Shown piece by piece: positions 1 to 64,000 of a stretch of DNA of 64,000 nt (position 1 is the stretch's first letter; every line of letters begins with the position of its first letter). Position numbers and translations under genes: made by a program. The DNA comes from an uncultured delta proteobacterium (GTDB lineage Bacteria; Myxococcota_A; Polyangia; Haliangiales; Haliangiaceae): contig CAWKDB010000002.1 of the NCBI GenBank assembly GCA_963848295.1, positions 704,001 through 768,000 of the forward strand. Reading direction: 5' to 3'. The notes under the pieces are model-generated. The model did no database searches. It was not told the DNA's origin and worked only from the letters and a program-made list of their open reading frames with translations.

Positions 1-669
1 ACGCGCATAGATCGATGCCGGTGCGCCGCCGCGCGCGCGAATCTGACCGAGCGCGACCGCATCGGTCGATCCCACGCGCATCCGGTCGCCGCGATAGGTC
101 AGGATATCGAGCTCGACGACATGATCCGAGGTTCGCGGCCCAGGCCCATAGAACTCGGAGAACACCGAGTGAACACCGCACGAGTTGTTGCCCAGCATGC
201 CGCCGAGCGTGCAGCGATCCTTCGTCGAGGGATCCGGCCCGAAGTCGAGCCCTACCGCAGTCGCCGCGTCGCGCAGCGACTTCATCACCGTGCCCGGCCC
301 GACGTGCGCGAACCCACCAGCCCGATCGATCGTCACGTCGGTCAAATGGCGCGAGCAGTCGAGCACGATCGCCTCGTTACAGCTCTGGCCGGCAAGGCTC
401 GTGCCGCCACCCCGCGGCAAGATCGGCGCGCCGTGCTCGCGGCACAGCGCGACCGCTGCGATCAACGCGTCGATCGTGCGCGGGACGACTACACCGATCG
501 GGACCTGGCGATAGTTCGACGAATCGGTCGCGTAGAGCGCTCGCGTGCCGGGATCGAAGCCGAGCTCCGCATCCACGTGCGTCTTCAACGCGCGAGCGAG
601 CGGACTGTCGGCATGATCCGAACGATCCCGACGGATCCGGACGATCTGCGGTGCGGGTTCACGCGGCAA
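1..669 (-). CDS. FAD-linked oxidoreductase (FAD-binding/Fe-S, GlcD/D-lactate dehydrogenase-like), runs off window start
   Basis: Not in ORF track; manual translation gives LGFDPGTRALYATDSSNYRQVP...PRGGGTSLAGQ...GPDPST..RCTLGGMLGNNSCG, a typical FAD_binding_4 N-terminus; probable TTG start at 669 after GAGAGG, overlapping the enolase end. Confidence 0.85.
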   Translation of the reverse strand, partial: MPREPAPQIVRIRRDRSDHADSPLARALKTHVDAELGFDPGTRALYATDSSNYRQVPIGVVVPRTIDALIAAVALCREHGAPILPRGGGTSLAGQSCNEAIVLDCSRHLTDVTIDRAGGFAHVGPGTVMKSLRDAATAVGLDFGPDPSTKDRCTLGGMLGNNSCGVHSVFSEFYGPGPRTSDHVVELDILTYRGDRMRVGSTDAVALGQIRARGGAPASIYAR

Positions 670-1759
670 GCCGGTCCACCTCTCGGGCGCGGAGCCTCAA
701 GCCGAGGCCCACGTGACGCGGCGAGAACGCGATCGCTCCATCGACGACCGGCTCGACCCCGTCGAACACGATCGCTTCCATGCGCGCGTGATCGCGGAAG
801 TACTCGAGGTGCACGAGCTGCGATGCGGCCGCGCCGGCGTGAACGTGAATTGCCGGTGCGCAGTGCGACGACAGAGGTAGCGAATGTGCGGCACACATCG
901 CGTTGGCCTGTACGAACCCCGAGATGCCGAGCGCACGCGTCGAGTCCGCCTGCAGGATGTCGACGGCACCAACATCGAGCATCCGGCGGAAGTACCAACC
1001 GTCGTAGCCGTACTCGCCGGCCGCGATCGCCATGCCAGCAGGAGCGCGATCGCGCAGCAGGCGAAGCCCTTCGAGATCATCCGCCGGCACCGGTTCCTCG
1101 AAGTAGACGACGCCGTGCACCGCGAACTGTTCCGCGAACGCGAGCGCTTGCTTGCGGGTATAGGCGCCGTTGGCGTCGACCATCAGCTCGATGTCGGCAC
1201 CGATCGCAGCTCGAGCGACCCTCACCCGATCGACGTCCAGCTTCGGCTCGCGGCCGACCTTGATCTTGACGCGACGGTGTCCCGCCGCCGCGTAGCTCGC
1301 GAGCTCTTCCGACAGCTGATCCAACGTGGACGAGGTAAAGCCGCCGCTCGCGTAGACCGGCACGGTCGTCCGCGCGCAACCCAACAGACTCGCGAGAGGG
1401 ACCTCCAGCAGTCGCGCTTTGAGATCCCACAGGGCGACATCGACGGCGCTGATCGCACACGCGACGAGCCCCGGACGGCCCTGGTTGCGGGCCACGCGCA
1501 GCATCCCTGCCGTCGCGGTCGGGATCGCGAATCCGTCGACCCCATGGATCGCTGGCGCGAGCAGGTCGCGAACGACCGTCGCGGCCGCCGCATCGATGTA
1601 CGAGTACCCGAGTCCGGTCGCACCAGCTGCATGCAACTCGACGATCACCATCGTCGTCGCGTCCCACACCGCCGTGCCGTCAGATTCGGGGCCATGCTCG
1701 GTGGGCAGCTTGCAGACGCGAACGTCGGCGCGCTCGATCGGTGCGGCCGGGCGCAACAT
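659..1759 (-). CDS. Mandelate racemase/muconate lactonizing enzyme family (enolase superfamily)
   Basis: KIKVG, VDANG, FEEP, AGEY, DILQAD motifs. Confidence 0.9.
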   Translation of the reverse strand: MLRPAAPIERADVRVCKLPTEHGPESDGTAVWDATTMVIVELHAAGATGLGYSYIDAAAATVVRDLLAPAIHGVDGFAIPTATAGMLRVARNQGRPGLVACAISAVDVALWDLKARLLEVPLASLLGCARTTVPVYASGGFTSSTLDQLSEELASYAAAGHRRVKIKVGREPKLDVDRVRVARAAIGADIELMVDANGAYTRKQALAFAEQFAVHGVVYFEEPVPADDLEGLRLLRDRAPAGMAIAAGEYGYDGWYFRRMLDVGAVDILQADSTRALGISGFVQANAMCAAHSLPLSSHCAPAIHVHAGAAASQLVHLEYFRDHARMEAIVFDGVEPVVDGAIAFSPRHVGLGLRLRAREVDRLAA

Positions 1760-3544
1760 CTACTTCGCCGCCAACTTCGCCCAGATCTGCTTGGCCGACT
1801 GCTCGACCATGCGCCAGCGATGCGGATCGCCGTGGAGCACCGCCGACGCGAAGTTCCGTGCTTGTTTGAAATCGATGTGCGGCGGCAATGGCGGCACTTC
1901 CGGATCGGTGTGGCACTCCACGACGACCGGACGATCGGCTGCAAACGCGCGATCGAGAGCCGGCCCGATCGCCTCGGGCGTGCTCACCTCGATCCCGGTC
2001 AGCCCGAGCAGCTCGGCATAGCGGGCGTACGGAAACTTCGGCAGCTTCTGCGCGTCGTCGTACTTGGGATTGCCGACCATCACGCGCTGCTCCCACGTCA
2101 CCATATTGAGGTCGCCGTTGTTGAGGACCACGACGACGAGCCGCGGGTCCTGCCACTCCTTGTAGTGCGCGGCGAGCGTGACCAGCACGCTGTTGCCGAT
2201 CATCTGCATCGCACCATCGCCGATCGCCGCGATCACCGGGCGATCCGGATACGCGAACTTCGCGGCCGCCGCGTATGGCATCGCCGGTCCCATGGTCGCG
2301 AGGTTCCCGGACAGCGACGCCATCATGCCCTTGCGGATCCTGAGATCGCAGGCCCACCACGTCGCGCACGTCCCCGAGTCAGCTGCGAGGATCGCATTGT
2401 CGGGTAAGCGCGGAGACAGGTCCCAGAACACGCGCTGCGGGTTGATCGGCTTGGCCGACAACATCGCGCGCTCCTTCATCAGCGCCCACCAGCTCTCGTT
2501 CCAACCGGCGATGTCATTTCGCCAGCCGCGGTCCGGTTTGCGCTCCAGCAGCGGCAAGAGCGCGCGCAACGTCTGGGCGGAATCACCGTGTAGGCTGACG
2601 TCCATCGGATACCGAAGCGAGAGGTTGCGCGGCGCCAGATCGATCTGAACGCCACGCGCCTCGCCCTCTTTCGGCAGGTACTCGACGTACGGAAAGCTCG
2701 AGCCGACCATCAGCAACGTGTCGCACTTGGCCATCAACTTGTCGCTCGGTTCAGTCCCGAGCAGGCCGATCGATCCGGTCACGAATGGGAGGTCGTCGGG
2801 AACGACGGCCTTGCCGAGCAGCGCTTTCGCGATACCGGCGCCGAGTGCGTCGGCCACTTCGAGCACCTCGGCCGAGGCCTGCAACGCACCCGCACCGACG
2901 AGCATCGCGACCCTCTTTCCGCTGTTCAGGATCGCTGCCGCCGCCTGAAGATCGTACTCGGCGGGAATCACGATGCCGCGGTGATAGCCAATCCCGGATA
3001 GCGTGGTGTTGTGCTCGCGCGGCGGGGCATCCACGCCATCGAGCTCCTGCACGTCGTTCGGGACGATCACGCAGGTCACCGTGCGCTCCGCGTACGCGAT
3101 GCGTACGGCGCGATCGATCATGTGACGCACCGACGCCGGATGCGTGCACGTGTGCACGTAGTGGTGGGCCACATCCTTGAACAGCGTGTTGAGGTCGACC
3201 TCTTGCTGATAGTCGGCCCCCATCGCGGTGCGCGCCGCTTGGCCGACGATCGCGACGACCGGCTGATGATCCAGCTTCGCGTCGTAGAGCCCATTCAAGA
3301 GATGGATCGCCCCCGGACCCGAGGTCGCCATGCAGACGCCGACCTCGCCGGTGAACTTCGCGTGGCCGCACGCCATGAACGCCGCGATCTCTTCGTGACG
3401 CGTCTGAATAAATCGAACGCGACCGTCAGCGCGATCGAGCGCACCGATCAAGCCGTTGATGCCATCGCCCGGATAGCCGTAGATGGTCCGGATGCCCCAG
3501 CTGTAGAACCGCTGAATAATGTGGTCACTCACCGTTTGGGTCAT
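1760..3544 (-). CDS. Thiamine pyrophosphate-requiring enzyme (pyruvate oxidase/acetolactate synthase-like)
   Basis: YGYPGD, RHEE, TSGPG, GDGAMQM...NN TPP motif; ATG 3544 preferred over 3601. Confidence 0.92.
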   Translation of the reverse strand: MTQTVSDHIIQRFYSWGIRTIYGYPGDGINGLIGALDRADGRVRFIQTRHEEIAAFMACGHAKFTGEVGVCMATSGPGAIHLLNGLYDAKLDHQPVVAIVGQAARTAMGADYQQEVDLNTLFKDVAHHYVHTCTHPASVRHMIDRAVRIAYAERTVTCVIVPNDVQELDGVDAPPREHNTTLSGIGYHRGIVIPAEYDLQAAAAILNSGKRVAMLVGAGALQASAEVLEVADALGAGIAKALLGKAVVPDDLPFVTGSIGLLGTEPSDKLMAKCDTLLMVGSSFPYVEYLPKEGEARGVQIDLAPRNLSLRYPMDVSLHGDSAQTLRALLPLLERKPDRGWRNDIAGWNESWWALMKERAMLSAKPINPQRVFWDLSPRLPDNAILAADSGTCATWWACDLRIRKGMMASLSGNLATMGPAMPYAAAAKFAYPDRPVIAAIGDGAMQMIGNSVLVTLAAHYKEWQDPRLVVVVLNNGDLNMVTWEQRVMVGNPKYDDAQKLPKFPYARYAELLGLTGIEVSTPEAIGPALDRAFAADRPVVVECHTDPEVPPLPPHIDFKQARNFASAVLHGDPHRWRMVEQSAKQIWAKLAAK

Positions 3545-3559
3545 GCGGCGCAACGCGAT

Positions 3560-3575
3560 TGCATCGATCGTGCCC
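3560..3575 (-). promoter_or_regulatory. Putative sigma54 promoter for the TPP-enolase-FAD oxidase operon
   Basis: Minus strand GGGCACG-ATCG-ATGCA with GG-N10-GC spacing, 15 nt upstream of ATG 3544. Confidence 0.55.
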
Positions 3576-3688
3576 TCGGGACCTATCGCCAACACGCGCA
3601 TGACGAGCTCGTGATGCGCGCCGAGCGCTCGCAGCGCGTTAACGCTCAGCGCAGGACGTATTCCGGCGCCGGGAGTCCTGCGCGGTAG

Positions 3689-3704
3689 CGGCTTGCTCCG
3701 TGCA
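3689..3704 (+). promoter_or_regulatory. Possible divergent sigma54 promoter for the SDR-ASRT-LMF operon
   Basis: CGGCTTG-CTCC-GTGCA, GG-N10-GC spacing; weaker consensus match. Confidence 0.35.
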
Positions 3705-3757
3705 TTCAGCGGACGATGACTGCATCACACCGCGAACGACGCAGAAAGAGCATAGCC

Positions 3758-4768
3758 ATGAGTCGAGTCATCGTGATCACGGGTGGAACAGCGGGCGTCG
3801 GGCGCGCCACCGCACAACGCTTTGCGATCGAAGGAGCATCGATCGCGATCCTCGCACGCGGGGCAGATGGTCTCGCCGCGACCGTCGCAGACGTCGAACG
3901 CCTCGGCGGCAAGGCGATCGCGATCGCGACCGACGTCGCGCATTGCGAACAGGTCGATGTCGCCGCGGCGCGCGTCGAGCAAGAGCTCGGGCCGATCGAC
4001 GTGTGGGTCAACAATGCGATGACCACGGCAGTCGGGCCGTTCCAGCAAGTGACGCCCGAGGAGTATCAGCGCATCACCGACGTCTGCTATCACGGCTTCG
4101 TGTGGGGAACGCGGGCGGCGCTCGCTCACATGCGACCGCGCAATCGCGGCACGATCATCCAGGTCGGCTCGGCGCTCGCGTATCGATCGATCCCGTTGCA
4201 GTCGGCTTACTGCGGCGCCAAACACGCGATCCACGGCTTCACCGATTCGATTCGCAGTGAGTTGCTACACGACAAGGTCGCGATCGAGATCTGTATGGTG
4301 CAGCTACCGGCGGTCAATACGCCGCAGTTCGGCTGGTGCGTCAACAAGATGGCGAAGACCCCACAACCGGTGCCTCCGATCTTTCAGCCGGAGATCATCG
4401 CGGAGGCTTTGCATCACGTGTCACTCCATCCGCGCCGCGAGATCTACCTCGGTTGGCCCGCGATCAAGGCGATCATCGGCAACGAGCTCGCGCCGGGCTA
4501 TGCGGACCATTATCTCGCGCACCGCGGCTATGATGGTCAGCTCACCGATCAACCGAATCGCCACCCGCCGGCCAATCTCTTCGCACCGGTTCCTGGCGAT
4601 CACGGCGCACATGGGCAATTCGGCAAGCGCGCCCGCTCGCATGATGCCGTCGCCCGGATCGCAACGACGCTCGGCGGCGTCGGGGTGCGCGGCTCCGTTG
4701 CGGCGGCGTTCGCGATCGCGGGCGCGGCGGTCGCGTTCGGAGCTGTCGAGCTCGCCAGGCTGCTATGA
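3758..4768 (+). CDS. SDR family oxidoreductase
   Basis: TGGTAGVG, VNNA, catalytic S...YCGAK. Confidence 0.92.
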   Translation: MSRVIVITGGTAGVGRATAQRFAIEGASIAILARGADGLAATVADVERLGGKAIAIATDVAHCEQVDVAAARVEQELGPIDVWVNNAMTTAVGPFQQVTPEEYQRITDVCYHGFVWGTRAALAHMRPRNRGTIIQVGSALAYRSIPLQSAYCGAKHAIHGFTDSIRSELLHDKVAIEICMVQLPAVNTPQFGWCVNKMAKTPQPVPPIFQPEIIAEALHHVSLHPRREIYLGWPAIKAIIGNELAPGYADHYLAHRGYDGQLTDQPNRHPPANLFAPVPGDHGAHGQFGKRARSHDAVARIATTLGGVGVRGSVAAAFAIAGAAVAFGAVELARLL

Positions 4769-5142
4769 CCGGTGCGATCGGACGCAAGCGCTGGGCGATC
4801 GCCGAGGGCTACATCCCCGGCTGGAGCAACGGCGAACCTCATCTATTCACGAGTCACGAGGCGGCGTGCCTGCTCAATGCCTCGGACGAAGACGCACACG
4901 TTCGGATCACGTTGTACTTCAGCGACCGAGAGCCGATCGGACCGTACGAGATCACGGTCGGGGCGCGACGGACCCTGCACGTGCGATTCAACGATCTCGA
5001 GGAGCCACAGCCGATCCCACTCGCAACCGACTATTCGAGCGTGATCGAGTCCGACGTTCCGATCGTGGTTCAACACACTCGGTTAGATTCGCGGCAGGCA
5101 GAGAACGCGCTGCTGACTACGATCGCGTATCCGATCGACTAG
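4765..5142 (+). CDS. Anabaena sensory rhodopsin transducer (ASRT)-like protein
   Basis: GRKRWAIAEGYIP, SHEAACLLN, ARRTLHVRFNDL, ESDVPIVVQHTRLDSRQ; ATGA overlap with SDR. Confidence 0.88.
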   Translation: MTGAIGRKRWAIAEGYIPGWSNGEPHLFTSHEAACLLNASDEDAHVRITLYFSDREPIGPYEITVGARRTLHVRFNDLEEPQPIPLATDYSSVIESDVPIVVQHTRLDSRQAENALLTTIAYPID

Positions 5143-5148
5143 GTGATC

Positions 5149-7026
5149 ATGAGCGTCGACGACCTTCCCCTGCGCACCGCGCATCCGCCGGCCGCTCGCC
5201 CGGTGCTGGTGTGGGACGGCGCGTGTGGGTTTTGCCGGCGCGCGGTCGATCGAATCGTCTACCGCGTCGGGGATCGCATCGAGACCGCGCCGTATCAGGA
5301 CGCGGCCGATCGATTCCCCGACGTGCCGCGCGAGCGCTTCCACCAGGCCGTTCACCTGATCGACACCGATGGACGCGTGCACATCGGCGCCGACGCGATC
5401 TGGTCCGCTTTCGCGCTTGGTCCTGGCGGCGGACTGGGCCGCTGGTGCTACGTCAAGCTCCCCGGATTCGCCGCGGCGAGCGAGCTCGGCTATCGATTCG
5501 TGGCGAGCCATCGCTCGTTGATGTCGCGCGTGACCCGCTGGTTCATCGGCCCCGACCTGCTGCCTCGGCAATTCCGGCTCACCCGGTGGGTCTATCTCCG
5601 ACTGCTCGCGCTCGCCGCGCTGTGCGCGTTCGTGTCGCTCTACGTCCAGATGGATGGGTTGTTCTCGTCGCACGGGATCTCGCCGGCGGCTGACTTCATG
5701 AGCTCGTTGCGCTCCTACGCCGACGGGCACGATTGGGGAGCGCTGCGCCGGTTCGCCGAGGTGCCGACGCTCGGCTGGATGTCGGCGTCCGACGGCGCGC
5801 TTCACGCCTACGCGATCGCAGGCATCGTCGCATCCGTGTTGTTGTTGTTCGACGTCGCGGCGGGATGGATGGTCGCGGCGCTGTGGCTGCTGTACCTGTC
5901 GCTCGTCAACATCAGCGGCACCTTCTTCCAGTTCCAGTGGGACACCTTGCTGCTCGAGGCCTTGTTCGTGTCGATGTTCGTCGCGCCGTGGCGGCTCCGG
6001 CCCGCGTTGCGTGGTGACCGCGAGCCGTCGCTCGCCGGCGTCTGGCTGGTCCGCTTGCTGCTGTTCAAGCTCATGTTCCTGTCCGGTGCGGTCAAGCTGA
6101 TGGCCCACGGCGACACGTGGACGTCGCTGTCGGCGCTCGACGTCCACTTCTTCACCCAGCCGCTTCCCACCTGGACCGCGTACTACGCACACTTCGCCCC
6201 GCACTGGGTTCACGCGATCGCGCTGCTCGTCACGTTCGCGATCGAGCTCGCGATGCCGTGGCTCGTGTTCGGCCCGCGGCGCGCGCGCCTCGCGTTCGGA
6301 TTCTCCGCGATGTTCCTGATGCTGATGATCGGGCTCACCGGGAACTACGGGTTCTTCAACCTGCTCGCGTTTTCGATCGCCGTGATGTGCCTGGACGACA
6401 CGCTGCTCCGCCGTTTCGTGCCGCGGCGGCTGCGCGCTCGAATCCCCGACCCGACGGTGCCGCCGGCGCGGGTTCGGCCTCGGTGGCAGCGCCGCGCGTC
6501 GTGGGTCGCAGCTTCGATGATCCTCGTGCTGAGCGCGCAGCAGATGCTCTTCCGCGTCGACCGCAAGAGCGAGCTCGGCCGATCGGTGTCCGACGTGACC
6601 TCGCCGTTCCTGTCGAACAACAGCTACGGCTTGTTTCAGGACATGACCACGAGCCGCCCGGAGATCATCATCGAAGGCAGCCGCGACGGCACGACGTGGC
6701 AGGCGTACGAGTTCAAGTACAAGCCCGGCGATCTCGATCGACGGCCGCGGTTCACGGGGCCGTTCATGCCGCGGCTCGACTGGCAGATGTGGTTCGCGGC
6801 GCTCGAGGGCTGCGAGGCCTCCGGCTGGTTCCAGTCGTTCGTGGCCAAGCTGTTCGAGGCGGAGCCCGACGTCCGCGCCCTCCTCGCGCGCGACCCGTTC
6901 GGCGCCGACCCTCCGCGCTACATTCGTACGACGCTTTACGACTACACGTTCGCCGACCCGGACGCGCACGGCTGGTGGACGCGCTCCAACCCGCGTCCGT
7001 TCTGCCCGGTCTATCGTCGCGAGTGA
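5149..7026 (+). CDS. Lipase maturation factor family membrane protein with N-terminal DCC1/DUF393 thiol-disulfide domain
   Basis: WDGACGFC at N-terminus; FQWDTLLLE, TQPLP, TGNYGFFN, PRLDWQMWF. Confidence 0.9.
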   Translation: MSVDDLPLRTAHPPAARPVLVWDGACGFCRRAVDRIVYRVGDRIETAPYQDAADRFPDVPRERFHQAVHLIDTDGRVHIGADAIWSAFALGPGGGLGRWCYVKLPGFAAASELGYRFVASHRSLMSRVTRWFIGPDLLPRQFRLTRWVYLRLLALAALCAFVSLYVQMDGLFSSHGISPAADFMSSLRSYADGHDWGALRRFAEVPTLGWMSASDGALHAYAIAGIVASVLLLFDVAAGWMVAALWLLYLSLVNISGTFFQFQWDTLLLEALFVSMFVAPWRLRPALRGDREPSLAGVWLVRLLLFKLMFLSGAVKLMAHGDTWTSLSALDVHFFTQPLPTWTAYYAHFAPHWVHAIALLVTFAIELAMPWLVFGPRRARLAFGFSAMFLMLMIGLTGNYGFFNLLAFSIAVMCLDDTLLRRFVPRRLRARIPDPTVPPARVRPRWQRRASWVAASMILVLSAQQMLFRVDRKSELGRSVSDVTSPFLSNNSYGLFQDMTTSRPEIIIEGSRDGTTWQAYEFKYKPGDLDRRPRFTGPFMPRLDWQMWFAALEGCEASGWFQSFVAKLFEAEPDVRALLARDPFGADPPRYIRTTLYDYTFADPDAHGWWTRSNPRPFCPVYRRE

Positions 7027-7029
7027 TGA

Positions 7030-7458
7030 GATGGTCTGGCATTCGCCGCCGCGTGTGCCGCGATCGCGGGCGACCTCGACCTCGCGCGCGCGACGATCGG
7101 AAAGACCGACGATCCGAGGTATGCGGTCTGGCCGACGTTCGAGCGCGCTCACACGCTGGCGGATCGCCGCAACGACGACCCCGCGATCGCCGCGATCATG
7201 CGACTAGTCCTCGAGTTCTGGCCCGAAAACTTCATGGCTAACTATCATGCGGGCATCACCGAGTTCATCCAGCGCGATCCGCGGGCACGAGATCACCTGC
7301 GTGCGTTCCGCCGGCTGTACACCAAGCAGGATGGCTTCGCCACGACGGGGCGGGCTCTGCTCGACGAGCTCGATCACCCCGGAGATCCGAAATGCTCGCG
7401 CGTGGTCGCGATCGACCCGGAGGGTCATCGCATCCATCCCCCCGGATGCGCGCCTTGA
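7030..7458 (+). pseudogene. Probable 3' remnant of a helical/TPR-like protein gene (or short hypothetical from ATG 7198)
   Basis: Frame open with coding-like codon usage from 7030 but no canonical start until 7198. Confidence 0.4.
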
Positions 7459-7479
7459 CGATAGGTGATACGGCAACGC

Positions 7480-8370
7480 ATGGACCGCCTCGAAGATCAC
7501 CTCGACAAGCTGCCCGCGTTCCTGGAGACCGTGCGGGCGCGCTCGATCCGCGGCGCGGCCAGGGCGCTCGGCCGGAGTCAGCCGGCGGTGTCTCGCACCC
7601 TCCGGCTGCTCGAGGACGCAGCCGGCGCGCGGCTGTTCGTGCGCGACTCCTCCGGCATCAAGCTCACCGCGACCGGCCAGCGGCTGTTCGAGTTCGCGGA
7701 TCACGTGCGCTCGGGGCTCGCGCAGTTTCGCGCGGAGGCGAGTCCGGACAAGAAGATCCGCCAGCAGGTCTCGTTCGGGACCTACGAGAGCATCGCGGTC
7801 TACTTCCTGCCCGGGTTCCTGCGCTACGCCGCCGACGTCCAGAACCATCTCGAGATCTCGCTGTTCACCGCGCCGAGCGCGGAGCTGTTCGACGCGCTGT
7901 TGCGCAGCCGCGTCGATCTGATCCTGAGCGTCAACCCACCGGTGCATCGCAGCGTGCGCTCGACCGTGCTGTTTGGCGACGAGTACCGGCTCTACCGCGA
8001 GCCGTCGTTGACGGTCTCGCCCCGCACTCCGCTGCTCGTGTTCGAGGACGCCGCCGATGCGAAGGGCAAGACCGTGGCGAGCCACGTCCGATCGTCCCGC
8101 CACGCCCGCCGCCGCAAGTTCACGTGCGCGAGCTTCGAGGTGGTCGCGGCGCTCACCGCGGCCGGGCTCGGGCTTGGCATCCTGCCGTCGCGAGTCGCCC
8201 AGCGTTCGATCTCGGGCCGCGAGCTCGTCGAGGTCGACGGTGCCGGCACCCCGTGGCGGTTCGGCAAGCACCCGATCGCGGTGTCTTACCTGAGGCATCG
8301 ACTCGGCGATCCGGCGGTGCTGTGGATCCAGCGCGTGCTCGAGCAGTTCGAGGCCGCGAAGCTGTTGTAA
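7480..8370 (+). CDS. LysR family transcriptional regulator
   Basis: HTH SIRGAARALGRSQPAVSRTLRLLE...LFVR...LTATG plus effector domain. Confidence 0.93.
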   Translation: MDRLEDHLDKLPAFLETVRARSIRGAARALGRSQPAVSRTLRLLEDAAGARLFVRDSSGIKLTATGQRLFEFADHVRSGLAQFRAEASPDKKIRQQVSFGTYESIAVYFLPGFLRYAADVQNHLEISLFTAPSAELFDALLRSRVDLILSVNPPVHRSVRSTVLFGDEYRLYREPSLTVSPRTPLLVFEDAADAKGKTVASHVRSSRHARRRKFTCASFEVVAALTAAGLGLGILPSRVAQRSISGRELVEVDGAGTPWRFGKHPIAVSYLRHRLGDPAVLWIQRVLEQFEAAKLL

Positions 8371-8513
8371 GGCGGTGATAACGGCGAGGGAGATCGCCTC
8401 GATCACGTGTCGCAGGCGCGGCCGACGCCGCCCGGTCGCGATCGCAACACCGTCGAGCAATGCCGTCGGCACCACGACGAATGCGGTTCGCCGAGCGAGG
8501 CGGCGCCGCCTCA

Positions 8514-8530
8514 TATCCACTTTTTGGATA
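8514..8530. promoter_or_regulatory. LysR-type T-N11-A operator
   Basis: Perfect inverted repeat TATCCA-N5-TGGATA in an AT-rich patch about 75 nt upstream of ATG 8603; SD AGGAGG at 8591-8596. Confidence 0.65.
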
Positions 8531-8602
8531 CCCATATATAGATTTTGTGTCTAGTCGGAACGCGTCGGCCTCGCTAAGCAACCCGTCCATAGGAGGTACT
8601 TC

Positions 8603-9478
8603 ATGCTTCGACTCATCAAATTCGCACTCGCGTCCTCGATCTTGCTCCCCGCCTGCACCGACAGCGGCTCCTCGCAGATGCCCGTCACGGTCTCGGCCTC
8701 GACGCTGCCCATGCTCGGCTCCGGCTACGTCTACGAAGGTTGGTTCATCACGACCGACGGTCCGCAATCGACCGGGCGGTTCACGGTGGATGCTTCGGGC
8801 ACGCCGACCCCAGCCTCGGCGATGGTGGCGACCTCGATCGTCGACGCCGCGACCGCCTCGGTGATCACGATCGAGCCCGCGGTCAACGACGACCCAGCGC
8901 CATCGCAGACGCACATCGTCGGCGGCGACGTCACGGACGGCGCCGCAGATCTCACGGTCGCGTACAGCGCGGCGCTCGGCACGGACTTCAGCGCGGCCGC
9001 GGGCACGTACGTGCTGGCCACGCCATCGACCGCCACCAATACCGCCGACAACGATCAGGGCATCTGGTGGCTGGTGCCGCCGCAGACCGACGGCGGATCG
9101 CCGACACCCGGCCTGACCTTGCCCACGCTGCCGACCGGTTGGATGTACGAGGGCTGGGTGGCGAGCTCGACCGGGCCGGTGTCGACCGGCAAGTTCACCT
9201 CGGTTAGCGGAGCGGACGCCGACGGAGCGGGCCCGACCGCCGGCACCGACGCGCCACCGCCGTTCCCCGGCCAGGACTTCATCAACCCGGCCATGGTGCT
9301 CACCTCCGGGTTCAAGGCGGTGATCACGGTCGAGCCGGATCCGGACGACGCGCCGACGCCGTTCGCGATCAAGCCGCTGATCGCGAACCCGATCGGTACG
9401 ATGACCGCCCCGACCTCGTTGCCGATGACCGGTCAAGGCGGCCAGGGCCTCCCAACCGCACACATCGCGGCGGGCTGA
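8603..9478 (+). CDS. Lipoprotein with duplicated YEGW...STG(R/K)F domain (often labelled anti-sigma/RskA-like)
   Basis: Lipobox LPAC; two repeats LPxL..G..YEGW.....GP.STG.F and VIT.EP...D..P. Confidence 0.7.
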   Translation: MLRLIKFALASSILLPACTDSGSSQMPVTVSASTLPMLGSGYVYEGWFITTDGPQSTGRFTVDASGTPTPASAMVATSIVDAATASVITIEPAVNDDPAPSQTHIVGGDVTDGAADLTVAYSAALGTDFSAAAGTYVLATPSTATNTADNDQGIWWLVPPQTDGGSPTPGLTLPTLPTGWMYEGWVASSTGPVSTGKFTSVSGADADGAGPTAGTDAPPPFPGQDFINPAMVLTSGFKAVITVEPDPDDAPTPFAIKPLIANPIGTMTAPTSLPMTGQGGQGLPTAHIAAG

Positions 9479-9486
9479 AGCGCAGC

Positions 9487-11658
9487 CTACGTCGTCCGAT
9501 CGAGCCAGGCGAGGCGGCCGCGTCCCGGCGCGAACACGAGGCCGAGCAGCGCGACGAGCCCGAGCGCGAACAACAGCGGCAACGCGACCGAGCCGCGGGG
9601 CGCGTAGGTGAAGACGATGCGCGCTTCCCCGGCGGGGACGAGCACGCCGCGCAGATCGTAGTCGGCGCGGAACACCCGCTCGGCGCGTCCGTCGACCTCG
9701 GCGGTCCAGCCGTCGGCGTAGGCCTCGGCGAGCACGAGCACCCCGGCGGCCGGTGCCCGAGTGTCGACGACGATGCGATCGGGTTCGTACTCGACGACCC
9801 GCGCCGCGACCGGCGCCGCGTTGCCTTGCGGGAGGCTCAGCCCGTCGACATCGTCGGGCTCCGCGTACGCGGCGATCCGGCGGGATGGCGCGGTGGTCGA
9901 GAGCGCGTGGAGCACCTGCGCCCGCGCCATCGTGTCGATGCGCGAGTACCAGCGCGCCACCGGCACGACGTCATCGAGCCGCGCGATCACGGGCGTCACC
10001 GCACGCGCGCGGGGAGCGTCGGGTCCGATCAGGTAGCGGACGTTGAGGTTCGCCAGCAAGAACACGCCGGACGTCGCGCGCTCGATCTCGGCGTGACGCT
10101 GCGACTCGATCGGATTGGAGAACCCCGACTCCTCGCGACGACCCGCGAGATCCGCGACGAAGTACGGGACCTTTCGCCCGGCGCCCAACCGCTGCGCGGC
10201 GTCGAAGTAGCGCCACTCCTGGCGCGTGCCGGTCAGCACTTCGGCCTTCGCGAGATCAGCAGCCACATCGTACGGCCCCTCGAGGATCGCGAGCGTCGAG
10301 GCACCCGCGTGCCACAGGTCGACGAGCACGATCGCGGGGAGCGCGACCGAAGCGATCCACCGCGCCGCACCCCGCGCGCGCGGCGGGAGCGCGGGGATCC
10401 ACATGAACGCGCCCGCGATGACGACCGTCGCGCCGGACAGCACGACCCGGAGGTCGCCGAGCCCGCCGATCGCGGTGGCGACGACGCACCACAGACCGCC
10501 GCAAGCGAGCCAGATCCCGCGGCGTCGGGTGGTGGCGTCGTCGACGGCAAGTGCGGACACCGCTTCACCGGCCAGGACGGCCGCAGCGAGCGCAAAGATC
10601 AGATCGAAGCGATAGGCGATCCGGAACAGCCCGAAGCCCGGGACGTGCTCCGCGAACCACGGCAGCAATCGCCCCGAGCTGCCGAGCGCGAACACGATCG
10701 AGAGCACCGCGATCGCGAGCCACAGCAACGTCCAGCTACGACGCCGCCGACCGCCGGTCGCGAGCAGCCACAGCGCGCCGACCAGCGCGAGCGGCCCGAC
10801 GTACAGGGCCTGCAGCCAGTTCGTGTCGAGGTTCGGGACGACGAGCCCGCGCAGCCCGCTGACCTGCAACGGCCCTTGCAGGACGTAGTCGAGCCCGCGA
10901 TCGTCGCGCACCGAGCTCGCGATCGCGGACCATGCCGGGATCCACGTCGATGCCAGGAGCAGCGCCGCGAGTACACCAAGAGCGAGACCGCTTCGCCATG
11001 GCACGGCGCTCCACCGCCGCGGTGGCCAGGTCACGTACAGCGCGTATCCGGCAAACACGAGCAGCCCGAAGAAGAAGCTCTGCGGGTGCCCGGCGGTACC
11101 GGATAGCCAGAGCGAACCGACGATCATCGCGCCACGGCGTGGGCTCGGTAGCTCGCGATACCGATCGATCGCCAACAGCACCCACGGCCAATACAACGCG
11201 GGCCACAGCAGCGACCCGTCCTTGTGAGCCAAGAGCGGGCTGCCGAGCAGAAACGTCAGCGCGGCGACGACGCTCGCGACGCCCGAGCGCGTGCGCGACC
11301 AGGTCCAGGCATGCATGCCGCACACGCCGACGAGCAGCGACAGCAACGCCTTGGCCTGGATCAACCACGGCCCGGTCCCGACGACGAACGCCCCGAGCCA
11401 ACACAACCAGTTCACCGGGTGATAGAGCCCGGCCTGCGGATCGGCCCACGCGGGATAGCCGCCCAATGCGTACGGGTTCCACAACGGCAGGTGCCCGTCG
11501 CGAATCGACCGGATCTGGAGCTCGAGATCGGGCCAGAACTCGCGCGTGCAGTCCCAGCCGAACAGCTTGTGACCGGCGACGACCGGCCAGTACAGCACGA
11601 CCAACAGCGCGGCGTAGCCGACCACGACGGCGGTCACGTCGACGCCGCGACGGCTCAC
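9487..11658 (-). CDS. YfhO-like polytopic membrane protein (GT-C type)
   Basis: LPLWNPY..GGYP..ADPQAGLYHP, many TM segments, C-terminal GVLVLAEAYADGW...GVLVPAG; start uncertain. Confidence 0.85.
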   Translation of the reverse strand: MSRRGVDVTAVVVGYAALLVVLYWPVVAGHKLFGWDCTREFWPDLELQIRSIRDGHLPLWNPYALGGYPAWADPQAGLYHPVNWLCWLGAFVVGTGPWLIQAKALLSLLVGVCGMHAWTWSRTRSGVASVVAALTFLLGSPLLAHKDGSLLWPALYWPWVLLAIDRYRELPSPRRGAMIVGSLWLSGTAGHPQSFFFGLLVFAGYALYVTWPPRRWSAVPWRSGLALGVLAALLLASTWIPAWSAIASSVRDDRGLDYVLQGPLQVSGLRGLVVPNLDTNWLQALYVGPLALVGALWLLATGGRRRRSWTLLWLAIAVLSIVFALGSSGRLLPWFAEHVPGFGLFRIAYRFDLIFALAAAVLAGEAVSALAVDDATTRRRGIWLACGGLWCVVATAIGGLGDLRVVLSGATVVIAGAFMWIPALPPRARGAARWIASVALPAIVLVDLWHAGASTLAILEGPYDVAADLAKAEVLTGTRQEWRYFDAAQRLGAGRKVPYFVADLAGRREESGFSNPIESQRHAEIERATSGVFLLANLNVRYLIGPDAPRARAVTPVIARLDDVVPVARWYSRIDTMARAQVLHALSTTAPSRRIAAYAEPDDVDGLSLPQGNAAPVAARVVEYEPDRIVVDTRAPAAGVLVLAEAYADGWTAEVDGRAERVFRADYDLRGVLVPAGEARIVFTYAPRGSVALPLLFALGLVALLGLVFAPGRGRLAWLDRTT

Positions 11659-11774
11659 CGCGAAGCGTCGAAAACATGCGCCACCCACCGCGGCTACGTT
11701 ACCGGAGACCGACGGCCTCGACGAGCACTCGCGCCTAGTCGCGGCGACCGCGCGGACGTGATTAGATCGCCAAG

Positions 11775-12719
11775 ATGGTCGCCCGCGTGCTCGGTGCTGT
11801 CGCGGTCGTGCTCGCGCTCGTCGCCAGCGCGCACGCCGACGACAAGCCGTGGGCCGCGGGGGTCTCCGCGGCAAACCAGAAGCAGGCGCTCGCGCTGTAT
11901 CGCGAAGGCAACGCGTTCTTCGAGCAGTCGCAATACAAGGACGCGCTGCCGAAGTACGAAGCGGCGATCGCGCTGTGGGACCACCCGGCGATTCACTACA
12001 ACGCCGCGGTCTGCCTCATCAACCTCGATCGACCGGTCGAGGCGTTCGACAACATCGTCTCGGCGCTGCGGTTCGGCGCCGCCCCGCTCGGCTCCGATCT
12101 GTTCAAGCAAGGCGAGACGTATCGCAAGATGCTGGCGGCGCAGGTCGGCGAGCTCGAGGTCAGCTGCGCCGATCTCGGCGCTCGAGTGACGCTCGACGGC
12201 GAGCCGATGTTCACCGGGCCGGGCTCGGCCAAGCGCCGATTGCGCGTCGGCGATCACCAGATCGTCGTCATGAAACCGCGCTATCAGACCGAGACCCGCC
12301 CGGTTCACCTCAACGGCGGCGACGATCAGCACGTCGCGATCGCGCTGCAGCCTGTTCCCGGCCAGCGCGCGTTGCACCGCAGGTGGGCGAAGTGGAAGCC
12401 GTGGTCGCTGGTGGTGGGCGGCGTCGCGATCGCTGCGGCCGGCGGGCTTCCGCTCCGCGCATCGCAGCACTACGCGTCGAGGTATCAGGCGTGGCTCGAC
12501 AACTGCGAGCCGTGCCTGATGCCATATCCCGCGAACGAAACGCAGGAGCATTCACTCGCGACCCGCGATCTGTGGATCGCGCGCGGCGCGTTCGCGGTCG
12601 GCGGTGCGCTCGCGATCGCCGGGGTCGCGCTCGTGGTGCTGGACCAGCCGCGGCTCGTCGCGGTGACGCCGATCGCCGGCCGCGAGCAGGTCGGACTCGC
12701 TATTTCAGGTCGGTGGTGA
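11775..12719 (+). CDS. Secreted TPR + PEGA domain protein
   Basis: Signal peptide, TPR helices (ALALYREGN..FEQSQYKDAL), PEGA-like GARVTLDGE...GDHQI, C-terminal hydrophobic segments. Confidence 0.8.
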   Translation: MVARVLGAVAVVLALVASAHADDKPWAAGVSAANQKQALALYREGNAFFEQSQYKDALPKYEAAIALWDHPAIHYNAAVCLINLDRPVEAFDNIVSALRFGAAPLGSDLFKQGETYRKMLAAQVGELEVSCADLGARVTLDGEPMFTGPGSAKRRLRVGDHQIVVMKPRYQTETRPVHLNGGDDQHVAIALQPVPGQRALHRRWAKWKPWSLVVGGVAIAAAGGLPLRASQHYASRYQAWLDNCEPCLMPYPANETQEHSLATRDLWIARGAFAVGGALAIAGVALVVLDQPRLVAVTPIAGREQVGLAISGRW

Positions 12720-15438
12720 TCTGGCCCTGGTGCTTGAGCTTCTTGTTCGCCGCTTCTTCTTGTTGCTTCGCGCGGGTCTCGCGCGATAGCGCGACGCCGG
12801 CGTTATGAATCGTGGACTTCTGGTCCTGGATCTCGCGCAACGCGTTCGCCTCGCGCGCTTCGGAGGCTTGGGCCTCCGCCGTCTTCGCGTCGGCGGTCTG
12901 CTTCTCGACGAGGAGCTGTTGCGCCTGGACCTGCAGCTGGTGGTTCACGAGCTCGGCGTGCGCGGTAGCCGCCTCGGCGGTCGCGGTGGCCGCCTCGGCC
13001 GTCACCTTCGCGGCTTTCGCTCCAGTCTCGTTGTCGCGTGCGACCTGCTCGGCATCGCGGATCTGCACGAGCGCGACCCCGCCCGCCGCTAGCACCGCAC
13101 CGAGCACCGTGAACGCGCCGATCACGAGCCGGCGGCGCAACCGAGCCGAGCGCGTGCCGAGCGCGAGCACGGCGTCGAGAAAGTCCTGTTCGCGCGGCGC
13201 GAGCTGGCGCGGAGCGCGCGACCACCACAGCCGCGCTTCTTCCATCGCTTCGTTGCGCCACAGCAGGCCCTGGACCCTGCCCTTCTGATCCCATTGCTTC
13301 GCCGCGGTGCGGAGCTGCGCGACGAACGCCGCGTCTTCCTGGGTCTCGTCGAGCCACCGCCTCAGCGCCGGCCAGGTCTTGATCAGCGATTCGTGGACGA
13401 GCTCGACCGCCGCGCTACCGCCTTCGCGCTGCGCGTGGACCACGAGCAGCCGCGCCGCGACGAGCAGGCTGATGATCCGATCGATGTCGGGCGAGATCTC
13501 GCTCAGCTCGGTCGCGTCGACGATCGCGCGCGTGCGCTCCGGCGTGACGAGCCGCTGGCACATCGCGCTCACGAGGTGCTGATCGTGCGCCGACAGCCCG
13601 GCGAGCACTTCCTCGGCGTGAGTCGCGAGCGCGCCGCCGACGCCGCCCATCGCGTCGTAGCTGGCGGCGGTGAGCACGCGCCTCGTGCGATCGCGCTGGT
13701 CCCACAGCCGCGCGGCGGTGAACTGCAACAGCGGCAGCGGACCCGGCGTCGCGCTCAACGTCTCGAGCATCGCCGCGACGACGCCGGGCTCGAACGTGTA
13801 GCCGAGCAGGTCGAGCGGCTGGACCAGCGCCTGCTCGAGGCCGGTACGGCTCGGCGGCTGCAGGAACACGAGACCGCGCGACAGGTCTTCGACGAACCGG
13901 CGATCCTCGGCCGCGCGATCGAGAAAGTCCGAGCGCATCGCGACGATCGCGCGCAACGGCCCAGACGGATCGTCGGCGGCGCCCGCGAGGCACGCGGTGA
14001 ACGCGCGGCGCTCGGCGGCCTCCGGCACGAGGGTGTACAGCTCTTCGTGCTGATCGACGAACAGCAAGATCTGGGTGCGCCGGCGACGGGCCCGCGCGCG
14101 CAAGCGGGCGCCGAACGTGCCGGGCTCGGCGCGCAGCCGTTGCACCGGATCCTCGGTCACGATCGGGTCGCTGTCGCGGCTATCGCGCAGCGCCTCGAGC
14201 ACGCCGGCGAGCGACGCGAGTGGCTGCCGCCCCGGCCGCACGATGATGACCTCCCACGATTCGCCGGAGCTCTTGAGCGCCGACGCGACACCGGCGCGCA
14301 CGAGCGAGGACTTGCCGACGCCGGACGGCCCGACCACGCCGAGCAACGGCTGATCGCGCAGCTTCGCGACGACCGCGGCGATATCGGCCGACCGGCCGAA
14401 GAACCGGTTCGCGTCGGCCTCCTGAAACGACGTGAGGCCGGGATACGGGCTGTCATCCGCGACGAGGCTGCGCCCCGCTCGGCTCGGCAACAGCGGCTCG
14501 AGATCGGCGAGCAGCTCCTCGGCGGTCGCGTAGCGCTCGGTCTTGCGCTTCGCGAGGCAGCGCGCGACCACGCGGACGAGTCGATCCGGCAGATCGGCGA
14601 CCTCGTCGGCGAGCGATCGCAACGGCGTGTCGAGCGCGGCGGCGGCGCCGAACAACTTGCCCTGCGTCACCGGCTCGAGTGGATGCTGACCGGCGAGCAT
14701 CTCGAACAGCATGATACCGACCGCCCACAAGTCGCTGCGGTGATCGACGTCGTCGGTGCCGAGCTGCTCGGGCGACATGTACGGCAGCGTCCCGACGATC
14801 GCGCCGGCGCGGGTCTCGGTCAGCGGCGCGCCGGGCGAGGCCGAGCGCGGACGCGGCGCCGCCGGCTCGGGCGTCGCGAACAGCTTCGCGATGCCGAAGT
14901 CGAGCACCTTGACCGTGCCCGACTTCGTGACGATCACGTTCTCCGGCTTGAGATCGCGGTGCACGATGTTCGCGGCGTGCGCACACGCGAGCGCCTTGAC
15001 GACCGGCACGATCAGCTCGATCGCGCGCCCGACCGGCATGCGCCTGTCCGCCATCAGCGCGCCGAGCGACACGCCCTCGACGTATTCGAACACCATGTAC
15101 GGCAGACCGGCGAGCTCGTCGACGTCGTGAATGACGACGATGTGCTCGTGCGCGCACCTCGCGGTCGCGCGCGCTTCGACGAGGAACCGCTCGGTGAACT
15201 GCTTGCCGCGCGACGCGAGGAACTTCATCGCGACCCGGCGGCCGAGGCGCGTGTCGCGCGCGAGGAACACCTGGCCCATACCGCCGCGCCCGATCTCGCG
15301 AATCACCTCGTACTGCTCGATCCGCATGCCCGGCACGATCGCCGGCGCGGCGCTAGGCTCCGGCTCGGGACCGCGGGCGTCGATCTCCGTGCGCTCGTGA
15401 CGAGCCGATCGGCGCTTGCCGTCGCTCGACTCGGTCAT
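12700..15438 (-). CDS. Ser/Thr kinase fused to nSTAND1-type NTPase, TM segment and coiled coil
   Basis: [57 protein letters not shown]; start 15438 overlaps upstream stop (ATGA). Confidence 0.9.
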
Positions 15439-16673
15439 AACGTCCGATACTGCTCGACGAGTGTGTCGAGCTCGCCGAACAGCCCGCGCACGTCGGTGTC
15501 GGCGCGCGGTCGCTCCACATCGATCGCATCGAACAACCCGCGGAACGCGTCGGCGAGCGCGTCTTGTAAGCCGGCGACCGTCGCGGCCATCGCGTCGCGC
15601 CTGTCGACCGCGGCGGCGTGGCCCGAGCTCTCGGCCTCGGAGCTGACGACCGCGAGCTCGAGCTCGATCGTCGACAGCTCTTCTTGCAGCCGGTCGATGT
15701 CGTTGATCGGATGGTCGAGCGCGTCGGCGAGGTCGAGCAGCGTCGCGCGGATCTGGTTGGTCAGCGCTTGGCCGACGTTGCTCATCCCCGTCGTCGTGAA
15801 CAGGTGCGCGTTGCGCCGCCGCGGATCGGGCGAGCTCGGCGCTCGACCGCGCAACCGTTCGAGCTCGCCGACGAGCCGCGCCGCGGTCGGCCGATCGCCG
15901 GCAGCCTTCGCGACGCACGCGGCGATCAACGCATCGAGCCCGGGCACCGCCGCGACATCGGGAACGCGTTTCTCGAGGCGCTCCGGCGTCTCGTGCAGGT
16001 GCGCGTAGACCATCGCGACCGTCGGGCGCGGCCGGAACAGCGGCTTGCCGCTGAGCGCGAAGTACGCGATGCCGCCGAGCGCGTAGATATCGGCGGCCGG
16101 GCCGACGTCGGCATCCGAGCTCTGCTCCGGCGCCCAATACAGGGGCGAGCCGACCAGCTCTTGATCGTCGGTGAGCCGAGTCAGGCCTTGTTCGGCGGCG
16201 AACTTCGCGAGCCCGAAGTCGATGATCTTGGTCTGGCGAGGATCGCCACCGCACAGCAACACGTTCGACGGCTTGAGATCGCGATGAACGATGCCGATGC
16301 CATGCGCGTACGCGAGCGCCGACGCGATCTGGATCAGGATGTCGAGCGCGTCGCGCACGGCGAACGCTCCCTCCCACCCGATCGCGCCTTGTAGATTTGG
16401 CCCGGCGACGTACTCCATGCCGAGGTACAGCGCGCCGGTATCGAGCCTGCCGGCATCGAGGATCTGCACGATGTTCGGGTGGCGCAGCCGACCGAGCGTC
16501 TCGACCTCTCGACGGAGCCGCGCGGCCGCTTGTTGGCTGGCGTCGCGATCGGCGCGCACGATCTTGAACGCGCGCAGCTCGCCCGAGCTCGACTTGGCGA
16601 GATAGACCTCGCCCATGCCGCCGACCCCGAGCGAGCGGACGATCTCGTGCCCGTCGACGACCTGACCGATCAC
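15435..16673 (-). CDS. Ser/Thr protein kinase with C-terminal helical domain
   Basis: GVGGMG, HRDLKPSN, DFG, APE; GTG 16673 lies 7 nt after a TACGCT -10-like box. Confidence 0.9.
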   Translation of the reverse strand: MIGQVVDGHEIVRSLGVGGMGEVYLAKSSSGELRAFKIVRADRDASQQAAARLRREVETLGRLRHPNIVQILDAGRLDTGALYLGMEYVAGPNLQGAIGWEGAFAVRDALDILIQIASALAYAHGIGIVHRDLKPSNVLLCGGDPRQTKIIDFGLAKFAAEQGLTRLTDDQELVGSPLYWAPEQSSDADVGPAADIYALGGIAYFALSGKPLFRPRPTVAMVYAHLHETPERLEKRVPDVAAVPGLDALIAACVAKAAGDRPTAARLVGELERLRGRAPSSPDPRRRNAHLFTTTGMSNVGQALTNQIRATLLDLADALDHPINDIDRLQEELSTIELELAVVSSEAESSGHAAAVDRRDAMAATVAGLQDALADAFRGLFDAIDVERPRADTDVRGLFGELDTLVEQYRTL

Positions 16674-16712
16674 GACGCCGAGCGTAACATCGCCGCGGCG
16701 GGCTCGCGACAA

Positions 16713-17549
16713 TCAGGCCGGCGCGAGGCGGCGCAAGGCAGCATAAAGATCCGCTGCGGACGCATAGCGGTCATCGGGCCGCTTCGCGAGCAAGCGGAGA
16801 ATGATCGCATCGAGCTCGGCCGGCAACTCACCGGTCGGCCCGCGGCTGCTCGGCGGTGCCGGCTCCTGTGTGAGGTGCGCGTGCAAGATCTCCTGCGCGG
16901 TGCCGAGAAACGGCGCGCGGCCGGTGACCAGCTCGTACGCGATGCAACCGATCGCGTAGAGGTCGGTTCGCGGATCGTTGCCGGTGCCGGTCGCACGCTC
17001 GGGCGACATGTACTTCGCGGTGCCCCAGATCACGTTGCTCGTGCTGAGCGCGACGCTGTCGGCGTGGTCGGGCGCGACGATCTTCGCCATCCCGAAGTCG
17101 AGCACCTTGAGCGTGTCGTCGGGCGCGACGATCAGGTTGCTCGGCTTGAGGTCGCGATGGACGACCCCGCGCGAGTGCGCATGATGCACGGCCTGCGCGA
17201 GCTGATCGAGCACGCGGATCGCGCGCGGCACGCTGAACCGGGCCGTGCGCAGCAACTGCTGCACGTTCTGGCCTTCGGCGTGCTCCATCGCGATGTAGAA
17301 CCTACCGTCCGGGAATTGCCCCGAGTCGAACAGCCCGACGATGTGCGGGTGGCGCAGCCGGTTGACCGCTCTAGCCTCGCGGCGAAACCGCGACACGAAC
17401 TGCGGATCGCGCGCGACCGTCGAGCTCAGGATCTTCAGCGCCTCGAGTCGCTCGAGCGGCACGTTCTCGGCGAGCCAGACCTCGCCCATCCCGCCGCGGC
17501 CCAGCTCCGAGATGATGCGCCAGCGATCGATCAGGACCGTACCGATCAT
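16713..17549 (-). CDS. Ser/Thr protein kinase (catalytic domain only)
   Basis: GRGGMG, HRDLKPSN, DFG, MSPE, DLYAIG. Confidence 0.92.
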   Translation of the reverse strand: MIGTVLIDRWRIISELGRGGMGEVWLAENVPLERLEALKILSSTVARDPQFVSRFRREARAVNRLRHPHIVGLFDSGQFPDGRFYIAMEHAEGQNVQQLLRTARFSVPRAIRVLDQLAQAVHHAHSRGVVHRDLKPSNLIVAPDDTLKVLDFGMAKIVAPDHADSVALSTSNVIWGTAKYMSPERATGTGNDPRTDLYAIGCIAYELVTGRAPFLGTAQEILHAHLTQEPAPPSSRGPTGELPAELDAIILRLLAKRPDDRYASAADLYAALRRLAPA

Positions 17550-17591
17550 CGACAGCACAGGATTTTATCACGCGGTGGCATAATGGATGGC

Positions 17592-18722
17592 ATGCGCTGG
17601 CTCGCTCTCGCCCTGGCGCTGATCTCCGCCTGCGACTTGGAGTTCAACAGTCGTGTATGCGGGACGCCCGGCAACCAGTGGACCTGTGCGGAGACGCTCG
17701 CGTGCGCGGATCCGCCGACGTACTGCGGGATGCCGCCCGCCGCGGATCAGTGCGCGATGCTCGACGACTTCATGGCCTGCGATCTACCTCCTGCCGATCA
17801 TGCGGTGTGCGTAAGCCACACGTGCACCGCGTGCACGAATGACCTCGCCGGATGCCCGACGGGCGGCACTTGGAAAGAGATGACGTCGCCGACGCAGCAG
17901 ACGCTTAGAGCGTTGTGGGTCGGCTCTGTGATGGATGCGTATGCGGTCGGCGATGCCGGTACGTTCCTGCACTACGATGGGCAGAAATGGACTACGTCCA
18001 GCTTCCCGGCTCCAACCGCCTCTCTCGTCGCGATCTGGGGTAGCGAGACCGGCGGCCTTGTCGTGCTTGCGAATGACCCGCCCGCGATCTATCGCCTATC
18101 CGAGGGAGTCTGGAGCGTAGACATGCAGCCGGCGGGTACGGTGCCGGTGCTCTTTGCCGGCCTTTGGGGCAGCGCCGAGACCGACGAGTGGGCCGTCGGT
18201 CTCGGAAGTGTTGGTGCATTAATCGAACACTATGACGGTAACTCGTGGACGGCGATGAACGCGGGCACGAGCAACGTCCTCAACGCGGTCTGGGGTTCGA
18301 GTGCCGACGACGTCTGGGCAGTCGGCGCGTCGGGGACCATCCTGCATTATCAACAAAGCACCGGCTGGACGCTCGCGATGTCGCCGACGACGTCCAACCT
18401 CAACGCGATCGATGGAAGTTCCGCTACCGTGACATTTGCGGTGGGCGATCAGACTCGCGGGCCCACGGTTCTTACCCTGCAGACGACCTGGCAGGTCGAC
18501 ACGGCGCCGCTAGTGCCGAGCGACGCGCTCGCGGTGTGGGTACCGACGGCGAACCAGGCGTTTCTCGCCGGCGACGCGGGTCTGATCATGCAGGGACCAA
18601 CGCCATGGATGGAATTGACCAACCCCGCGGCCGGCCCATTGCGCGCGATCAAGGGGACTGACGCTACGAACGTATGGGCCGCCGGCGAGCGCGGCTTGAT
18701 CCTCCACTACACGTCGGAGTGA
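17592..18722 (+). CDS. Lipoprotein with Cys-rich N-terminus and beta-propeller-like repeats
   Basis: Lipobox ISAC; repeats such as LNAVWGSSADDVWAVGASGTILHY and AYAVGDAGTFLHYDG. Confidence 0.8.
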   Translation: MRWLALALALISACDLEFNSRVCGTPGNQWTCAETLACADPPTYCGMPPAADQCAMLDDFMACDLPPADHAVCVSHTCTACTNDLAGCPTGGTWKEMTSPTQQTLRALWVGSVMDAYAVGDAGTFLHYDGQKWTTSSFPAPTASLVAIWGSETGGLVVLANDPPAIYRLSEGVWSVDMQPAGTVPVLFAGLWGSAETDEWAVGLGSVGALIEHYDGNSWTAMNAGTSNVLNAVWGSSADDVWAVGASGTILHYQQSTGWTLAMSPTTSNLNAIDGSSATVTFAVGDQTRGPTVLTLQTTWQVDTAPLVPSDALAVWVPTANQAFLAGDAGLIMQGPTPWMELTNPAAGPLRAIKGTDATNVWAAGERGLILHYTSE

Positions 18723-18726
18723 TCGC

Positions 18727-20346
18727 TCAAAGGCAGCTGCCGGCGACGATGTGTGCCTGGCCGAAGGTGTCGACAGATCCCGCGTCGAACGCATCGTTGA
18801 TACTCGAAGCGAGTGTCTCGGCGTCCGCGACTCCGATGACCGCCGTCGGGTCACCGCCGAGCACCGCATTCGCGACCGCCGCGAACGAGCGCACGCTCAT
18901 CCCGTTGATCGCCGTTTGCGCGAGTCCGCAGAGCGTCAGATCGCCAAACGCGAGGCCCGACGTCCCCGCCACGAGCTTCGCATCGGTGAAATCGATATTG
19001 AGCTTGAGCGCTGCAACCTCACCGCCGTAAAGGCCCGACGAGCTCGAGCTTGGATTCACCAGGTCACTATCGAGCACTCCGGGTGCCCCGGACGCTGGCA
19101 AATACTCGGCGAGGTCCACTTCGCCGGTGAACACGATGAACAACGGCTCACCGATCTCGAACACACCGCCGGCAGACGCGTACACCGAGTCGAAATCATC
19201 GTTCATCAACTTGCCGGCATCGTTTGTCGGATCGCCCCAATCGGATTGGTTGTACGTGACGACATCGCCATCGCTCCAACCACAGCCCGGCGCGCCCGGC
19301 GTGCACACCGCGCCGATCGTTTGCGTGTTGCACGCCTGGAGCTCGACCGGCGCGACGAGGATGAGCGTGTTGTCGCCGACGTCATCGGTCACGCCGACGC
19401 CGGTCGCGGTCGCACAGTTCGTGACCGTACCGCCGCTCGCGCCCGGCGCGTAGCTGACGACCACCTTGCCGGTCGTCGCGCCGAGCGTGATCGTCGGGGT
19501 GCCGAGCGTGACCGTGCCGGTCGTCGTGATGCTCGAGGCGGCATCGCCGAGCGTCACGGTCGTATTCGCGGCGCTGACCGCGGGGACCTGCTTGTCGATC
19601 TCGGTGTTGACGCTGCGCACCTTCGCTTCGTCGGGATCGATCACGCCGTTGCCGTTGATGTCGACGTTGTCATCGGTCTGCGCTTGGCCGCCCGCCGCGT
19701 TGCCGAACGTGACGATCGCCTCGACGTGCGCCTTCGTGCCGGGCGCGAGGTGCAGCACGGTGTTGTCGAACCGCGCCGAGAACAGCAGCCGGATCTTCGT
19801 GTGCGCCGGCACGCTGACCTCCGGCACGAGCGAGAACACCGTGTCGGTGCGGGCATTCATGAACGCGAGCGCGCCCGACGCCGAGCTCTCGCTGAACGAC
19901 GTGTGGTGCTCGGTGCTCGCGTTCGCGGCCACGTTCGCGTGCGTCGCGGCGTCGCCGTGGGTCGCGTCGGCGATGTCCGACGCCTGGGTCACCCAGTCGC
20001 CGTGGGCCTTGGTCTGAAGATTGACGACGATGTTGCCGATCGTCGCCGCGCCGTTGCCGTCGTTCTCGACGCCGATGTCGCCATCGGCGATCAGCGTGGC
20101 GCCGCTCGTCGCGCCCTGGGTCGCGGTGATCGTCCAGGTCACGGTCGAATGCGTTTGATCGAGCAGGCCGGTCTTCGCGAGCGACCACGCGGTATCACTG
20201 GTCTGTAACAACGCGGCGTTCGAATGAGTCAGCGAAAGCAGCGCCTTGCCGCCGTTGACCGCTTGCGCGATCTCGTCGGTATCCGAGGGAGTCGTCGCAC
20301 ACGACGCGACGACGAACGGCAACACGCAGACAGCTCGCCTCATCAT
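18727..20346 (-). CDS. Hypothetical secreted lipoprotein, Thr/Gly-rich
   Basis: Lipobox VASC, strong coding bias, DINGNGVID Ca-binding-like motif. Confidence 0.7.
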   Translation of the reverse strand: MMRRAVCVLPFVVASCATTPSDTDEIAQAVNGGKALLSLTHSNAALLQTSDTAWSLAKTGLLDQTHSTVTWTITATQGATSGATLIADGDIGVENDGNGAATIGNIVVNLQTKAHGDWVTQASDIADATHGDAATHANVAANASTEHHTSFSESSASGALAFMNARTDTVFSLVPEVSVPAHTKIRLLFSARFDNTVLHLAPGTKAHVEAIVTFGNAAGGQAQTDDNVDINGNGVIDPDEAKVRSVNTEIDKQVPAVSAANTTVTLGDAASSITTTGTVTLGTPTITLGATTGKVVVSYAPGASGGTVTNCATATGVGVTDDVGDNTLILVAPVELQACNTQTIGAVCTPGAPGCGWSDGDVVTYNQSDWGDPTNDAGKLMNDDFDSVYASAGGVFEIGEPLFIVFTGEVDLAEYLPASGAPGVLDSDLVNPSSSSSGLYGGEVAALKLNIDFTDAKLVAGTSGLAFGDLTLCGLAQTAINGMSVRSFAAVANAVLGGDPTAVIGVADAETLASSINDAFDAGSVDTFGQAHIVAGSCL

Positions 20347-20592
20347 GCGCCGGACTATAGGCTCGCGTTCCCGACCGCTTGCCAGCCGAGAAGCAACAAA
20401 GACAAGACAGAGTGCGACTCATGAACGATGGTCACGCCGAGTTGTCCACTCTCGCGCCAACGCGCGCGCGTTGCGCGCCAGATCGGGATCACGAAAGCGT
20501 GCGAGCGACCCGTGGCCGGTCGCACGATCGCGAACCGCGAACAAGCCGCGCGCTCGACGACCGCCCCGCGCACGACGCGGTATCGTGATCCC

Positions 20593-23500
20593 GTGGCGAC
20601 CGACACGCCTTCGGGGCTCGGCGTGCCGACCGGCATGCCCACCGGCGTAGCGACCGCGCCGGCCGCCGACGCGCCGGGACCGTTCACCGGCCGCGAGCTC
20701 GGCGGGTTCGTGCTGCGCGAGGTGATCGGTCGCGGCGGCTACGGCGATGTCTATCTCGCCGAGCAATCTGCGTTGCGCCGCGAGGCGATCGTCAAGATCC
20801 TTCGACCTGAAGGCCAGGAGCTGCGGGTCGAGCGGTTCCTGCGCGAGGCCCAACTCGCGTCGCGCCTCGACCATCCGTACGCCGCGCACATCTACGCGTT
20901 CGGCGCCGAGCCCGACGGCGTCTTGTGGATCGCGATGGAGCGGGTGCGCGGTGCGTCGCTGCGGGCGGTGTTGAAGGCGCAAGGACCGATGACGCTCGAC
21001 CGGTTCGTGCCTTTGCTCGAGCGGATCTGCGAGGTCGTTCACACCGCGCACGAGCAAGGCATCGTCCATCGCGATCTGAAGCCGGACAACGTCATGGTGA
21101 TCTCGCGCGCCGGCCGGTTGATGCCGAAGCTGCTCGATTTCGGCATCGCGCGTGCGGTCGACAGCGATCCGCCCAGCGCCTCGGCGAACGCGTCCGACGC
21201 GGACATCACCGGGCCGATGGCGACCCAGGCCGCGACGCTCGGCGACGCCGCGTCGCCTGGCACGACGACGCCGGCCGGCACGACCACACCTTCGGCGACG
21301 ACGACCCAAGCCGGCGCGGTGCTCGGATCGCCAGCGTACATGGCGCCCGAGGTGTGGATCGATCCTCATGGCGCGGGGCCCGCCGCGGATCAATACGCGC
21401 TCGGCGCGCTCGCGTACGAGGCGCTCACCGGCCGGCTCGCGTTCAGCGGGCGCACGCTCGCCGAGATCGCGCGCGCTCACGGCAAGGGCAAGTTCAAGCC
21501 GCTCGGCGACGGCTTCCCCGGCGAGCTCGAGGCGGTATTGCAACGCGCGCTCGCACGCAAGCACGCCGACCGCTACGGCAACGTGCTCGAGCTCGCGCAG
21601 GCGTTTCGCGACGCGGCCGGCACGAACGACGGCGGCAGCGACCTGCCCCAGCTCGACGAGGAGCTGCGCGTTCGCTACCTGACCGTCGCGCCGCAGCCGC
21701 TCGCCGACGCGGTCGCGGGCTACGACGCCGCCAAGAACGCGCATCAAGCGCGCGAGGCGTTGCGCGCGATCGTCCGCACGACCGCGCGGTGGATCGGCGT
21801 CGTCGCGCTCGCGTGTCGAACGCGCGTCGGCAACGCCGGCAGTGACTCCGAGCGCGCGCGGACGTTGCTGCGCGAGCTGCGCCGGCAAGGGCTCGCGGCG
21901 GGCGGTTGGGTCGCGCTCGCTCGCGAGCTCACCCAGCCATTCGCGAAGCTGCCCGACACCCACCCTCTGCCCGAGCTCGTCACGGCCCTGCACGGCGGCG
22001 ATCCGTTCGCGCCGGTGCTCGAAGGCTCGTTGACCGAGGGCTTGCCCGACGCGTCGCTCGACGCCGCGGCCCAGGCGGTCGCTCGCGAGTTGCCGCCGGT
22101 CGCGGCGATGCTGCGCGCGCTCGCGGTGATGTTCGATTATCAGCTCGTCGTGCCGCGCGACGGTCGCGGCGAAGCGTGGTCGGGCGCGCGCGGTGGATCG
22201 CGCAAGGACGTCGCGCTCGGCCGCCCCCTGCCCGACGGCCGGCCGGTGATCGTCGACGCGAACGGCAGCCCGCTCGTCGCGTTGTGGCCACTCGCGCAGG
22301 TCCACGTCGCGGTTCCCGGTCACCCGCCCGAGCTGTTCGTGCTCGCGGGTCCCGGCCGGCAGGGTGCACGCTTGGTATCGAGCCCGCACGGCTTCGAGCG
22401 CGGCGACGACGAGCTGTGGGACTGGTTTCGCGATCAAGTATTCGGCGGCGACGAGCCGGCGCGCGCGACCGCCGCGGCCGATGCTCCCTATCGCGGGCTC
22501 GCCGCGTACACCGAGCGCGACGCGCAGTGGTACGTCGGCCGCGAACGCGAAGTCGAAGCGCTCGCGAATCGCCTCAAGCTCGAGGCGTTCGTCGCGATCG
22601 TCGGCCCGTCGGGGGTCGGCAAGAGCTCGTTCGTCCAAGCCGGGCTCGTGCCCTCGCTCGCCGGTTGGAAGATCGTCACGACGCGGCCGCAGCGCGCGCC
22701 GATCGATCAGCTCGCCGGTGCGCTCGAGATCGACGACCTGCGCGAGGTCGCCGCGCTCGGCAACGACGCGATCCGCGAACGCATCCGCGCGATCGCTGCC
22801 GACCACGCGGGCCTGCTGATCGTGATCGATCAGTTCGAAGAGACGCTGACCCAGGGCGCGGCCGCCGAGGATCGCGAGCTGTTCGCGCGCATCCTGCTCG
22901 CGGCGACCCGAACGCGCGACGATCCGGTGCGCGTCGTGATCACGCTTGCGCGACGACTTCCTGATCCGCGCGGAGCAGCTACCCGGCTTCGATCGCGCGC
23001 TCGCCGGTGGCTTGCAGTTGCTCGGGCCGCTCAATCCCGCCGCGCTCGAGCGGATCATCGTCGAGCCCGCGCGCCGCGCCGGCTACGAGCTCGAGGATCC
23101 GAAACTGGCGGCGCGCATGGTCGAAGCCGTCGCCGGCACGCCCGCCGCGGTCGCGCTGATCTCGTTCACCGCCGCGCGGCTGTGGGAGCTGCGCGATCGC
23201 CACTTCCATCAGCTGCCGAAGAAAGCGTACGACGCGATCGGCGGCGTCGGCGGCGCGCTCGCTCGTCACGCCGACGAGACCGTCGACGCGATGCCGGCGG
23301 CCGAGCGCGCGCTCGTGCGCAAGGCGTTCCGTCACCTCGTCACGTTCGAGGGCACGCGCGCCGTGCTCGGGCGCGACGAGCTCGTCCAGTTGCTCGGCGG
23401 CGGCAACGACGCGACGCAAGCGGTGGAGCGCCTGCTCGGCGCGCGCCTGGTGAGCTCGAGCGAGAACGACGAGGGCATCGCCGTGATCGAGATCGTGCAC

Positions 23501-25981
23501 GAAGCGCTGCTCGCGGCGTGGCCGCGGCTCGCCGAGTGGCGCCGCGAGGACAGCGAAGGCTCGCGGTTTCACGAGCAACTGCGCGTCGCGGCCAAGCAAT
23601 GGGTCGATCGCGGCCGACCGCGCGGCGCACTGTGGCGAGGCGATGCGCTTGCCGAGTACCAGCTATGGCGCAAGCGTCATCCCGACAACCTCACTCCGGC
23701 CGAAGCCGCGTTCGGCGCCGCGTCGATCGCGACCGAGCTGCGCGGCCGGCGGATCCGTCGCGGCTTGCTCGCGGCCGCGATCGGGGTCGCCGCCGTGTTC
23801 GTGGTGTTCCTCGTCCGCGCGAACCGCGCCGAGCAACGGCTGTTGCGCGCGTCGACGTTCGATCAAGGCCGCCTGATGATGCTCGCCGCCGACAAGCTCG
23901 GCGCACTGCCGTTCCTGATCGACGCTTACGATCGCGGTCAGACCGGCGAGGCGAACCGCCTGCTGATCGAGGACGCGCTGCGCACGACCCGCGGCCGCGT
24001 GCTCACGCTCGAAGGACACACCCAGAAGCTGCGCGTCGTGGCCTACAGCCCGGACGGCAAGACGATCGCGAGCTCGAGCGCCGACGGCACCGCGCGGCTG
24101 TGGAACGCGAGCACCGGCGCGACGATCGACGTGATCACGCTCGCGGGGCCAGCGCTCGGCCTCGCCTTCTCGCCCGACGGCAAGCGCCTCGCGGTCGGTG
24201 GCCGCGACCCGGCGATCCACATCTGGGATATCGAGCACCACCGCGAGGTCGCGCGGCTGGAGCGCAGCGGGATCGTCCTCGCGCTCGAGTTCTCCGCCGA
24301 CGGCAAGACGCTGCTCGCGACCGGCGGTGACACGGTCGACGTCGTGCCGATCGACGGCGGGCCGATCGTCACGGTCGTCAAGGGCGGCGGCGCCGATGGT
24401 CGATTCTGCGCCGGCGGCTCGCGCATCGCGTCGTGGACGTTCAAGGGCGAGATCGCATTGTGGAACGCGACCGGCGGGCCACCGATCGCGACCTACACCG
24501 GCGGGTTCGCGGCAGGGGCAGGCGCGGTGAGCGCCGACTGCAAGCTGATCGCGGTCGGCACGCAGGTCGGCGAATTCGATCTCGTGCGCGCCGATGGCAA
24601 GCTCGTCACCCATCCGCGGGCTCACAGCAAGGCGGTGTCGGACGTCTCGATCTCGCCCGACGCCACCGAGATCGCGACCGCGGCGGGCGATGACACGCGG
24701 GTGTGGGATCCAAACGGCGATCTCGGGCTGGTCATGTCCGATGCGCGCTCCGCCTACTGGGCCGCGCGGTTCTCGCCGCAGAGCGATCTGCTGGCGACCG
24801 CGAACGCCGACGGCTCGGTCCGGATCTACCGCGCCGACACCGGCGCGCTCGCGAGCGAGCTGTCGGGGCACCACGAGCCGGTCTCGAGCGTCGCGTTCTC
24901 TCCGGACGGTAGCCACCTCGTCACCGGTTCGTGGGACCACCACGCGATCGTCTGGGACCTCGATCGCGCGCGCGGGTTCGAGCTGCTCCCCGACGCCCTC
25001 GTCGAGCCGAGCGGGATCAGCCATCTCGCGTTCAGCCCCGACGGCAGCCGACTCGCGATCCTCGCCGAGGCGCGGATGCCGGCGATCGTGAAGGCCGGCG
25101 CGCTCCAGTGCAAAGGCTCGGTCGCGGCCAGCGCGTTCGCGTGGAATCGCGATGCCACGCAGCTCGCGACCCGAGCGGACGGCGATCCGGTGGCGCACGT
25201 CTGGGACGCGACGACGTGCGCGCTGGTCGCGTCGTTCGTGCACGACCAGCCGGTGACCGCGATCGCGTTCGCGCGCGACGGCCGATTGATCACCGGCTCG
25301 GCCGACCGCACCGTGCGGCTGTGGGACGTCGCGCGCGGAACGGTCGCGGCCAGCTACGTCGAGCCCGGCCCGATCACCGAGGTCGGGCTCGACCCCGACG
25401 GCGAGGTCTATGCCATCGCGTTCGCCGAGACCGCGACGCTGACGATCCACGTGACCGATCCGGCGCGCCGCCGCGTGCTCGCAGCGAACAAGCCGGGCCT
25501 GGCGAGCGTCAGCTTCGATCGCCGACACCATCGCATCCTCGGCGCCGGCATCGACCAATACGTCTGGATCTGGGACGACCGCACCGGCGAGCTCGTTCAG
25601 AAGCTCGAAGCCAGCGGGCCGCTGTCCGGGCTCGCGATCAGCCCCGATGGCTCACTGTTCGTCGCGCTCGGCGGCCTCACCCCGGTCGTGTGGAAGACCG
25701 ACACGTTCGAGCGGGTCGGCGAGCTCGACGGTCATACCGAGAGCGTGATCGCCGGCGGGTTCATCGCGGACCACCTGCTCGTGACCAGCGGTCGGGATGG
25801 CGCCGCTCGGGTGTGGGACATGGCGACGCTGCACCCGCTCGAGGTCATGCAGAACGTCTCCGAGATCGCGGTCCGTCCCGATCGGGTCGTGCTGGCGGGC
25901 AGCGGGACCCGGGCGTGGATCCCGAGGTTCCCGACACCAGCACCCGATGAGCTCGCCCGGTTTCGAGGGCTTGGGCGCTAG
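20593..25981 (+). pseudogene. Ser/Thr kinase-nSTAND1 NTPase-WD40 protein split by a single-base frameshift near 22946 (pseudogene or sequencing error)
   Basis: Kinase and [15 protein letters not shown] in one frame up to VRVVITL; RDDF...EIVHEALL, TM and WD40 repeats continue in the next frame; ACG CTT GCG CGA CGA has one extra base versus T-L-R-D-D. Confidence 0.85.
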
Positions 25982-26075
25982 ATCAGTGAGCTGTTCGCGG
26001 TGCCGCACATACATTTCAACACACGCAAACCGTCTGGATTACTGAGTTTTTTCCTCACGGCTACGTACCGGTGAG

Positions 26076-26095
26076 TGTTATTCTGGAACTGGAGG
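26076..26095 (+). promoter_or_regulatory. Extended -10 (TGnTATTCT) and SD (GGAGG) for the small peptide gene
   Basis: TGTTATTCT at 26076-26084 and GGAGG at 26091-26095 in an AT-enriched intergenic region. Confidence 0.55.
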
Positions 26096-26099
26096 CGCG

Positions 26100-26285
26100 A
26101 TGAAGAAACCATCAGAAAAGAAACTTCGTCTGATGCGATCGGTCGTCCGAGGGCTCACGCGCCCCGAGCTCCAGGCCGCGGTCGGCGGCAGGATCGGAAA
26201 CGTCGGCTGCGCTGCGAGCTGCATTAGCTGCACGCGCACCGCCCTCCAGGGCGCGAACGACCCCTGCCCCGGGAAGGCCAGCTAG
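26100..26285 (+). CDS. Putative RiPP (lanthipeptide-like) precursor peptide, 61 aa
   Basis: Leader MKKPSEKKLRLMRSVVRGLTRPELQAAVGG (double-Gly) and core RIGNVGCAASCISCTRTALQGANDPCPGKAS (4 Cys, 3 Ser, 2 Thr); good SD; adjacent LanC-like gene. Confidence 0.8.
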   Translation: MKKPSEKKLRLMRSVVRGLTRPELQAAVGGRIGNVGCAASCISCTRTALQGANDPCPGKAS

Positions 26286-26302
26286 CTCGGGACGACCGCT
26301 CG

Positions 26303-27361
26303 CTACGCGAGCGGCGGCAGCGGTTCGGCGATCGACTTGCGCGTGAGATCGCTGACCAAGCAGACCAGGCCGGACAGCCCACCGTAGAGGCCGTGGCCGA
26401 GCGTCTCGTCGCCGAGGGAGCGCAGCGCGAGTGCCCGCGCACGCGGTCGCCACTCGCCCGACGGATCGATGCGAGCGATCGCGAGCAGGGCATAGGCCCG
26501 GCCGCCGAGGCCGCAGCACACGTTACCGCCGTTGTAGTCCGCAGCCAGGTCACTCTCGAGCGCGGGCGCGGCGGTCTGCGCGGCGTCGAGCCACCTCGCA
26601 TCGCCGGTCGCTTCGAACGCGGAGACCCAGAGCAAGACGAACCCCGCCAACCCGTTGCACAGCGAGAGCCCGAGGCCGGCCGGCGCACGCGAACGAACGA
26701 GCTCGACATTCGGCGGTTCGAGGTCCGGGACGATCGCGGCCGACTCGGTCGCGCGCGCCGACGAGATCAGCGTGCGCTGGACGCCGGCCCGGCCGTGCGC
26801 CAACGCCGGTCCGGGCAGCGCCGGCGCCGCAACGACGCGGCCGCGGACCGTCTCGATCAACGCATCGAGGCGCGCATCGTCGATGTGCCGGCGAAGACCG
26901 AGCGCGGTCGCGAGCACGCCGGCGTCGCCGAACCACAGCTCGGACATCGGCCGCCGCGGCTTGGTCGTCGCCGAGATGAACTTCGCGAGCGCGCGATCGC
27001 GGTCGCGCGCGCGACCGAGCGCCTGACCGACGAGCGCACCGACCGCGTGGATCCCGGGGGGGCCGACCACGACCGACGTCGCGACCGACATCCGCGCGAG
27101 GTCGCCGGCTCGCAGCCCGCGCGGTGCCCGCGCCGCGGCCATCGCGATCGACCACCACCGGCGCGCCTGGACCAGCGCTTCGCCGTGCTTCGCGGCGGTG
27201 CCGACGCGCCACAACGCATACGCGGTGCCGGCGGCGCCGTGGCCGAGCCCCGCCCAGGGCGCGGGTTGCGATGCGCGCACGTCGGCGAGTGACACCGAGC
27301 TGACCCAATCGATCCACGCCGCGATGAAGCGCTCGAGCTCGCGATCGATGCGGTCAGCCAC
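26303..27361 (-). CDS. Stand-alone LanC-like (lanthionine synthetase C) protein
   Basis: GxxG barrel repeats: GLGHGAAG, ELWFGDAG, LAHGRAG (catalytic His), SLCNGLAG and VCCGLGGRAYALL (Zn ligands), GLYGGLSG. Confidence 0.85.
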   Translation of the reverse strand: MADRIDRELERFIAAWIDWVSSVSLADVRASQPAPWAGLGHGAAGTAYALWRVGTAAKHGEALVQARRWWSIAMAAARAPRGLRAGDLARMSVATSVVVGPPGIHAVGALVGQALGRARDRDRALAKFISATTKPRRPMSELWFGDAGVLATALGLRRHIDDARLDALIETVRGRVVAAPALPGPALAHGRAGVQRTLISSARATESAAIVPDLEPPNVELVRSRAPAGLGLSLCNGLAGFVLLWVSAFEATGDARWLDAAQTAAPALESDLAADYNGGNVCCGLGGRAYALLAIARIDPSGEWRPRARALALRSLGDETLGHGLYGGLSGLVCLVSDLTRKSIAEPLPPLA

Positions 27362-28715
27362 GCCGACCCTGGACGCGCAGCACCGGGCCTTCGGGCGTCT
27401 GACCGACGGGGAGCTCGGCCGCGATCAGCTCGGCGATGACGTGGTCGACGCGGATTTCGGCAAGGGCGGCGTCGTCGTCGAGCGATCCGATCGCACCGGT
27501 CAACGTCGCGCGCTCGAGCATGACCGCACCGCGATCGAACGACTCTTCGATCGTGTCGTTGACGCCCCGCGCGAACAGGGCGACGCCGCCGTCGAAGTGC
27601 TCGCTCGCCGCGATCGCGGCGCGAGCGGCTGCGAGTGCACCGGACTTGCCCGCACCCTTGGCTTGGAGCAACGCGGACCCATCCTCGAACACGTGCGCCG
27701 ACAGATCGTGGCGCGACGCGAGCTGCTCGACCTGCGCGCCGTGCTGACGATCGTCCTCGGGCGGCTCGAACGGCGCGAGGAACACGAACGCGTTCGGTAG
27801 CTCGATCTCCGGCGAGCTGCGCGGCGTGCGTTCTCGGCCGGGCATCACCGAGGTCGTCGCCTCGCTCGCGCTACTGCCGCGGCGCGGGCTGTCCGGCATC
27901 GGCGGCAGCGCGCGCAGCCGCGCGAGCGCGGCGTTGCCGTCGGCCGGGCGTAACGTCGAGGCTTTGTCGAGCATGGCGTCGACCAGCGCGATCAATTCGG
28001 GCGGCGCCTCCGGGCACGCGGTGACGAGCGCGGTCGGCTCGGCGAGCAACACCCGCGCGCGCACGCTCGCTGCGGTCTTGCCGCCGAACGCGACCCGCCC
28101 GGTCATCATCTGGTACAGCACGCAGCCGAGCGACCACACGTCGCTCGCCGAGTCGATGTCGGTCTTGCCGCGGGTCTGCTCGGGCGACATGTACGGCGGC
28201 GTACCGATCATCACGCCCGTGCGAGTCAGGAGGCCGGCCTCGGTCGCGAGCCGCGCGATGCCGAAGTCGACGACCTTGACCGCGTCGGGCCGGCCGCCTT
28301 CGAGCAAGATGTTCGAGGGCTTGATGTCGCGATGGATCACGCCGAGCTCGTGCGCCGCGGCCAGCGCCGCGGCGACCTCGATCGCGATCGTGACCGCTTC
28401 GCGCAGATCGATGCCTTTGCTGCGCTGATACGCGGACAGCGTGCTGCCGTCGATCCAGTCCTCGGCGAGGTAATGGACGCCCGCATCGGCGCCGTGCGCG
28501 ACGTAGCCGACCACGTTCTGGTGACGGACCGTGGCCAACAGGTTCGACTCGCGCGCGAACCGGGCGAGATCGGACGGCCTCTCGATGCGCAAGACCTTGA
28601 TCGCGACGGTGCGCCCGGTCTCGCGATCGCGGCCGCGATATACCCATCCCATGCCGCCCACGCTCGCCTCGGCGAGGAGCTCGAACCGCCCGTCGAGGAC
28701 GGCGCCAACCGACAT
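27354..28715 (-). CDS. Ser/Thr protein kinase with degenerate cyclase-like C-terminal domain, overlapping the lanC-like start
   Basis: GGMG, VAIK, HRDIKPSN, DFG, MSPE; 8-bp overlap with LanC-like gene; ATG 28715 preceded by TATACT. Confidence 0.9.
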   Translation of the reverse strand: MSVGAVLDGRFELLAEASVGGMGWVYRGRDRETGRTVAIKVLRIERPSDLARFARESNLLATVRHQNVVGYVAHGADAGVHYLAEDWIDGSTLSAYQRSKGIDLREAVTIAIEVAAALAAAHELGVIHRDIKPSNILLEGGRPDAVKVVDFGIARLATEAGLLTRTGVMIGTPPYMSPEQTRGKTDIDSASDVWSLGCVLYQMMTGRVAFGGKTAASVRARVLLAEPTALVTACPEAPPELIALVDAMLDKASTLRPADGNAALARLRALPPMPDSPRRGSSASEATTSVMPGRERTPRSSPEIELPNAFVFLAPFEPPEDDRQHGAQVEQLASRHDLSAHVFEDGSALLQAKGAGKSGALAAARAAIAASEHFDGGVALFARGVNDTIEESFDRGAVMLERATLTGAIGSLDDDAALAEIRVDHVIAELIAAELPVGQTPEGPVLRVQGRRG

Positions 28716-28961
28716 CTCGAACAGTATAGCAGCGACGCGAAATCTCAGGGCTCTTCGGAGTCGCGCGGGGTCGCCGCGGCGCGGTTTCGGGGCGATCGCA
28801 TCGGGTCGGGTGTAGGCGGTTGGGCGCTTTGCGACTGCGCCCTGCAATGGTATAGCCATGCCTCGTTCTTGCGAGGGCGACTGCGAGCGTCACCAGACGG
28901 TCGTTGAGATCGCCCCCATGGCGGCTGGTGGCGTCGTTTTGCAGTGCCGTAGGAGCGAATT

Positions 28962-29240
28962 TTGACCAACCCAGCATTAGCAAAGCGTTTACGTGGACGG
29001 CCCGAACGGGTGTTCGTTTCAGTCAACGAGAGCACCCAGCGCTCGACCATCTCGTTCATGCCCGGCGATATCGGCGACCCGGTCCTCCACGAGAACGACT
29101 CCAACGGCGCGATCGCGCTGCGCGAAGCCAAGGAAATCTCGGACAGCTTCCCGGGCTGCACCGTCCATGGCCCGCACTTCCACACGGCTCAGCCACCAGG
29201 GCGCAAGCTCCGCCGCCGGCCGAGCCCACCTAAGGAGTAG
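28962..29240 (+). CDS. Small hypothetical protein
   Basis: Coding-like composition, ends just before SD AAGGAG of the next gene; start uncertain. Confidence 0.55.
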   Translation: MTNPALAKRLRGRPERVFVSVNESTQRSTISFMPGDIGDPVLHENDSNGAIALREAKEISDSFPGCTVHGPHFHTAQPPGRKLRRRPSPPKE

Positions 29241-29250
29241 CTATCCGACC

Positions 29251-29643
29251 ATGACGAATCGAAAAGCCACATTTGCCAAGCGCCAGCGCGAGACTGACCT
29301 GAAGGACAAGGCTCGCCAAAAGGCGATGCGCCGTGAACAGAAGCGGACCGAAGTGCGCGTGACGAAGGGCCCCGAGATCGCGTGGGACGAGGCCGTGCAC
29401 GAGACCGACTCCGGAGCGCTGCCGCCGACCGATGCTCCGCCGACCGACGACAAGGCCACGCCGTCGCCTGACCCGCACCGCCCGTCGGCGGCGCTGCCCG
29501 CGGGAGGCAAGCCCCTGGCGTCGAGTGATCCGCACCGCCCGTCGGCGGCGGCCGCGAGCAAGCCCGTGGCGTCAGGTGACACGCATCGCCATCCGGTGCA
29601 GCCGGCCGGAGGCAAGCCGGTGCCATCGAGCGATCCGTCGTAG
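29251..29643 (+). CDS. Small basic hypothetical protein with repeat-expanded C-terminus
   Basis: MTNRKATFAKRQRETDLKDK...; upstream AAGGAG; tail made of 57-bp-family repeats. Confidence 0.7.
   Translation: MTNRKATFAKRQRETDLKDKARQKAMRREQKRTEVRVTKGPEIAWDEAVHETDSGALPPTDAPPTDDKATPSPDPHRPSAALPAGGKPLASSDPHRPSAAAASKPVASGDTHRHPVQPAGGKPVPSSDPS
29463..29637 (+). repeat. Degenerate tandem copies of the 57-bp in-frame palindromic element
   Basis: First unit 29463-29519 is exactly 57 bp (gtcgcctgacccgcaccgcccgtcggcggcgctgccc...) and aligns with the 45378-45527 unit. Confidence 0.7.
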
Positions 29644-29655
29644 CGCGCGGCGCTG

Positions 29656-30642
29656 GTGTTGGTCGAGCGCATCGTCGATTCCGGGCTCGTGCCCGAGCCG
29701 GTGATGCGCGCCGCGATCCGCGGGGTGTGCGCCCTGCGGTTGTTCCAAGAGCGCCGCCGCGATCCGCGTGCGCTCGTCGCCGAGCTGCGGCGCAGCGAGC
29801 TCGCGATCGAGACCGCAGCCGCGAACGAGCAGCACTACGAAGTGCCCGCGGCGTTCTTCGAGCGCGTGCTCGGCTCGCACGTCAAGTACTCGGGATGCTA
29901 CTGGCCCGCGGGCGTCGAGACGCTCGATGCCGCCGAGGCCGCGATGCTCGAGCTCTACGCCGAGCGCGCCGGGCTCGCCGACGGCCAGCGCGTGCTCGAT
30001 CTCGGCTGTGGCTGGGGCTCGGTCGCGCTGTGGGCGGCCGCGCGCTATCCCGCGAGCCAGCTCACCGCGGTCTCGAGCTCGAACAGCCAGCGCGAATTCA
30101 TCACCGCGCGCGCCGCGGCGCGGGGGCTCGGTAACCTCACGGTGCTCACCGCCGACATCCGCGGGCTCGAGCTGCCCGCCGCGAGCTTCGATCGCGTGGT
30201 GTCGATCGAGATGTTCGAGCACGTGCGCAACTACGACGCGCTGTTCGCCAAGCTCGCGCGCTGGCTGCGTCCGGATGGCGCGTTGTTCGTCCACGTGTTC
30301 GCGCATCGCCGCTTCGCCTATCCGTTCGAGGACGCCGGCGCGTCCGATTGGATGGCGCGCGAGTTCTTCACCGGCGGCCTGATGCCGAGCGTCGACTTGT
30401 TCCGCGAGTTCCAGCGCGAGCTCGCGATCACCGACGAGTGGCGGATCGACGGCACGCACTACGCGCGGACGGCGGAGGCCTGGTATCGCAACCTGATGGC
30501 GGCGCGCGGCGAGCTCGAGGCCGTGGTCGGCCGCGCCGGATTCCAGCGCTGGCGCGTGTTCTTTCTCGCGTGCGCCGAGCTGTTCGGCTATCGCGGCGGC
30601 AGCGAGTGGCTGGTCGCCCACTATCGGTTCGCGCCACGGTAA
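29656..30642 (+). CDS. SAM-dependent methyltransferase, cyclopropane-fatty-acyl-phospholipid synthase/CNMT-like
   Basis: ANEQHYEVP, KYSGCYW, LDLGCGWGS, DRVVSIEMFEH. Confidence 0.9.
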   Translation: MLVERIVDSGLVPEPVMRAAIRGVCALRLFQERRRDPRALVAELRRSELAIETAAANEQHYEVPAAFFERVLGSHVKYSGCYWPAGVETLDAAEAAMLELYAERAGLADGQRVLDLGCGWGSVALWAAARYPASQLTAVSSSNSQREFITARAAARGLGNLTVLTADIRGLELPAASFDRVVSIEMFEHVRNYDALFAKLARWLRPDGALFVHVFAHRRFAYPFEDAGASDWMAREFFTGGLMPSVDLFREFQRELAITDEWRIDGTHYARTAEAWYRNLMAARGELEAVVGRAGFQRWRVFFLACAELFGYRGGSEWLVAHYRFAPR

Positions 30643-30651
30643 CCTCGCGCG

Positions 30652-31533
30652 ATGCGCTTAGCTTGGATCCTCGCGCTCAGCTTCGCTTCTACGACCGCGC
30701 TCGCCGACGACGGGCACGACGCCTACGACCGCGCGACCGCCGATGGCCTGTTGCAGGCCACCGCCGATGCGATCAGCGGCGTCGCGTCGCCACACATGAA
30801 CGCCCCGCGGTTCGCGTTCGGCGTCCACTTTCCGCACGAGGCGCCGGAGACGGTCGACGACCTCAAAACCGGCGGCGATGCAGTCGACATCGCCTCGGTC
30901 AACCTGCGCGCGAAGTCGGGCAACACCGTCGCCTACGCGGCCGACGGCAGCGCGGCATGGGTCGCCGCGGATCTGTGGGCCTCATCGCCGTGCGGCATGG
31001 ATAGCTGCATGCATGCCAAGCCGGACCCGATGCATGCGACCGCGCTCTACGACAAGGCCGGCGGGTGGCAACCGGTGACGTGGTTGGCGAGCAGGGTCTA
31101 CGGCGGCGCCGAGCAAGCGAAGGCCGTCGCTCACGGCGTCAAGCTCATGGGGCTCGCGCGCAAGGTCGACGGCGCCGAGGAGGTCGTGAAGCAGCTCGAG
31201 GCGACCATCGGCGACGCCAAGGCGCTCGCCGCGACGGTGTCCGCGCGCAAGGACGTCGTGTTGTACGGCAGCGATCTCGGCGAGCGCTACGTCGGCGGCC
31301 CGCGAGTGCGCGCCAAGCTGATCGCGTGGGCGCTCGCGTTCAAGGTGCACGACGGCATCCAGGCCGGCGTGACGTCGAGCAAGACCGTCGCTTGGGTCGC
31401 CGCGAACGTCGACGCGACCTCCGCGAAACATCCGAAGGACAAGCCGGTGCCGTATCGAATGTTGTTCGTCTACGAGAACACCGGCGGCGCGTGGCAGCTA
31501 GTACAAGCGCAGTTCTCGTTCTCGGACATCTAA
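30652..31533 (+). CDS. Secreted hypothetical protein, possibly two NTF2/SnoaL-like domains
   Basis: Signal peptide; repeated AWVAA; C-terminal LFVYE..GGAWQLVQAQFS. Confidence 0.65.
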   Translation: MRLAWILALSFASTTALADDGHDAYDRATADGLLQATADAISGVASPHMNAPRFAFGVHFPHEAPETVDDLKTGGDAVDIASVNLRAKSGNTVAYAADGSAAWVAADLWASSPCGMDSCMHAKPDPMHATALYDKAGGWQPVTWLASRVYGGAEQAKAVAHGVKLMGLARKVDGAEEVVKQLEATIGDAKALAATVSARKDVVLYGSDLGERYVGGPRVRAKLIAWALAFKVHDGIQAGVTSSKTVAWVAANVDATSAKHPKDKPVPYRMLFVYENTGGAWQLVQAQFSFSDI

Positions 31534-31570
31534 CATCGTGTACGGTGCCCCCAACCGGAGGGATGACGTG

Positions 31571-32473
31571 ATGAGAGACCACCAAGATGCGGCGATGCTC
31601 AAGCGGCTACGTGACCAGCTCAAGGTCCATACGCTCGCGACGAAGCTCCAGCAGAGTGCGAAGGCTCAGAAGGAGCTCGCGTTCTATCCCGCGCACGACG
31701 CGCGCAAGGTAACGCCGGAGTACACCCGCGCGCACGAGCACCTTACGATCGCGCTCGATCTGCCGTGCAACGTGTGCGGCGTCCGGCACTCGACACTCGG
31801 CGATGCGAAGCACAATCGCTACGGCGCCAAGGCGATGGAGACCCATCACAGCGTGATCGGTTGGGCGCTCGCGCACGCGGTCGACGCCGATCGGTTCAAC
31901 CACGCGATCCTGCCGAACCTGCGCCATCGTCACGGCGCGCGCAACGAGTACCACTCGCCGTTCACCCAGAAGCAAGTCGCCGACTGGATCGACCACCACG
32001 AGGACAACCTGTCGGTGCTGTGCGATGTCCATCATCGTGGCAAGCACCTCGGCGTTCACGAGTCGCCGATCGCGGGTGCCGTCGATCTGCTGCGCGCGGA
32101 CTTCGCGACGTACGTCGAGTCGCAAGTAAAGCAACTCGCCGACGAGACGAAAGCGGCGAAGGCCGCGGCCAAGCTCGCCGCGAAGGCGCCGGCTGCCGCG
32201 AAGACGCCTGTCGCCGCGAAGGCTCCCGCTGTCGCCGCGAAGGCTCCGGCTGTCGCTGCGAAGGCGCCGACGGTTGCCAAGGCCAAGCCCGCCGCCGCTC
32301 CCGCCGCCGCGGCCGCGAAGATCGGCAAGCCGGTCGCGATCACGAACGGCAAGCACGCCGCCCCGAACGGCAAGCCCGCTGCGCTGAGCGTCAAGCCGAA
32401 CGGCAAGCCCGCCACGCCGAAGGCCAAGCCGGCCGCGAAGCCCGGCAAGGCGCGCCCCGCAGCCCACGCGTAA
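31571..32473 (+). CDS. HNH/zinc-finger-like domain fused to an Ala/Lys/Pro-rich histone H1-like tail
   Basis: CNVC, ETHH, DNLSVLCDVHH..G.H; C-terminal AAKAP repeats; SD GGAGGG. Confidence 0.65.
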   Translation: MRDHQDAAMLKRLRDQLKVHTLATKLQQSAKAQKELAFYPAHDARKVTPEYTRAHEHLTIALDLPCNVCGVRHSTLGDAKHNRYGAKAMETHHSVIGWALAHAVDADRFNHAILPNLRHRHGARNEYHSPFTQKQVADWIDHHEDNLSVLCDVHHRGKHLGVHESPIAGAVDLLRADFATYVESQVKQLADETKAAKAAAKLAAKAPAAAKTPVAAKAPAVAAKAPAVAAKAPTVAKAKPAAAPAAAAAKIGKPVAITNGKHAAPNGKPAALSVKPNGKPATPKAKPAAKPGKARPAAHA

Positions 32474-32479
32474 GCTGAC

Positions 32480-32517
32480 TTGACAACCATGATGTCACAA
32501 TGACATCTTGGTTGTCA
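32480..32517. promoter_or_regulatory. Double MarR-type operator overlapping a sigma70 promoter
   Basis: TGACAACCATGATGTCA-caa-TGACATCTTGGTTGTCA: 17-bp inverted arms (1 mismatch), each TGACA-N7-TGTCA; TTGACA at 32480-32485. Confidence 0.8.
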
Positions 32518-32960
32518 TGAAGCCAACCGCCGAGCAGAACGCGTTCGACGAGCTGATCGAGGAGCTGCGCGCGCTGTGGTTCGCGCTCCGTGCGGCGTCG
32601 GCGCAGATCCACGCCGACATCGAATGCACCGCGATCGAGCGCGGCGCGATGTTCGATCTCTTGCAACTGGGGCCGCAGACCGTGCCCGCGATGGCGCGCG
32701 CCCGCGCGATCAGCCGCCAGGCGATGCAGAAGACGATCGATCGGCTCGCCGCCCGCGGCTGGGTCCACGACGAGCCGAACCCGGCGCACGAGCGATCGGC
32801 GCTGATCGCGTTGTCGCCCGCGGGTGGCAAGATCCTCGCGGACATGCGGGCGCGCGAGGTCGCCGGCATCGCCGGGCTCGAGCTCCCGGCGCCGGCCGAG
32901 CTCCGTCGTGCCGCGCGCGTGCTCGCGACGATCCGCGCGCAGCTCGGAGCGCCGCGATGA
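32517..32960 (+). CDS. MarR family transcriptional regulator
   Basis: GPQTVPAMARARAISRQAMQKTIDRL..RGWV...NPAHERS..I.LS..G winged helix. Confidence 0.9.
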   Translation: MKPTAEQNAFDELIEELRALWFALRAASAQIHADIECTAIERGAMFDLLQLGPQTVPAMARARAISRQAMQKTIDRLAARGWVHDEPNPAHERSALIALSPAGGKILADMRAREVAGIAGLELPAPAELRRAARVLATIRAQLGAPR

Positions 32961-33476
32961 TCGCGTTCCGCGACGAGCTCTACGACGGCCAGTTCTTGCG
33001 CACGCTCGGCCATTGCACGTACGGAGGAGGCGTTCGTGCGCGCTGGCGTCGCCCAGCCGATCGAGATCGCATTCGAGGGCACCACCCTCCCCGGTTACTT
33101 CGCGAGCGGCAGCGGCGGGCCGGACCTGCCCCCGGCCGGCAGCGACGCCGAATGGCGGCGCGGATCGATCGACGGGCGACGTCCGCTCGTGATCTCGGTC
33201 GGCGGCTACGATTCCACCGCGGAAGAGTCCTACTTCTGGAACGCGGCGGCCGCGACCGCGCGCGGGTATCACTGCGTGATGTTCGACGGGCCGGGCCAGG
33301 GCTCGCTGTTGATCGAGCGCGGCGAGCCGTTTCGTCCCGATTGGGAGTTGACGTGTGACAAGGACTACATCCGATTCACCGCGGCCGAGGGTACGGGCGG
33401 CCACTGCGAGAGCGGCGCTCGCTCACTCGTTCACGAGCGCGTATTCGATTGGCTGGACCATCAGTTATCTGCGTGA
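32957..33476 (+). pseudogene. Alpha/beta hydrolase remnant with two internal deletions
   Basis: MIAFRDELYDGQFLRTLG..YGG, frame change near 33027 to IEIAFEGTTLPGYF...GGYDST.EE...FDGPGQG...RPDWE, then direct jump to C-terminal FTAAEG..GHCE; no GxSxG nucleophile. Confidence 0.8.
33114..33176 (-). repeat. Single copy of the 57-bp in-frame palindromic element
   Basis: ggcagcgacgccgaatggcggcgcggatcgatcgacgg has 3 mismatches in 38 nt versus the reverse complement of the 45.4-kb unit; encodes GSDAEWRRGSIDG. Confidence 0.8.
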
Positions 33477-33531
33477 TCGCCGTCGTTGTAGCCGAAGGTC
33501 CGATCGGCTAGGGTCGCTCGAGGGGTGCGCC

Positions 33532-35385
33532 ATGAGACTAGCTGTCGTCGTTGCGATCATTAGTGTCGTTGGTTGCGGTCCGTCTGGCCGCAACGACCAC
33601 GGACCATGCAGTGGCAGCGCCATGCAATGCGTCGGTAACGAGCTGGAGACCTGCCAGGACGGGACATTCCAGGACTCGCAGACGTGCCCGAACGCGTGCA
33701 GCGACATGCTCGGGTGCGTCCTGTGCGTGCCAGGCACCGGCACGTGCAACGGCAATATCTCCACCGCGTGCAACGCCGACGGCTCCGGCTACGACATGGT
33801 CACGTGTGATCCGGTCGAAGGCGAGAGCTGCGACCAGACGATGGGCGTATGCACGGGCGCGTGCTCGCCTGCAGCCCTCGGCCAGAGCTACATCGGTTGC
33901 GATTACTACCCGACGGTCACCGGCAACATCGTCGGCGACAACTTCGACTTCGCGGTCGCGATCTCGAACACCTCGGGCGACGTCGCGATGATCACGATCG
34001 ACGGAGGCGCGCTCACGACGCCGATGATGGTGACCGTCCCCGCGAACAGCTTGCTCGTCCAGAAGCTGCCGTGGCAGCAGGCGCTGAAGATGTGCAACGA
34101 CGCCGACACGCCGGAGACCGGTGGCTGCGATGACATCGCGCCGCCCGAGCCCGGCATCGTCGCGAAGGGCGCGTACCACCTGCGCTCGAACAACCCGGTC
34201 ACCGTCTATCAGTTCAACTCGCTAGAGTACAGCATCGATGGTGGCGTGGACTTCTCGTTCAGCAACGACGCGTCGCTGATGCTCCCGACCAACGTGTGGC
34301 GCAACAATTACTACGCGGCCGCGCTCGGCGGGCTCGCCGGCGTGAACCCGAGCGAGATGGCGATCACCGCGATGCAGGATGGCACGTCGGTCACGATCAA
34401 CTCTCGTGCGACGACCGACGCCGCACCCGGCATCCAGGCTTTCGCGATCGGCACGCCGCAGACGATCACGCTCAATCAGGGTGACGTCGTCGAGCTGACG
34501 AGCAACGGCGACCCGGCCGAGGAAGACGTGACCGACTACGACTTCACGGGCTCGCAGATCATGTCCAGCGCCCCGGTCCAGGTGATCAGCGGCCATTACT
34601 GCGCGGACGTACCCGATAACCCGCCGGTCGCCGCGTGCGATCACATGGAAGAGTCGATGTTCGGCGTCGACGCGCTCAGCTCGACGTACATCGTCAACGC
34701 GCCGGCCGTCACGACCGAACCGTCCGGCAAGGTCGAAGTGATCCGCGTGATCGCGACGCAACCCGGCACGACGCTGACCTACAGCCCGGCCCAGGCCGGC
34801 GCGCCGACCACGATCGCGAACGCCGGTGGCTTCATCGAGATCGACAACAACTCGGCCAGCTTCATGATCACTGCGAACGAGAAGGTGATGGTCGCGCAGT
34901 ACATGGAGGGCCAAGACGCCGACGAGGCCGGCACCGGCGATCCGGCGATGGCCCTCGCGGTCCCGGTCGAGCAGTTCCGCACGAGCTATCTGTTCCATGC
35001 GCCGGTCAGCTACGACAGCAACTACGTCGATGTCACGGCGCCGACCGGCGCGAACGTCATGCTCGACGGCATGCCGGTCACGTTCAACGCGATCGGCACG
35101 ACCGGCTACTCGCTCGGCCGCGTCAACCCGCTCACCGCCGGCCCGAACGGCGATGGCTCGCACAACATCACCGGCGACATGCCGTTCGGCATCACGGTCT
35201 ATGGCTACGGCCAGTACACGAGCTACTGGTACGCTGGCGGTCTCGACCTCAGCACGATCGTCATCGCGCGCGAAGGTCCGACGAAGGCGCCGGTGACGAA
35301 CACGGCGACGGGTCCCGCATCGCCACCGCGGAGCCGACCGTCGCGTACGACACCTGTCCCGACGGCGCCGGCAGCTCGGCACTGA
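33532..35385 (+). CDS. IgGFc-binding-domain lipoprotein (myxobacterial type)
   Basis: Lipobox VVGC, Cys-rich repeats, SYIGCDYYP, VTVYQFN, SNDASLMLP, CDHMEE, GDPAM, YTSYWYAGG. Confidence 0.85.
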   Translation: MRLAVVVAIISVVGCGPSGRNDHGPCSGSAMQCVGNELETCQDGTFQDSQTCPNACSDMLGCVLCVPGTGTCNGNISTACNADGSGYDMVTCDPVEGESCDQTMGVCTGACSPAALGQSYIGCDYYPTVTGNIVGDNFDFAVAISNTSGDVAMITIDGGALTTPMMVTVPANSLLVQKLPWQQALKMCNDADTPETGGCDDIAPPEPGIVAKGAYHLRSNNPVTVYQFNSLEYSIDGGVDFSFSNDASLMLPTNVWRNNYYAAALGGLAGVNPSEMAITAMQDGTSVTINSRATTDAAPGIQAFAIGTPQTITLNQGDVVELTSNGDPAEEDVTDYDFTGSQIMSSAPVQVISGHYCADVPDNPPVAACDHMEESMFGVDALSSTYIVNAPAVTTEPSGKVEVIRVIATQPGTTLTYSPAQAGAPTTIANAGGFIEIDNNSASFMITANEKVMVAQYMEGQDADEAGTGDPAMALAVPVEQFRTSYLFHAPVSYDSNYVDVTAPTGANVMLDGMPVTFNAIGTTGYSLGRVNPLTAGPNGDGSHNITGDMPFGITVYGYGQYTSYWYAGGLDLSTIVIAREGPTKAPVTNTATGPASPPRSRPSRTTPVPTAPAARH

Positions 35386-35426
35386 CCAGCGCGACGCTGC
35401 TGCCAACCCCTGCGTGGGACGTCAAC
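35303..35426 (+). repeat. Diverged copy of an internal segment (36001-36127) of the downstream IgGFc gene
   Basis: Manual alignment: about 18 substitutions in 124 nt plus a 3-nt indel. Confidence 0.85.
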
Positions 35427-35431
35427 TGACG

Positions 35432-37147
35432 ATGTTCGACCTACCGCGGATCACCCTCGTCACGGTCGCGCTCGCGGCTTGTGGCCCGACCGCGCGCGGC
35501 CACGGCGATGGCGGCGGTGGAGGTGGCGGCGGCGGCGACGCCTGCGGCCCGTCGTGCTCGGCCGATCTGCACGACGTGCTCGACTGCGGCGGCAACGTCG
35601 TCCAGACCTGCGGTCAGGACCAGGGCTGCTCGATGGGCGCGTGCGTCGACGCGTGCCAGTCCGCGGCGGACAACAAGAGCTCGATCGGCTGCGACTACTA
35701 CTCGGTCGAGCCCGACACGATCATCCCCGGGCAGTGCTTCGCGGCGTATATCGCGAACACCTGGACATCGCCGGTCACGATCACGGTCGAATACGGCGGC
35801 ACGCAGCTGCCGATCGACGGGTTCGCGCGGATCCCGAGCGGTCAGGGCCAGGCGCTGACCTACGCGCCGCTCACGAACGGCATGCTCCAGCCTAACCAGG
35901 TCGCGATCTTGTTCCTCGCACGCAACAGCGGCATCGCGTGCCCGGCCGGCGTGACGCCGGCAGTGTCGACCGCCGACGGCGCGGTCCACGGCACCGCGCT
36001 CGGCGAGGCGTTCCACATCACGACCTCGGAGCCGACCGTCGCGTACGACATCTATCCCTACGGTGGCGGCAGCTCGGCGTTGACCAGCGCGACGCTGCTG
36101 CTGCCGACGTCGGCGTGGGACGTCAACTACGTCGCGGTCGATGCGTTCACGAAGTCCACGATCACGAGCGGCCAGCCGTTCACCGAGCTGGTCGCGCTCG
36201 CCGACAACACCCACGTCACGATCCGGCCGACCGCGGCGATCACCGCGGGCACCGGCGTCGCCGGCGCGGCGCAAGGCGTGGGCACGGTCTACGCGCTCAA
36301 CGCCGGCCAGTTCGTCCAGTTCACGCAAGACGCCGAGCTCACCGGGAGCCCGATCACGTCGGACCAACCGGTCGGCGTGTGGGGCGGCGCGAGCTGCCTC
36401 AGCATCGACGTCAGCATCGCGGCGTGCGACGGCGCGCATCAGGAGATCCCGCCGGTCAAGGCGATGGGCAACCACTACGCGGCGGTGCGCTATCGCAATC
36501 GGTTCGCCGGCGTCGAGGAGACTGTGCCGTGGCGGATCGTCGGCGGCGTCGACGGCACGACGCTGACCTACGAGCCCACGATGCCCACCGGCGCACCGAC
36601 CACGCTGAGCGCCGGCCAGCTCGTCCGGTTCGACGCGCCCGGCCCGTTCACGGTGCAGAGCCAGGACGCCGATCACCCGTTCTACATGTCCGCGCACATG
36701 AGCGGCTGCGAGACCTACGGCGCGATCGGCGACTGTCGCGGCGATCCCGAGTTCGTCGACATCGTCCCGCCCGAGCAGTACCTGCCGGCGTACACGTTCT
36801 TCACCGATCCGACCTATCCGGAGACCAACCTCGTGCTCACGCGGATGCAGAAGAACGGCTCGTTCGCCGATGTCACGGTCGACTGCGCCGGCGTGGTCAC
36901 CGGCTGGACCGCGATCGACGCCGCCGACACGATCGAATACACCCGGCTCGATCTCGTCACCGGCAACTTCGCGTCGGTCAACGGTTGCAACAACGGGCTC
37001 CACGTCGCGTCGAGCGCGCAGCCGTTCGGGCTCACCGTCTGGGGCTGGGGCTCGGCGGCGAGCACCGGGTTCAGCTCGCAAGCGGTGAGCTACGCGTATC
37101 CCGCGGGCGCGAGCGTCCGCCCGATCAACAACGTCGTGATCGAGTAG
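35432..37147 (+). CDS. IgGFc-binding-domain lipoprotein, paralog 2
   Basis: Lipobox LAAC, poly-Gly, SSIGCDYY, TSATLLLPT, CDGAHQEIPP, GDPEF, VSYAYPAG. Confidence 0.87.
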   Translation: MFDLPRITLVTVALAACGPTARGHGDGGGGGGGGGDACGPSCSADLHDVLDCGGNVVQTCGQDQGCSMGACVDACQSAADNKSSIGCDYYSVEPDTIIPGQCFAAYIANTWTSPVTITVEYGGTQLPIDGFARIPSGQGQALTYAPLTNGMLQPNQVAILFLARNSGIACPAGVTPAVSTADGAVHGTALGEAFHITTSEPTVAYDIYPYGGGSSALTSATLLLPTSAWDVNYVAVDAFTKSTITSGQPFTELVALADNTHVTIRPTAAITAGTGVAGAAQGVGTVYALNAGQFVQFTQDAELTGSPITSDQPVGVWGGASCLSIDVSIAACDGAHQEIPPVKAMGNHYAAVRYRNRFAGVEETVPWRIVGGVDGTTLTYEPTMPTGAPTTLSAGQLVRFDAPGPFTVQSQDADHPFYMSAHMSGCETYGAIGDCRGDPEFVDIVPPEQYLPAYTFFTDPTYPETNLVLTRMQKNGSFADVTVDCAGVVTGWTAIDAADTIEYTRLDLVTGNFASVNGCNNGLHVASSAQPFGLTVWGWGSAASTGFSSQAVSYAYPAGASVRPINNVVIE

Positions 37148-37912
37148 TCAGCCGACCCGCTCGGCCGGCGACGCGACGACGACGGAGACCGGGACGTGAT
37201 CGGAAGGCTCCGTCCGGTCGGGCAAGATCGTGTCGTCGGTGAGCCGACCGCCCGCGAGCGCCTGGGTCTCGAGCTCGGAGCTCGTCAGGACGAAATCGAT
37301 TCGACGCGCGCGGCCGTTCGTGACGCAGGTCGGGGCGTCGCTCGCGGCGTGCGGATCGCGAAACCCCGCAGCGGCGAACCGCGCGATCACCTCGTCATCC
37401 GCCGTGACGTTCAGGTCGCCGCAGATCACCGCACCGGATCCACCGGGGCGCTCGCGAGCCGCGGCGAGCAACTCGCCGGCCTGGCGAAGTCCATGACGCG
37501 CGGGAGCTGGCGTGGCAGGCGGGTCCCACTTGAGGTGCGTGTTCGCGATGGTCAGGCCACGGAGACGAACGACGAGCGCGACATGGTCGCTACCGTCGCT
37601 GTATCGAACGACCCGGACGTCCTCGACGGCCTCGTCGCGAGCCACGAACGTCGCACATCCGTCGGGCTTCCCGCCGGCTTTCTGCGCCCAGTGTCCGACG
37701 AAGCTCCGCGCCAGCGCTCTCTCGATGTCGTCGAACGCCGAACGCTCGACCTCCTGAAGGCAAAGCACGTCGCCTCGAAGGCTCGCGACGCGCTGCACGA
37801 CGAGCGCACGTCTCGTCGCGGGGTCCAGGGCAGCGTCGGGACTCTTCGGGTAATACGATCGCCGGACGTACGCGTCGGCGAGGATGTTCCAGGAGACGAT
37901 GGTTCTTCGCAT
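37148..37912 (-). CDS. Endonuclease/exonuclease/phosphatase family (CCR4/nocturnin-like)
   Basis: SWNILA, LCLQEV, NTHLKW, CGDLN, RIDF, PSDH. Confidence 0.9.
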   Translation of the reverse strand: MRRTIVSWNILADAYVRRSYYPKSPDAALDPATRRALVVQRVASLRGDVLCLQEVERSAFDDIERALARSFVGHWAQKAGGKPDGCATFVARDEAVEDVRVVRYSDGSDHVALVVRLRGLTIANTHLKWDPPATPAPARHGLRQAGELLAAARERPGGSGAVICGDLNVTADDEVIARFAAAGFRDPHAASDAPTCVTNGRARRIDFVLTSSELETQALAGGRLTDDTILPDRTEPSDHVPVSVVVASPAERVG

Positions 37913-37921
37913 GCGAGATCG

Positions 37922-38734
37922 TCAGCGCGGGCGCAACCAGTCGGGGAGCGGCTCGTTCGCGCCGAGGCAGCGGCCGGTCTCCGCGAGGGCGATGCCATCG
38001 TGCATCGCCGCCGCGGTGGTCACGAGCGAGGGCTCGGCGTCGAGCATCGTCGCGCTCAGCGAGATCACGACGTCGGCATCGTTCGCGACGAGGACGGCGC
38101 CGGTCTTGTTCGCGCGGTGCCAGCTCGCGCGCTGATCGACCACGACGCCATACGCCGGCGCGGCGGTCTTCGCGGTGCAGCGCAGGCTGTCGCGCGCACG
38201 CTCGAACGAGGGGTAGCCCGCGGTCGAGAGCAACTGCACGACGCGACCGCCGCACGTGCCGAACGTGACGGTCGTGAACTGTGCGTTCCCACGGATCGTG
38301 AACTCGAGCGCGGGCGCACCGGCGAGCGTCGCGGTCTTGTGACCGACGACCGAGCCGCCGAGCGCGTTCGCCATCTGCGTCGCGATCACGAGCGCGCTGT
38401 CCACGTCGGGGAGCTCGCCCGGTTGCCAGGTCGCGCCCCAGTCCAGTGAGAGCGCCGAGCCTTCACGGTCGTCGCCAGTGATCGTGAGATCGACGGGCAC
38501 CTCGAGCGACATCCCGGGCAGCTCGACCCGGTGCCAGTCGTCCACGACCGCCGGCGCGTAGTCGGAGTGCGGATACTCGGGGACCGGCCCGGGCTCGTCG
38601 TGCTCGGCCCCGCTCGGCCGATCGTTCATCACACCGGCGATCACGAACACGACGACCGACGCGGCGACACACGCGCCGAGGACGATCAGCGGGATCAGCG
38701 AGGTCGGCTTGCGGCCGCGAAACTGATCGAACAT
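37922..38734 (-). CDS. Hypothetical membrane-anchored protein
   Basis: N-terminal TM (LIPLIVLGACVAASVVVFVIAG); ATG immediately follows the kinase stop. Confidence 0.6.
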   Translation of the reverse strand: MFDQFRGRKPTSLIPLIVLGACVAASVVVFVIAGVMNDRPSGAEHDEPGPVPEYPHSDYAPAVVDDWHRVELPGMSLEVPVDLTITGDDREGSALSLDWGATWQPGELPDVDSALVIATQMANALGGSVVGHKTATLAGAPALEFTIRGNAQFTTVTFGTCGGRVVQLLSTAGYPSFERARDSLRCTAKTAAPAYGVVVDQRASWHRANKTGAVLVANDADVVISLSATMLDAEPSLVTTAAAMHDGIALAETGRCLGANEPLPDWLRPR

Positions 38735-38735
38735 G

Positions 38736-39956
38736 CTAGCCGAGCGCCGCGGCGTCCGCGAAGGCCTTCGCGCTGGCCGGCCGATCGTTCGGGCTCTTCT
38801 GCAGCGCCGCAATGATCGCGGTGTCGAGCGCGGGCGGACAGTCCTTGCGCAGATCGTGGGGCGGAACCGGCGTCTCGGAGATATGCGCGAACCCGATCGC
38901 GATCGCGTTGTCGCCGGAGAACGGCGGTCGACCGGTCACGACGTGATACGCGAGCGCGCCGAGCGAGTAGACGTCGGTGCGCACGTCGACCGGCTTGCCG
39001 CGCACTTGCTCGGGCGCCATGTAGTTCGGCGTGCCGAGGATCGCGCCGGTCGCGGTCAGGCCGTCGCCCGCGGCGGTCGTCGCCAGGCCGAAGTCGATGA
39101 TCTTGACCGCGCCGCGCTCGCCGACGAGCACGTTGCCCGGCTTGAGATCGCGATGGATGACGCCGGCCGCGTGCGCGGCTTCGAGGCCGACGCAGACCTG
39201 GCCGAGCACGTCGGTGACGTCGCGCACCGGCACGAGCCCACGCTGCGCGATCACCTCGGTGAGCGTGCGTCCGGCGAAGTACTCCATCGAGAGATACAGC
39301 AGGCCCGGCCGCGCTTCGCCGAGGTCGTGGATGCGGATCACGTTCGGCGAGCTGATCTTGCGCGCCGACGACGCTTCCTTGCGGAACCGCGCGGCCATCG
39401 CTTGCTCGTCGGCGGCGAACGCGCTCGAGATGACCTTGAGCGCGACCAGCTCGCCGAGCACTTCATCGTCGGCGAGATACACCGCGCCCATCCCGCCTTT
39501 GCCAAGCAGGCGCTGGATGCGATAGCGGTTCGCGAGCACCTGGCCGGGCTCGAGCGTCGTCGAGGTCGAGGTCGGGCGATGGCCGACCGCGGTCGCGGTG
39601 CGATCGAGCGGGTTCGCCGGCTCGGGGGCCGGCTTGCCGTCGCCGGAGGGAGGCGTCTGGGTCGGCGCGGTAGCCGAGACGACCGGGGTCACGACGATCG
39701 AGCGCTGCTCGTCGACCAGCTTCGCGAGCTTCTGGTTGAGCTCGAAGTCGACCGAGCACACGATCGACTCGAGGTTCTCGACGCGCTCGCGCAGGAGCTT
39801 GTTCTCGTCGAGCAGCTTCTGCGAGCCAGCGCCGCCGGTCTTCGCCTCGAGCTCGAGCTTCTTCTCGCCGATGCGCTGGCGATACCTGATGTACGACACG
39901 GCCGGCCACGCGCCGAACACGCCGATCCAGAACACGATGCCGGCGATGCCGTCCAT
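38736..39956 (-). CDS. Membrane-anchored Ser/Thr kinase with N-terminal TM and PspB/PspC-like coiled coil
   Basis: TM, LRERVENLESIVCSVDFELN, then GKGGMG, HRDLKPGN, DFG, MAPE. Confidence 0.88.
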   Translation of the reverse strand: MDGIAGIVFWIGVFGAWPAVSYIRYRQRIGEKKLELEAKTGGAGSQKLLDENKLLRERVENLESIVCSVDFELNQKLAKLVDEQRSIVVTPVVSATAPTQTPPSGDGKPAPEPANPLDRTATAVGHRPTSTSTTLEPGQVLANRYRIQRLLGKGGMGAVYLADDEVLGELVALKVISSAFAADEQAMAARFRKEASSARKISSPNVIRIHDLGEARPGLLYLSMEYFAGRTLTEVIAQRGLVPVRDVTDVLGQVCVGLEAAHAAGVIHRDLKPGNVLVGERGAVKIIDFGLATTAAGDGLTATGAILGTPNYMAPEQVRGKPVDVRTDVYSLGALAYHVVTGRPPFSGDNAIAIGFAHISETPVPPHDLRKDCPPALDTAIIAALQKSPNDRPASAKAFADAAALG

Positions 39957-42836
39957 CTAGCTGTACGCCTCGATCGGCGGGCACGCGCACACGAGGTTGC
40001 GATCGCCGTAGGCGTTGTCGACGCGCGCGACCGGCGGCCAGTACTTGTGGACGCGCAGCCACGGCGCGGTCGACGGAAACGCCGCCTGCTCGCGGGTGTA
40101 CGGGTGGTTCCATTCGGTCGCCGAGATCTCCGCGGCGGTGTGCGGCGCGTTCTTCAGCGGGTTGTTCGCGCGATCGATCTGGCCGTGCTCGATCGCGGCG
40201 ATCTCGTGGCGGATCGCGATCATCGCCTCGCAGAACCGGTCGAGCTCGGCCTTGCTCTCGCTCTCGGTCGGCTCCACCATCAGCGTGCCCGGCACCGGGA
40301 ACGACATCGTCGGCGCGTGGAACCCGTAGTCCATCAGCCGCTTCGCGATGTCCTCGACCTCGATCCCGGTCGCCTTCTTGAAGCCGCGGCAGTCGAGGAT
40401 CAGCTCGTGCGCGACTCGCCCGTTCTGCCCGGTGTACAGCACCGGATAGTGCGCGCCGAGGCGATGCGCGATGTAGTTCGCGCCGAGGATCGCGACCTGG
40501 GTCGCGCGCTTGAGCCCGCCCTCGCCCATCATCGCGATGTACGCGAACGAGATCGGCAGGATCGACGCCGAGCCCCACGGCGCCGCCGACACCGGACCGA
40601 CCGGCTGGGTGCTCGCCGCGGCGAGCGGATGGCCCGGCAGGTACGGCGCGAGGTGCTTGGCGACCGCGATCGGGCCCATGCCGGGACCGCCGCCGCCGTG
40701 GGGAATGCAGAACGTCTTGTGGAGGTTCAAATGACAGACATCCGCGCCGATCTCGCCCGGGCGGGTGAGCCCGACCTGCGCGTTCATGTTCGCGCCGTCC
40801 ATGTAGACCTGGCCGCCGTGGGTGTGGACGATCGCGCAGACCTCGCGGATGCCGTCTTCGAACACGCCGTGGGTCGACGGGTACGTCACCATCAACGCGC
40901 CCAGCTTGTCGCTGTTCGCTTCGGCTTTCGCGCGCAGGTCGTTCAGGTCGATCGTGCCGTCGGCCGCCGACGCGACGACGACGACCTGCATGCCGGCCAT
41001 CACCGCCGACGCCGGGTTCGTGCCGTGCGCGCTCTGCGGGATCAGGCACACCGTGCGATGCGGCTCCTTGCGCGCGACGTGGTACGCGCGGATCGCGAGC
41101 AGGCCGGCGTATTCGCCTTGCGCGCCCGAGTTCGGTTGCAGCGAGACCGCCGCAAAGCCGGTGATCTCGGCGAGCCACGCCTCGAGCTGATCGAACAGCG
41201 CGCGGTAGCCGCCCCATTGCGCCGCCGGCGCGAACGGATGGATCCGGCCGAGCGCGGGCCACGTCACCGGGATCATCTCGGTCGTGGCGTTGAGCTTCAT
41301 CGTGCACGAGCCGAGCGGGATCATCGAGGTCGTCAGCGACAGGTCCTTCGCCTGCAGCCGGTTGAGATAGCGCAGCATCTCGTGCTCGGCGTGATAGCGA
41401 TGGAACGTCGGATGGGTCAGGAACGGCGTCGTGCGTGCGAGCGCGGCGGGCAGCGCCGGCACATCGGTCGAGCGGATCAGATCCGCGAGCTCGAACGGCA
41501 GATCGGCGCCGGCGAACGCCTCGAGCAGGTCGTGGACGTCGGCGTGCCCGGTGGTCTCGTCGCACGAGACGCCGACACCGTCGTCGTAGCGGCGCAGGTT
41601 GATGCCGCGATCGACCGCGCGCGCGAGCACCTCGGCCTGGCGATGCGCATCCAGATCGACGCGTAACGTGTCGAAGTAGAGGCCAGCGCGGACCTTGAAG
41701 CCGAGCTTCGCGAGCCCGGCGGCGACGACCGAGGTGTAGCCGCGGGCGCGCTGCGCGATCTGCACGAGGCCCTCGGGGCCGTGATAGACCGCGTACATCG
41801 ACGCCATGATCGCGAGCAACACCTGCGCGGTGCAGATGTTCGACGTCGCCTTCTCGCGGCGGATGTGTTGCTCGCGGGTCTGCAGCGCGAGCCGAAGCGC
41901 GGGCTTGCCCTTGGCGTCGCGCGACACGCCGATGATCCGGCCCGGCATCTGCCGGCGGAAGTCGTCCTTCGCGGACAAGAACGCCGCGTGCGGACCGCCG
42001 AACCCGAGCGGCACGCCGAACCGTTGGGTCGAGCCGATCGCGATGTCGGCGCCTAGCTCGCCGGGCGGCACGAGCACGGTGAGCGCGAGCAGATCGGTCG
42101 CGACGCACGCCGCGGCGCCGGCGGCGTGGATCTTCTCGATCAACGCGCGGTAGTCGTGCACCGTACCGTCGGTCGTCGGGTACGACAGCAACACGCCCGC
42201 GACCTCGGGCGCGAGCCCCGCGGTGATCTGCTCGATCGATCCGACGCGCAGCTCGATGCCGAGCGGCTCGGCGCGCGTGCGCATCACCGCGATCGTCTGC
42301 GGATGGGTCTCGGCTTGGACCCAGAACGCGGTGCGGTTGTGATCCTCGGCGAAGCACATGTGCATCGCCTCGGCGGCCGCGGTCGCCTCGTCGAGCAGCG
42401 ACGCGTTCGCCATCGGCAGCGCGGTCAGATCCTCGATCATCGTCTGGAAGTTGATCAGCGCCTCGAGCCGGCCCTGCGAGATCTCGGCCTGATACGGCGT
42501 GTATTGCGTGTACCAGCCGGGGTTCTCGAGCACGTTGCGCAAGATCACCGCGGGGGTGATCGTGTCGTAGTAGCCCTGGCCGATGAACGACCGCAGCACC
42601 TGGTTGTCGGCGGCGAGGTTCTCGAGCTCTTCGATCAGCTCGCGCTCGCCGAGCGGCAACCGTTCGCCGAGCTGCAGCGGTTTCGCCAGCCGGATCGCGG
42701 CGGGCACGGTGGCATCGGCGAGCGCGTCGAGTGACGCGTAGCCGAGCGTGGTGAGCATGTCTTTGACCTCGGAGTCCGTCGGTGCGATGTGGCGCCGGGC
42801 GAACGTATCCGATGGGGCGAGCACGTCGGGTTGCAC
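39957..42836 (-). CDS. gcvP: Glycine dehydrogenase (decarboxylating), P protein
   Basis: [59 protein letters not shown]. Confidence 0.98.
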
Positions 42837-42927
42837 GCGCGGACCCTACCATGCGAGCCGCCCGACGTTGACGCTAGGCCGCTACGCGGCACAAGGAGGA
42901 TCCCCAAGCGCTTCGCGCTTGACCCTC

Positions 42928-44640
42928 CTAGTAGATCACGCCGAGCGACAGATACCCCCCGTAGTACTTGTCGGTCGCGCCGCCGACGTCTTTCATCGTC
43001 GGGTCGCCGGTCCCACCGTTCGACAACGCGCCGGTCCCCTTGAACGCCATCCCGACCTGCGTGTACTGGCCGGCGAGCCGGACCGCGAACCGCTTCATGA
43101 ACGTGATGTCCAAGCCGAGGTAGCCGTCGATCGCGGTCACAGTCGTCTGACCGTATTGGTCGGGGTCCTGGATCGGGCCGGCGGAGCGCGCGAGCCACGT
43201 CTTGACGCCGACGACGAGCGCGATCGGGCGCGCGAACGGGATGCGAGCGTCGAGCGCCGGGTAGAAGTACTTGTAGTTGACGTCCGGGAGGTTCAGCGTC
43301 TCGCCGGTCATCAGCTTCGACCGGTCCGAAGCGAACTCGCGGCTGCCGTAGCCGAGGCCGAGCTGGATGGATGGGCTCGTCACCTTCGGACCGAGCACGT
43401 AGCGGTACACGAGCGCGATCGCGTAGTCGTGCTGCGTGACCGGCAGCAGCGAGGTCGAGCCGGCGGACGGTCGGAGCTTCAAGCCGACGGTGTCGTCGAA
43501 CTCCCCGGCGATGCCGATGCCCGCGGCCGCGCCCTTGCGGTTGCTGAACGCGAGCGGGAACACCTCGCCGGTCACCATCGCGCCGGCGTTCGGAGAGTTC
43601 TTGTACGGCTCGGGCATGTCGACCGCGGTCGGGCTCGCGTTGTAGGTCAAGTGACGAGCGAGCATCGACAGGCCGACGTCGAGCCGCGCGGCATCGCGGT
43701 TCGCGGGGTGCGCGACCGCCGCGCCATCGCCGACATCGACGTGTGCGGAGACATCGCCGCCGCCGGAGTCGTCGTCGCCCTCCGCGACCTTCTTGTGGTG
43801 CGCCTTGGCGTCGTCGTCGCTCTTCTTCTTCGAGTGGTCGTCGTCGCCCGAATCGTCGTCGCCGCCCTTCTTCTTGTCGTCTCCGTCGCCCTTGTCGGCC
43901 TTCGCGTCGTCGTCGTCGGTCAGCCGCTTCTTTTTCTTCTTGTCGGCCTTCGCGTCGCTGTCGTCATCGCCGCTGTCATCATCCGCGGACTTCTTGCCCT
44001 TCTTCTTTTTCGAGGCGTCGTCGTCGCCGTTGTCGTCGTCCGCCGACTTCCTGCCCTTCTTCTTGTCCGCCTTCGCGACCTTCTTCGACCCGTCGTCGTC
44101 GGCATTGTCGTCGTCCGCCGACTTCTTGCCCTTCTTCTTGTCCGCCTTCGCGTCCTTGTCGTCCTTCTTCGCCGAGTCGTCGTCGGCGTCGGATGACGAG
44201 ACCCCGAGCTTCTCGACGATCTTGTCGTGGATCGCGACCTTGAGCTTCGCGTTCCTCGCGCTCGCGAACTCGATCTTGAAACCCTTGAGCTTCTTGCCGT
44301 GCGCGAACAGCTTGATGTGGAGGACGTGGTCCTCGCCTTTCGGCGACACGACGCGGCCCTGGATCACGGCATCGGCCTCGAGATCGGACGACAGCTTCTT
44401 TAGATCCCGGAGCGAGAGCTCGCCATCCGCGCCGATCTTGTCGACCGCGCGATGGACTTCCTTCGCGCTGATGAACGTCAGCTCGGAACCGAGCGCGTGG
44501 ACGATGAGCTCGTGAATGGCACCGTTGTCATCTCCGTCGAGCTCGAGGAATGCCACTCGCGGTGGCTTGGCCTGCGCGGCGCTGGGGATGATCACCAACG
44601 CGCACAGAACTGCGATCGCGATCGCTACAGTTCGGCCCAT
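42928..44640 (-). CDS. Secreted/outer-membrane hypothetical protein with Asp/Lys-rich repeat linker and C-terminal beta-barrel-like domain
   Basis: Signal peptide, AKADKKKG(K/R)KSADDD repeats, amphipathic strands ending YLSLGVIY. Confidence 0.7.
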   Translation of the reverse strand: MGRTVAIAIAVLCALVIIPSAAQAKPPRVAFLELDGDDNGAIHELIVHALGSELTFISAKEVHRAVDKIGADGELSLRDLKKLSSDLEADAVIQGRVVSPKGEDHVLHIKLFAHGKKLKGFKIEFASARNAKLKVAIHDKIVEKLGVSSSDADDDSAKKDDKDAKADKKKGKKSADDDNADDDGSKKVAKADKKKGRKSADDDNGDDDASKKKKGKKSADDDSGDDDSDAKADKKKKKRLTDDDDAKADKGDGDDKKKGGDDDSGDDDHSKKKSDDDAKAHHKKVAEGDDDSGGGDVSAHVDVGDGAAVAHPANRDAARLDVGLSMLARHLTYNASPTAVDMPEPYKNSPNAGAMVTGEVFPLAFSNRKGAAAGIGIAGEFDDTVGLKLRPSAGSTSLLPVTQHDYAIALVYRYVLGPKVTSPSIQLGLGYGSREFASDRSKLMTGETLNLPDVNYKYFYPALDARIPFARPIALVVGVKTWLARSAGPIQDPDQYGQTTVTAIDGYLGLDITFMKRFAVRLAGQYTQVGMAFKGTGALSNGGTGDPTMKDVGGATDKYYGGYLSLGVIY

Positions 44641-44670
44641 CCCCTGTAAGTATACACGACGATCACAAAG

Positions 44671-45990
44671 CTACAGGTCGAACAGGTAGAAGTAGGCTCG
44701 CAGGTTTGCATTGGCCAGCGGCTTCTTGATTCGCGGCCGGCCGAGCACGCGCGCGAATGCGGCCTCGAGCAGCGGATTGCCCACGAGAAATCCTGCGCGC
44801 CAGCCGACAAATCGCCGGCACGTGACGGCCAACGCCTCGTAGATCGGCTCGACCTCCGTGTCGTCGAGGCGCTCGCCGTACGGCGGGTTCGACAGGATGA
44901 GGCCGGTGGTCGGCGCCGCGCGTCCGCGCTCCGCCGCGATCTGGTCGATCATCTTCGGCGTGAGCTGCGCGACGTCACCGCGTTGCCACGTCACCGCATC
45001 GGCGACGCCGGCCGAGCGCGAGTTGTCACGTGCCGCGGCGAGCGCATCGAGATCGAGATCGCAGCCAACGACGAGCGGTGCAGCATCGGGATAGAGCGGC
45101 GCGGGTTTGGCTGCGCTCGCGTAACCGAGCGCGTGCGGCGGTGGCCATGGCCGAGGCGGCGCTTTCGCAGCGAGCACCGCCTCGATCGCGATCGTGCCGG
45201 CACCGCACATCGGATCGACGAGCGCGTCCTTGCGCGGGTCGAAGCGCGCGAGCATGAGCAACACCGCCGCGAGATGCTCGCGCAACGGCGCCGGGCCGGC
45301 CTCGCCGCGCCAGCCGCGTTGCGACAGCGAGCCGCCGCCGAGGTCAAGCGAGATCACGAGCTCGTTGTGGGCGTCGCCGCCGCTGCCGCCCGAGGGCGTG
45401 CCTCGGCCGTCGATCGAACCGCGCCGCCCTTCGGCGCCGCTGCCGCCCGAGGGCGTGCCTCGGCCGTCGATCGAACCGCGCCGCCCTTCGGCGCCGCTGC
45501 CGCCCGAGGGCGTGCCTCGGCCGTCGAACCGGGCGACCCAGCGCGACGCCGGGCGATGCGGATCGACCTTGAGCCGAATGCCCTTGCGCGCGGCCGCGTC
45601 GATCATCGCGTTCTTGACCGTGCCGACGACCTGGCGCTCGCCGGCCTCGAACTGCTCGACGTGGCGCGCCTCGACCGAGATGCCATCGCCATCGCGCCAC
45701 AGCGCGCGCGTGTCGCCGGCAATATCGGCGTACAGCTCGTCGTACAGCGGCTCGAGCCGGCGCGCGCGCGTGCGATAGACGTCCCACACGACTCGGGTCG
45801 GCGTGCGCAGGTACGTGACCGCGGCCCATGCGAGCTCGCGATCGAATGGATAGACGAGCTGACCGAGCCCTTCTTTGCGCGGCTCGGGGGGGCGGCGATG
45901 AAGCGCGCGCTGCGCGACGCGGACGAACTCGGCAGCCATCACGACGTTAGTCTGCGTCGAGCCGATGATGCGAAGCTCGTCGCAGATCAC
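44671..45990 (-). CDS. THUMP-domain RNA methyltransferase (RlmL/UPF0020-like)
   Basis: GSLSQRGWR, APLREHLAA, DPMCGAGTIAIE, NPPYGERL; GTG start overlaps upstream stop. Confidence 0.88.
   Translation of the reverse strand: MICDELRIIGSTQTNVVMAAEFVRVAQRALHRRPPEPRKEGLGQLVYPFDRELAWAAVTYLRTPTRVVWDVYRTRARRLEPLYDELYADIAGDTRALWRDGDGISVEARHVEQFEAGERQVVGTVKNAMIDAAARKGIRLKVDPHRPASRWVARFDGRGTPSGGSGAEGRRGSIDGRGTPSGGSGAEGRRGSIDGRGTPSGGSGGDAHNELVISLDLGGGSLSQRGWRGEAGPAPLREHLAAVLLMLARFDPRKDALVDPMCGAGTIAIEAVLAAKAPPRPWPPPHALGYASAAKPAPLYPDAAPLVVGCDLDLDALAAARDNSRSAGVADAVTWQRGDVAQLTPKMIDQIAAERGRAAPTTGLILSNPPYGERLDDTEVEPIYEALAVTCRRFVGWRAGFLVGNPLLEAAFARVLGRPRIKKPLANANLRAYFYLFDL
45378..45527 (+). repeat. Perfect 57-bp tandem repeat (2.6 copies) in frame inside the methyltransferase
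   Basis: Unit cgccgctgccgcccgagggcgtgcctcggccgtcgatcgaaccgcgccgcccttcgg; peptide DGRGTPSGGSGAEGRRGSI. Confidence 0.95.
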
Positions 45991-46916
45991 GGCGGGCCGT
46001 TGAGCGCCGCGAGCAGGCCCGCGTCGGCAAAGAACCTCTTGTGCAAGTAGTAGCCGCGCTGGTCGGTGCCGGCCGGGCCCTTCGGCCGAACGTGCAAGTA
46101 ACGGCGAGTCCAGCGCGCCACCGCATCGTCCCAGTCGAGCAGGTACCAGGCGACGAGCGTCGCGTCGTCGCCGGTCGTCGTGCGGGCGAGCCACAACGTG
46201 CGTTGCAACTTCGCGAGCGCGGCTCCTTCGCCGACCATCGCGATCGCGGGATCCTCGACGATCCGCCAGTGACCGCTCGGCTCGCGCGCGACCGCGACCG
46301 TCTTGAGCTCGACATCGCCGCGCCAATCGGGCTCGCCGCGGCCGCGCTCGCGCACGCCGAGCAACCGCGCCGCGCGACTGCCCCACGCGCCCTTGTCGCT
46401 GCCACGCGGGCCGAGTCGAACGCCGAGCGCGCGATCGGCCGCGGCGAGCAGCTCGTCGAGTGTCTCCGGCTCGTCGGTCGGCGGCCGTGGTGATCGCGCG
46501 GCGGGCACGGGCCGCGGCCACGCTTCGGCCGGCGGATGGGCGCCGCGAGCCGGGCCTTGGACGACGAGATGACCGCCGAGCACGATCGGCCGCGGCTGCA
46601 CGGCCGCGGCGATTTCAGCACCGCCGGCTTCGAGCGCGGCGCCCTTGTGCCACAGCGCGAGCCGGAGCTCGGGTGATCGGCCGCGCGGCACGCCGAGTGC
46701 GTGCCCGACCGCGGCGAGCTCGCCAAGGGTCATCGCGTTGAGCAGGCCGCATAGATCGCCGCCCCAGCGAGCGCCGACGAGAGCCGTCGCTTCGTCGACA
46801 TCGAGTCGCCGCCGGGTCGCCGGCTCGAACGAATCGAACCGCAGCACGCGCACCGCGGCGAGCCGACGGACCGCCGCGGCCGGCAACCGCGCGACGAAGC
46901 GATCCACCGCGTTCAT
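45987..46916 (-). CDS. MutH/Sau3AI-like PD-(D/E)xK endonuclease with N-terminal extension
   Basis: DKGAWG...LLG...EPD..DVELKTV, LHVRPKG...RGYYLHKRF resemble MutH blocks. Confidence 0.72.
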   Translation of the reverse strand: MNAVDRFVARLPAAAVRRLAAVRVLRFDSFEPATRRRLDVDEATALVGARWGGDLCGLLNAMTLGELAAVGHALGVPRGRSPELRLALWHKGAALEAGGAEIAAAVQPRPIVLGGHLVVQGPARGAHPPAEAWPRPVPAARSPRPPTDEPETLDELLAAADRALGVRLGPRGSDKGAWGSRAARLLGVRERGRGEPDWRGDVELKTVAVAREPSGHWRIVEDPAIAMVGEGAALAKLQRTLWLARTTTGDDATLVAWYLLDWDDAVARWTRRYLHVRPKGPAGTDQRGYYLHKRFFADAGLLAALNGPP

Positions 46917-46938
46917 TCCGCCGACCCTAGACGATCCG

Positions 46939-47042
46939 GGGGACGCTGTCGCTTTTGTCAACTTGCTCGCGACCGCGTCCATGCGAGTGCTTGGTGATCG
47001 TTCATGATTCGTGGGGACGCTGTCGCTTTTGTCAACTTGCTC
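46939..47042 (+). repeat. Left doublet of the 28-30-bp repeat GGGGACGCTGTCGCTTTTGTCAACTTGCTC
   Basis: Identical copies at 46939-46968 and 47013-47042 (period 74). Confidence 0.95.
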
Positions 47043-47056
47043 CGGTAGCGTCAGGT

Positions 47057-47542
47057 ATGCGCGGGGTGCTCGTTGCGATGGCGCTGTCGGCATGCGCGCC
47101 GACGGTCGATGGCCCGGCCGAGCACCAACGCGCGCTCGATCGCGACGATGCGGCAGCCCTCTCGAGCCAGCTCGCGGCATTGCCGGGCGCCGTCCGGGCC
47201 GAGGTCACGTTGCATCGAGCGGTGCGCGATCCGCTCGCGAACGAGCCGCCGTCGCCGGCGGGCGCCGCCGCGGTCGTCATCGTCGACGACCAAGCCGATC
47301 GCGCCGCGGTACGCGATTCGGCATTGCGGCTGGTCCACGCTGCGGTGCCCGAGGTCCCCGCGCCGTCGATCGCGATCGAGCTCGGCGCGACTCGGCCAGA
47401 GCTCGCATCGATCGGGCCGTTCACCGTCGCCGCCTCCTCGAAGCGCGGGCTCGTCGCGGCCCTCGCGATCGCGCTCGCCGTGATCGCTGCGCTCGCCGGT
47501 TTCATCGCGTTCCGCGAACGCCCTCGCTTTGGCGCAAGTTGA
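47057..47542 (+). CDS. Orphan SctJ/YscJ/FliF-like ring-building-motif lipoprotein
   Basis: Lipobox LSAC; LSSQLAALPGAVRAEVTL...AAAVVIV...LVHAAVP; C-terminal TM with basic tail. Confidence 0.6.
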   Translation: MRGVLVAMALSACAPTVDGPAEHQRALDRDDAAALSSQLAALPGAVRAEVTLHRAVRDPLANEPPSPAGAAAVVIVDDQADRAAVRDSALRLVHAAVPEVPAPSIAIELGATRPELASIGPFTVAASSKRGLVAALAIALAVIAALAGFIAFRERPRFGAS

Positions 47543-47636
47543 CAAAAGCGACAGCGTCACCATTGCTTCTCGTCGGATATCGCGGCCTTGCGCTCATCGC
47601 GAAAAAGCGTAAGTTGACAAAAGCGACAGCGTCACC
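47534..47636 (-). repeat. Right, inverted doublet of the same repeat
   Basis: G(C/T)AAGTTGACAAAAGCGACAGCGTCACC at 47534-47561 and 47609-47636 (period 75). Confidence 0.95.
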
Positions 47637-48696
47637 TTCGCGGGAAGACGGCCCAGAAGTCGAGTTCTAGGACGATGCGCGGCTCTTTCGCTCCGGTGTG
47701 CAGCGGCTGGATCGACGCTAGCTCGGCGGCTGGAACGTTCCGAACGGCCGACAGCCGCAGGCGCAGCGCGCCGACGTCGGCGCGGGTCGGTAGCTCGGCC
47801 TTCGATACGACTTCGCTGAATGCGCGCAGGGTGTCGCCCGCGAAGGTCGGCGCGACGTGAGCGCCACTGTTCCATGCCGCGAGCCGGAGCAGCGCGCCGA
47901 GACCGTTCTGCGCGAGCGCACTCGCGACGCTGATGACGTGGCCGCCGTAGACGATGCGCTTGCCGTTGCGCGAGCTCGCCGCAGCGATCGCGTCGAAATG
48001 GACTTGCGCGGTGTTGTGGTACAGCCGCGTCGCCTGGACGTGATCGGCTTCTTCGATCGTCATCGCGTCGGGATGATCGAGCCGGTCGCCCTCGTCGAAG
48101 TCGTCCCACCATCCACCCGGCGGAAACGCCCACGCGAGGTCGGGCAACCGCTGCAGGTTCATCGCCTCCGGCACCGGCAGTCGATCGACGGTCACGACCG
48201 GCGGGAGCGTCGGGGTCTGGTCGATGCCGACCGCGGCGGTCTTGTCACGCTTCGGCACCATGACCCAGCGCACGAAGGACAGGACCTCCTGACCCTTCTG
48301 GTTGGTCCCGCGCGTGCGCACGTAGACCACACCGGCTTCGCCGCTCGAGACTTCGCGCAGCCCGATAATTTCGCTCTCGGCGACGAGCGTGTCGCCGGGA
48401 TAGACCGGCCGCAGGAACCGCACGTCGGCGTAGCCGAGGTTCGCGGTCGCGTGGTGCGAGATGTCCGGCACCGAGCGGCCGAACACGATGTGGAACACGA
48501 ACAGATCCGGCATCACCTCGCGCACGAATCCGAGCGAGCGCGCGAGCTCGGTCGACGCCGCGAGCGGATGGCGATCACCGGTGAGCGAGAAGTAGGTCGA
48601 CAGATCGCCGCCGTGCAGCGTGCGCGGCACCGCGTGGACGAGGTACTGCCCGATCGAGAAGTCCTCGAAGTACCGACCGCTGAAAACCTTCGTCAT
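47632..48696 (-). CDS. Double-hotdog MaoC dehydratase, mesaconyl-CoA hydratase-like
   Basis: GRYFEDF...PRT, FHIVFGRSVPDIS..ATANLGYA, LYHNTAQVHFD, VYGGHVIS. Confidence 0.85.
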   Translation of the reverse strand: MTKVFSGRYFEDFSIGQYLVHAVPRTLHGGDLSTYFSLTGDRHPLAASTELARSLGFVREVMPDLFVFHIVFGRSVPDISHHATANLGYADVRFLRPVYPGDTLVAESEIIGLREVSSGEAGVVYVRTRGTNQKGQEVLSFVRWVMVPKRDKTAAVGIDQTPTLPPVVTVDRLPVPEAMNLQRLPDLAWAFPPGGWWDDFDEGDRLDHPDAMTIEEADHVQATRLYHNTAQVHFDAIAAASSRNGKRIVYGGHVISVASALAQNGLGALLRLAAWNSGAHVAPTFAGDTLRAFSEVVSKAELPTRADVGALRLRLSAVRNVPAAELASIQPLHTGAKEPRIVLELDFWAVFPRR

Positions 48697-48762
48697 GGCG
48701 AACGGTCGGCGACACTACCCGGAGAAGATCCCCGAGACAAGTGCGCTCGGCGATGCGCCTCG

Positions 48763-50064
48763 CTACTCGGTCAGCAGGTAGGAGTAGTTGAACGACTGCG
48801 GTCCGCCGTCCCACGGCGGGAACGACGCGCCCTTGACCGCGTTCTGCACGCAGTTGCCTTCGGGCTTGCCCGCGAACGCGCCGGTGACCGCCGCGCGCGC
48901 GACCTTCCCCGACGGCGAGATCGTGAGCTTCACGCTGACCGTGCCTTGCGTGCCCTTGTAGCAAGCCTGCGCCTTCGCGGCGACGCCCGCCATCCCGCCC
49001 TTGAAGTCGTCGCCCGACAGCATCTTGTTGGCCGGCTTGGTCGCCTCGACCTGCTTCGGCCGGTTCGCGGCCTGCGTCAACAGCTCTTCGATCTCGTCCT
49101 TCGGCTTCTTCGCATCGGCATCGGCGGGTGGCGTCGCCGGAGCCGCGACCGCTGCGCCGCCAGTCGGCGCTGCCGAGGTCTTGTCGCCCTTCGGTGCGAC
49201 CTTGCCGACCGTGGCCTTCGCGTGCGCGCGACCGGGCGACGCGTGCGCGGTGCGCGGTGGTGGCGTGATAGTCGCGACCTCGGTCTCCGCCACCGGCGTG
49301 GCGTCCGCGCCTGCAGCGGCGGAACCCGAGCCTGCCGCTGCGCCGCTGGCCGGTTGCTCGGGCGCGATCGGTTCGACGCGCGGAGCCGCGGCACTGCCGG
49401 CGGCGGCGGGAGGAGCCATGGGCGTTGGCGCGGCCTCGTTCACGATGGTCGTGGTCGAGGTCGCGACGTCCTGCGTTGCGGGCTGGCGCGTCGCGAAGAA
49501 GATCACCGCACCCGCGGCGACCGCGAGCCCGCTGCCGACCACGGCGATCATGGCGCGGTTGCCGCGGCGCGCCTTGACGACCGGACGCGTACCTTGGGCG
49601 CTCGGCTTCGGCGCCGCGACCGGCGCGGGCGCAATGACGCCGCGCTCTTTCGCGAGCACCTCGCGCTTCGACGGCAGTTGATCGAGCGCCGGCAACGACA
49701 CCATCTGCGCGGGCTCGGGAAGCGCGACCGCTTTCCAACCGGCCGACGTCGATGCCAGGATATCTTCGTCGGTCTTGTTCGCCGGCTGGGCCGTGATCCG
49801 GCGGGATGACATCCGCACCTTCGTCGACTGGGCGAGGCTGCGCAGATCGTGCAACCCGGAGTCGTCATCGCGCAGTGGCGCCGCGGACGCGATCGCGCCG
49901 CTCGACTCTTTAACCGTGCCCTTACCCGACGATGCGGTGGTCTCCATGCTGGTCTCCAGACGCGAAAGCGTCCTTTGCGGAAGGGCATCGAAATACCCTG
50001 ACGGCGCCTCACCGTCCAGGGTTTTCAGCGCTCGGCGCAGCAGGTCGTCTAGGTCGTCTGACAT
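48763..50064 (-). CDS. Membrane protein with Pro/Ala linker and TonB/AgmX-like C-terminal domain; probable anti-sigma partner
   Basis: Follows the ECF sigma gene; single TM; ACY..GTVSVKLTISPSGKV....NCV..AVK..SFP. Confidence 0.7.
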   Translation of the reverse strand: MSDDLDDLLRRALKTLDGEAPSGYFDALPQRTLSRLETSMETTASSGKGTVKESSGAIASAAPLRDDDSGLHDLRSLAQSTKVRMSSRRITAQPANKTDEDILASTSAGWKAVALPEPAQMVSLPALDQLPSKREVLAKERGVIAPAPVAAPKPSAQGTRPVVKARRGNRAMIAVVGSGLAVAAGAVIFFATRQPATQDVATSTTTIVNEAAPTPMAPPAAAGSAAAPRVEPIAPEQPASGAAAGSGSAAAGADATPVAETEVATITPPPRTAHASPGRAHAKATVGKVAPKGDKTSAAPTGGAAVAAPATPPADADAKKPKDEIEELLTQAANRPKQVEATKPANKMLSGDDFKGGMAGVAAKAQACYKGTQGTVSVKLTISPSGKVARAAVTGAFAGKPEGNCVQNAVKGASFPPWDGGPQSFNYSYLLTE

Positions 50065-50072
50065 GGCAGAAT

Positions 50073-50663
50073 CTATTTGCGGGCCGTCGCCGCCGGAGGG
50101 GCGACCCCGAGCCGCTCGCGCAGCAAGCGGCGGGCCTCGTTGACCCGCCAGGCCACGGTTCCCTCGGGGATCTCGAGGATTTCGGCGATCTGCTTGTGCG
50201 GCATGTCCTCGATGGTGGCTAGCACGATCGTGACCCGTAGCGACGGGGATAGTTCGGCGATCGCGTCGAGAACACGGCGGATCTCGGCGGTTTGCTGCAC
50301 GGACTTGGCTGGATCGGGCCCGGCTTGGCCGAGCGCCTCGGGCCGCCCCCCGACGTGAGCGGCCTCGGCGCCGCTCCTGAGGTTGAGCCCGCTGCTCCGC
50401 TTGTCGGCGCGCAGCGCGTTGAGGGCGGTGTTGATCGCGATGCGGTACAGCCACGTCGAGAATTCGGCCCGGCCATCGAACCCGGCGAGCCCGCGAAAGG
50501 CGCGGACGAACGCCTCTTGGGTGGCGTCGTCGGCATCGCTGTGGTTGCCGAGAATATGGAGGGCGGCTGCGTACACGCGGCGTTGATACTTCTGGACGAG
50601 ACGCCCGAACGCGGCGCGGTCACCTTCGCGGGCCCGGTCGAGGTCGGGGTCCTCGTCAGCCAT
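50073..50663 (-). CDS. ECF RNA polymerase sigma-70 factor
   Basis: GDRAAFGRLV, DADDATQEAF, FSTWLYRIAIN, IAEILEIPEGTV. Confidence 0.93.
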   Translation of the reverse strand: MADEDPDLDRAREGDRAAFGRLVQKYQRRVYAAALHILGNHSDADDATQEAFVRAFRGLAGFDGRAEFSTWLYRIAINTALNALRADKRSSGLNLRSGAEAAHVGGRPEALGQAGPDPAKSVQQTAEIRRVLDAIAELSPSLRVTIVLATIEDMPHKQIAEILEIPEGTVAWRVNEARRLLRERLGVAPPAATARK

Positions 50664-50720
50664 GACGAGGCACTATATGGGACGTACCCATTCGACAACA
50701 GCTAGCCATCGAGGTTTGGG

Positions 50721-51119
50721 TCATCGTCGGCGATCGGCCTCGAACAGCTTCGGCACGAGCGCCGCGACCAGCTCGGCGATCCGAGCGAGCGAGCGCGCCG
50801 CCTCCGCCTGTTCGACGAGGCGACCGCGGATTCGGGCTGCGCCGGCGACCGCGGTATCCGAGGCGCGCTGCCGTGGGGCGAGCTCGAGCACGTTGAGCGG
50901 ATCGGGGCCGCCGAGCACGCCGCGCAGGTGCGTGATCCGGCCGCGCGCCTCGCGCAGTGCGTCGGCGACATCGTCGGCGTAGGCGCCGATCAGCGCGGGT
51001 CGATCGACGAACGCATCGAGGTCGACGAGCGCGAGGTCGCGCAGGCGCAACGACATCGCTTCATCAGGATCGGCGGCGAGTGGCTGCCCGACCGCCGCGA
51101 CGACGTTGGTCAGGATCAC
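50721..51119 (-). CDS. Hypothetical helical protein coupled to the pspA-like gene
   Basis: GTGA overlap with PspA stop; coding-like bias. Confidence 0.65.
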   Translation of the reverse strand: MILTNVVAAVGQPLAADPDEAMSLRLRDLALVDLDAFVDRPALIGAYADDVADALREARGRITHLRGVLGGPDPLNVLELAPRQRASDTAVAGAARIRGRLVEQAEAARSLARIAELVAALVPKLFEADRRR

Positions 51120-51940
51120 GGCTTGCCCTTGTTGATCGACTCCGCACCGCCTTCGGCGGCGCTACGCGTCGGGCGTTCGCCCGACTTGTCGATCGACTCC
51201 GCACCGCCTTCGGCGGGTTTCGCAGCCTCGAGTGCCTTCTGCTTCGCCGCCTTGTCCTCGGTCATCTTCGTCTTGAGCTTCGCGAGTGCGTCGTCGGGGC
51301 CACCCGGCGCCGCGAGCAGTCCGGGGTTGTTCCGGGTCGCGGCGAGCAGCTTGGCGTCGAGCTCGGCCTCGCCCGCGGTTTCACCGCGCATCGCGGCGTC
51401 GACCTCGGTCTCGATCGCCTCGGCGTCGATGCGCTCTTCCGCGCGCGCGAACTTGTCCCACACCGACGAGTCGTTGCCGAACGCGTCGCCCCCGGCCGAG
51501 CGCGCCGCCGCGATCTGGGTCGCGAGCGTGCCCTTGCGCATCTTCAGGATCTGCAGCTTGGTCTCGAACTCTTTGCGGCTCTTGTTGAGCTGGATCGCGT
51601 AGCTCGCCGCCTCGTGCTTGTCGCGCTCGATCTTCGCCGCCTCGACCTCGGCGGCCTTCTTCTCGCGCAGCGCGATCTTCGCGGCCTCGTCGTCGCCGGC
51701 CTTGACCGCGGTCATCGCGCGCTTCTCCCACTCGGCGGCCTTCGCTTTGAACTTCGCGACGTCGGCGTCGAGCTGCTTCGCGGTCGTCTTGTAGCTGACG
51801 AGCTCGGCGAGCGCCTTCTTGCGCCCCTCCTCGAGCTCGAGGATCGCCATGTCGACCTCTTTCGCCGGGTCGATCGCCTTGTCGATCGCGGCGTTGGCCT
51901 TGCTCGACACACCGGTCTTGATCCGGGAGAAGAACCCCAT
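51116..51940 (-). CDS. pspA: PspA/IM30 (bacterial ESCRT-III-like) family protein
   Basis: MGFFSRI...ANAAIDKAIDP, WEKRA..A..AGDDEAAK.AL, DDALAKLK. Confidence 0.88.
   Translation of the reverse strand: MGFFSRIKTGVSSKANAAIDKAIDPAKEVDMAILELEEGRKKALAELVSYKTTAKQLDADVAKFKAKAAEWEKRAMTAVKAGDDEAAKIALREKKAAEVEAAKIERDKHEAASYAIQLNKSRKEFETKLQILKMRKGTLATQIAAARSAGGDAFGNDSSVWDKFARAEERIDAEAIETEVDAAMRGETAGEAELDAKLLAATRNNPGLLAAPGGPDDALAKLKTKMTEDKAAKQKALEAAKPAEGGAESIDKSGERPTRSAAEGGAESINKGKP
51129..51216 (+). repeat. 57-bp-period repeat in the PspA C-terminus (same element family)
   Basis: ttgt(t/c)gatcgactccgcaccgccttcggcgg at 51129 and 51186; peptide AEGGAESI twice. Confidence 0.85.
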
Positions 51941-51985
51941 ACCGAAAGCCTAGCTCAGTTGCCGTCCCGGGGACGAATGCGAGTC

Positions 51986-53413
<1,428 letters not shown>

Positions 53414-53472
53414 CGCTATGCAGTGTCCGCGAAGATTCGCGGTCTGACAACCGCCCGCGGTACCATCGCGGC

Positions 53473-54225
53473 ATGCGCGGGTTGGCCGTGGCCGTTGTCG
53501 CGCTCGCTGCTTGCGGCCGGGTCGACTTCGGCGTGGGAGACGGTGGCGGCGATAGCGGCGACGGCGGCGGCGACGCCCCCGGGCCGGCCTGCCTGTCGAG
53601 CTACGAGCTGTGCGACGGCTTCGAGACCGCCGACTTTGCCCCGGTGTGGACGGTCTTGCCCGGGGCCACGATCGATACCTCGGTCCACCATCGCGGGCTC
53701 GCGTCGGCCCACTTCGCGATGCCGGGCACGACCGCGGGCAACGATTTCTATACGAACCTGTCCGAGACCACGACGCTGCCGCTCGGTGACCCGACGTTCT
53801 ACGTCCGCGCGTACGTGTTGCTCGGCTCGCTGCCGCTCGACAACATGGAGATCATCAGTGCGGAGCAGCAAAACACCGGCAACCCGAACGAAGATGGCCT
53901 GTTTGTCGATCCGGGCGACCTCGCGATCTACTCGCAGTTCTCCGACCGCGAGGCCGACACCTCGGCACCGCCGCCGACCGGGAGCTGGCTGTGCTTGGTG
54001 TGGTCGGTCACGCGCGCGACCGATACCAGCGGCTCGATGACGCTCGGCGGCGACGTGCAGGCGCTGAACCGGGGCGGCGTCGTGACCGATGGCGATCCGG
54101 CGATCAGCGAGATGGCCTTCGGGATCGGGTTCGCAGGTCCGAGCGTGGTCGTCGATCAGCCGGCGATCGAGCTGTGGATCGACGACGTGATCATCGCAAA
54201 CACGCCGATCACCTGCGCCGACTAG
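53473..54225 (+). CDS. Hypothetical lipoprotein (beta-sandwich-like)
   Basis: LAACGRVDF lipobox, LCDGFE, ELWIDDVII. Confidence 0.75.
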   Translation: MRGLAVAVVALAACGRVDFGVGDGGGDSGDGGGDAPGPACLSSYELCDGFETADFAPVWTVLPGATIDTSVHHRGLASAHFAMPGTTAGNDFYTNLSETTTLPLGDPTFYVRAYVLLGSLPLDNMEIISAEQQNTGNPNEDGLFVDPGDLAIYSQFSDREADTSAPPPTGSWLCLVWSVTRATDTSGSMTLGGDVQALNRGGVVTDGDPAISEMAFGIGFAGPSVVVDQPAIELWIDDVIIANTPITCAD

Positions 54226-54249
54226 CGCCTCGTGCGAAGCTCGTCAGCG

Positions 54250-55245
54250 ATGCTCAATCGCGCATTGTCAGCGGTCGCTGTCGTCACCTCTGTTGCTTGC
54301 CATTCGCGTCCGGACGCGCCGGCGCCACCCGCGCGCGATGCGAGCACCGGCAGCGCTGCACCGGCGCCAACCAAGCCAGCGAGCACGATGTGCATCCCGC
54401 CCGATTTGTTTGGCGGCTTGTCGTTGTTCACCGCAACCGACAACGCGGCGACCGCATGCCTGCACCGGCGACTCGTCGGCAAGGGCCACGCCGAAGTCGA
54501 GCGCTGCTTCACCGTCGACCTGGCGACCGGCGCACATGCGGACGCGGCCAAACCTGCCGTGACGCCGCCGGTGCCGCCGCCCTTCGAAGATCGCGAGGAC
54601 GCGACCGGTGTACGGATCTGCCGCGGCAAGGACTGCCGTTCGCTCGCGCTGCCGCCGCTGCCGGTCCCGACCGACGAGCCGCCGCCGAAGTACGAGCTGC
54701 AGCTTTCGGCCGACGCGACGCGCGCGATCGGCCAGGCGCCCGGGACCAAGCCGATCCTGTTGCTCGATACCGCGACCGGCAAGTTGATCAAGAAGCTCAA
54801 CGTCGCGCCGTGCACGAACGGCTACCGGTTCCTCGACGACACGATCTACGTCGCCGGTTCGCAGTGCAACGGCGGCAGCACGAGTGGCTATCTGTTCGAC
54901 AAGGACGGCAAGGCGATCGGTAAGCTGGACCAGGTCGATGTCGATTGGGGCCAACCGATCCGGTTCGCGGACTCGACGTGGGCGGTGCCCGGCACCGGCG
55001 GCAACGGGTTCGTGATGTTCGACGTCACGACCGGAGAGGTCAAAGGCGCGGTCGCGACCACGCCTCACTACGACGAGAAGGACTTGTTCTCGACCCCGGT
55101 GAGCGCAAAGACCGGCGGCGAAGTCTCCGAGCTGACGCGGACCCCGTCGGGCACGCTGCTCGAGTTCTCGGCCGGCATCGCGATCATCGATCCGGCGTTT
55201 CATCGCGTCGCGAAGCACATCCCGCTCGAAGTCTGCAAGCGATAG
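54250..55245 (+). CDS. Hypothetical lipoprotein
   Basis: Lipobox SVAC, coding bias. Confidence 0.65.
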   Translation: MLNRALSAVAVVTSVACHSRPDAPAPPARDASTGSAAPAPTKPASTMCIPPDLFGGLSLFTATDNAATACLHRRLVGKGHAEVERCFTVDLATGAHADAAKPAVTPPVPPPFEDREDATGVRICRGKDCRSLALPPLPVPTDEPPPKYELQLSADATRAIGQAPGTKPILLLDTATGKLIKKLNVAPCTNGYRFLDDTIYVAGSQCNGGSTSGYLFDKDGKAIGKLDQVDVDWGQPIRFADSTWAVPGTGGNGFVMFDVTTGEVKGAVATTPHYDEKDLFSTPVSAKTGGEVSELTRTPSGTLLEFSAGIAIIDPAFHRVAKHIPLEVCKR

Positions 55246-55676
55246 TTACCGCGCCGGCACGTACCCGAGGATCATCGTGCCGAGCGACGTCTTCTTGTAG
55301 TTGTCGTGCTCGTCGGTGATCCACGACACCTCGACCACGGTCGTCGCGCGTCGCGAGAGCGTCAGCACCGCGCCGGCCGCACCTTGGTCCACGGTCGCGC
55401 TGCCCGCGCCGAGATCGAGCTCGAGGATCGATCGCCGACCGCGGGCACGACGACCCGGCTGAGCTCCCAGTGCACGGCGTCGCCGAGCTTGAACGGGCTG
55501 CGGATCGCGTCGCTGACGTGGCCCTCGATCGCGCCGGCGGTTACCGTGTCGACCGCGACCACCTCGATCCGTTTCGCGTGCTTCATCAGCTCGCCCATCG
55601 AGCTGCCCCACAGCTCGGCGTGGGCGGACGACGAGGCGAGAACGATCGTGGCGATGACGAGGGCGCGCATGATCAT
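55246..55676 (-). pseudogene. Secreted hypothetical protein broken by a frameshift or deletion near 55430
   Basis: Signal peptide MIMRALVIATIVLASSSAHA...VPAVGDR in one frame; natural-looking ILELDLG...LGYVPAR* in another. Confidence 0.5.
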
Positions 55677-55702
55677 GCAACGCCCGGACCGCTCGGACGA
55701 TC

Positions 55703-57541
55703 CTACGACCGCTCCGCGCTCGTCCACAGCGGCAGCGCGGCGAGCGCGTGCTTGTCCGTCGGCAGCGTGATCGTGATCGTCGTACCGCGGCCTTCTTCGG
55801 AGTCGATCGTGATCCGGCCGTGATGGGCGGCGACGACGCGCTCGGCGATCGCCAAGCCCACGCCCGAGCCGGTCTCCTTCGTCGTGAACCCGGGGACGAA
55901 CAACCGCGCGAGGTGAGCTCGCGGGATGCCCGGGCCGGTATCGGCGACGACGATCTCGATCAGCGGCGCGGCACTCGCCGGCCCGGCGAGCGACCGGACC
56001 TTGACGTGGACGTCGCCATTGGACGATGCACAGGCCTCCGCCGCGTTCGACACGACGTTGAGCAGCGCTTCGCGCAGCAGCATCCGATCGCCGCGGACGT
56101 CGGGCATCCCGGTCGCTTGCTCGAGCGTGATCGAGACTTGCTGCGTCCGGGCCTGCGCCGCGATCACGACTTCGTGCAGCAGCGACGATAGCGGCACGAG
56201 CTCGACCGTCGGCGTCGGCGCCTGCAACGATCGCAGGTACTGCGCCCATTCCTCGTAGAGCGCGGTGACATCGGCCTCGAGGTCCTTGAGGCGGTCGTGG
56301 ACGTCGCCCTGCGCGAGCTTGCGCACCGAGCGCGCGCGCGAGCCGATGATGCCGAGCAGATTCTTGACGCGGTGGCCGTGGGCATAGACGCCGGCGAGCA
56401 CGTCGTGGCGCGCGACCTCGGCGGTCGCGGTGACGAGCCGCGGCGCGACCCCGCCCGCCGCGCTGCCGGCGCCTGGGTTCGCCGCATCGAGCAGACGGCC
56501 GACGACGACGCCGAGGCTCGGCGACTGCGCGTCGAGCATGCGCGCCGCGTTGCGCCACGCGAGCCCGTGATTCGCGTCGATGCGCAGCGCACGCTCGATC
56601 TCGGCCAGCGCGCCCGCCTGGTCGCCGCGTTCGAGCACGAGCAGCGCGAGCCGACACGCCGCCGCGGTGTGGCCGGGCTGGAAGGCGAGGCCTTTGCGAT
56701 ACGCCTCCTCGGCGCGCTCGCGGGTCGCCGGATCGTCTTCGAGCAAGCCCGCGCGCAGGAACTGCAAGCGCGCGCGATCCACGGTCGGCAGCGGATTGCC
56801 CGCGGCATCCATGACGAGCGTCTCGAGCTCGGCGACGAGGGCGGCGCGTTCGGCGGGCTTGCGGGCGCGGCGCTCGAGCCGGCGCAGCTGGATCGCGGGC
56901 GACGGACGCGCCTGCGCGAGCGCGGCGAGCTCGTCATCGATCATCACGTCGGTGACACCGGGATCTCCCGCGGCTTGGCGCGCGGCGAGCAACGCCGCCG
57001 TGCACGGCGTCCCGGGACTCGCGCTCGCGCTCGTCATCGCGTCATCGCTGCGACCGTGCGCGACGACGGCGGCCGCGATCTCCTCGATCAAGCCGAAGTC
57101 GGGGAGCTCGCCGGCGGGCCCCGCGGCCGCGATCGCGGCATCGAACGCCACCGCCGACTGTGCCGCGGCGCCGGCGCGATCGCCCTGAGCATCCGCGGCG
57201 CGTGCGAGCAGCAGGTGCGCACGCGCGCGATCCCACGCCAGCAGCTTCGGTGCGTCGAGCGCCGCGGTCAGCGACATCCGCGCCGCCGCGAGCTCGCCCG
57301 CTGCGAGCTGCGCCCGGCCGAGCAAGATCTTCGTCGCCGGTCCCGGCGCGCGCTTCGCGGCATCGGCCGCGGTCCGTCGAGCCAGCGCGACGTCGCCCTG
57401 AGCGAGCGCGATATCGCACAGCCGCAACGCGGGCGCCGCATCGTCACTCGCCGCGAGCGCCCGAAACAACGCGCTCTTGGCCGCGGAGGGCAGGCCGAGC
57501 GTCCAGTAACGCTCGCCGAGCTCGAGTAACACCGAGCTCAT
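55703..57541 (-). CDS. TPR-repeat histidine kinase
   Basis: TPR helices; H-box HGHRVKNLLG, N-box NVVSNAAEA, DTGPGI, FTTK, GSGVGL; ATGA overlap. Confidence 0.88.
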   Translation of the reverse strand: MSSVLLELGERYWTLGLPSAAKSALFRALAASDDAAPALRLCDIALAQGDVALARRTAADAAKRAPGPATKILLGRAQLAAGELAAARMSLTAALDAPKLLAWDRARAHLLLARAADAQGDRAGAAAQSAVAFDAAIAAAGPAGELPDFGLIEEIAAAVVAHGRSDDAMTSASASPGTPCTAALLAARQAAGDPGVTDVMIDDELAALAQARPSPAIQLRRLERRARKPAERAALVAELETLVMDAAGNPLPTVDRARLQFLRAGLLEDDPATRERAEEAYRKGLAFQPGHTAAACRLALLVLERGDQAGALAEIERALRIDANHGLAWRNAARMLDAQSPSLGVVVGRLLDAANPGAGSAAGGVAPRLVTATAEVARHDVLAGVYAHGHRVKNLLGIIGSRARSVRKLAQGDVHDRLKDLEADVTALYEEWAQYLRSLQAPTPTVELVPLSSLLHEVVIAAQARTQQVSITLEQATGMPDVRGDRMLLREALLNVVSNAAEACASSNGDVHVKVRSLAGPASAAPLIEIVVADTGPGIPRAHLARLFVPGFTTKETGSGVGLAIAERVVAAHHGRITIDSEEGRGTTITITLPTDKHALAALPLWTSAERS

Positions 57542-58659
57542 TGACTTCGACGCCGCCGGCGCGCTGCCAGCATCACGCCAAGCGCGAGCACGATCGCGCC
57601 CGCTGGCGAGCCATCCGAAGCTTGGCAGCAGCCCCCGCTCGAGCCCGGGTCGCGGACCGAGAGATCGTCTCCGTCGACCGGCAGCGTCGTATCGGCGCCG
57701 ACGACCGCCGGGCACTGGTTCGTCGCCGAGCACACCGCGCCGCCCGGGCAGTCGCCGCACAGCGCATCGATGCCGCAGCCGTCGGCCACGAGCGCGCCGC
57801 ACTCGACGCCGAGCTCGACGCAGCTCTTCGGCTGGCAACACGACGCCGACGCGGGGAACCCGGGGCCGCCGAACGCGAAGCCGGTCGCGGTGACCGCACC
57901 GTCGAGGTATGCGGTCGGCGACGTCACGACGATCTGCTCGATCTGCGCCGGCGTGTGCGTGCCGGTCGCGCCGATCTCGTAGAGCCCGGTCATCGTCGCC
58001 GCGCCGGCCGCGCTGCCGAACGTGCCGTTCCCCATCTGCGTGCACGGCGTCGTGCTGCCGGCCGAGACCTCGCCGAACCACTGCACGAGCCCCGCGGTGG
58101 TGAACGTGCCACCCCACTCGGTGCCGGGGAAGTAGCCGATCAGCTCGCCCTGGTAAGAGAGGTTCCAGTTGCCATTCGCGTACGCGATCGCGTACTCGTC
58201 GACCTCGCCCGGCGCGACGCGCATCCCGGGCGTCCGCGTCGTGGAGACCTGGACGAAGTCGCAGCCGTCGTAGCAAGTGCCGACGCCGTTGATCCAGTGG
58301 AACGCGAACAGGTGCGGCTCGAGGTCGCCGTTCACCCCGGAGTCGACATCCCAGCCGATCTCGACGATCTGCTGGTTGTCGGCGGATTCGACCGCGATCT
58401 CGCCGAGCGAGTGAAAGTCGACCGCGGCGACCGCCGGATCGGCCTGCATCAGCATGCCGCCCGCGCCCGCCGTCGACTGCTCCTCGCCATACGACACGTA
58501 GAAGTACGGCGTCGTCGCATCGATGGCCGCGCTCGCCCCGCGCACCGGCGGGTGCGCCTTGAACGCGTAGATCGAGTGCGGCTGCAACGGCTCGGCACGG
58601 GCGATCGCCGGTGCCAGCGCACTCGCGAGCGCGAGCGCGACGACGGCGCGCCCGATCAC
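57538..58659 (-). CDS. Neprosin-family (glutamic) peptidase with MYXO-CTERM-like sorting tail
   Basis: VEIGWDV, PHLF, CYD..DFVQ, IGYFP, QWFGEV, QMGNG; tail GGCC...AIVLALGVMLAARRRRR. Confidence 0.85.
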   Translation of the reverse strand: MIGRAVVALALASALAPAIARAEPLQPHSIYAFKAHPPVRGASAAIDATTPYFYVSYGEEQSTAGAGGMLMQADPAVAAVDFHSLGEIAVESADNQQIVEIGWDVDSGVNGDLEPHLFAFHWINGVGTCYDGCDFVQVSTTRTPGMRVAPGEVDEYAIAYANGNWNLSYQGELIGYFPGTEWGGTFTTAGLVQWFGEVSAGSTTPCTQMGNGTFGSAAGAATMTGLYEIGATGTHTPAQIEQIVVTSPTAYLDGAVTATGFAFGGPGFPASASCCQPKSCVELGVECGALVADGCGIDALCGDCPGGAVCSATNQCPAVVGADTTLPVDGDDLSVRDPGSSGGCCQASDGSPAGAIVLALGVMLAARRRRRSQ

Positions 58660-59363
58660 GACAGTTGCTTCTTACGCGCGCCGTTATGCGCTTCGAGCTT
58701 CGCGACCGCCGCCTCGAGATCCGCGCGACTGCCCTTCGCGCTCGCCTCGCGCAACTTGTCGACCGCGGCGGTCATGACTTCGTGATCGGCGGTCAGCCGC
58801 GCCCGCATCGCGTCGTGACTCTCTCGAAACGCGGTGTAGAAGTCCTGCAGCATGTCGCCCTTGCGCAACGGAGTCACGACGCCGAGTCGCCCGTCCGCCA
58901 TCCGATCGAAGTACATCGAGACCTTGTAGAGCGGGCCCGCCACCTTGTGCGTCATGATCACGAGATACGCGGACAGGATCAGGACCAGGCCGATACCGAA
59001 GCCGGCCATCTTGTAGACCAGGACGCGATCGGTCGCCTCGAGCTCGGCTGCGACTTGCCGCTGGAGGCCCGCGACTTGCCTCTGGAAGTCGTCGTCCTTG
59101 TCGTCCTTCGTCAGCCCCGCGATGTCTTGCTCGATCGACGCCGATGCGATGTGGCGCTGCTGGTAGATCAGGTAGCCGAGCGAGCCCGCGATCACGCCGG
59201 ACAGGATCGTGACCATGAGGACGTAGCGCAGCTGCAGCTTCTTATCGAGCAGATAGTTCGATAGCTTGCGCTTGTACTTCGGACGTTGCGGCGCGCCGTT
59301 CTTGGGCACGTCACCGCCGAGCTTGCCGTCTTGCACCACCGTTGCCGACGGGACGTCACTCAA
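58656..59363 (-). CDS. Two-TM HAMP-like membrane protein
   Basis: KRKLSNYLLDKKLQLRY, THKVAGPLYK, LRKGD. Confidence 0.75.
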   Translation of the reverse strand: MSDVPSATVVQDGKLGGDVPKNGAPQRPKYKRKLSNYLLDKKLQLRYVLMVTILSGVIAGSLGYLIYQQRHIASASIEQDIAGLTKDDKDDDFQRQVAGLQRQVAAELEATDRVLVYKMAGFGIGLVLILSAYLVIMTHKVAGPLYKVSMYFDRMADGRLGVVTPLRKGDMLQDFYTAFRESHDAMRARLTADHEVMTAAVDKLREASAKGSRADLEAAVAKLEAHNGARKKQLS

Positions 59364-60240
59364 GGGACTTCTCCTTGCGCGCGACCAGCGCACGCAGCTC
59401 GCCCACCACGTCGTGCTCGACCCCCGCGGCTTCCGCAGCCGCGATCACCGCGCGCAGTTGCTCGAGATCTTCGCGCTCGAGCTTGACGACGCCGGCGTGC
59501 GCCGTCTTGAAGTGATTGTAGAAATCGACGAGCTGATCGCCCTTGCGCAGGTTGTAGACCTTGTCGAACCGGCCCTCGCGCATCTTGCCGAGATAGAGCG
59601 TGACCTTGAACAACGGGCCGGCGACTTTGTGGGTCGAGTTGATGCCGTACACCGCGAGCCCCAGCAACAGACCGATGCTGGTCACGACGAGCACCAGCAA
59701 GATCCGCGTGTGTCCGCGCTCGAGATCATCGAGCGCGCCGGCCTGGCGCATCTCGCACGACCAGTGTGCCACGACCGCGTCGCCCCAGCCTTTCGGCACG
59801 GTCTGAACGACCGGCGCCGGCGGCACGAGCGTCATCGTCTCGTCGTCGATCTGCACCGTCACGTGGTGCGGCCCCGTGACGTCATGCTTGCCCGCCGCTT
59901 TGTCGGCCTTCGGCTCCTTGGCATCGCTATCGGGCGGAGGCACGTCGAGCGGCTTCTCGACCGGCGGCGCGGGCGGCGGCGGCGCCGGATTCGGATGCTC
60001 CGGCAACGCCTCTTCCACCGTGGCGTCGAGATCGGGAATCTTGACGCATGGCTCGCCGACGACCCGCGATCGGCCGACCGCGGTCGCGACGTTCGCCTCG
60101 CGCATCACCCAGAAACCCAAGCCGGCCATCAGCAAGGCCGACAGGCCGACCATGAACAGCGTGAAGCGCAGCTGATACCTCTTGTTGAGCAAGAGGTTCT
60201 TCCAGCTGCGCTTGTAGCCTTTGTTCGAGGGGCCGGACAT
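59356..60240 (-). CDS. Two-TM HAMP-like membrane protein, tandem paralog
   Basis: KRSWKNLLLNKRYQLRF, THKVAGPLFK, LRKGD. Confidence 0.75.
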   Translation of the reverse strand: MSGPSNKGYKRSWKNLLLNKRYQLRFTLFMVGLSALLMAGLGFWVMREANVATAVGRSRVVGEPCVKIPDLDATVEEALPEHPNPAPPPPAPPVEKPLDVPPPDSDAKEPKADKAAGKHDVTGPHHVTVQIDDETMTLVPPAPVVQTVPKGWGDAVVAHWSCEMRQAGALDDLERGHTRILLVLVVTSIGLLLGLAVYGINSTHKVAGPLFKVTLYLGKMREGRFDKVYNLRKGDQLVDFYNHFKTAHAGVVKLEREDLEQLRAVIAAAEAAGVEHDVVGELRALVARKEKSLE

Positions 60241-61157
60241 TACGGAGATGCCTTCGACTGGATCGTCGGGACAATCTTCTTCGTGATCAAGTCTTCGACC
60301 ACCGCGGAGATGCAGTCCTCGGTGGCCATCGCTTCGTCGCGCGGACTCGCGCTCGCTTGCACCGAGGCGCCGCCGTTGAGGAACCCAAACATCGCCTTGT
60401 CGGGGAAGCTCGCGATCAACATGTTGACTTTACAGGAGATCGTCGACGAAGACCCAGATTCCTTGATCTTCACTTCGTTAAGCGTGCCATCGACGAAGAA
60501 GCCGGCGACGCGCTTGGCGGTGAGAGCTGCCTTGCTCGGTGGTGACCCGGGCCACGTCGTCATCATGCTGGACGCGACCTTGGACATCGTTTGGTGCGCG
60601 GTCTTCACCATCAGCGCCTGAAACTTCGCGTCGTTGGTCCCGGCCTTGCTCGACATCGGGCCGATGTTGACGTAGATGCCGCCGCTACCGCCAGACGACG
60701 TCGGGTTGCTCGGGCTGGACGGCGCGACCGCGACCCCGATCGCGGCGAGCGCCTTTCTCGCTTGGCCCTGGACCGAGTCGCTATCGTCGCTCGACGCCGC
60801 TTTTGTGAGCGCGGCGATCGCGAGCCGCTTGCGCGAGGAGTCGGTCGCCCCGGTGACGAGCTTGCTCAGGCCGACCGCGCATGCGCTGCGCACGCTCGCA
60901 CTCGAATCGTTGCCGATCGCGGTGACCATCGTGAGGATCGCGCGCGGATCGCCGAGCCTCGCGAGGTTGATCGCGGCGGACAACCGGACCTTGTCGGAGT
61001 CGGCGTTCTTGAGCTGATCGATCAGCGTCGTGACGCTGTCAGCGTGCGCCGGCGGGGCATGCAACGCGATCGCGAGCGCGGCGAGCACGGCCGCGAGCCA
61101 GCGAGCGACATCGCCGCCTCGCCGCCTCGCCACTGCGCTCGTTCGTCCCGATTGCAT
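60240..61157 (-). CDS. Secreted HEAT-repeat protein
   Basis: Signal peptide; DKVRLSAAINLARLGDPRAI, SVRSACAVGL. Confidence 0.78.
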   Translation of the reverse strand: MQSGRTSAVARRRGGDVARWLAAVLAALAIALHAPPAHADSVTTLIDQLKNADSDKVRLSAAINLARLGDPRAILTMVTAIGNDSSASVRSACAVGLSKLVTGATDSSRKRLAIAALTKAASSDDSDSVQGQARKALAAIGVAVAPSSPSNPTSSGGSGGIYVNIGPMSSKAGTNDAKFQALMVKTAHQTMSKVASSMMTTWPGSPPSKAALTAKRVAGFFVDGTLNEVKIKESGSSSTISCKVNMLIASFPDKAMFGFLNGGASVQASASPRDEAMATEDCISAVVEDLITKKIVPTIQSKASP

Positions 61158-61197
61158 CGTTCTCTGAAGTCAGACGCCCGAGCCGCCGACCGCATCA

Positions 61198-61728
61198 CTA
61201 CGGTAGCGATACTCGGGGCGCGCTTGCAAGGTAGCGCCGCGCTAGCTCGACATAGTGCGCGGCGCCGTAGGCGATCTGCTCCCGCTCCTTGTCGCTCACG
61301 GGGCGGCGGACCCGCGCGGGCGCACCGAGGACGAAGCTGCCGGGCGGGATGTCGGTTCCCGGCGTCACGAGCGCACCTGCACCCACGAAGCTGCCGCGAC
61401 CGACGCGCGCGCCGTCGAGCACGATCGCGCCCATGCCGATCAAGCACTCATCTTCGACCGTGCACGCGTGGATCACCGCGGCGTGACCGATCGTGCAGTC
61501 GCTACCGATCGTCGTGCCAGAGAAGCCCGACGTGACGTGGATGATCGTCCCGTCTTGCAGCGAGGTCCGCGCGCCGATCCGGATGGGCATGACGTCACCG
61601 CGGACGACCGTCGAGTACCAGATCGACGACTCGTCGCCGACGACGACGTCGCCGATCACCGCGCAGGTCTCGGCGAGAAATACGCCGGAGCCGATCGTCG
61701 GCAGCTTGCCGTCGAGCTCGCGCAACAT
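61198..61728 (-). CDS. Gamma carbonic anhydrase family (YrdA/CaiE-like)
   Basis: Hexapeptide repeats, VRGD, QDGTIIH, TIGH..VIHAC. Confidence 0.93.
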   Translation of the reverse strand: MLRELDGKLPTIGSGVFLAETCAVIGDVVVGDESSIWYSTVVRGDVMPIRIGARTSLQDGTIIHVTSGFSGTTIGSDCTIGHAAVIHACTVEDECLIGMGAIVLDGARVGRGSFVGAGALVTPGTDIPPGSFVLGAPARVRRPVSDKEREQIAYGAAHYVELARRYLASAPRVSLP

Positions 61729-61731
61729 GAC

Positions 61732-62634
61732 TCAGCGGTGGCCGACGCCTGCGCGTTCGCAGTGTTCGGCTGCCGCGATGATCTCGTCGAGCACCGCGTC
61801 GACATCATCTGCCTCGGGCGAGGCCGGCGCGACGAAGCGCACGATGCCGTACGAATCGATGACGGTGAAGTAGATCCGATCGTCCGCGAACGTCAGGCGA
61901 TCGAGGGAGTGGCCATCGGGGGCGGGCACGACCGCGACCGAACGCACACCGGGCGGCGCTCCATGATCGACGCCAAGGGCGGTGACGAGCTTCTTGGCGA
62001 TGCCGTCGCGACTCGGGTCGGCACCGATGCGCATGTTGTCGATCTGCTCGGGCGTGGCGCGCGCCGCCGCGATCACCGGGACTTCGTGGTGCAGCGCTTT
62101 GTTCGCGCGGTCTGCGACGTGCTCGAACGCCGGCCCGCAGGCGATGCACTTGTCGGGGTAGTACCAACCGACGATCGAGATCTTCGCGGTGTCCAGAGGG
62201 GTCGTGCGCTCGGGGTAATCGCCATCGACGACCTCGACCGGGCCGATCGGCTTGTCGAGCAACCGATGCTTGAGCAGCTCGGACCGGGTCGACAGCGTGA
62301 TCGAGAGGGTCGCGACCTCGGTGTCGCGGACGACCTGCATGCGCACGACATCGCCAACATTGTGCGAGGTGATCGCGGCGGTCAGCGCTTCGCACGCGCC
62401 GCGCGACGACGTCGCGGTGATCGGCTGGCCGTCGAACGAGACGATCACGTCGCCCGCGAGGAGGTGCGCGGCTTCCGCGGCGCTGCCGGTCTCGATCTCC
62501 CCGACGCGACACTGGCCGTTCTGCAGATCGCCCATCGTGATGCCGACGAACGCTGGATCGCTGGCGGGCGCGCCGAACGCCGGGCCCGCGATCGATAGCC
62601 CGAAGCTGCCGACGAGGACGAGAACGAGCCGCAC
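61732..62634 (-). CDS. Secreted PDZ domain protein with thioredoxin-like CxxC region
   Basis: AFVGI...GSAAEAAHL.AGDVIVSFDG; CIAC. Confidence 0.75.
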   Translation of the reverse strand: MRLVLVLVGSFGLSIAGPAFGAPASDPAFVGITMGDLQNGQCRVGEIETGSAAEAAHLLAGDVIVSFDGQPITATSSRGACEALTAAITSHNVGDVVRMQVVRDTEVATLSITLSTRSELLKHRLLDKPIGPVEVVDGDYPERTTPLDTAKISIVGWYYPDKCIACGPAFEHVADRANKALHHEVPVIAAARATPEQIDNMRIGADPSRDGIAKKLVTALGVDHGAPPGVRSVAVVPAPDGHSLDRLTFADDRIYFTVIDSYGIVRFVAPASPEADDVDAVLDEIIAAAEHCERAGVGHR

Positions 62635-62724
62635 CCCGGTGAGCCTGCACGATCGTCTCGGCGAGAGCCAGAACGTTTGGCCATGTAGGACAAGGTAAGA
62701 TTTTGGACTTCATCGCCCTACTCC

Positions 62725-63189
62725 ATGATCATTATTTTCGTGAAGCGAAGACTCCCCGACCTGTCGAGCGTCCTCGAGGATCTGTCGTTCTCCGCCGGAC
62801 ACCTGGTCCCGGTCGCGATCGCGCCGCCGATCGCCGCGGCGGGTGCCGATAAGCGGGTCCATACCCGCTTCGATAAGGCGTTCCTCGTCGTGATCGGCAG
62901 CGAGATGTACGGTGATTCGTTCGCGGTCGGCCGCAACATCTCCGCCGGCGGGATCCTCGTCGAGATGAGCTACGCGCCGCCGCTCGGGACGATCGTGACC
63001 GTCCACTTCCAGTACGCCCGGGGCGAAGACGAGCCGTGCGACGAGATCGTCGCGCGCGCCGAGGTCAAGCACCACCACTACTTGAACTTCACCGGCTCGG
63101 GCGACGCCGCATCATCTCGCGCGATCGGCCTTAGATTCCTCGAGTTCCTCGATCGCGGTGTCGCGATCGCGCCCGAGCGCGCACATTGA
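62725..63189 (+). CDS. PilZ domain protein
   Basis: DKRVHTR, NISAGG, IGLRF. Confidence 0.8.
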   Translation: MIIIFVKRRLPDLSSVLEDLSFSAGHLVPVAIAPPIAAAGADKRVHTRFDKAFLVVIGSEMYGDSFAVGRNISAGGILVEMSYAPPLGTIVTVHFQYARGEDEPCDEIVARAEVKHHHYLNFTGSGDAASSRAIGLRFLEFLDRGVAIAPERAH

Positions 63190-63264
63190 AATTCGCGACC
63201 GCCGCGCAGCGTTCTGTTCTGCGGCTTGCACGTCGTTTCCCGATTCGCTAAGTCCACACCAGCC

Positions 63265-64000
63265 ATGCGCGCAGCGCTGATCCTCTCCGTCGCCGCGGCG
63301 CTCGCGGGCAGCGCGTTCGCCGCACCGCACGCGCCGCCCGCATCCACGCCGGCGCCGGCGACGGTTGCGCCGGCCCAGCCGGCCAAGCCGATCGATCCGG
63401 CGCTGCTGGCCGTGCTCGACAAGATCGCGACCGGGGGCGCCGCCGCGCGCAAGACCGCGCTCGACGACCTGGCGAAGCTAGCCCCGCACGTGATCGATGA
63501 TCTCGGTGCGTTTGTCCTGCGCCCGCATGTCACTACGATCGCCGATCGCCACAAGGTGCTCGACGCGATCAAAGCGGCGGTGCCCGACAAGGCCGGCCAC
63601 TTCGTCGTGCCGCAGCGGCGCAGCGCCGCCGAAGAGCAAGCAGACGATGATCTCGATTGGATGGCGAGCCTCGTCAAGCTCGATCCCGCGATACCCGGGC
63701 TCGGCGAGGTCATCGCCGACGACGCCGCGATCCGCGCGCTCGCCGGCACGAAAGACATTGCCGCCGCGCAGGTGTTGTTCGATGTCGCGATGTCACCGGA
63801 CACGGCGATCTACCGCGACGAGTGCGGGCGCTACCTGCGCAGGATGATGCCGTACTCGATCCCGGCGCTGACCCGGGAGTCGCAAGGCAGCGGGGACCGC
63901 AAGCGCTACGCGACGTTCCAGCTCGAGCGCCTCGATCGCCAGGAGCCGGGCAAGGCACTGTCGTCGGCGACCGGCGACGAAGCGCTCGAGATCGCGATCC
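63265..64000 (+). CDS. Secreted helical hypothetical protein, runs off window end
   Basis: ATG 63265, MRAALILSVAAALAGSAFAAP signal peptide, frame appears open to the edge. Confidence 0.7.
   Translation, partial: MRAALILSVAAALAGSAFAAPHAPPASTPAPATVAPAQPAKPIDPALLAVLDKIATGGAAARKTALDDLAKLAPHVIDDLGAFVLRPHVTTIADRHKVLDAIKAAVPDKAGHFVVPQRRSAAEEQADDDLDWMASLVKLDPAIPGLGEVIADDAAIRALAGTKDIAAAQVLFDVAMSPDTAIYRDECGRYLRRMMPYSIPALTRESQGSGDRKRYATFQLERLDRQEPGKALSSATGDEALEIAI

Follow-up and report, generated by a model that had tools for sequence, protein, structure and literature searches.

Two families of 57-nt hairpin repeats, mostly in frame within genes of a myxobacterium, are probable non-autonomous mobile elements

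The window analysed here, a stretch of 64,000 nucleotides from the genome of a free-living soil myxobacterium, raises the question of how related hairpin-rich segments came to lie within four unrelated genes. The initial annotation of this DNA, made from its letters alone, read them as a non-autonomous mobile repeat that adds in-frame peptide to proteins. The four sites exist where they were placed (Table 1), and further copies in the genome together with empty orthologues support that reading; the repeats are very probably non-autonomous mobile DNA elements.

Table 1. Repeat sites in the window and the genes that carry them
Feature	Position	Strand	Remarks
Family A array	45374..45527	+	Antisense to host gene; adds 50 aa
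Parts of the array	45374-45376; 45378-45412; 45413-45469; 45470-45526		TCG core; truncated unit (21-nt deletion); two full 57-nt units
RlmL-like THUMP and methyltransferase host, 439 aa	44671..45990	-	Insert at about aa 156-205
Family A single copy	33111..33172	-	Unit at about 33113-33169, plus core; antisense, in frame
Alpha/beta hydrolase pseudogene host	32957..33476	+	Fragments align to aa 2-27, 111-195 and 347-380 (homologue of 396 aa)
Family B element	51128..51216	+	CTTG core 51128-51131; full unit 51132-51188; partial unit 51189-51216; antisense to pspA
PspA/IM30 host	51116..51940	-	Element in variable C-terminal tail
Three degenerate family A units	29464..29630	+	Periods 57 and 51; sense orientation
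Small protein host, 130 aa	29251..29643	+	N-terminal ~60 aa conserved, tail variable

The array in the RlmL-like gene is a tandem repeat of period 57 (2.7 copies, 98% matches) and falls between two predicted beta-strands of its host; the AlphaFold model is poor over much of the THUMP domain (pLDDT <50 at residues 64-125) and thus supports a local beta-turn reading only. The core of the single copy in the hydrolase gene agrees with this array at 35 of 38 nt, as first reported, and the copy is an exact 19-aa insertion relative to both hydrolase homologues compared, its host being a pseudogene with large deletions. The insert in the PspA tail is absent from all 14 orthologues among the matches listed.

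Profile searches of the genome, which belongs to the Kofleriaceae and is 85% complete, returned 200 family A and 36 family B matches at E<=0.1, compared with 0 and 0 in the reversed-genome control, which bears out the earlier expectation of further copies above background. These correspond to 173 loci of family A and 21 of family B, each family being a 57-nt, two-hairpin repeat. The single element of the initial annotation holds for three of the four sites, which belong to family A, but not for the PspA tail, whose unit reached only E=1.1 with the family A HMM and differs in its first loop (3 nt), its second hairpin and its core (CTTG|TC); judged on these sequence features it is a separate but related family, so that there are two families and not one. 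With a covariance model the four sites scored 79.5, 69, 60.8 and 28.9 bits (the first three were part of the training set), and the next match in the window scored 18.8. Units of family A are 57 nt long and those of family B arrays 54 or 57; arrays run head-to-tail, and of the 16 tandem rows of period 57 in the genome 13 are family A or B elements as judged from their consensus units. Single copies are all distinct, the nearest paralogue differing at 2-28 of 57 positions (median ~8); with no identical pair among them, nothing points to a current burst.

The distribution is patchy and limited to the genus: 40 of 90 congeners carry family A and 50 gave no match. Viral contigs held no exact pattern match, phages and plasmids gave only 2 and 5 weak matches at chance level, and an Rfam scan of positions 29000-52000 gave one chance match only. 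No earlier description of either family was found in CC-licensed PMC and bioRxiv texts, although the supplements of papers on REPs and PATEs may list related repeats.

Orthologues that lack the segments were found among homologous proteins and between genomes. A short loop without insert is present in 111 of 118 RlmL-like homologues, and among 41 lineage-specific sites compared with a sister genome the length difference is exactly 57 nt at 28 and a multiple of three at 37, the other four lying outside or at the ends of open reading frames; at coding sites the reading frame is kept. Outgroups are empty at the RlmL, hydrolase and PspA sites, the three for which this was shown. About a third of the G000 sites with an orthologous region (12 of 37 scored) are common to the sister genome. 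The RlmL-like gene provides an allelic series with 0, 2, 2.6 or 3 units, its proteins measuring 389, 427 and 446 aa in 19-aa steps and the 439-aa protein being the allele with the partial unit; in the sister genome this site holds three full units. The closest allele (96%) is without the array, which is common to a more distant allele. Some of the empty alleles probably reflect loss, and for at least one of them this is the best reading of the sequences. In a distant RlmL homologue the same loop holds a 19-aa insert that matches the antisense peptide profile of the element (iE 2.7e-5). The extra RlmL insert of one relative (L026) resembled a remnant of hairpin 2 and was rejected, having no score with the model.

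Across the genome the hosts include uvrD, recG, guaA, purK, tgt and the RlmL-like methyltransferase gene, and 123 of the 173 family A loci lie inside called genes. Two observations refine the picture first drawn: copies are depleted in genes relative to target sites (71% versus 91%), and the polarity of change is not always gain. The claim that the segments are stop-free in both orientations is correct at the four sites but weak as a general property, since 88% of the frames in 108 copies are open versus 78% in shuffles, slightly above chance; non-genic copies have a stop in 2 to 7 of 28 for any given frame. Six frame and orientation classes are occupied, tracking the codon phase of the target, and a codon-phase bias as a mark of selection was rejected because it follows the phase of TCGA in genes. 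Within genes sense copies outnumber antisense copies by 82:41, compared with 15 and 17 between co-directional genes, where there is no orientation bias; confinement of the bias to genes argues for selection on the peptide and not for an RNA route. Replication-strand bias is absent (72:70) as judged by local GC skew, which is weak in this genome.

The unit has near-terminal palindromes and is too short for a transposase. Pairing in its hairpins is maintained through change: 22 aligned copies contain 27 cells with changes on both sides, a number reached in 0 of 500 shuffles, and in a set of 108 copies Watson-Crick pairing holds for 0.72 at pair 14-29 (0.46 expected) and for 0.88 at pair 39-53 (0.60 expected). 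The three second hairpins named originally are present in the sequence. Terminal inverted repeats are lacking according to the column profile and the pair counts, the palindromic TCGA core being the sole self-complementary part at the ends. Insertion cores match the 3' end of the family concerned (TCG|A for A, CTTG|TC for B), with one copy of the core in an empty site and one on each flank of a filled site. The family A core reads (R)TCG, and empty sites have T in 23, C in 17, G in 25 and A in 18 of 25; in family B the right end is C21 T20 T21 G20 and the left flank C14 T14 T13 G16, each of 21. At positions 1-5 the left core varies independently of the right, direct-repeat length is 3.60 versus 3.50+-0.10 in shuffles, and no signal of target duplication was found by this test, which a duplication of 2-3 near-invariant letters would escape. 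The crossover is bounded only to positions -1 to +5, left and right assignments being mixed within that range.

If the repeats are mobile and non-autonomous, an HUH or other single-strand route is moderately likely. The fuller reading preferred here is close to an even call: two non-autonomous elements of 57 nt, inserted as exact units and for the most part in frame, would move as single-stranded circles that an HUH-type transposase supplied in trans cuts and rejoins. Such an enzyme would bind the hairpins, cut at the 3' foot of hairpin 2 and join the unit 3' of a look-alike tetranucleotide, by analogy with the enzymes of IS200/IS605 and IS91, and arrays could later expand or contract via slippage or recombination. 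With a length of 3n, copies would persist where the protein has loops, linkers or tails, and those at other places in genes would be purged. Low-depth assembled contigs showed neither a circular form of the unit nor polymorphism between strains, and they yielded no usable joint.

A RAYT or HUH gene flanked by the same motif, as envisaged in the initial annotation, was searched for and not found; the element flanks no transposase gene, and among the 90 congeners none of the types tested co-occurs specifically with it. PF01797 has 9 matches in the genome, none linked to the element, and NF047646 has 13, none over the cut-off. A local Y1 profile identified 21 Y1-type ORFs or fragments, the nearest 1.7 kb from a copy; 39 Y1 loci in the genome and its relatives held no convincing element copy (best 20.8 bits), and no left half had a right half in the 6 kb after it. 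TnpB (PF07282) had 0 matches in the 85%-complete genome, Rep_1 (PF01446) matched in 1 of 91 genomes and not in the studied one, and scans for rolling-circle Rep motifs with strict patterns found 0 of 6985 called proteins. Co-occurrence was scored in 40 family A carriers and 50 non-carriers, which as kin are not independent. Y2 genes were present in 15/40 carriers versus 22/50 non-carriers (IS91-type Y2 in 4/16 element-rich versus 22/50 element-free genomes), and L249-type Y1 genes in 24/40 versus 25/50, while the L257 type was negatively associated (24/40 versus 45/50). The HUH Y1 gene of L002 type is present in all 40 carriers, a fit that says little because it is also in 48/50 non-carriers.

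By analogy, the anatomy of the unit is that of PATEs and IS91-type elements, and its behaviour in genes is that of the Rickettsia palindromic elements (RPEs). RPEs belong to an AT-rich intracellular genome. They are described as short palindromic non-autonomous repeats that lie in frame in many unrelated genes and add a conserved peptide (Ogata 2000, 2002, via PMC10969869), with RPE-1 at about 150 bp (PMC10969869). Likened by description, families A and B are also dispersed palindromic repeats that occupy unrelated genes in frame and are missing from orthologues, and here too no enzyme was found; they differ in being 57 nt long and GC-rich, in a free-living soil host, with two hairpins, tandem arrays, a defined target core and about 190 loci.

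PATEs of Haloquadratum are described as having near-terminal palindromes and a 4-5-nt target, with neither TIR nor duplication, and a 52-bp terminal-only PATE appears mobile (PMC3119063). Families A and B likewise have no TIR, no duplication, two near-terminal palindromes, a short conserved target on the 5' side, a 5' leader longer than the 3' one and a size near that of the 52-bp PATE, but no parent IS605 element or TnpB was found, the hairpins are unlike each other and copies are mostly intragenic. They also lack lagging-strand bias, whereas IS608 and ISDra2 favour the lagging-strand template (PMC5027513).

IS91, one of a family of rolling-circle elements (see also PMC5714925), is described as targeting CTTG (also CTCG), with its own end cut at CTCG and no duplication, and functional mini-IS91 ends measure 89 and 82 bp (PMC13181058). 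CTTG and CTCG resemble the CTTG of family B and the (R)TCG of family A, and absence of duplication and subterminal palindromes are shared; however, the functional ends exceed the 57-nt unit, Y2 transposases do not co-occur with it, and of the two Y2 matches (PF04986) in the genome the local remnant is without element-like ends matching oriIS or terIS.

GTAG and CGTC REPs, and REPINs with RAYT, are described as GC-rich high-copy hairpins, some in ORFs where they add 20-30 aa, and in tandem clusters (PMC3733652, PMC6006769, PMC3116915). These features recur in families A and B, and hairpin 2, when read on the other strand, is similar to the GI palindrome of P. fluorescens as quoted in PMC3116915. 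When the column profile is compared with the published descriptions, however, there is no GTAG or GTGG tag at the hairpin foot, nor a CGTC with A-T-closed stem and CCA tail; copies are head-to-tail and not inverted dimers, mostly intragenic, and no REPtron or flanked Y1 gene was found. Terminal inverted repeats with target-site duplication, as in DDE-type MITEs, are also lacking. Cyanobacterial SDRs reportedly insert in genes without duplication and measure about 20 bp, compared with 57 nt and two hairpins here, a likeness by description only. They are portrayed as very small, possibly mobile, tandemly repeated units (PMC2884548).

An unlikely alternative is conservative site-specific recombination through the short shared core, in which a non-HUH recombinase, of tyrosine type or IS110-like, would act on a folded strand or a small circle. 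On either side of the cut the target looks like the circle junction in both families, precise loss and head-to-tail arrays also fit, and target position -1 covaries with element position 57 (18/10/17/53, p=3.6e-4, n=137), although this signal does not exceed the null maximum in a wider mutual-information scan. The genome has 15 tyrosine-recombinase matches, but by coordinate comparison none lies <5 kb from a copy; the IS110 transposase (PF02371) has 0 matches in the 85%-complete genome, and no inverted binding arms flank the core. Improbable, too, is a process with no dedicated enzyme, in which the unit is cut out, amplified and put back at TCG or TTG microhomologies through hairpin-driven template switching and microhomology repair, and selection keeps 3n products. 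This would agree with the absence of a linked transposase, with homogenised arrays that shift in 19-aa steps, with the array-free state of the closest RlmL allele and with clustering of loci (13 pairs within 1 kb versus 5.0 expected). It accounts poorly for exact 57-nt ends at 28 unrelated sites, for unpaired leader and loop letters conserved at 84-98%, as in a protein-binding site, for two families each faithful to its own core, and for a patchy, genus-confined distribution.

Copying via RNA by a host reverse transcriptase, as in a bacterial SINE-like element, is very unlikely: the four reverse-transcriptase matches in the genome and the sense excess in genes would suit it, but no such match lies within 5 kb of a copy (coordinate comparison), the sense excess vanishes between co-directional genes, duplication, tail and Rfam match are lacking, and the opposite strand folds equally well or better. 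That the segments are host-maintained functional sites (mRNA hairpins or DNA-binding sites) or ancestral protein repeats, with empty sites as losses, is most improbable, since the allele read as a loss and the sites shared with the sister genome are set against the short loops of most RlmL homologues, frame classes that follow target codon phase, variation without a peak at third codon positions and the many congeners without a match.

A further reading, quite doubtful at present, is a minimal self-guided transposon whose hairpin-2 foot pairs with its own 3' end and picks a look-alike target, so that changes of the foot would retarget it; length would be held at 3n and entry and exit scar-free, making a reversible generator of protein loops served by a not-yet-recognised enzyme of this myxobacterial genus. 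The foot bases are TCG in A and TTG in B, and in either family a C-T mismatch lies three bases from the cut; guide-pairing at positions 34/1 and 58/1 was negative.

With about 190 loci in one genome, two target cores, exact filled and empty counterparts in sister species and a housekeeping gene with an allelic series, the insertion chemistry and its enzyme become testable, which bears on how coding palindromes such as RPEs spread. The copies amount to a natural scan of which loops of enzymes like UvrD, RecG, TGT and PurK tolerate 19 extra residues, and they call for caution in the annotation and phylogeny of Kofleriaceae. If it is true that the element's own hairpin foot sets its target, these repeats would be among the smallest known retargetable, frame-preserving insertion units.

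The initial annotation placed one 57-nt element at four sites in the window. Units are present at all four, three of which belong to a single family (A), whereas the unit in the pspA tail (E=1.1 against the family A HMM) belongs to a related second family (B). A BLASTN search of the host genome (G000; 7.78 Mb, 68% GC, 85% complete; the window is C2:704001-768000) with the array beginning at 45374 returned 72 loci at E≤1e-5 and none with the reversed query. An iterated HMM gave 200 family A matches at E≤0.1, merging into 173 loci (162 single copies and 11 arrays), and a family B model seeded from the pspA unit gave 36 matches at 21 loci; reversed controls gave 0 and 0, in keeping with the predicted genome-wide copies above background. 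No two single copies are identical, local clustering of loci is modest, and 13 of 16 period-57 tandem-repeat rows are A or B as judged by consensus.

Locations of the units and of other repeats and remnants
Feature	Location	Remarks
Three degenerate units in small-protein gene	window 29464-29630	family A
Unit in hydrolase pseudogene	window 33111-33172	family A
Array in RlmL-like gene	window 45374-45527	family A
Full and partial unit in pspA	window 51128-51216	family B
Alpha/beta hydrolase pseudogene	window 32957-33476	two large internal deletions
Other coding tandem repeats	window 43811-44157 and 32177-32465	periods 42, 75, 18-33; unrelated to the element
Family A copy back to back with six-unit family B array	G000 C10:73701-74141	31 nt apart
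66-nt coding repeat	G000 C10:532738-542420	eight clusters, ~1.3 kb spacing; probably a long repetitive surface protein
~200-nt repeat	G000 C10:3040006-3040235 and 11 other places	delimited by an inverted repeat; no relation to the 57-nt element
IS91-like Y2 transposase remnants (L281)	G000 C10:52000-55500	two, opposite-facing; one truncates the other

Covariance-model matches to family A occur in 40 of 90 congeners (at least five with 30 or more matches, scoring being capped at 59) and family B in 11, ten of which also have A; absence from a tally means not found in incomplete assemblies. The tallies take in two unpublished genomes (G010 and G066) as rows, and none of the conclusions depends solely on these two. 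Outside the genus, a sample of 140 genomes of the phylum yielded only three single marginal covariance-model matches. Named homologues are mostly from Kofleriaceae, and the nearest titled relative, the sister genome G077 (uncultured Kofleriaceae bacterium), has orthologous DNA ~80-93% identical to that of the host.

Family A is made up of a TCG core, a leader (AT-NN-AACC), hairpin 1 (an 8-bp stem closed by a 4-nt loop), hairpin 2 (a stem of ~10 bp carrying a C-T mismatch close to its foot, and a GCARG-type loop) and an (R)TCG end, and conservation across 108 single ungapped copies falls to background beyond positions 1-61. Both stems covary: among 22 aligned copies, whose relatedness may inflate the counts, two-sided changes affect 10 of 18 pairs (2/500 shuffles as high) and 27 cells are changed on both sides (0/500), with slid controls lower, and Watson-Crick pairing at variable stem pairs exceeds expectation in the 108 copies. 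Energy does not reveal which strand is active: the folding z is about -2.4, and folding is slightly better on the opposite strand. Hairpin 1 recurs in family B, where its loop has 3 nt; hairpin 2 differs and the leader is longer, yet the unit again measures 57 nt. CTTG|TC stands both at the ends and at the left flanks of family B, whose arrays in relatives have a period of 54 or 57.

Comparison with G077, covering 1.84 Mb of its ~7.5 Mb, found both flanks in the other genome for 37 loci of G000 and 30 of G077 (one locus entering the count twice), with the element scored absent from the partner at 25 and 17 respectively. Removal of C10:867508, which is really shared (net 0), left 41 lineage-specific sites. 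The length difference is a multiple of three at 37 of them and exactly 57 nt at 28; the remaining four differences (38, 52, 56 and 61 nt) lie outside ORFs or at ORF ends. Shared copies score lower than lineage-specific 57-nt ones (median -log10 E 8.1 versus 11.0, p=0.03), as would be expected if the latter were younger insertions. The sister genome's syntenic contig has no counterpart of the hydrolase pseudogene stretch or the preceding MarR gene.

In pairs whose anchors are offset by exactly 57 nt, empty family A sites read T (23/25), C (17/25), G (25/25) and A (18/25). They agree with the left flank through -2 and with the right flank starting at +6; the positions between are mixed. At position 5, 87% of filled left ends carry T, while empty sites have no preferred base, and A occupies position 4 in 94% of left versus 60% of right ends; the cut is therefore most simply placed after TCG. 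The left and right cores are independent (direct-repeat length 3.60 versus 3.50±0.10 in shuffles), which is not the pattern predicted by a 4-5-bp target duplication. The pair formed by target position -1 and element position 57, one of the 12 inspected, is an exception in that the two covary (p=3.6e-4, n=137). A wider scan reached a higher null maximum than this signal, which is therefore a lead only.

Given mobility, the anatomy of the element tips the balance modestly towards an HUH-type route. PATEs are described with no TIR, no duplication, palindromes near the termini and a short 5' target (PMC3119063); IS608, with a single-stranded circle, insertion 3' of a tetranucleotide and a resealed donor (PMC5027513); and IS91, with a CTTG target and an own end cut at CTCG (PMC13181058). 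The HUH reading rests on anatomy because no Y1, Y2, RT or tyrosine-recombinase gene in G000 is flanked by the element (the initial annotation had suggested a RAYT/HUH gene so flanked), no autonomous version was seen, and co-occurrence across the 90 congeners singles out no candidate gene type. The candidates comprised 21 HUH Y1 ORFs or fragments of three kinds, an IS91-like Y2 remnant, four RT matches and 15 tyrosine-recombinase matches. Against an HUH-type route stand the missing partner transposase and the missing lagging-strand bias, copies showing no replication-strand preference (72:70). One Y1 type (L257) is rarer with the element (24/40 carriers versus 45/50 non-carriers), possibly a phylogenetic effect. 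Most multi-copy Y1 genes have the ~200-nt repeat (loci L003-L006, L008 and L009) on their upstream side, and it also occurs alone.

With genes called by our own dicodon caller, 123 of 173 family A loci are wholly genic versus 91% of TCGA sites, so genes are depleted of copies although most copies are genic. At 78 of the 173 loci the flanks are coding on both sides in one open frame (element omitted from the score). Frames of the element itself are open in 88% versus 78% by chance, and frame use tracks the codon phase of the target. Genic copies favour the sense orientation (82 versus 41 antisense, p=3e-4), whereas those between co-directional genes are balanced (15:17). The commonest encoded peptide approximates DRTAPPFGGAAGRGQAPAV; the two peptides initially proposed correspond to the antisense frame and a rarer sense frame. 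A scan of 24 host proteins placed seven insertion points within Pfam stretches (UvrD_C, RecG DEAD, CheW, GAF, AAA lid, TGT and PurK ATP-grasp) and the others outside matched stretches; GMP synthase hosts a family B copy.

At the RlmL-like locus, orthologues lack the insert as anticipated: the loop is short in 111 of 118 homologues, and the array is missing from 19/19 aligned orthologues. Alleles of 389, 427, 439 and 446 aa carry 0, 2, 2.6 and 3 units, the partial unit in G000 reflecting, by comparison with G077, a deletion of 21 nt. Units of these two genomes look orthologous, since they differ at 3-5 of 57 positions compared with at least 7 to every other single copy. The empty 389-aa allele, compared as protein only, is nevertheless closer to G000 (96%) than is the G077 allele (93-94%), making precise loss, or recombinational replacement by an empty allele, likely. 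The insertion site aligns with the LH-KET stretch of RlmL (PDB 3v8v), between predicted strands 151-154 and 210-215 (pLDDT ~30). A 19-aa insert in the same loop of a distant homologue is separate from the array and matches the antisense peptide profile of the element. Two further homologues (P0050 and L026) have 18- and 12-aa inserts in or near this THUMP loop region, which resemble degenerate copies by eye and do not score as element copies.

No published description of either family was found in the openly licensed PMC and bioRxiv literature, and for each of the REP, MITE, PATE and IS91 kinds, membership fails on one or more of the features tested. In behaviour, both families are like RPEs (PMC10969869) and intragenic REPs (PMC3733652, PMC6006769). 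Families A and B are a genuine pair of mobile hairpin elements, restricted to one genus, that preserve the reading frame.
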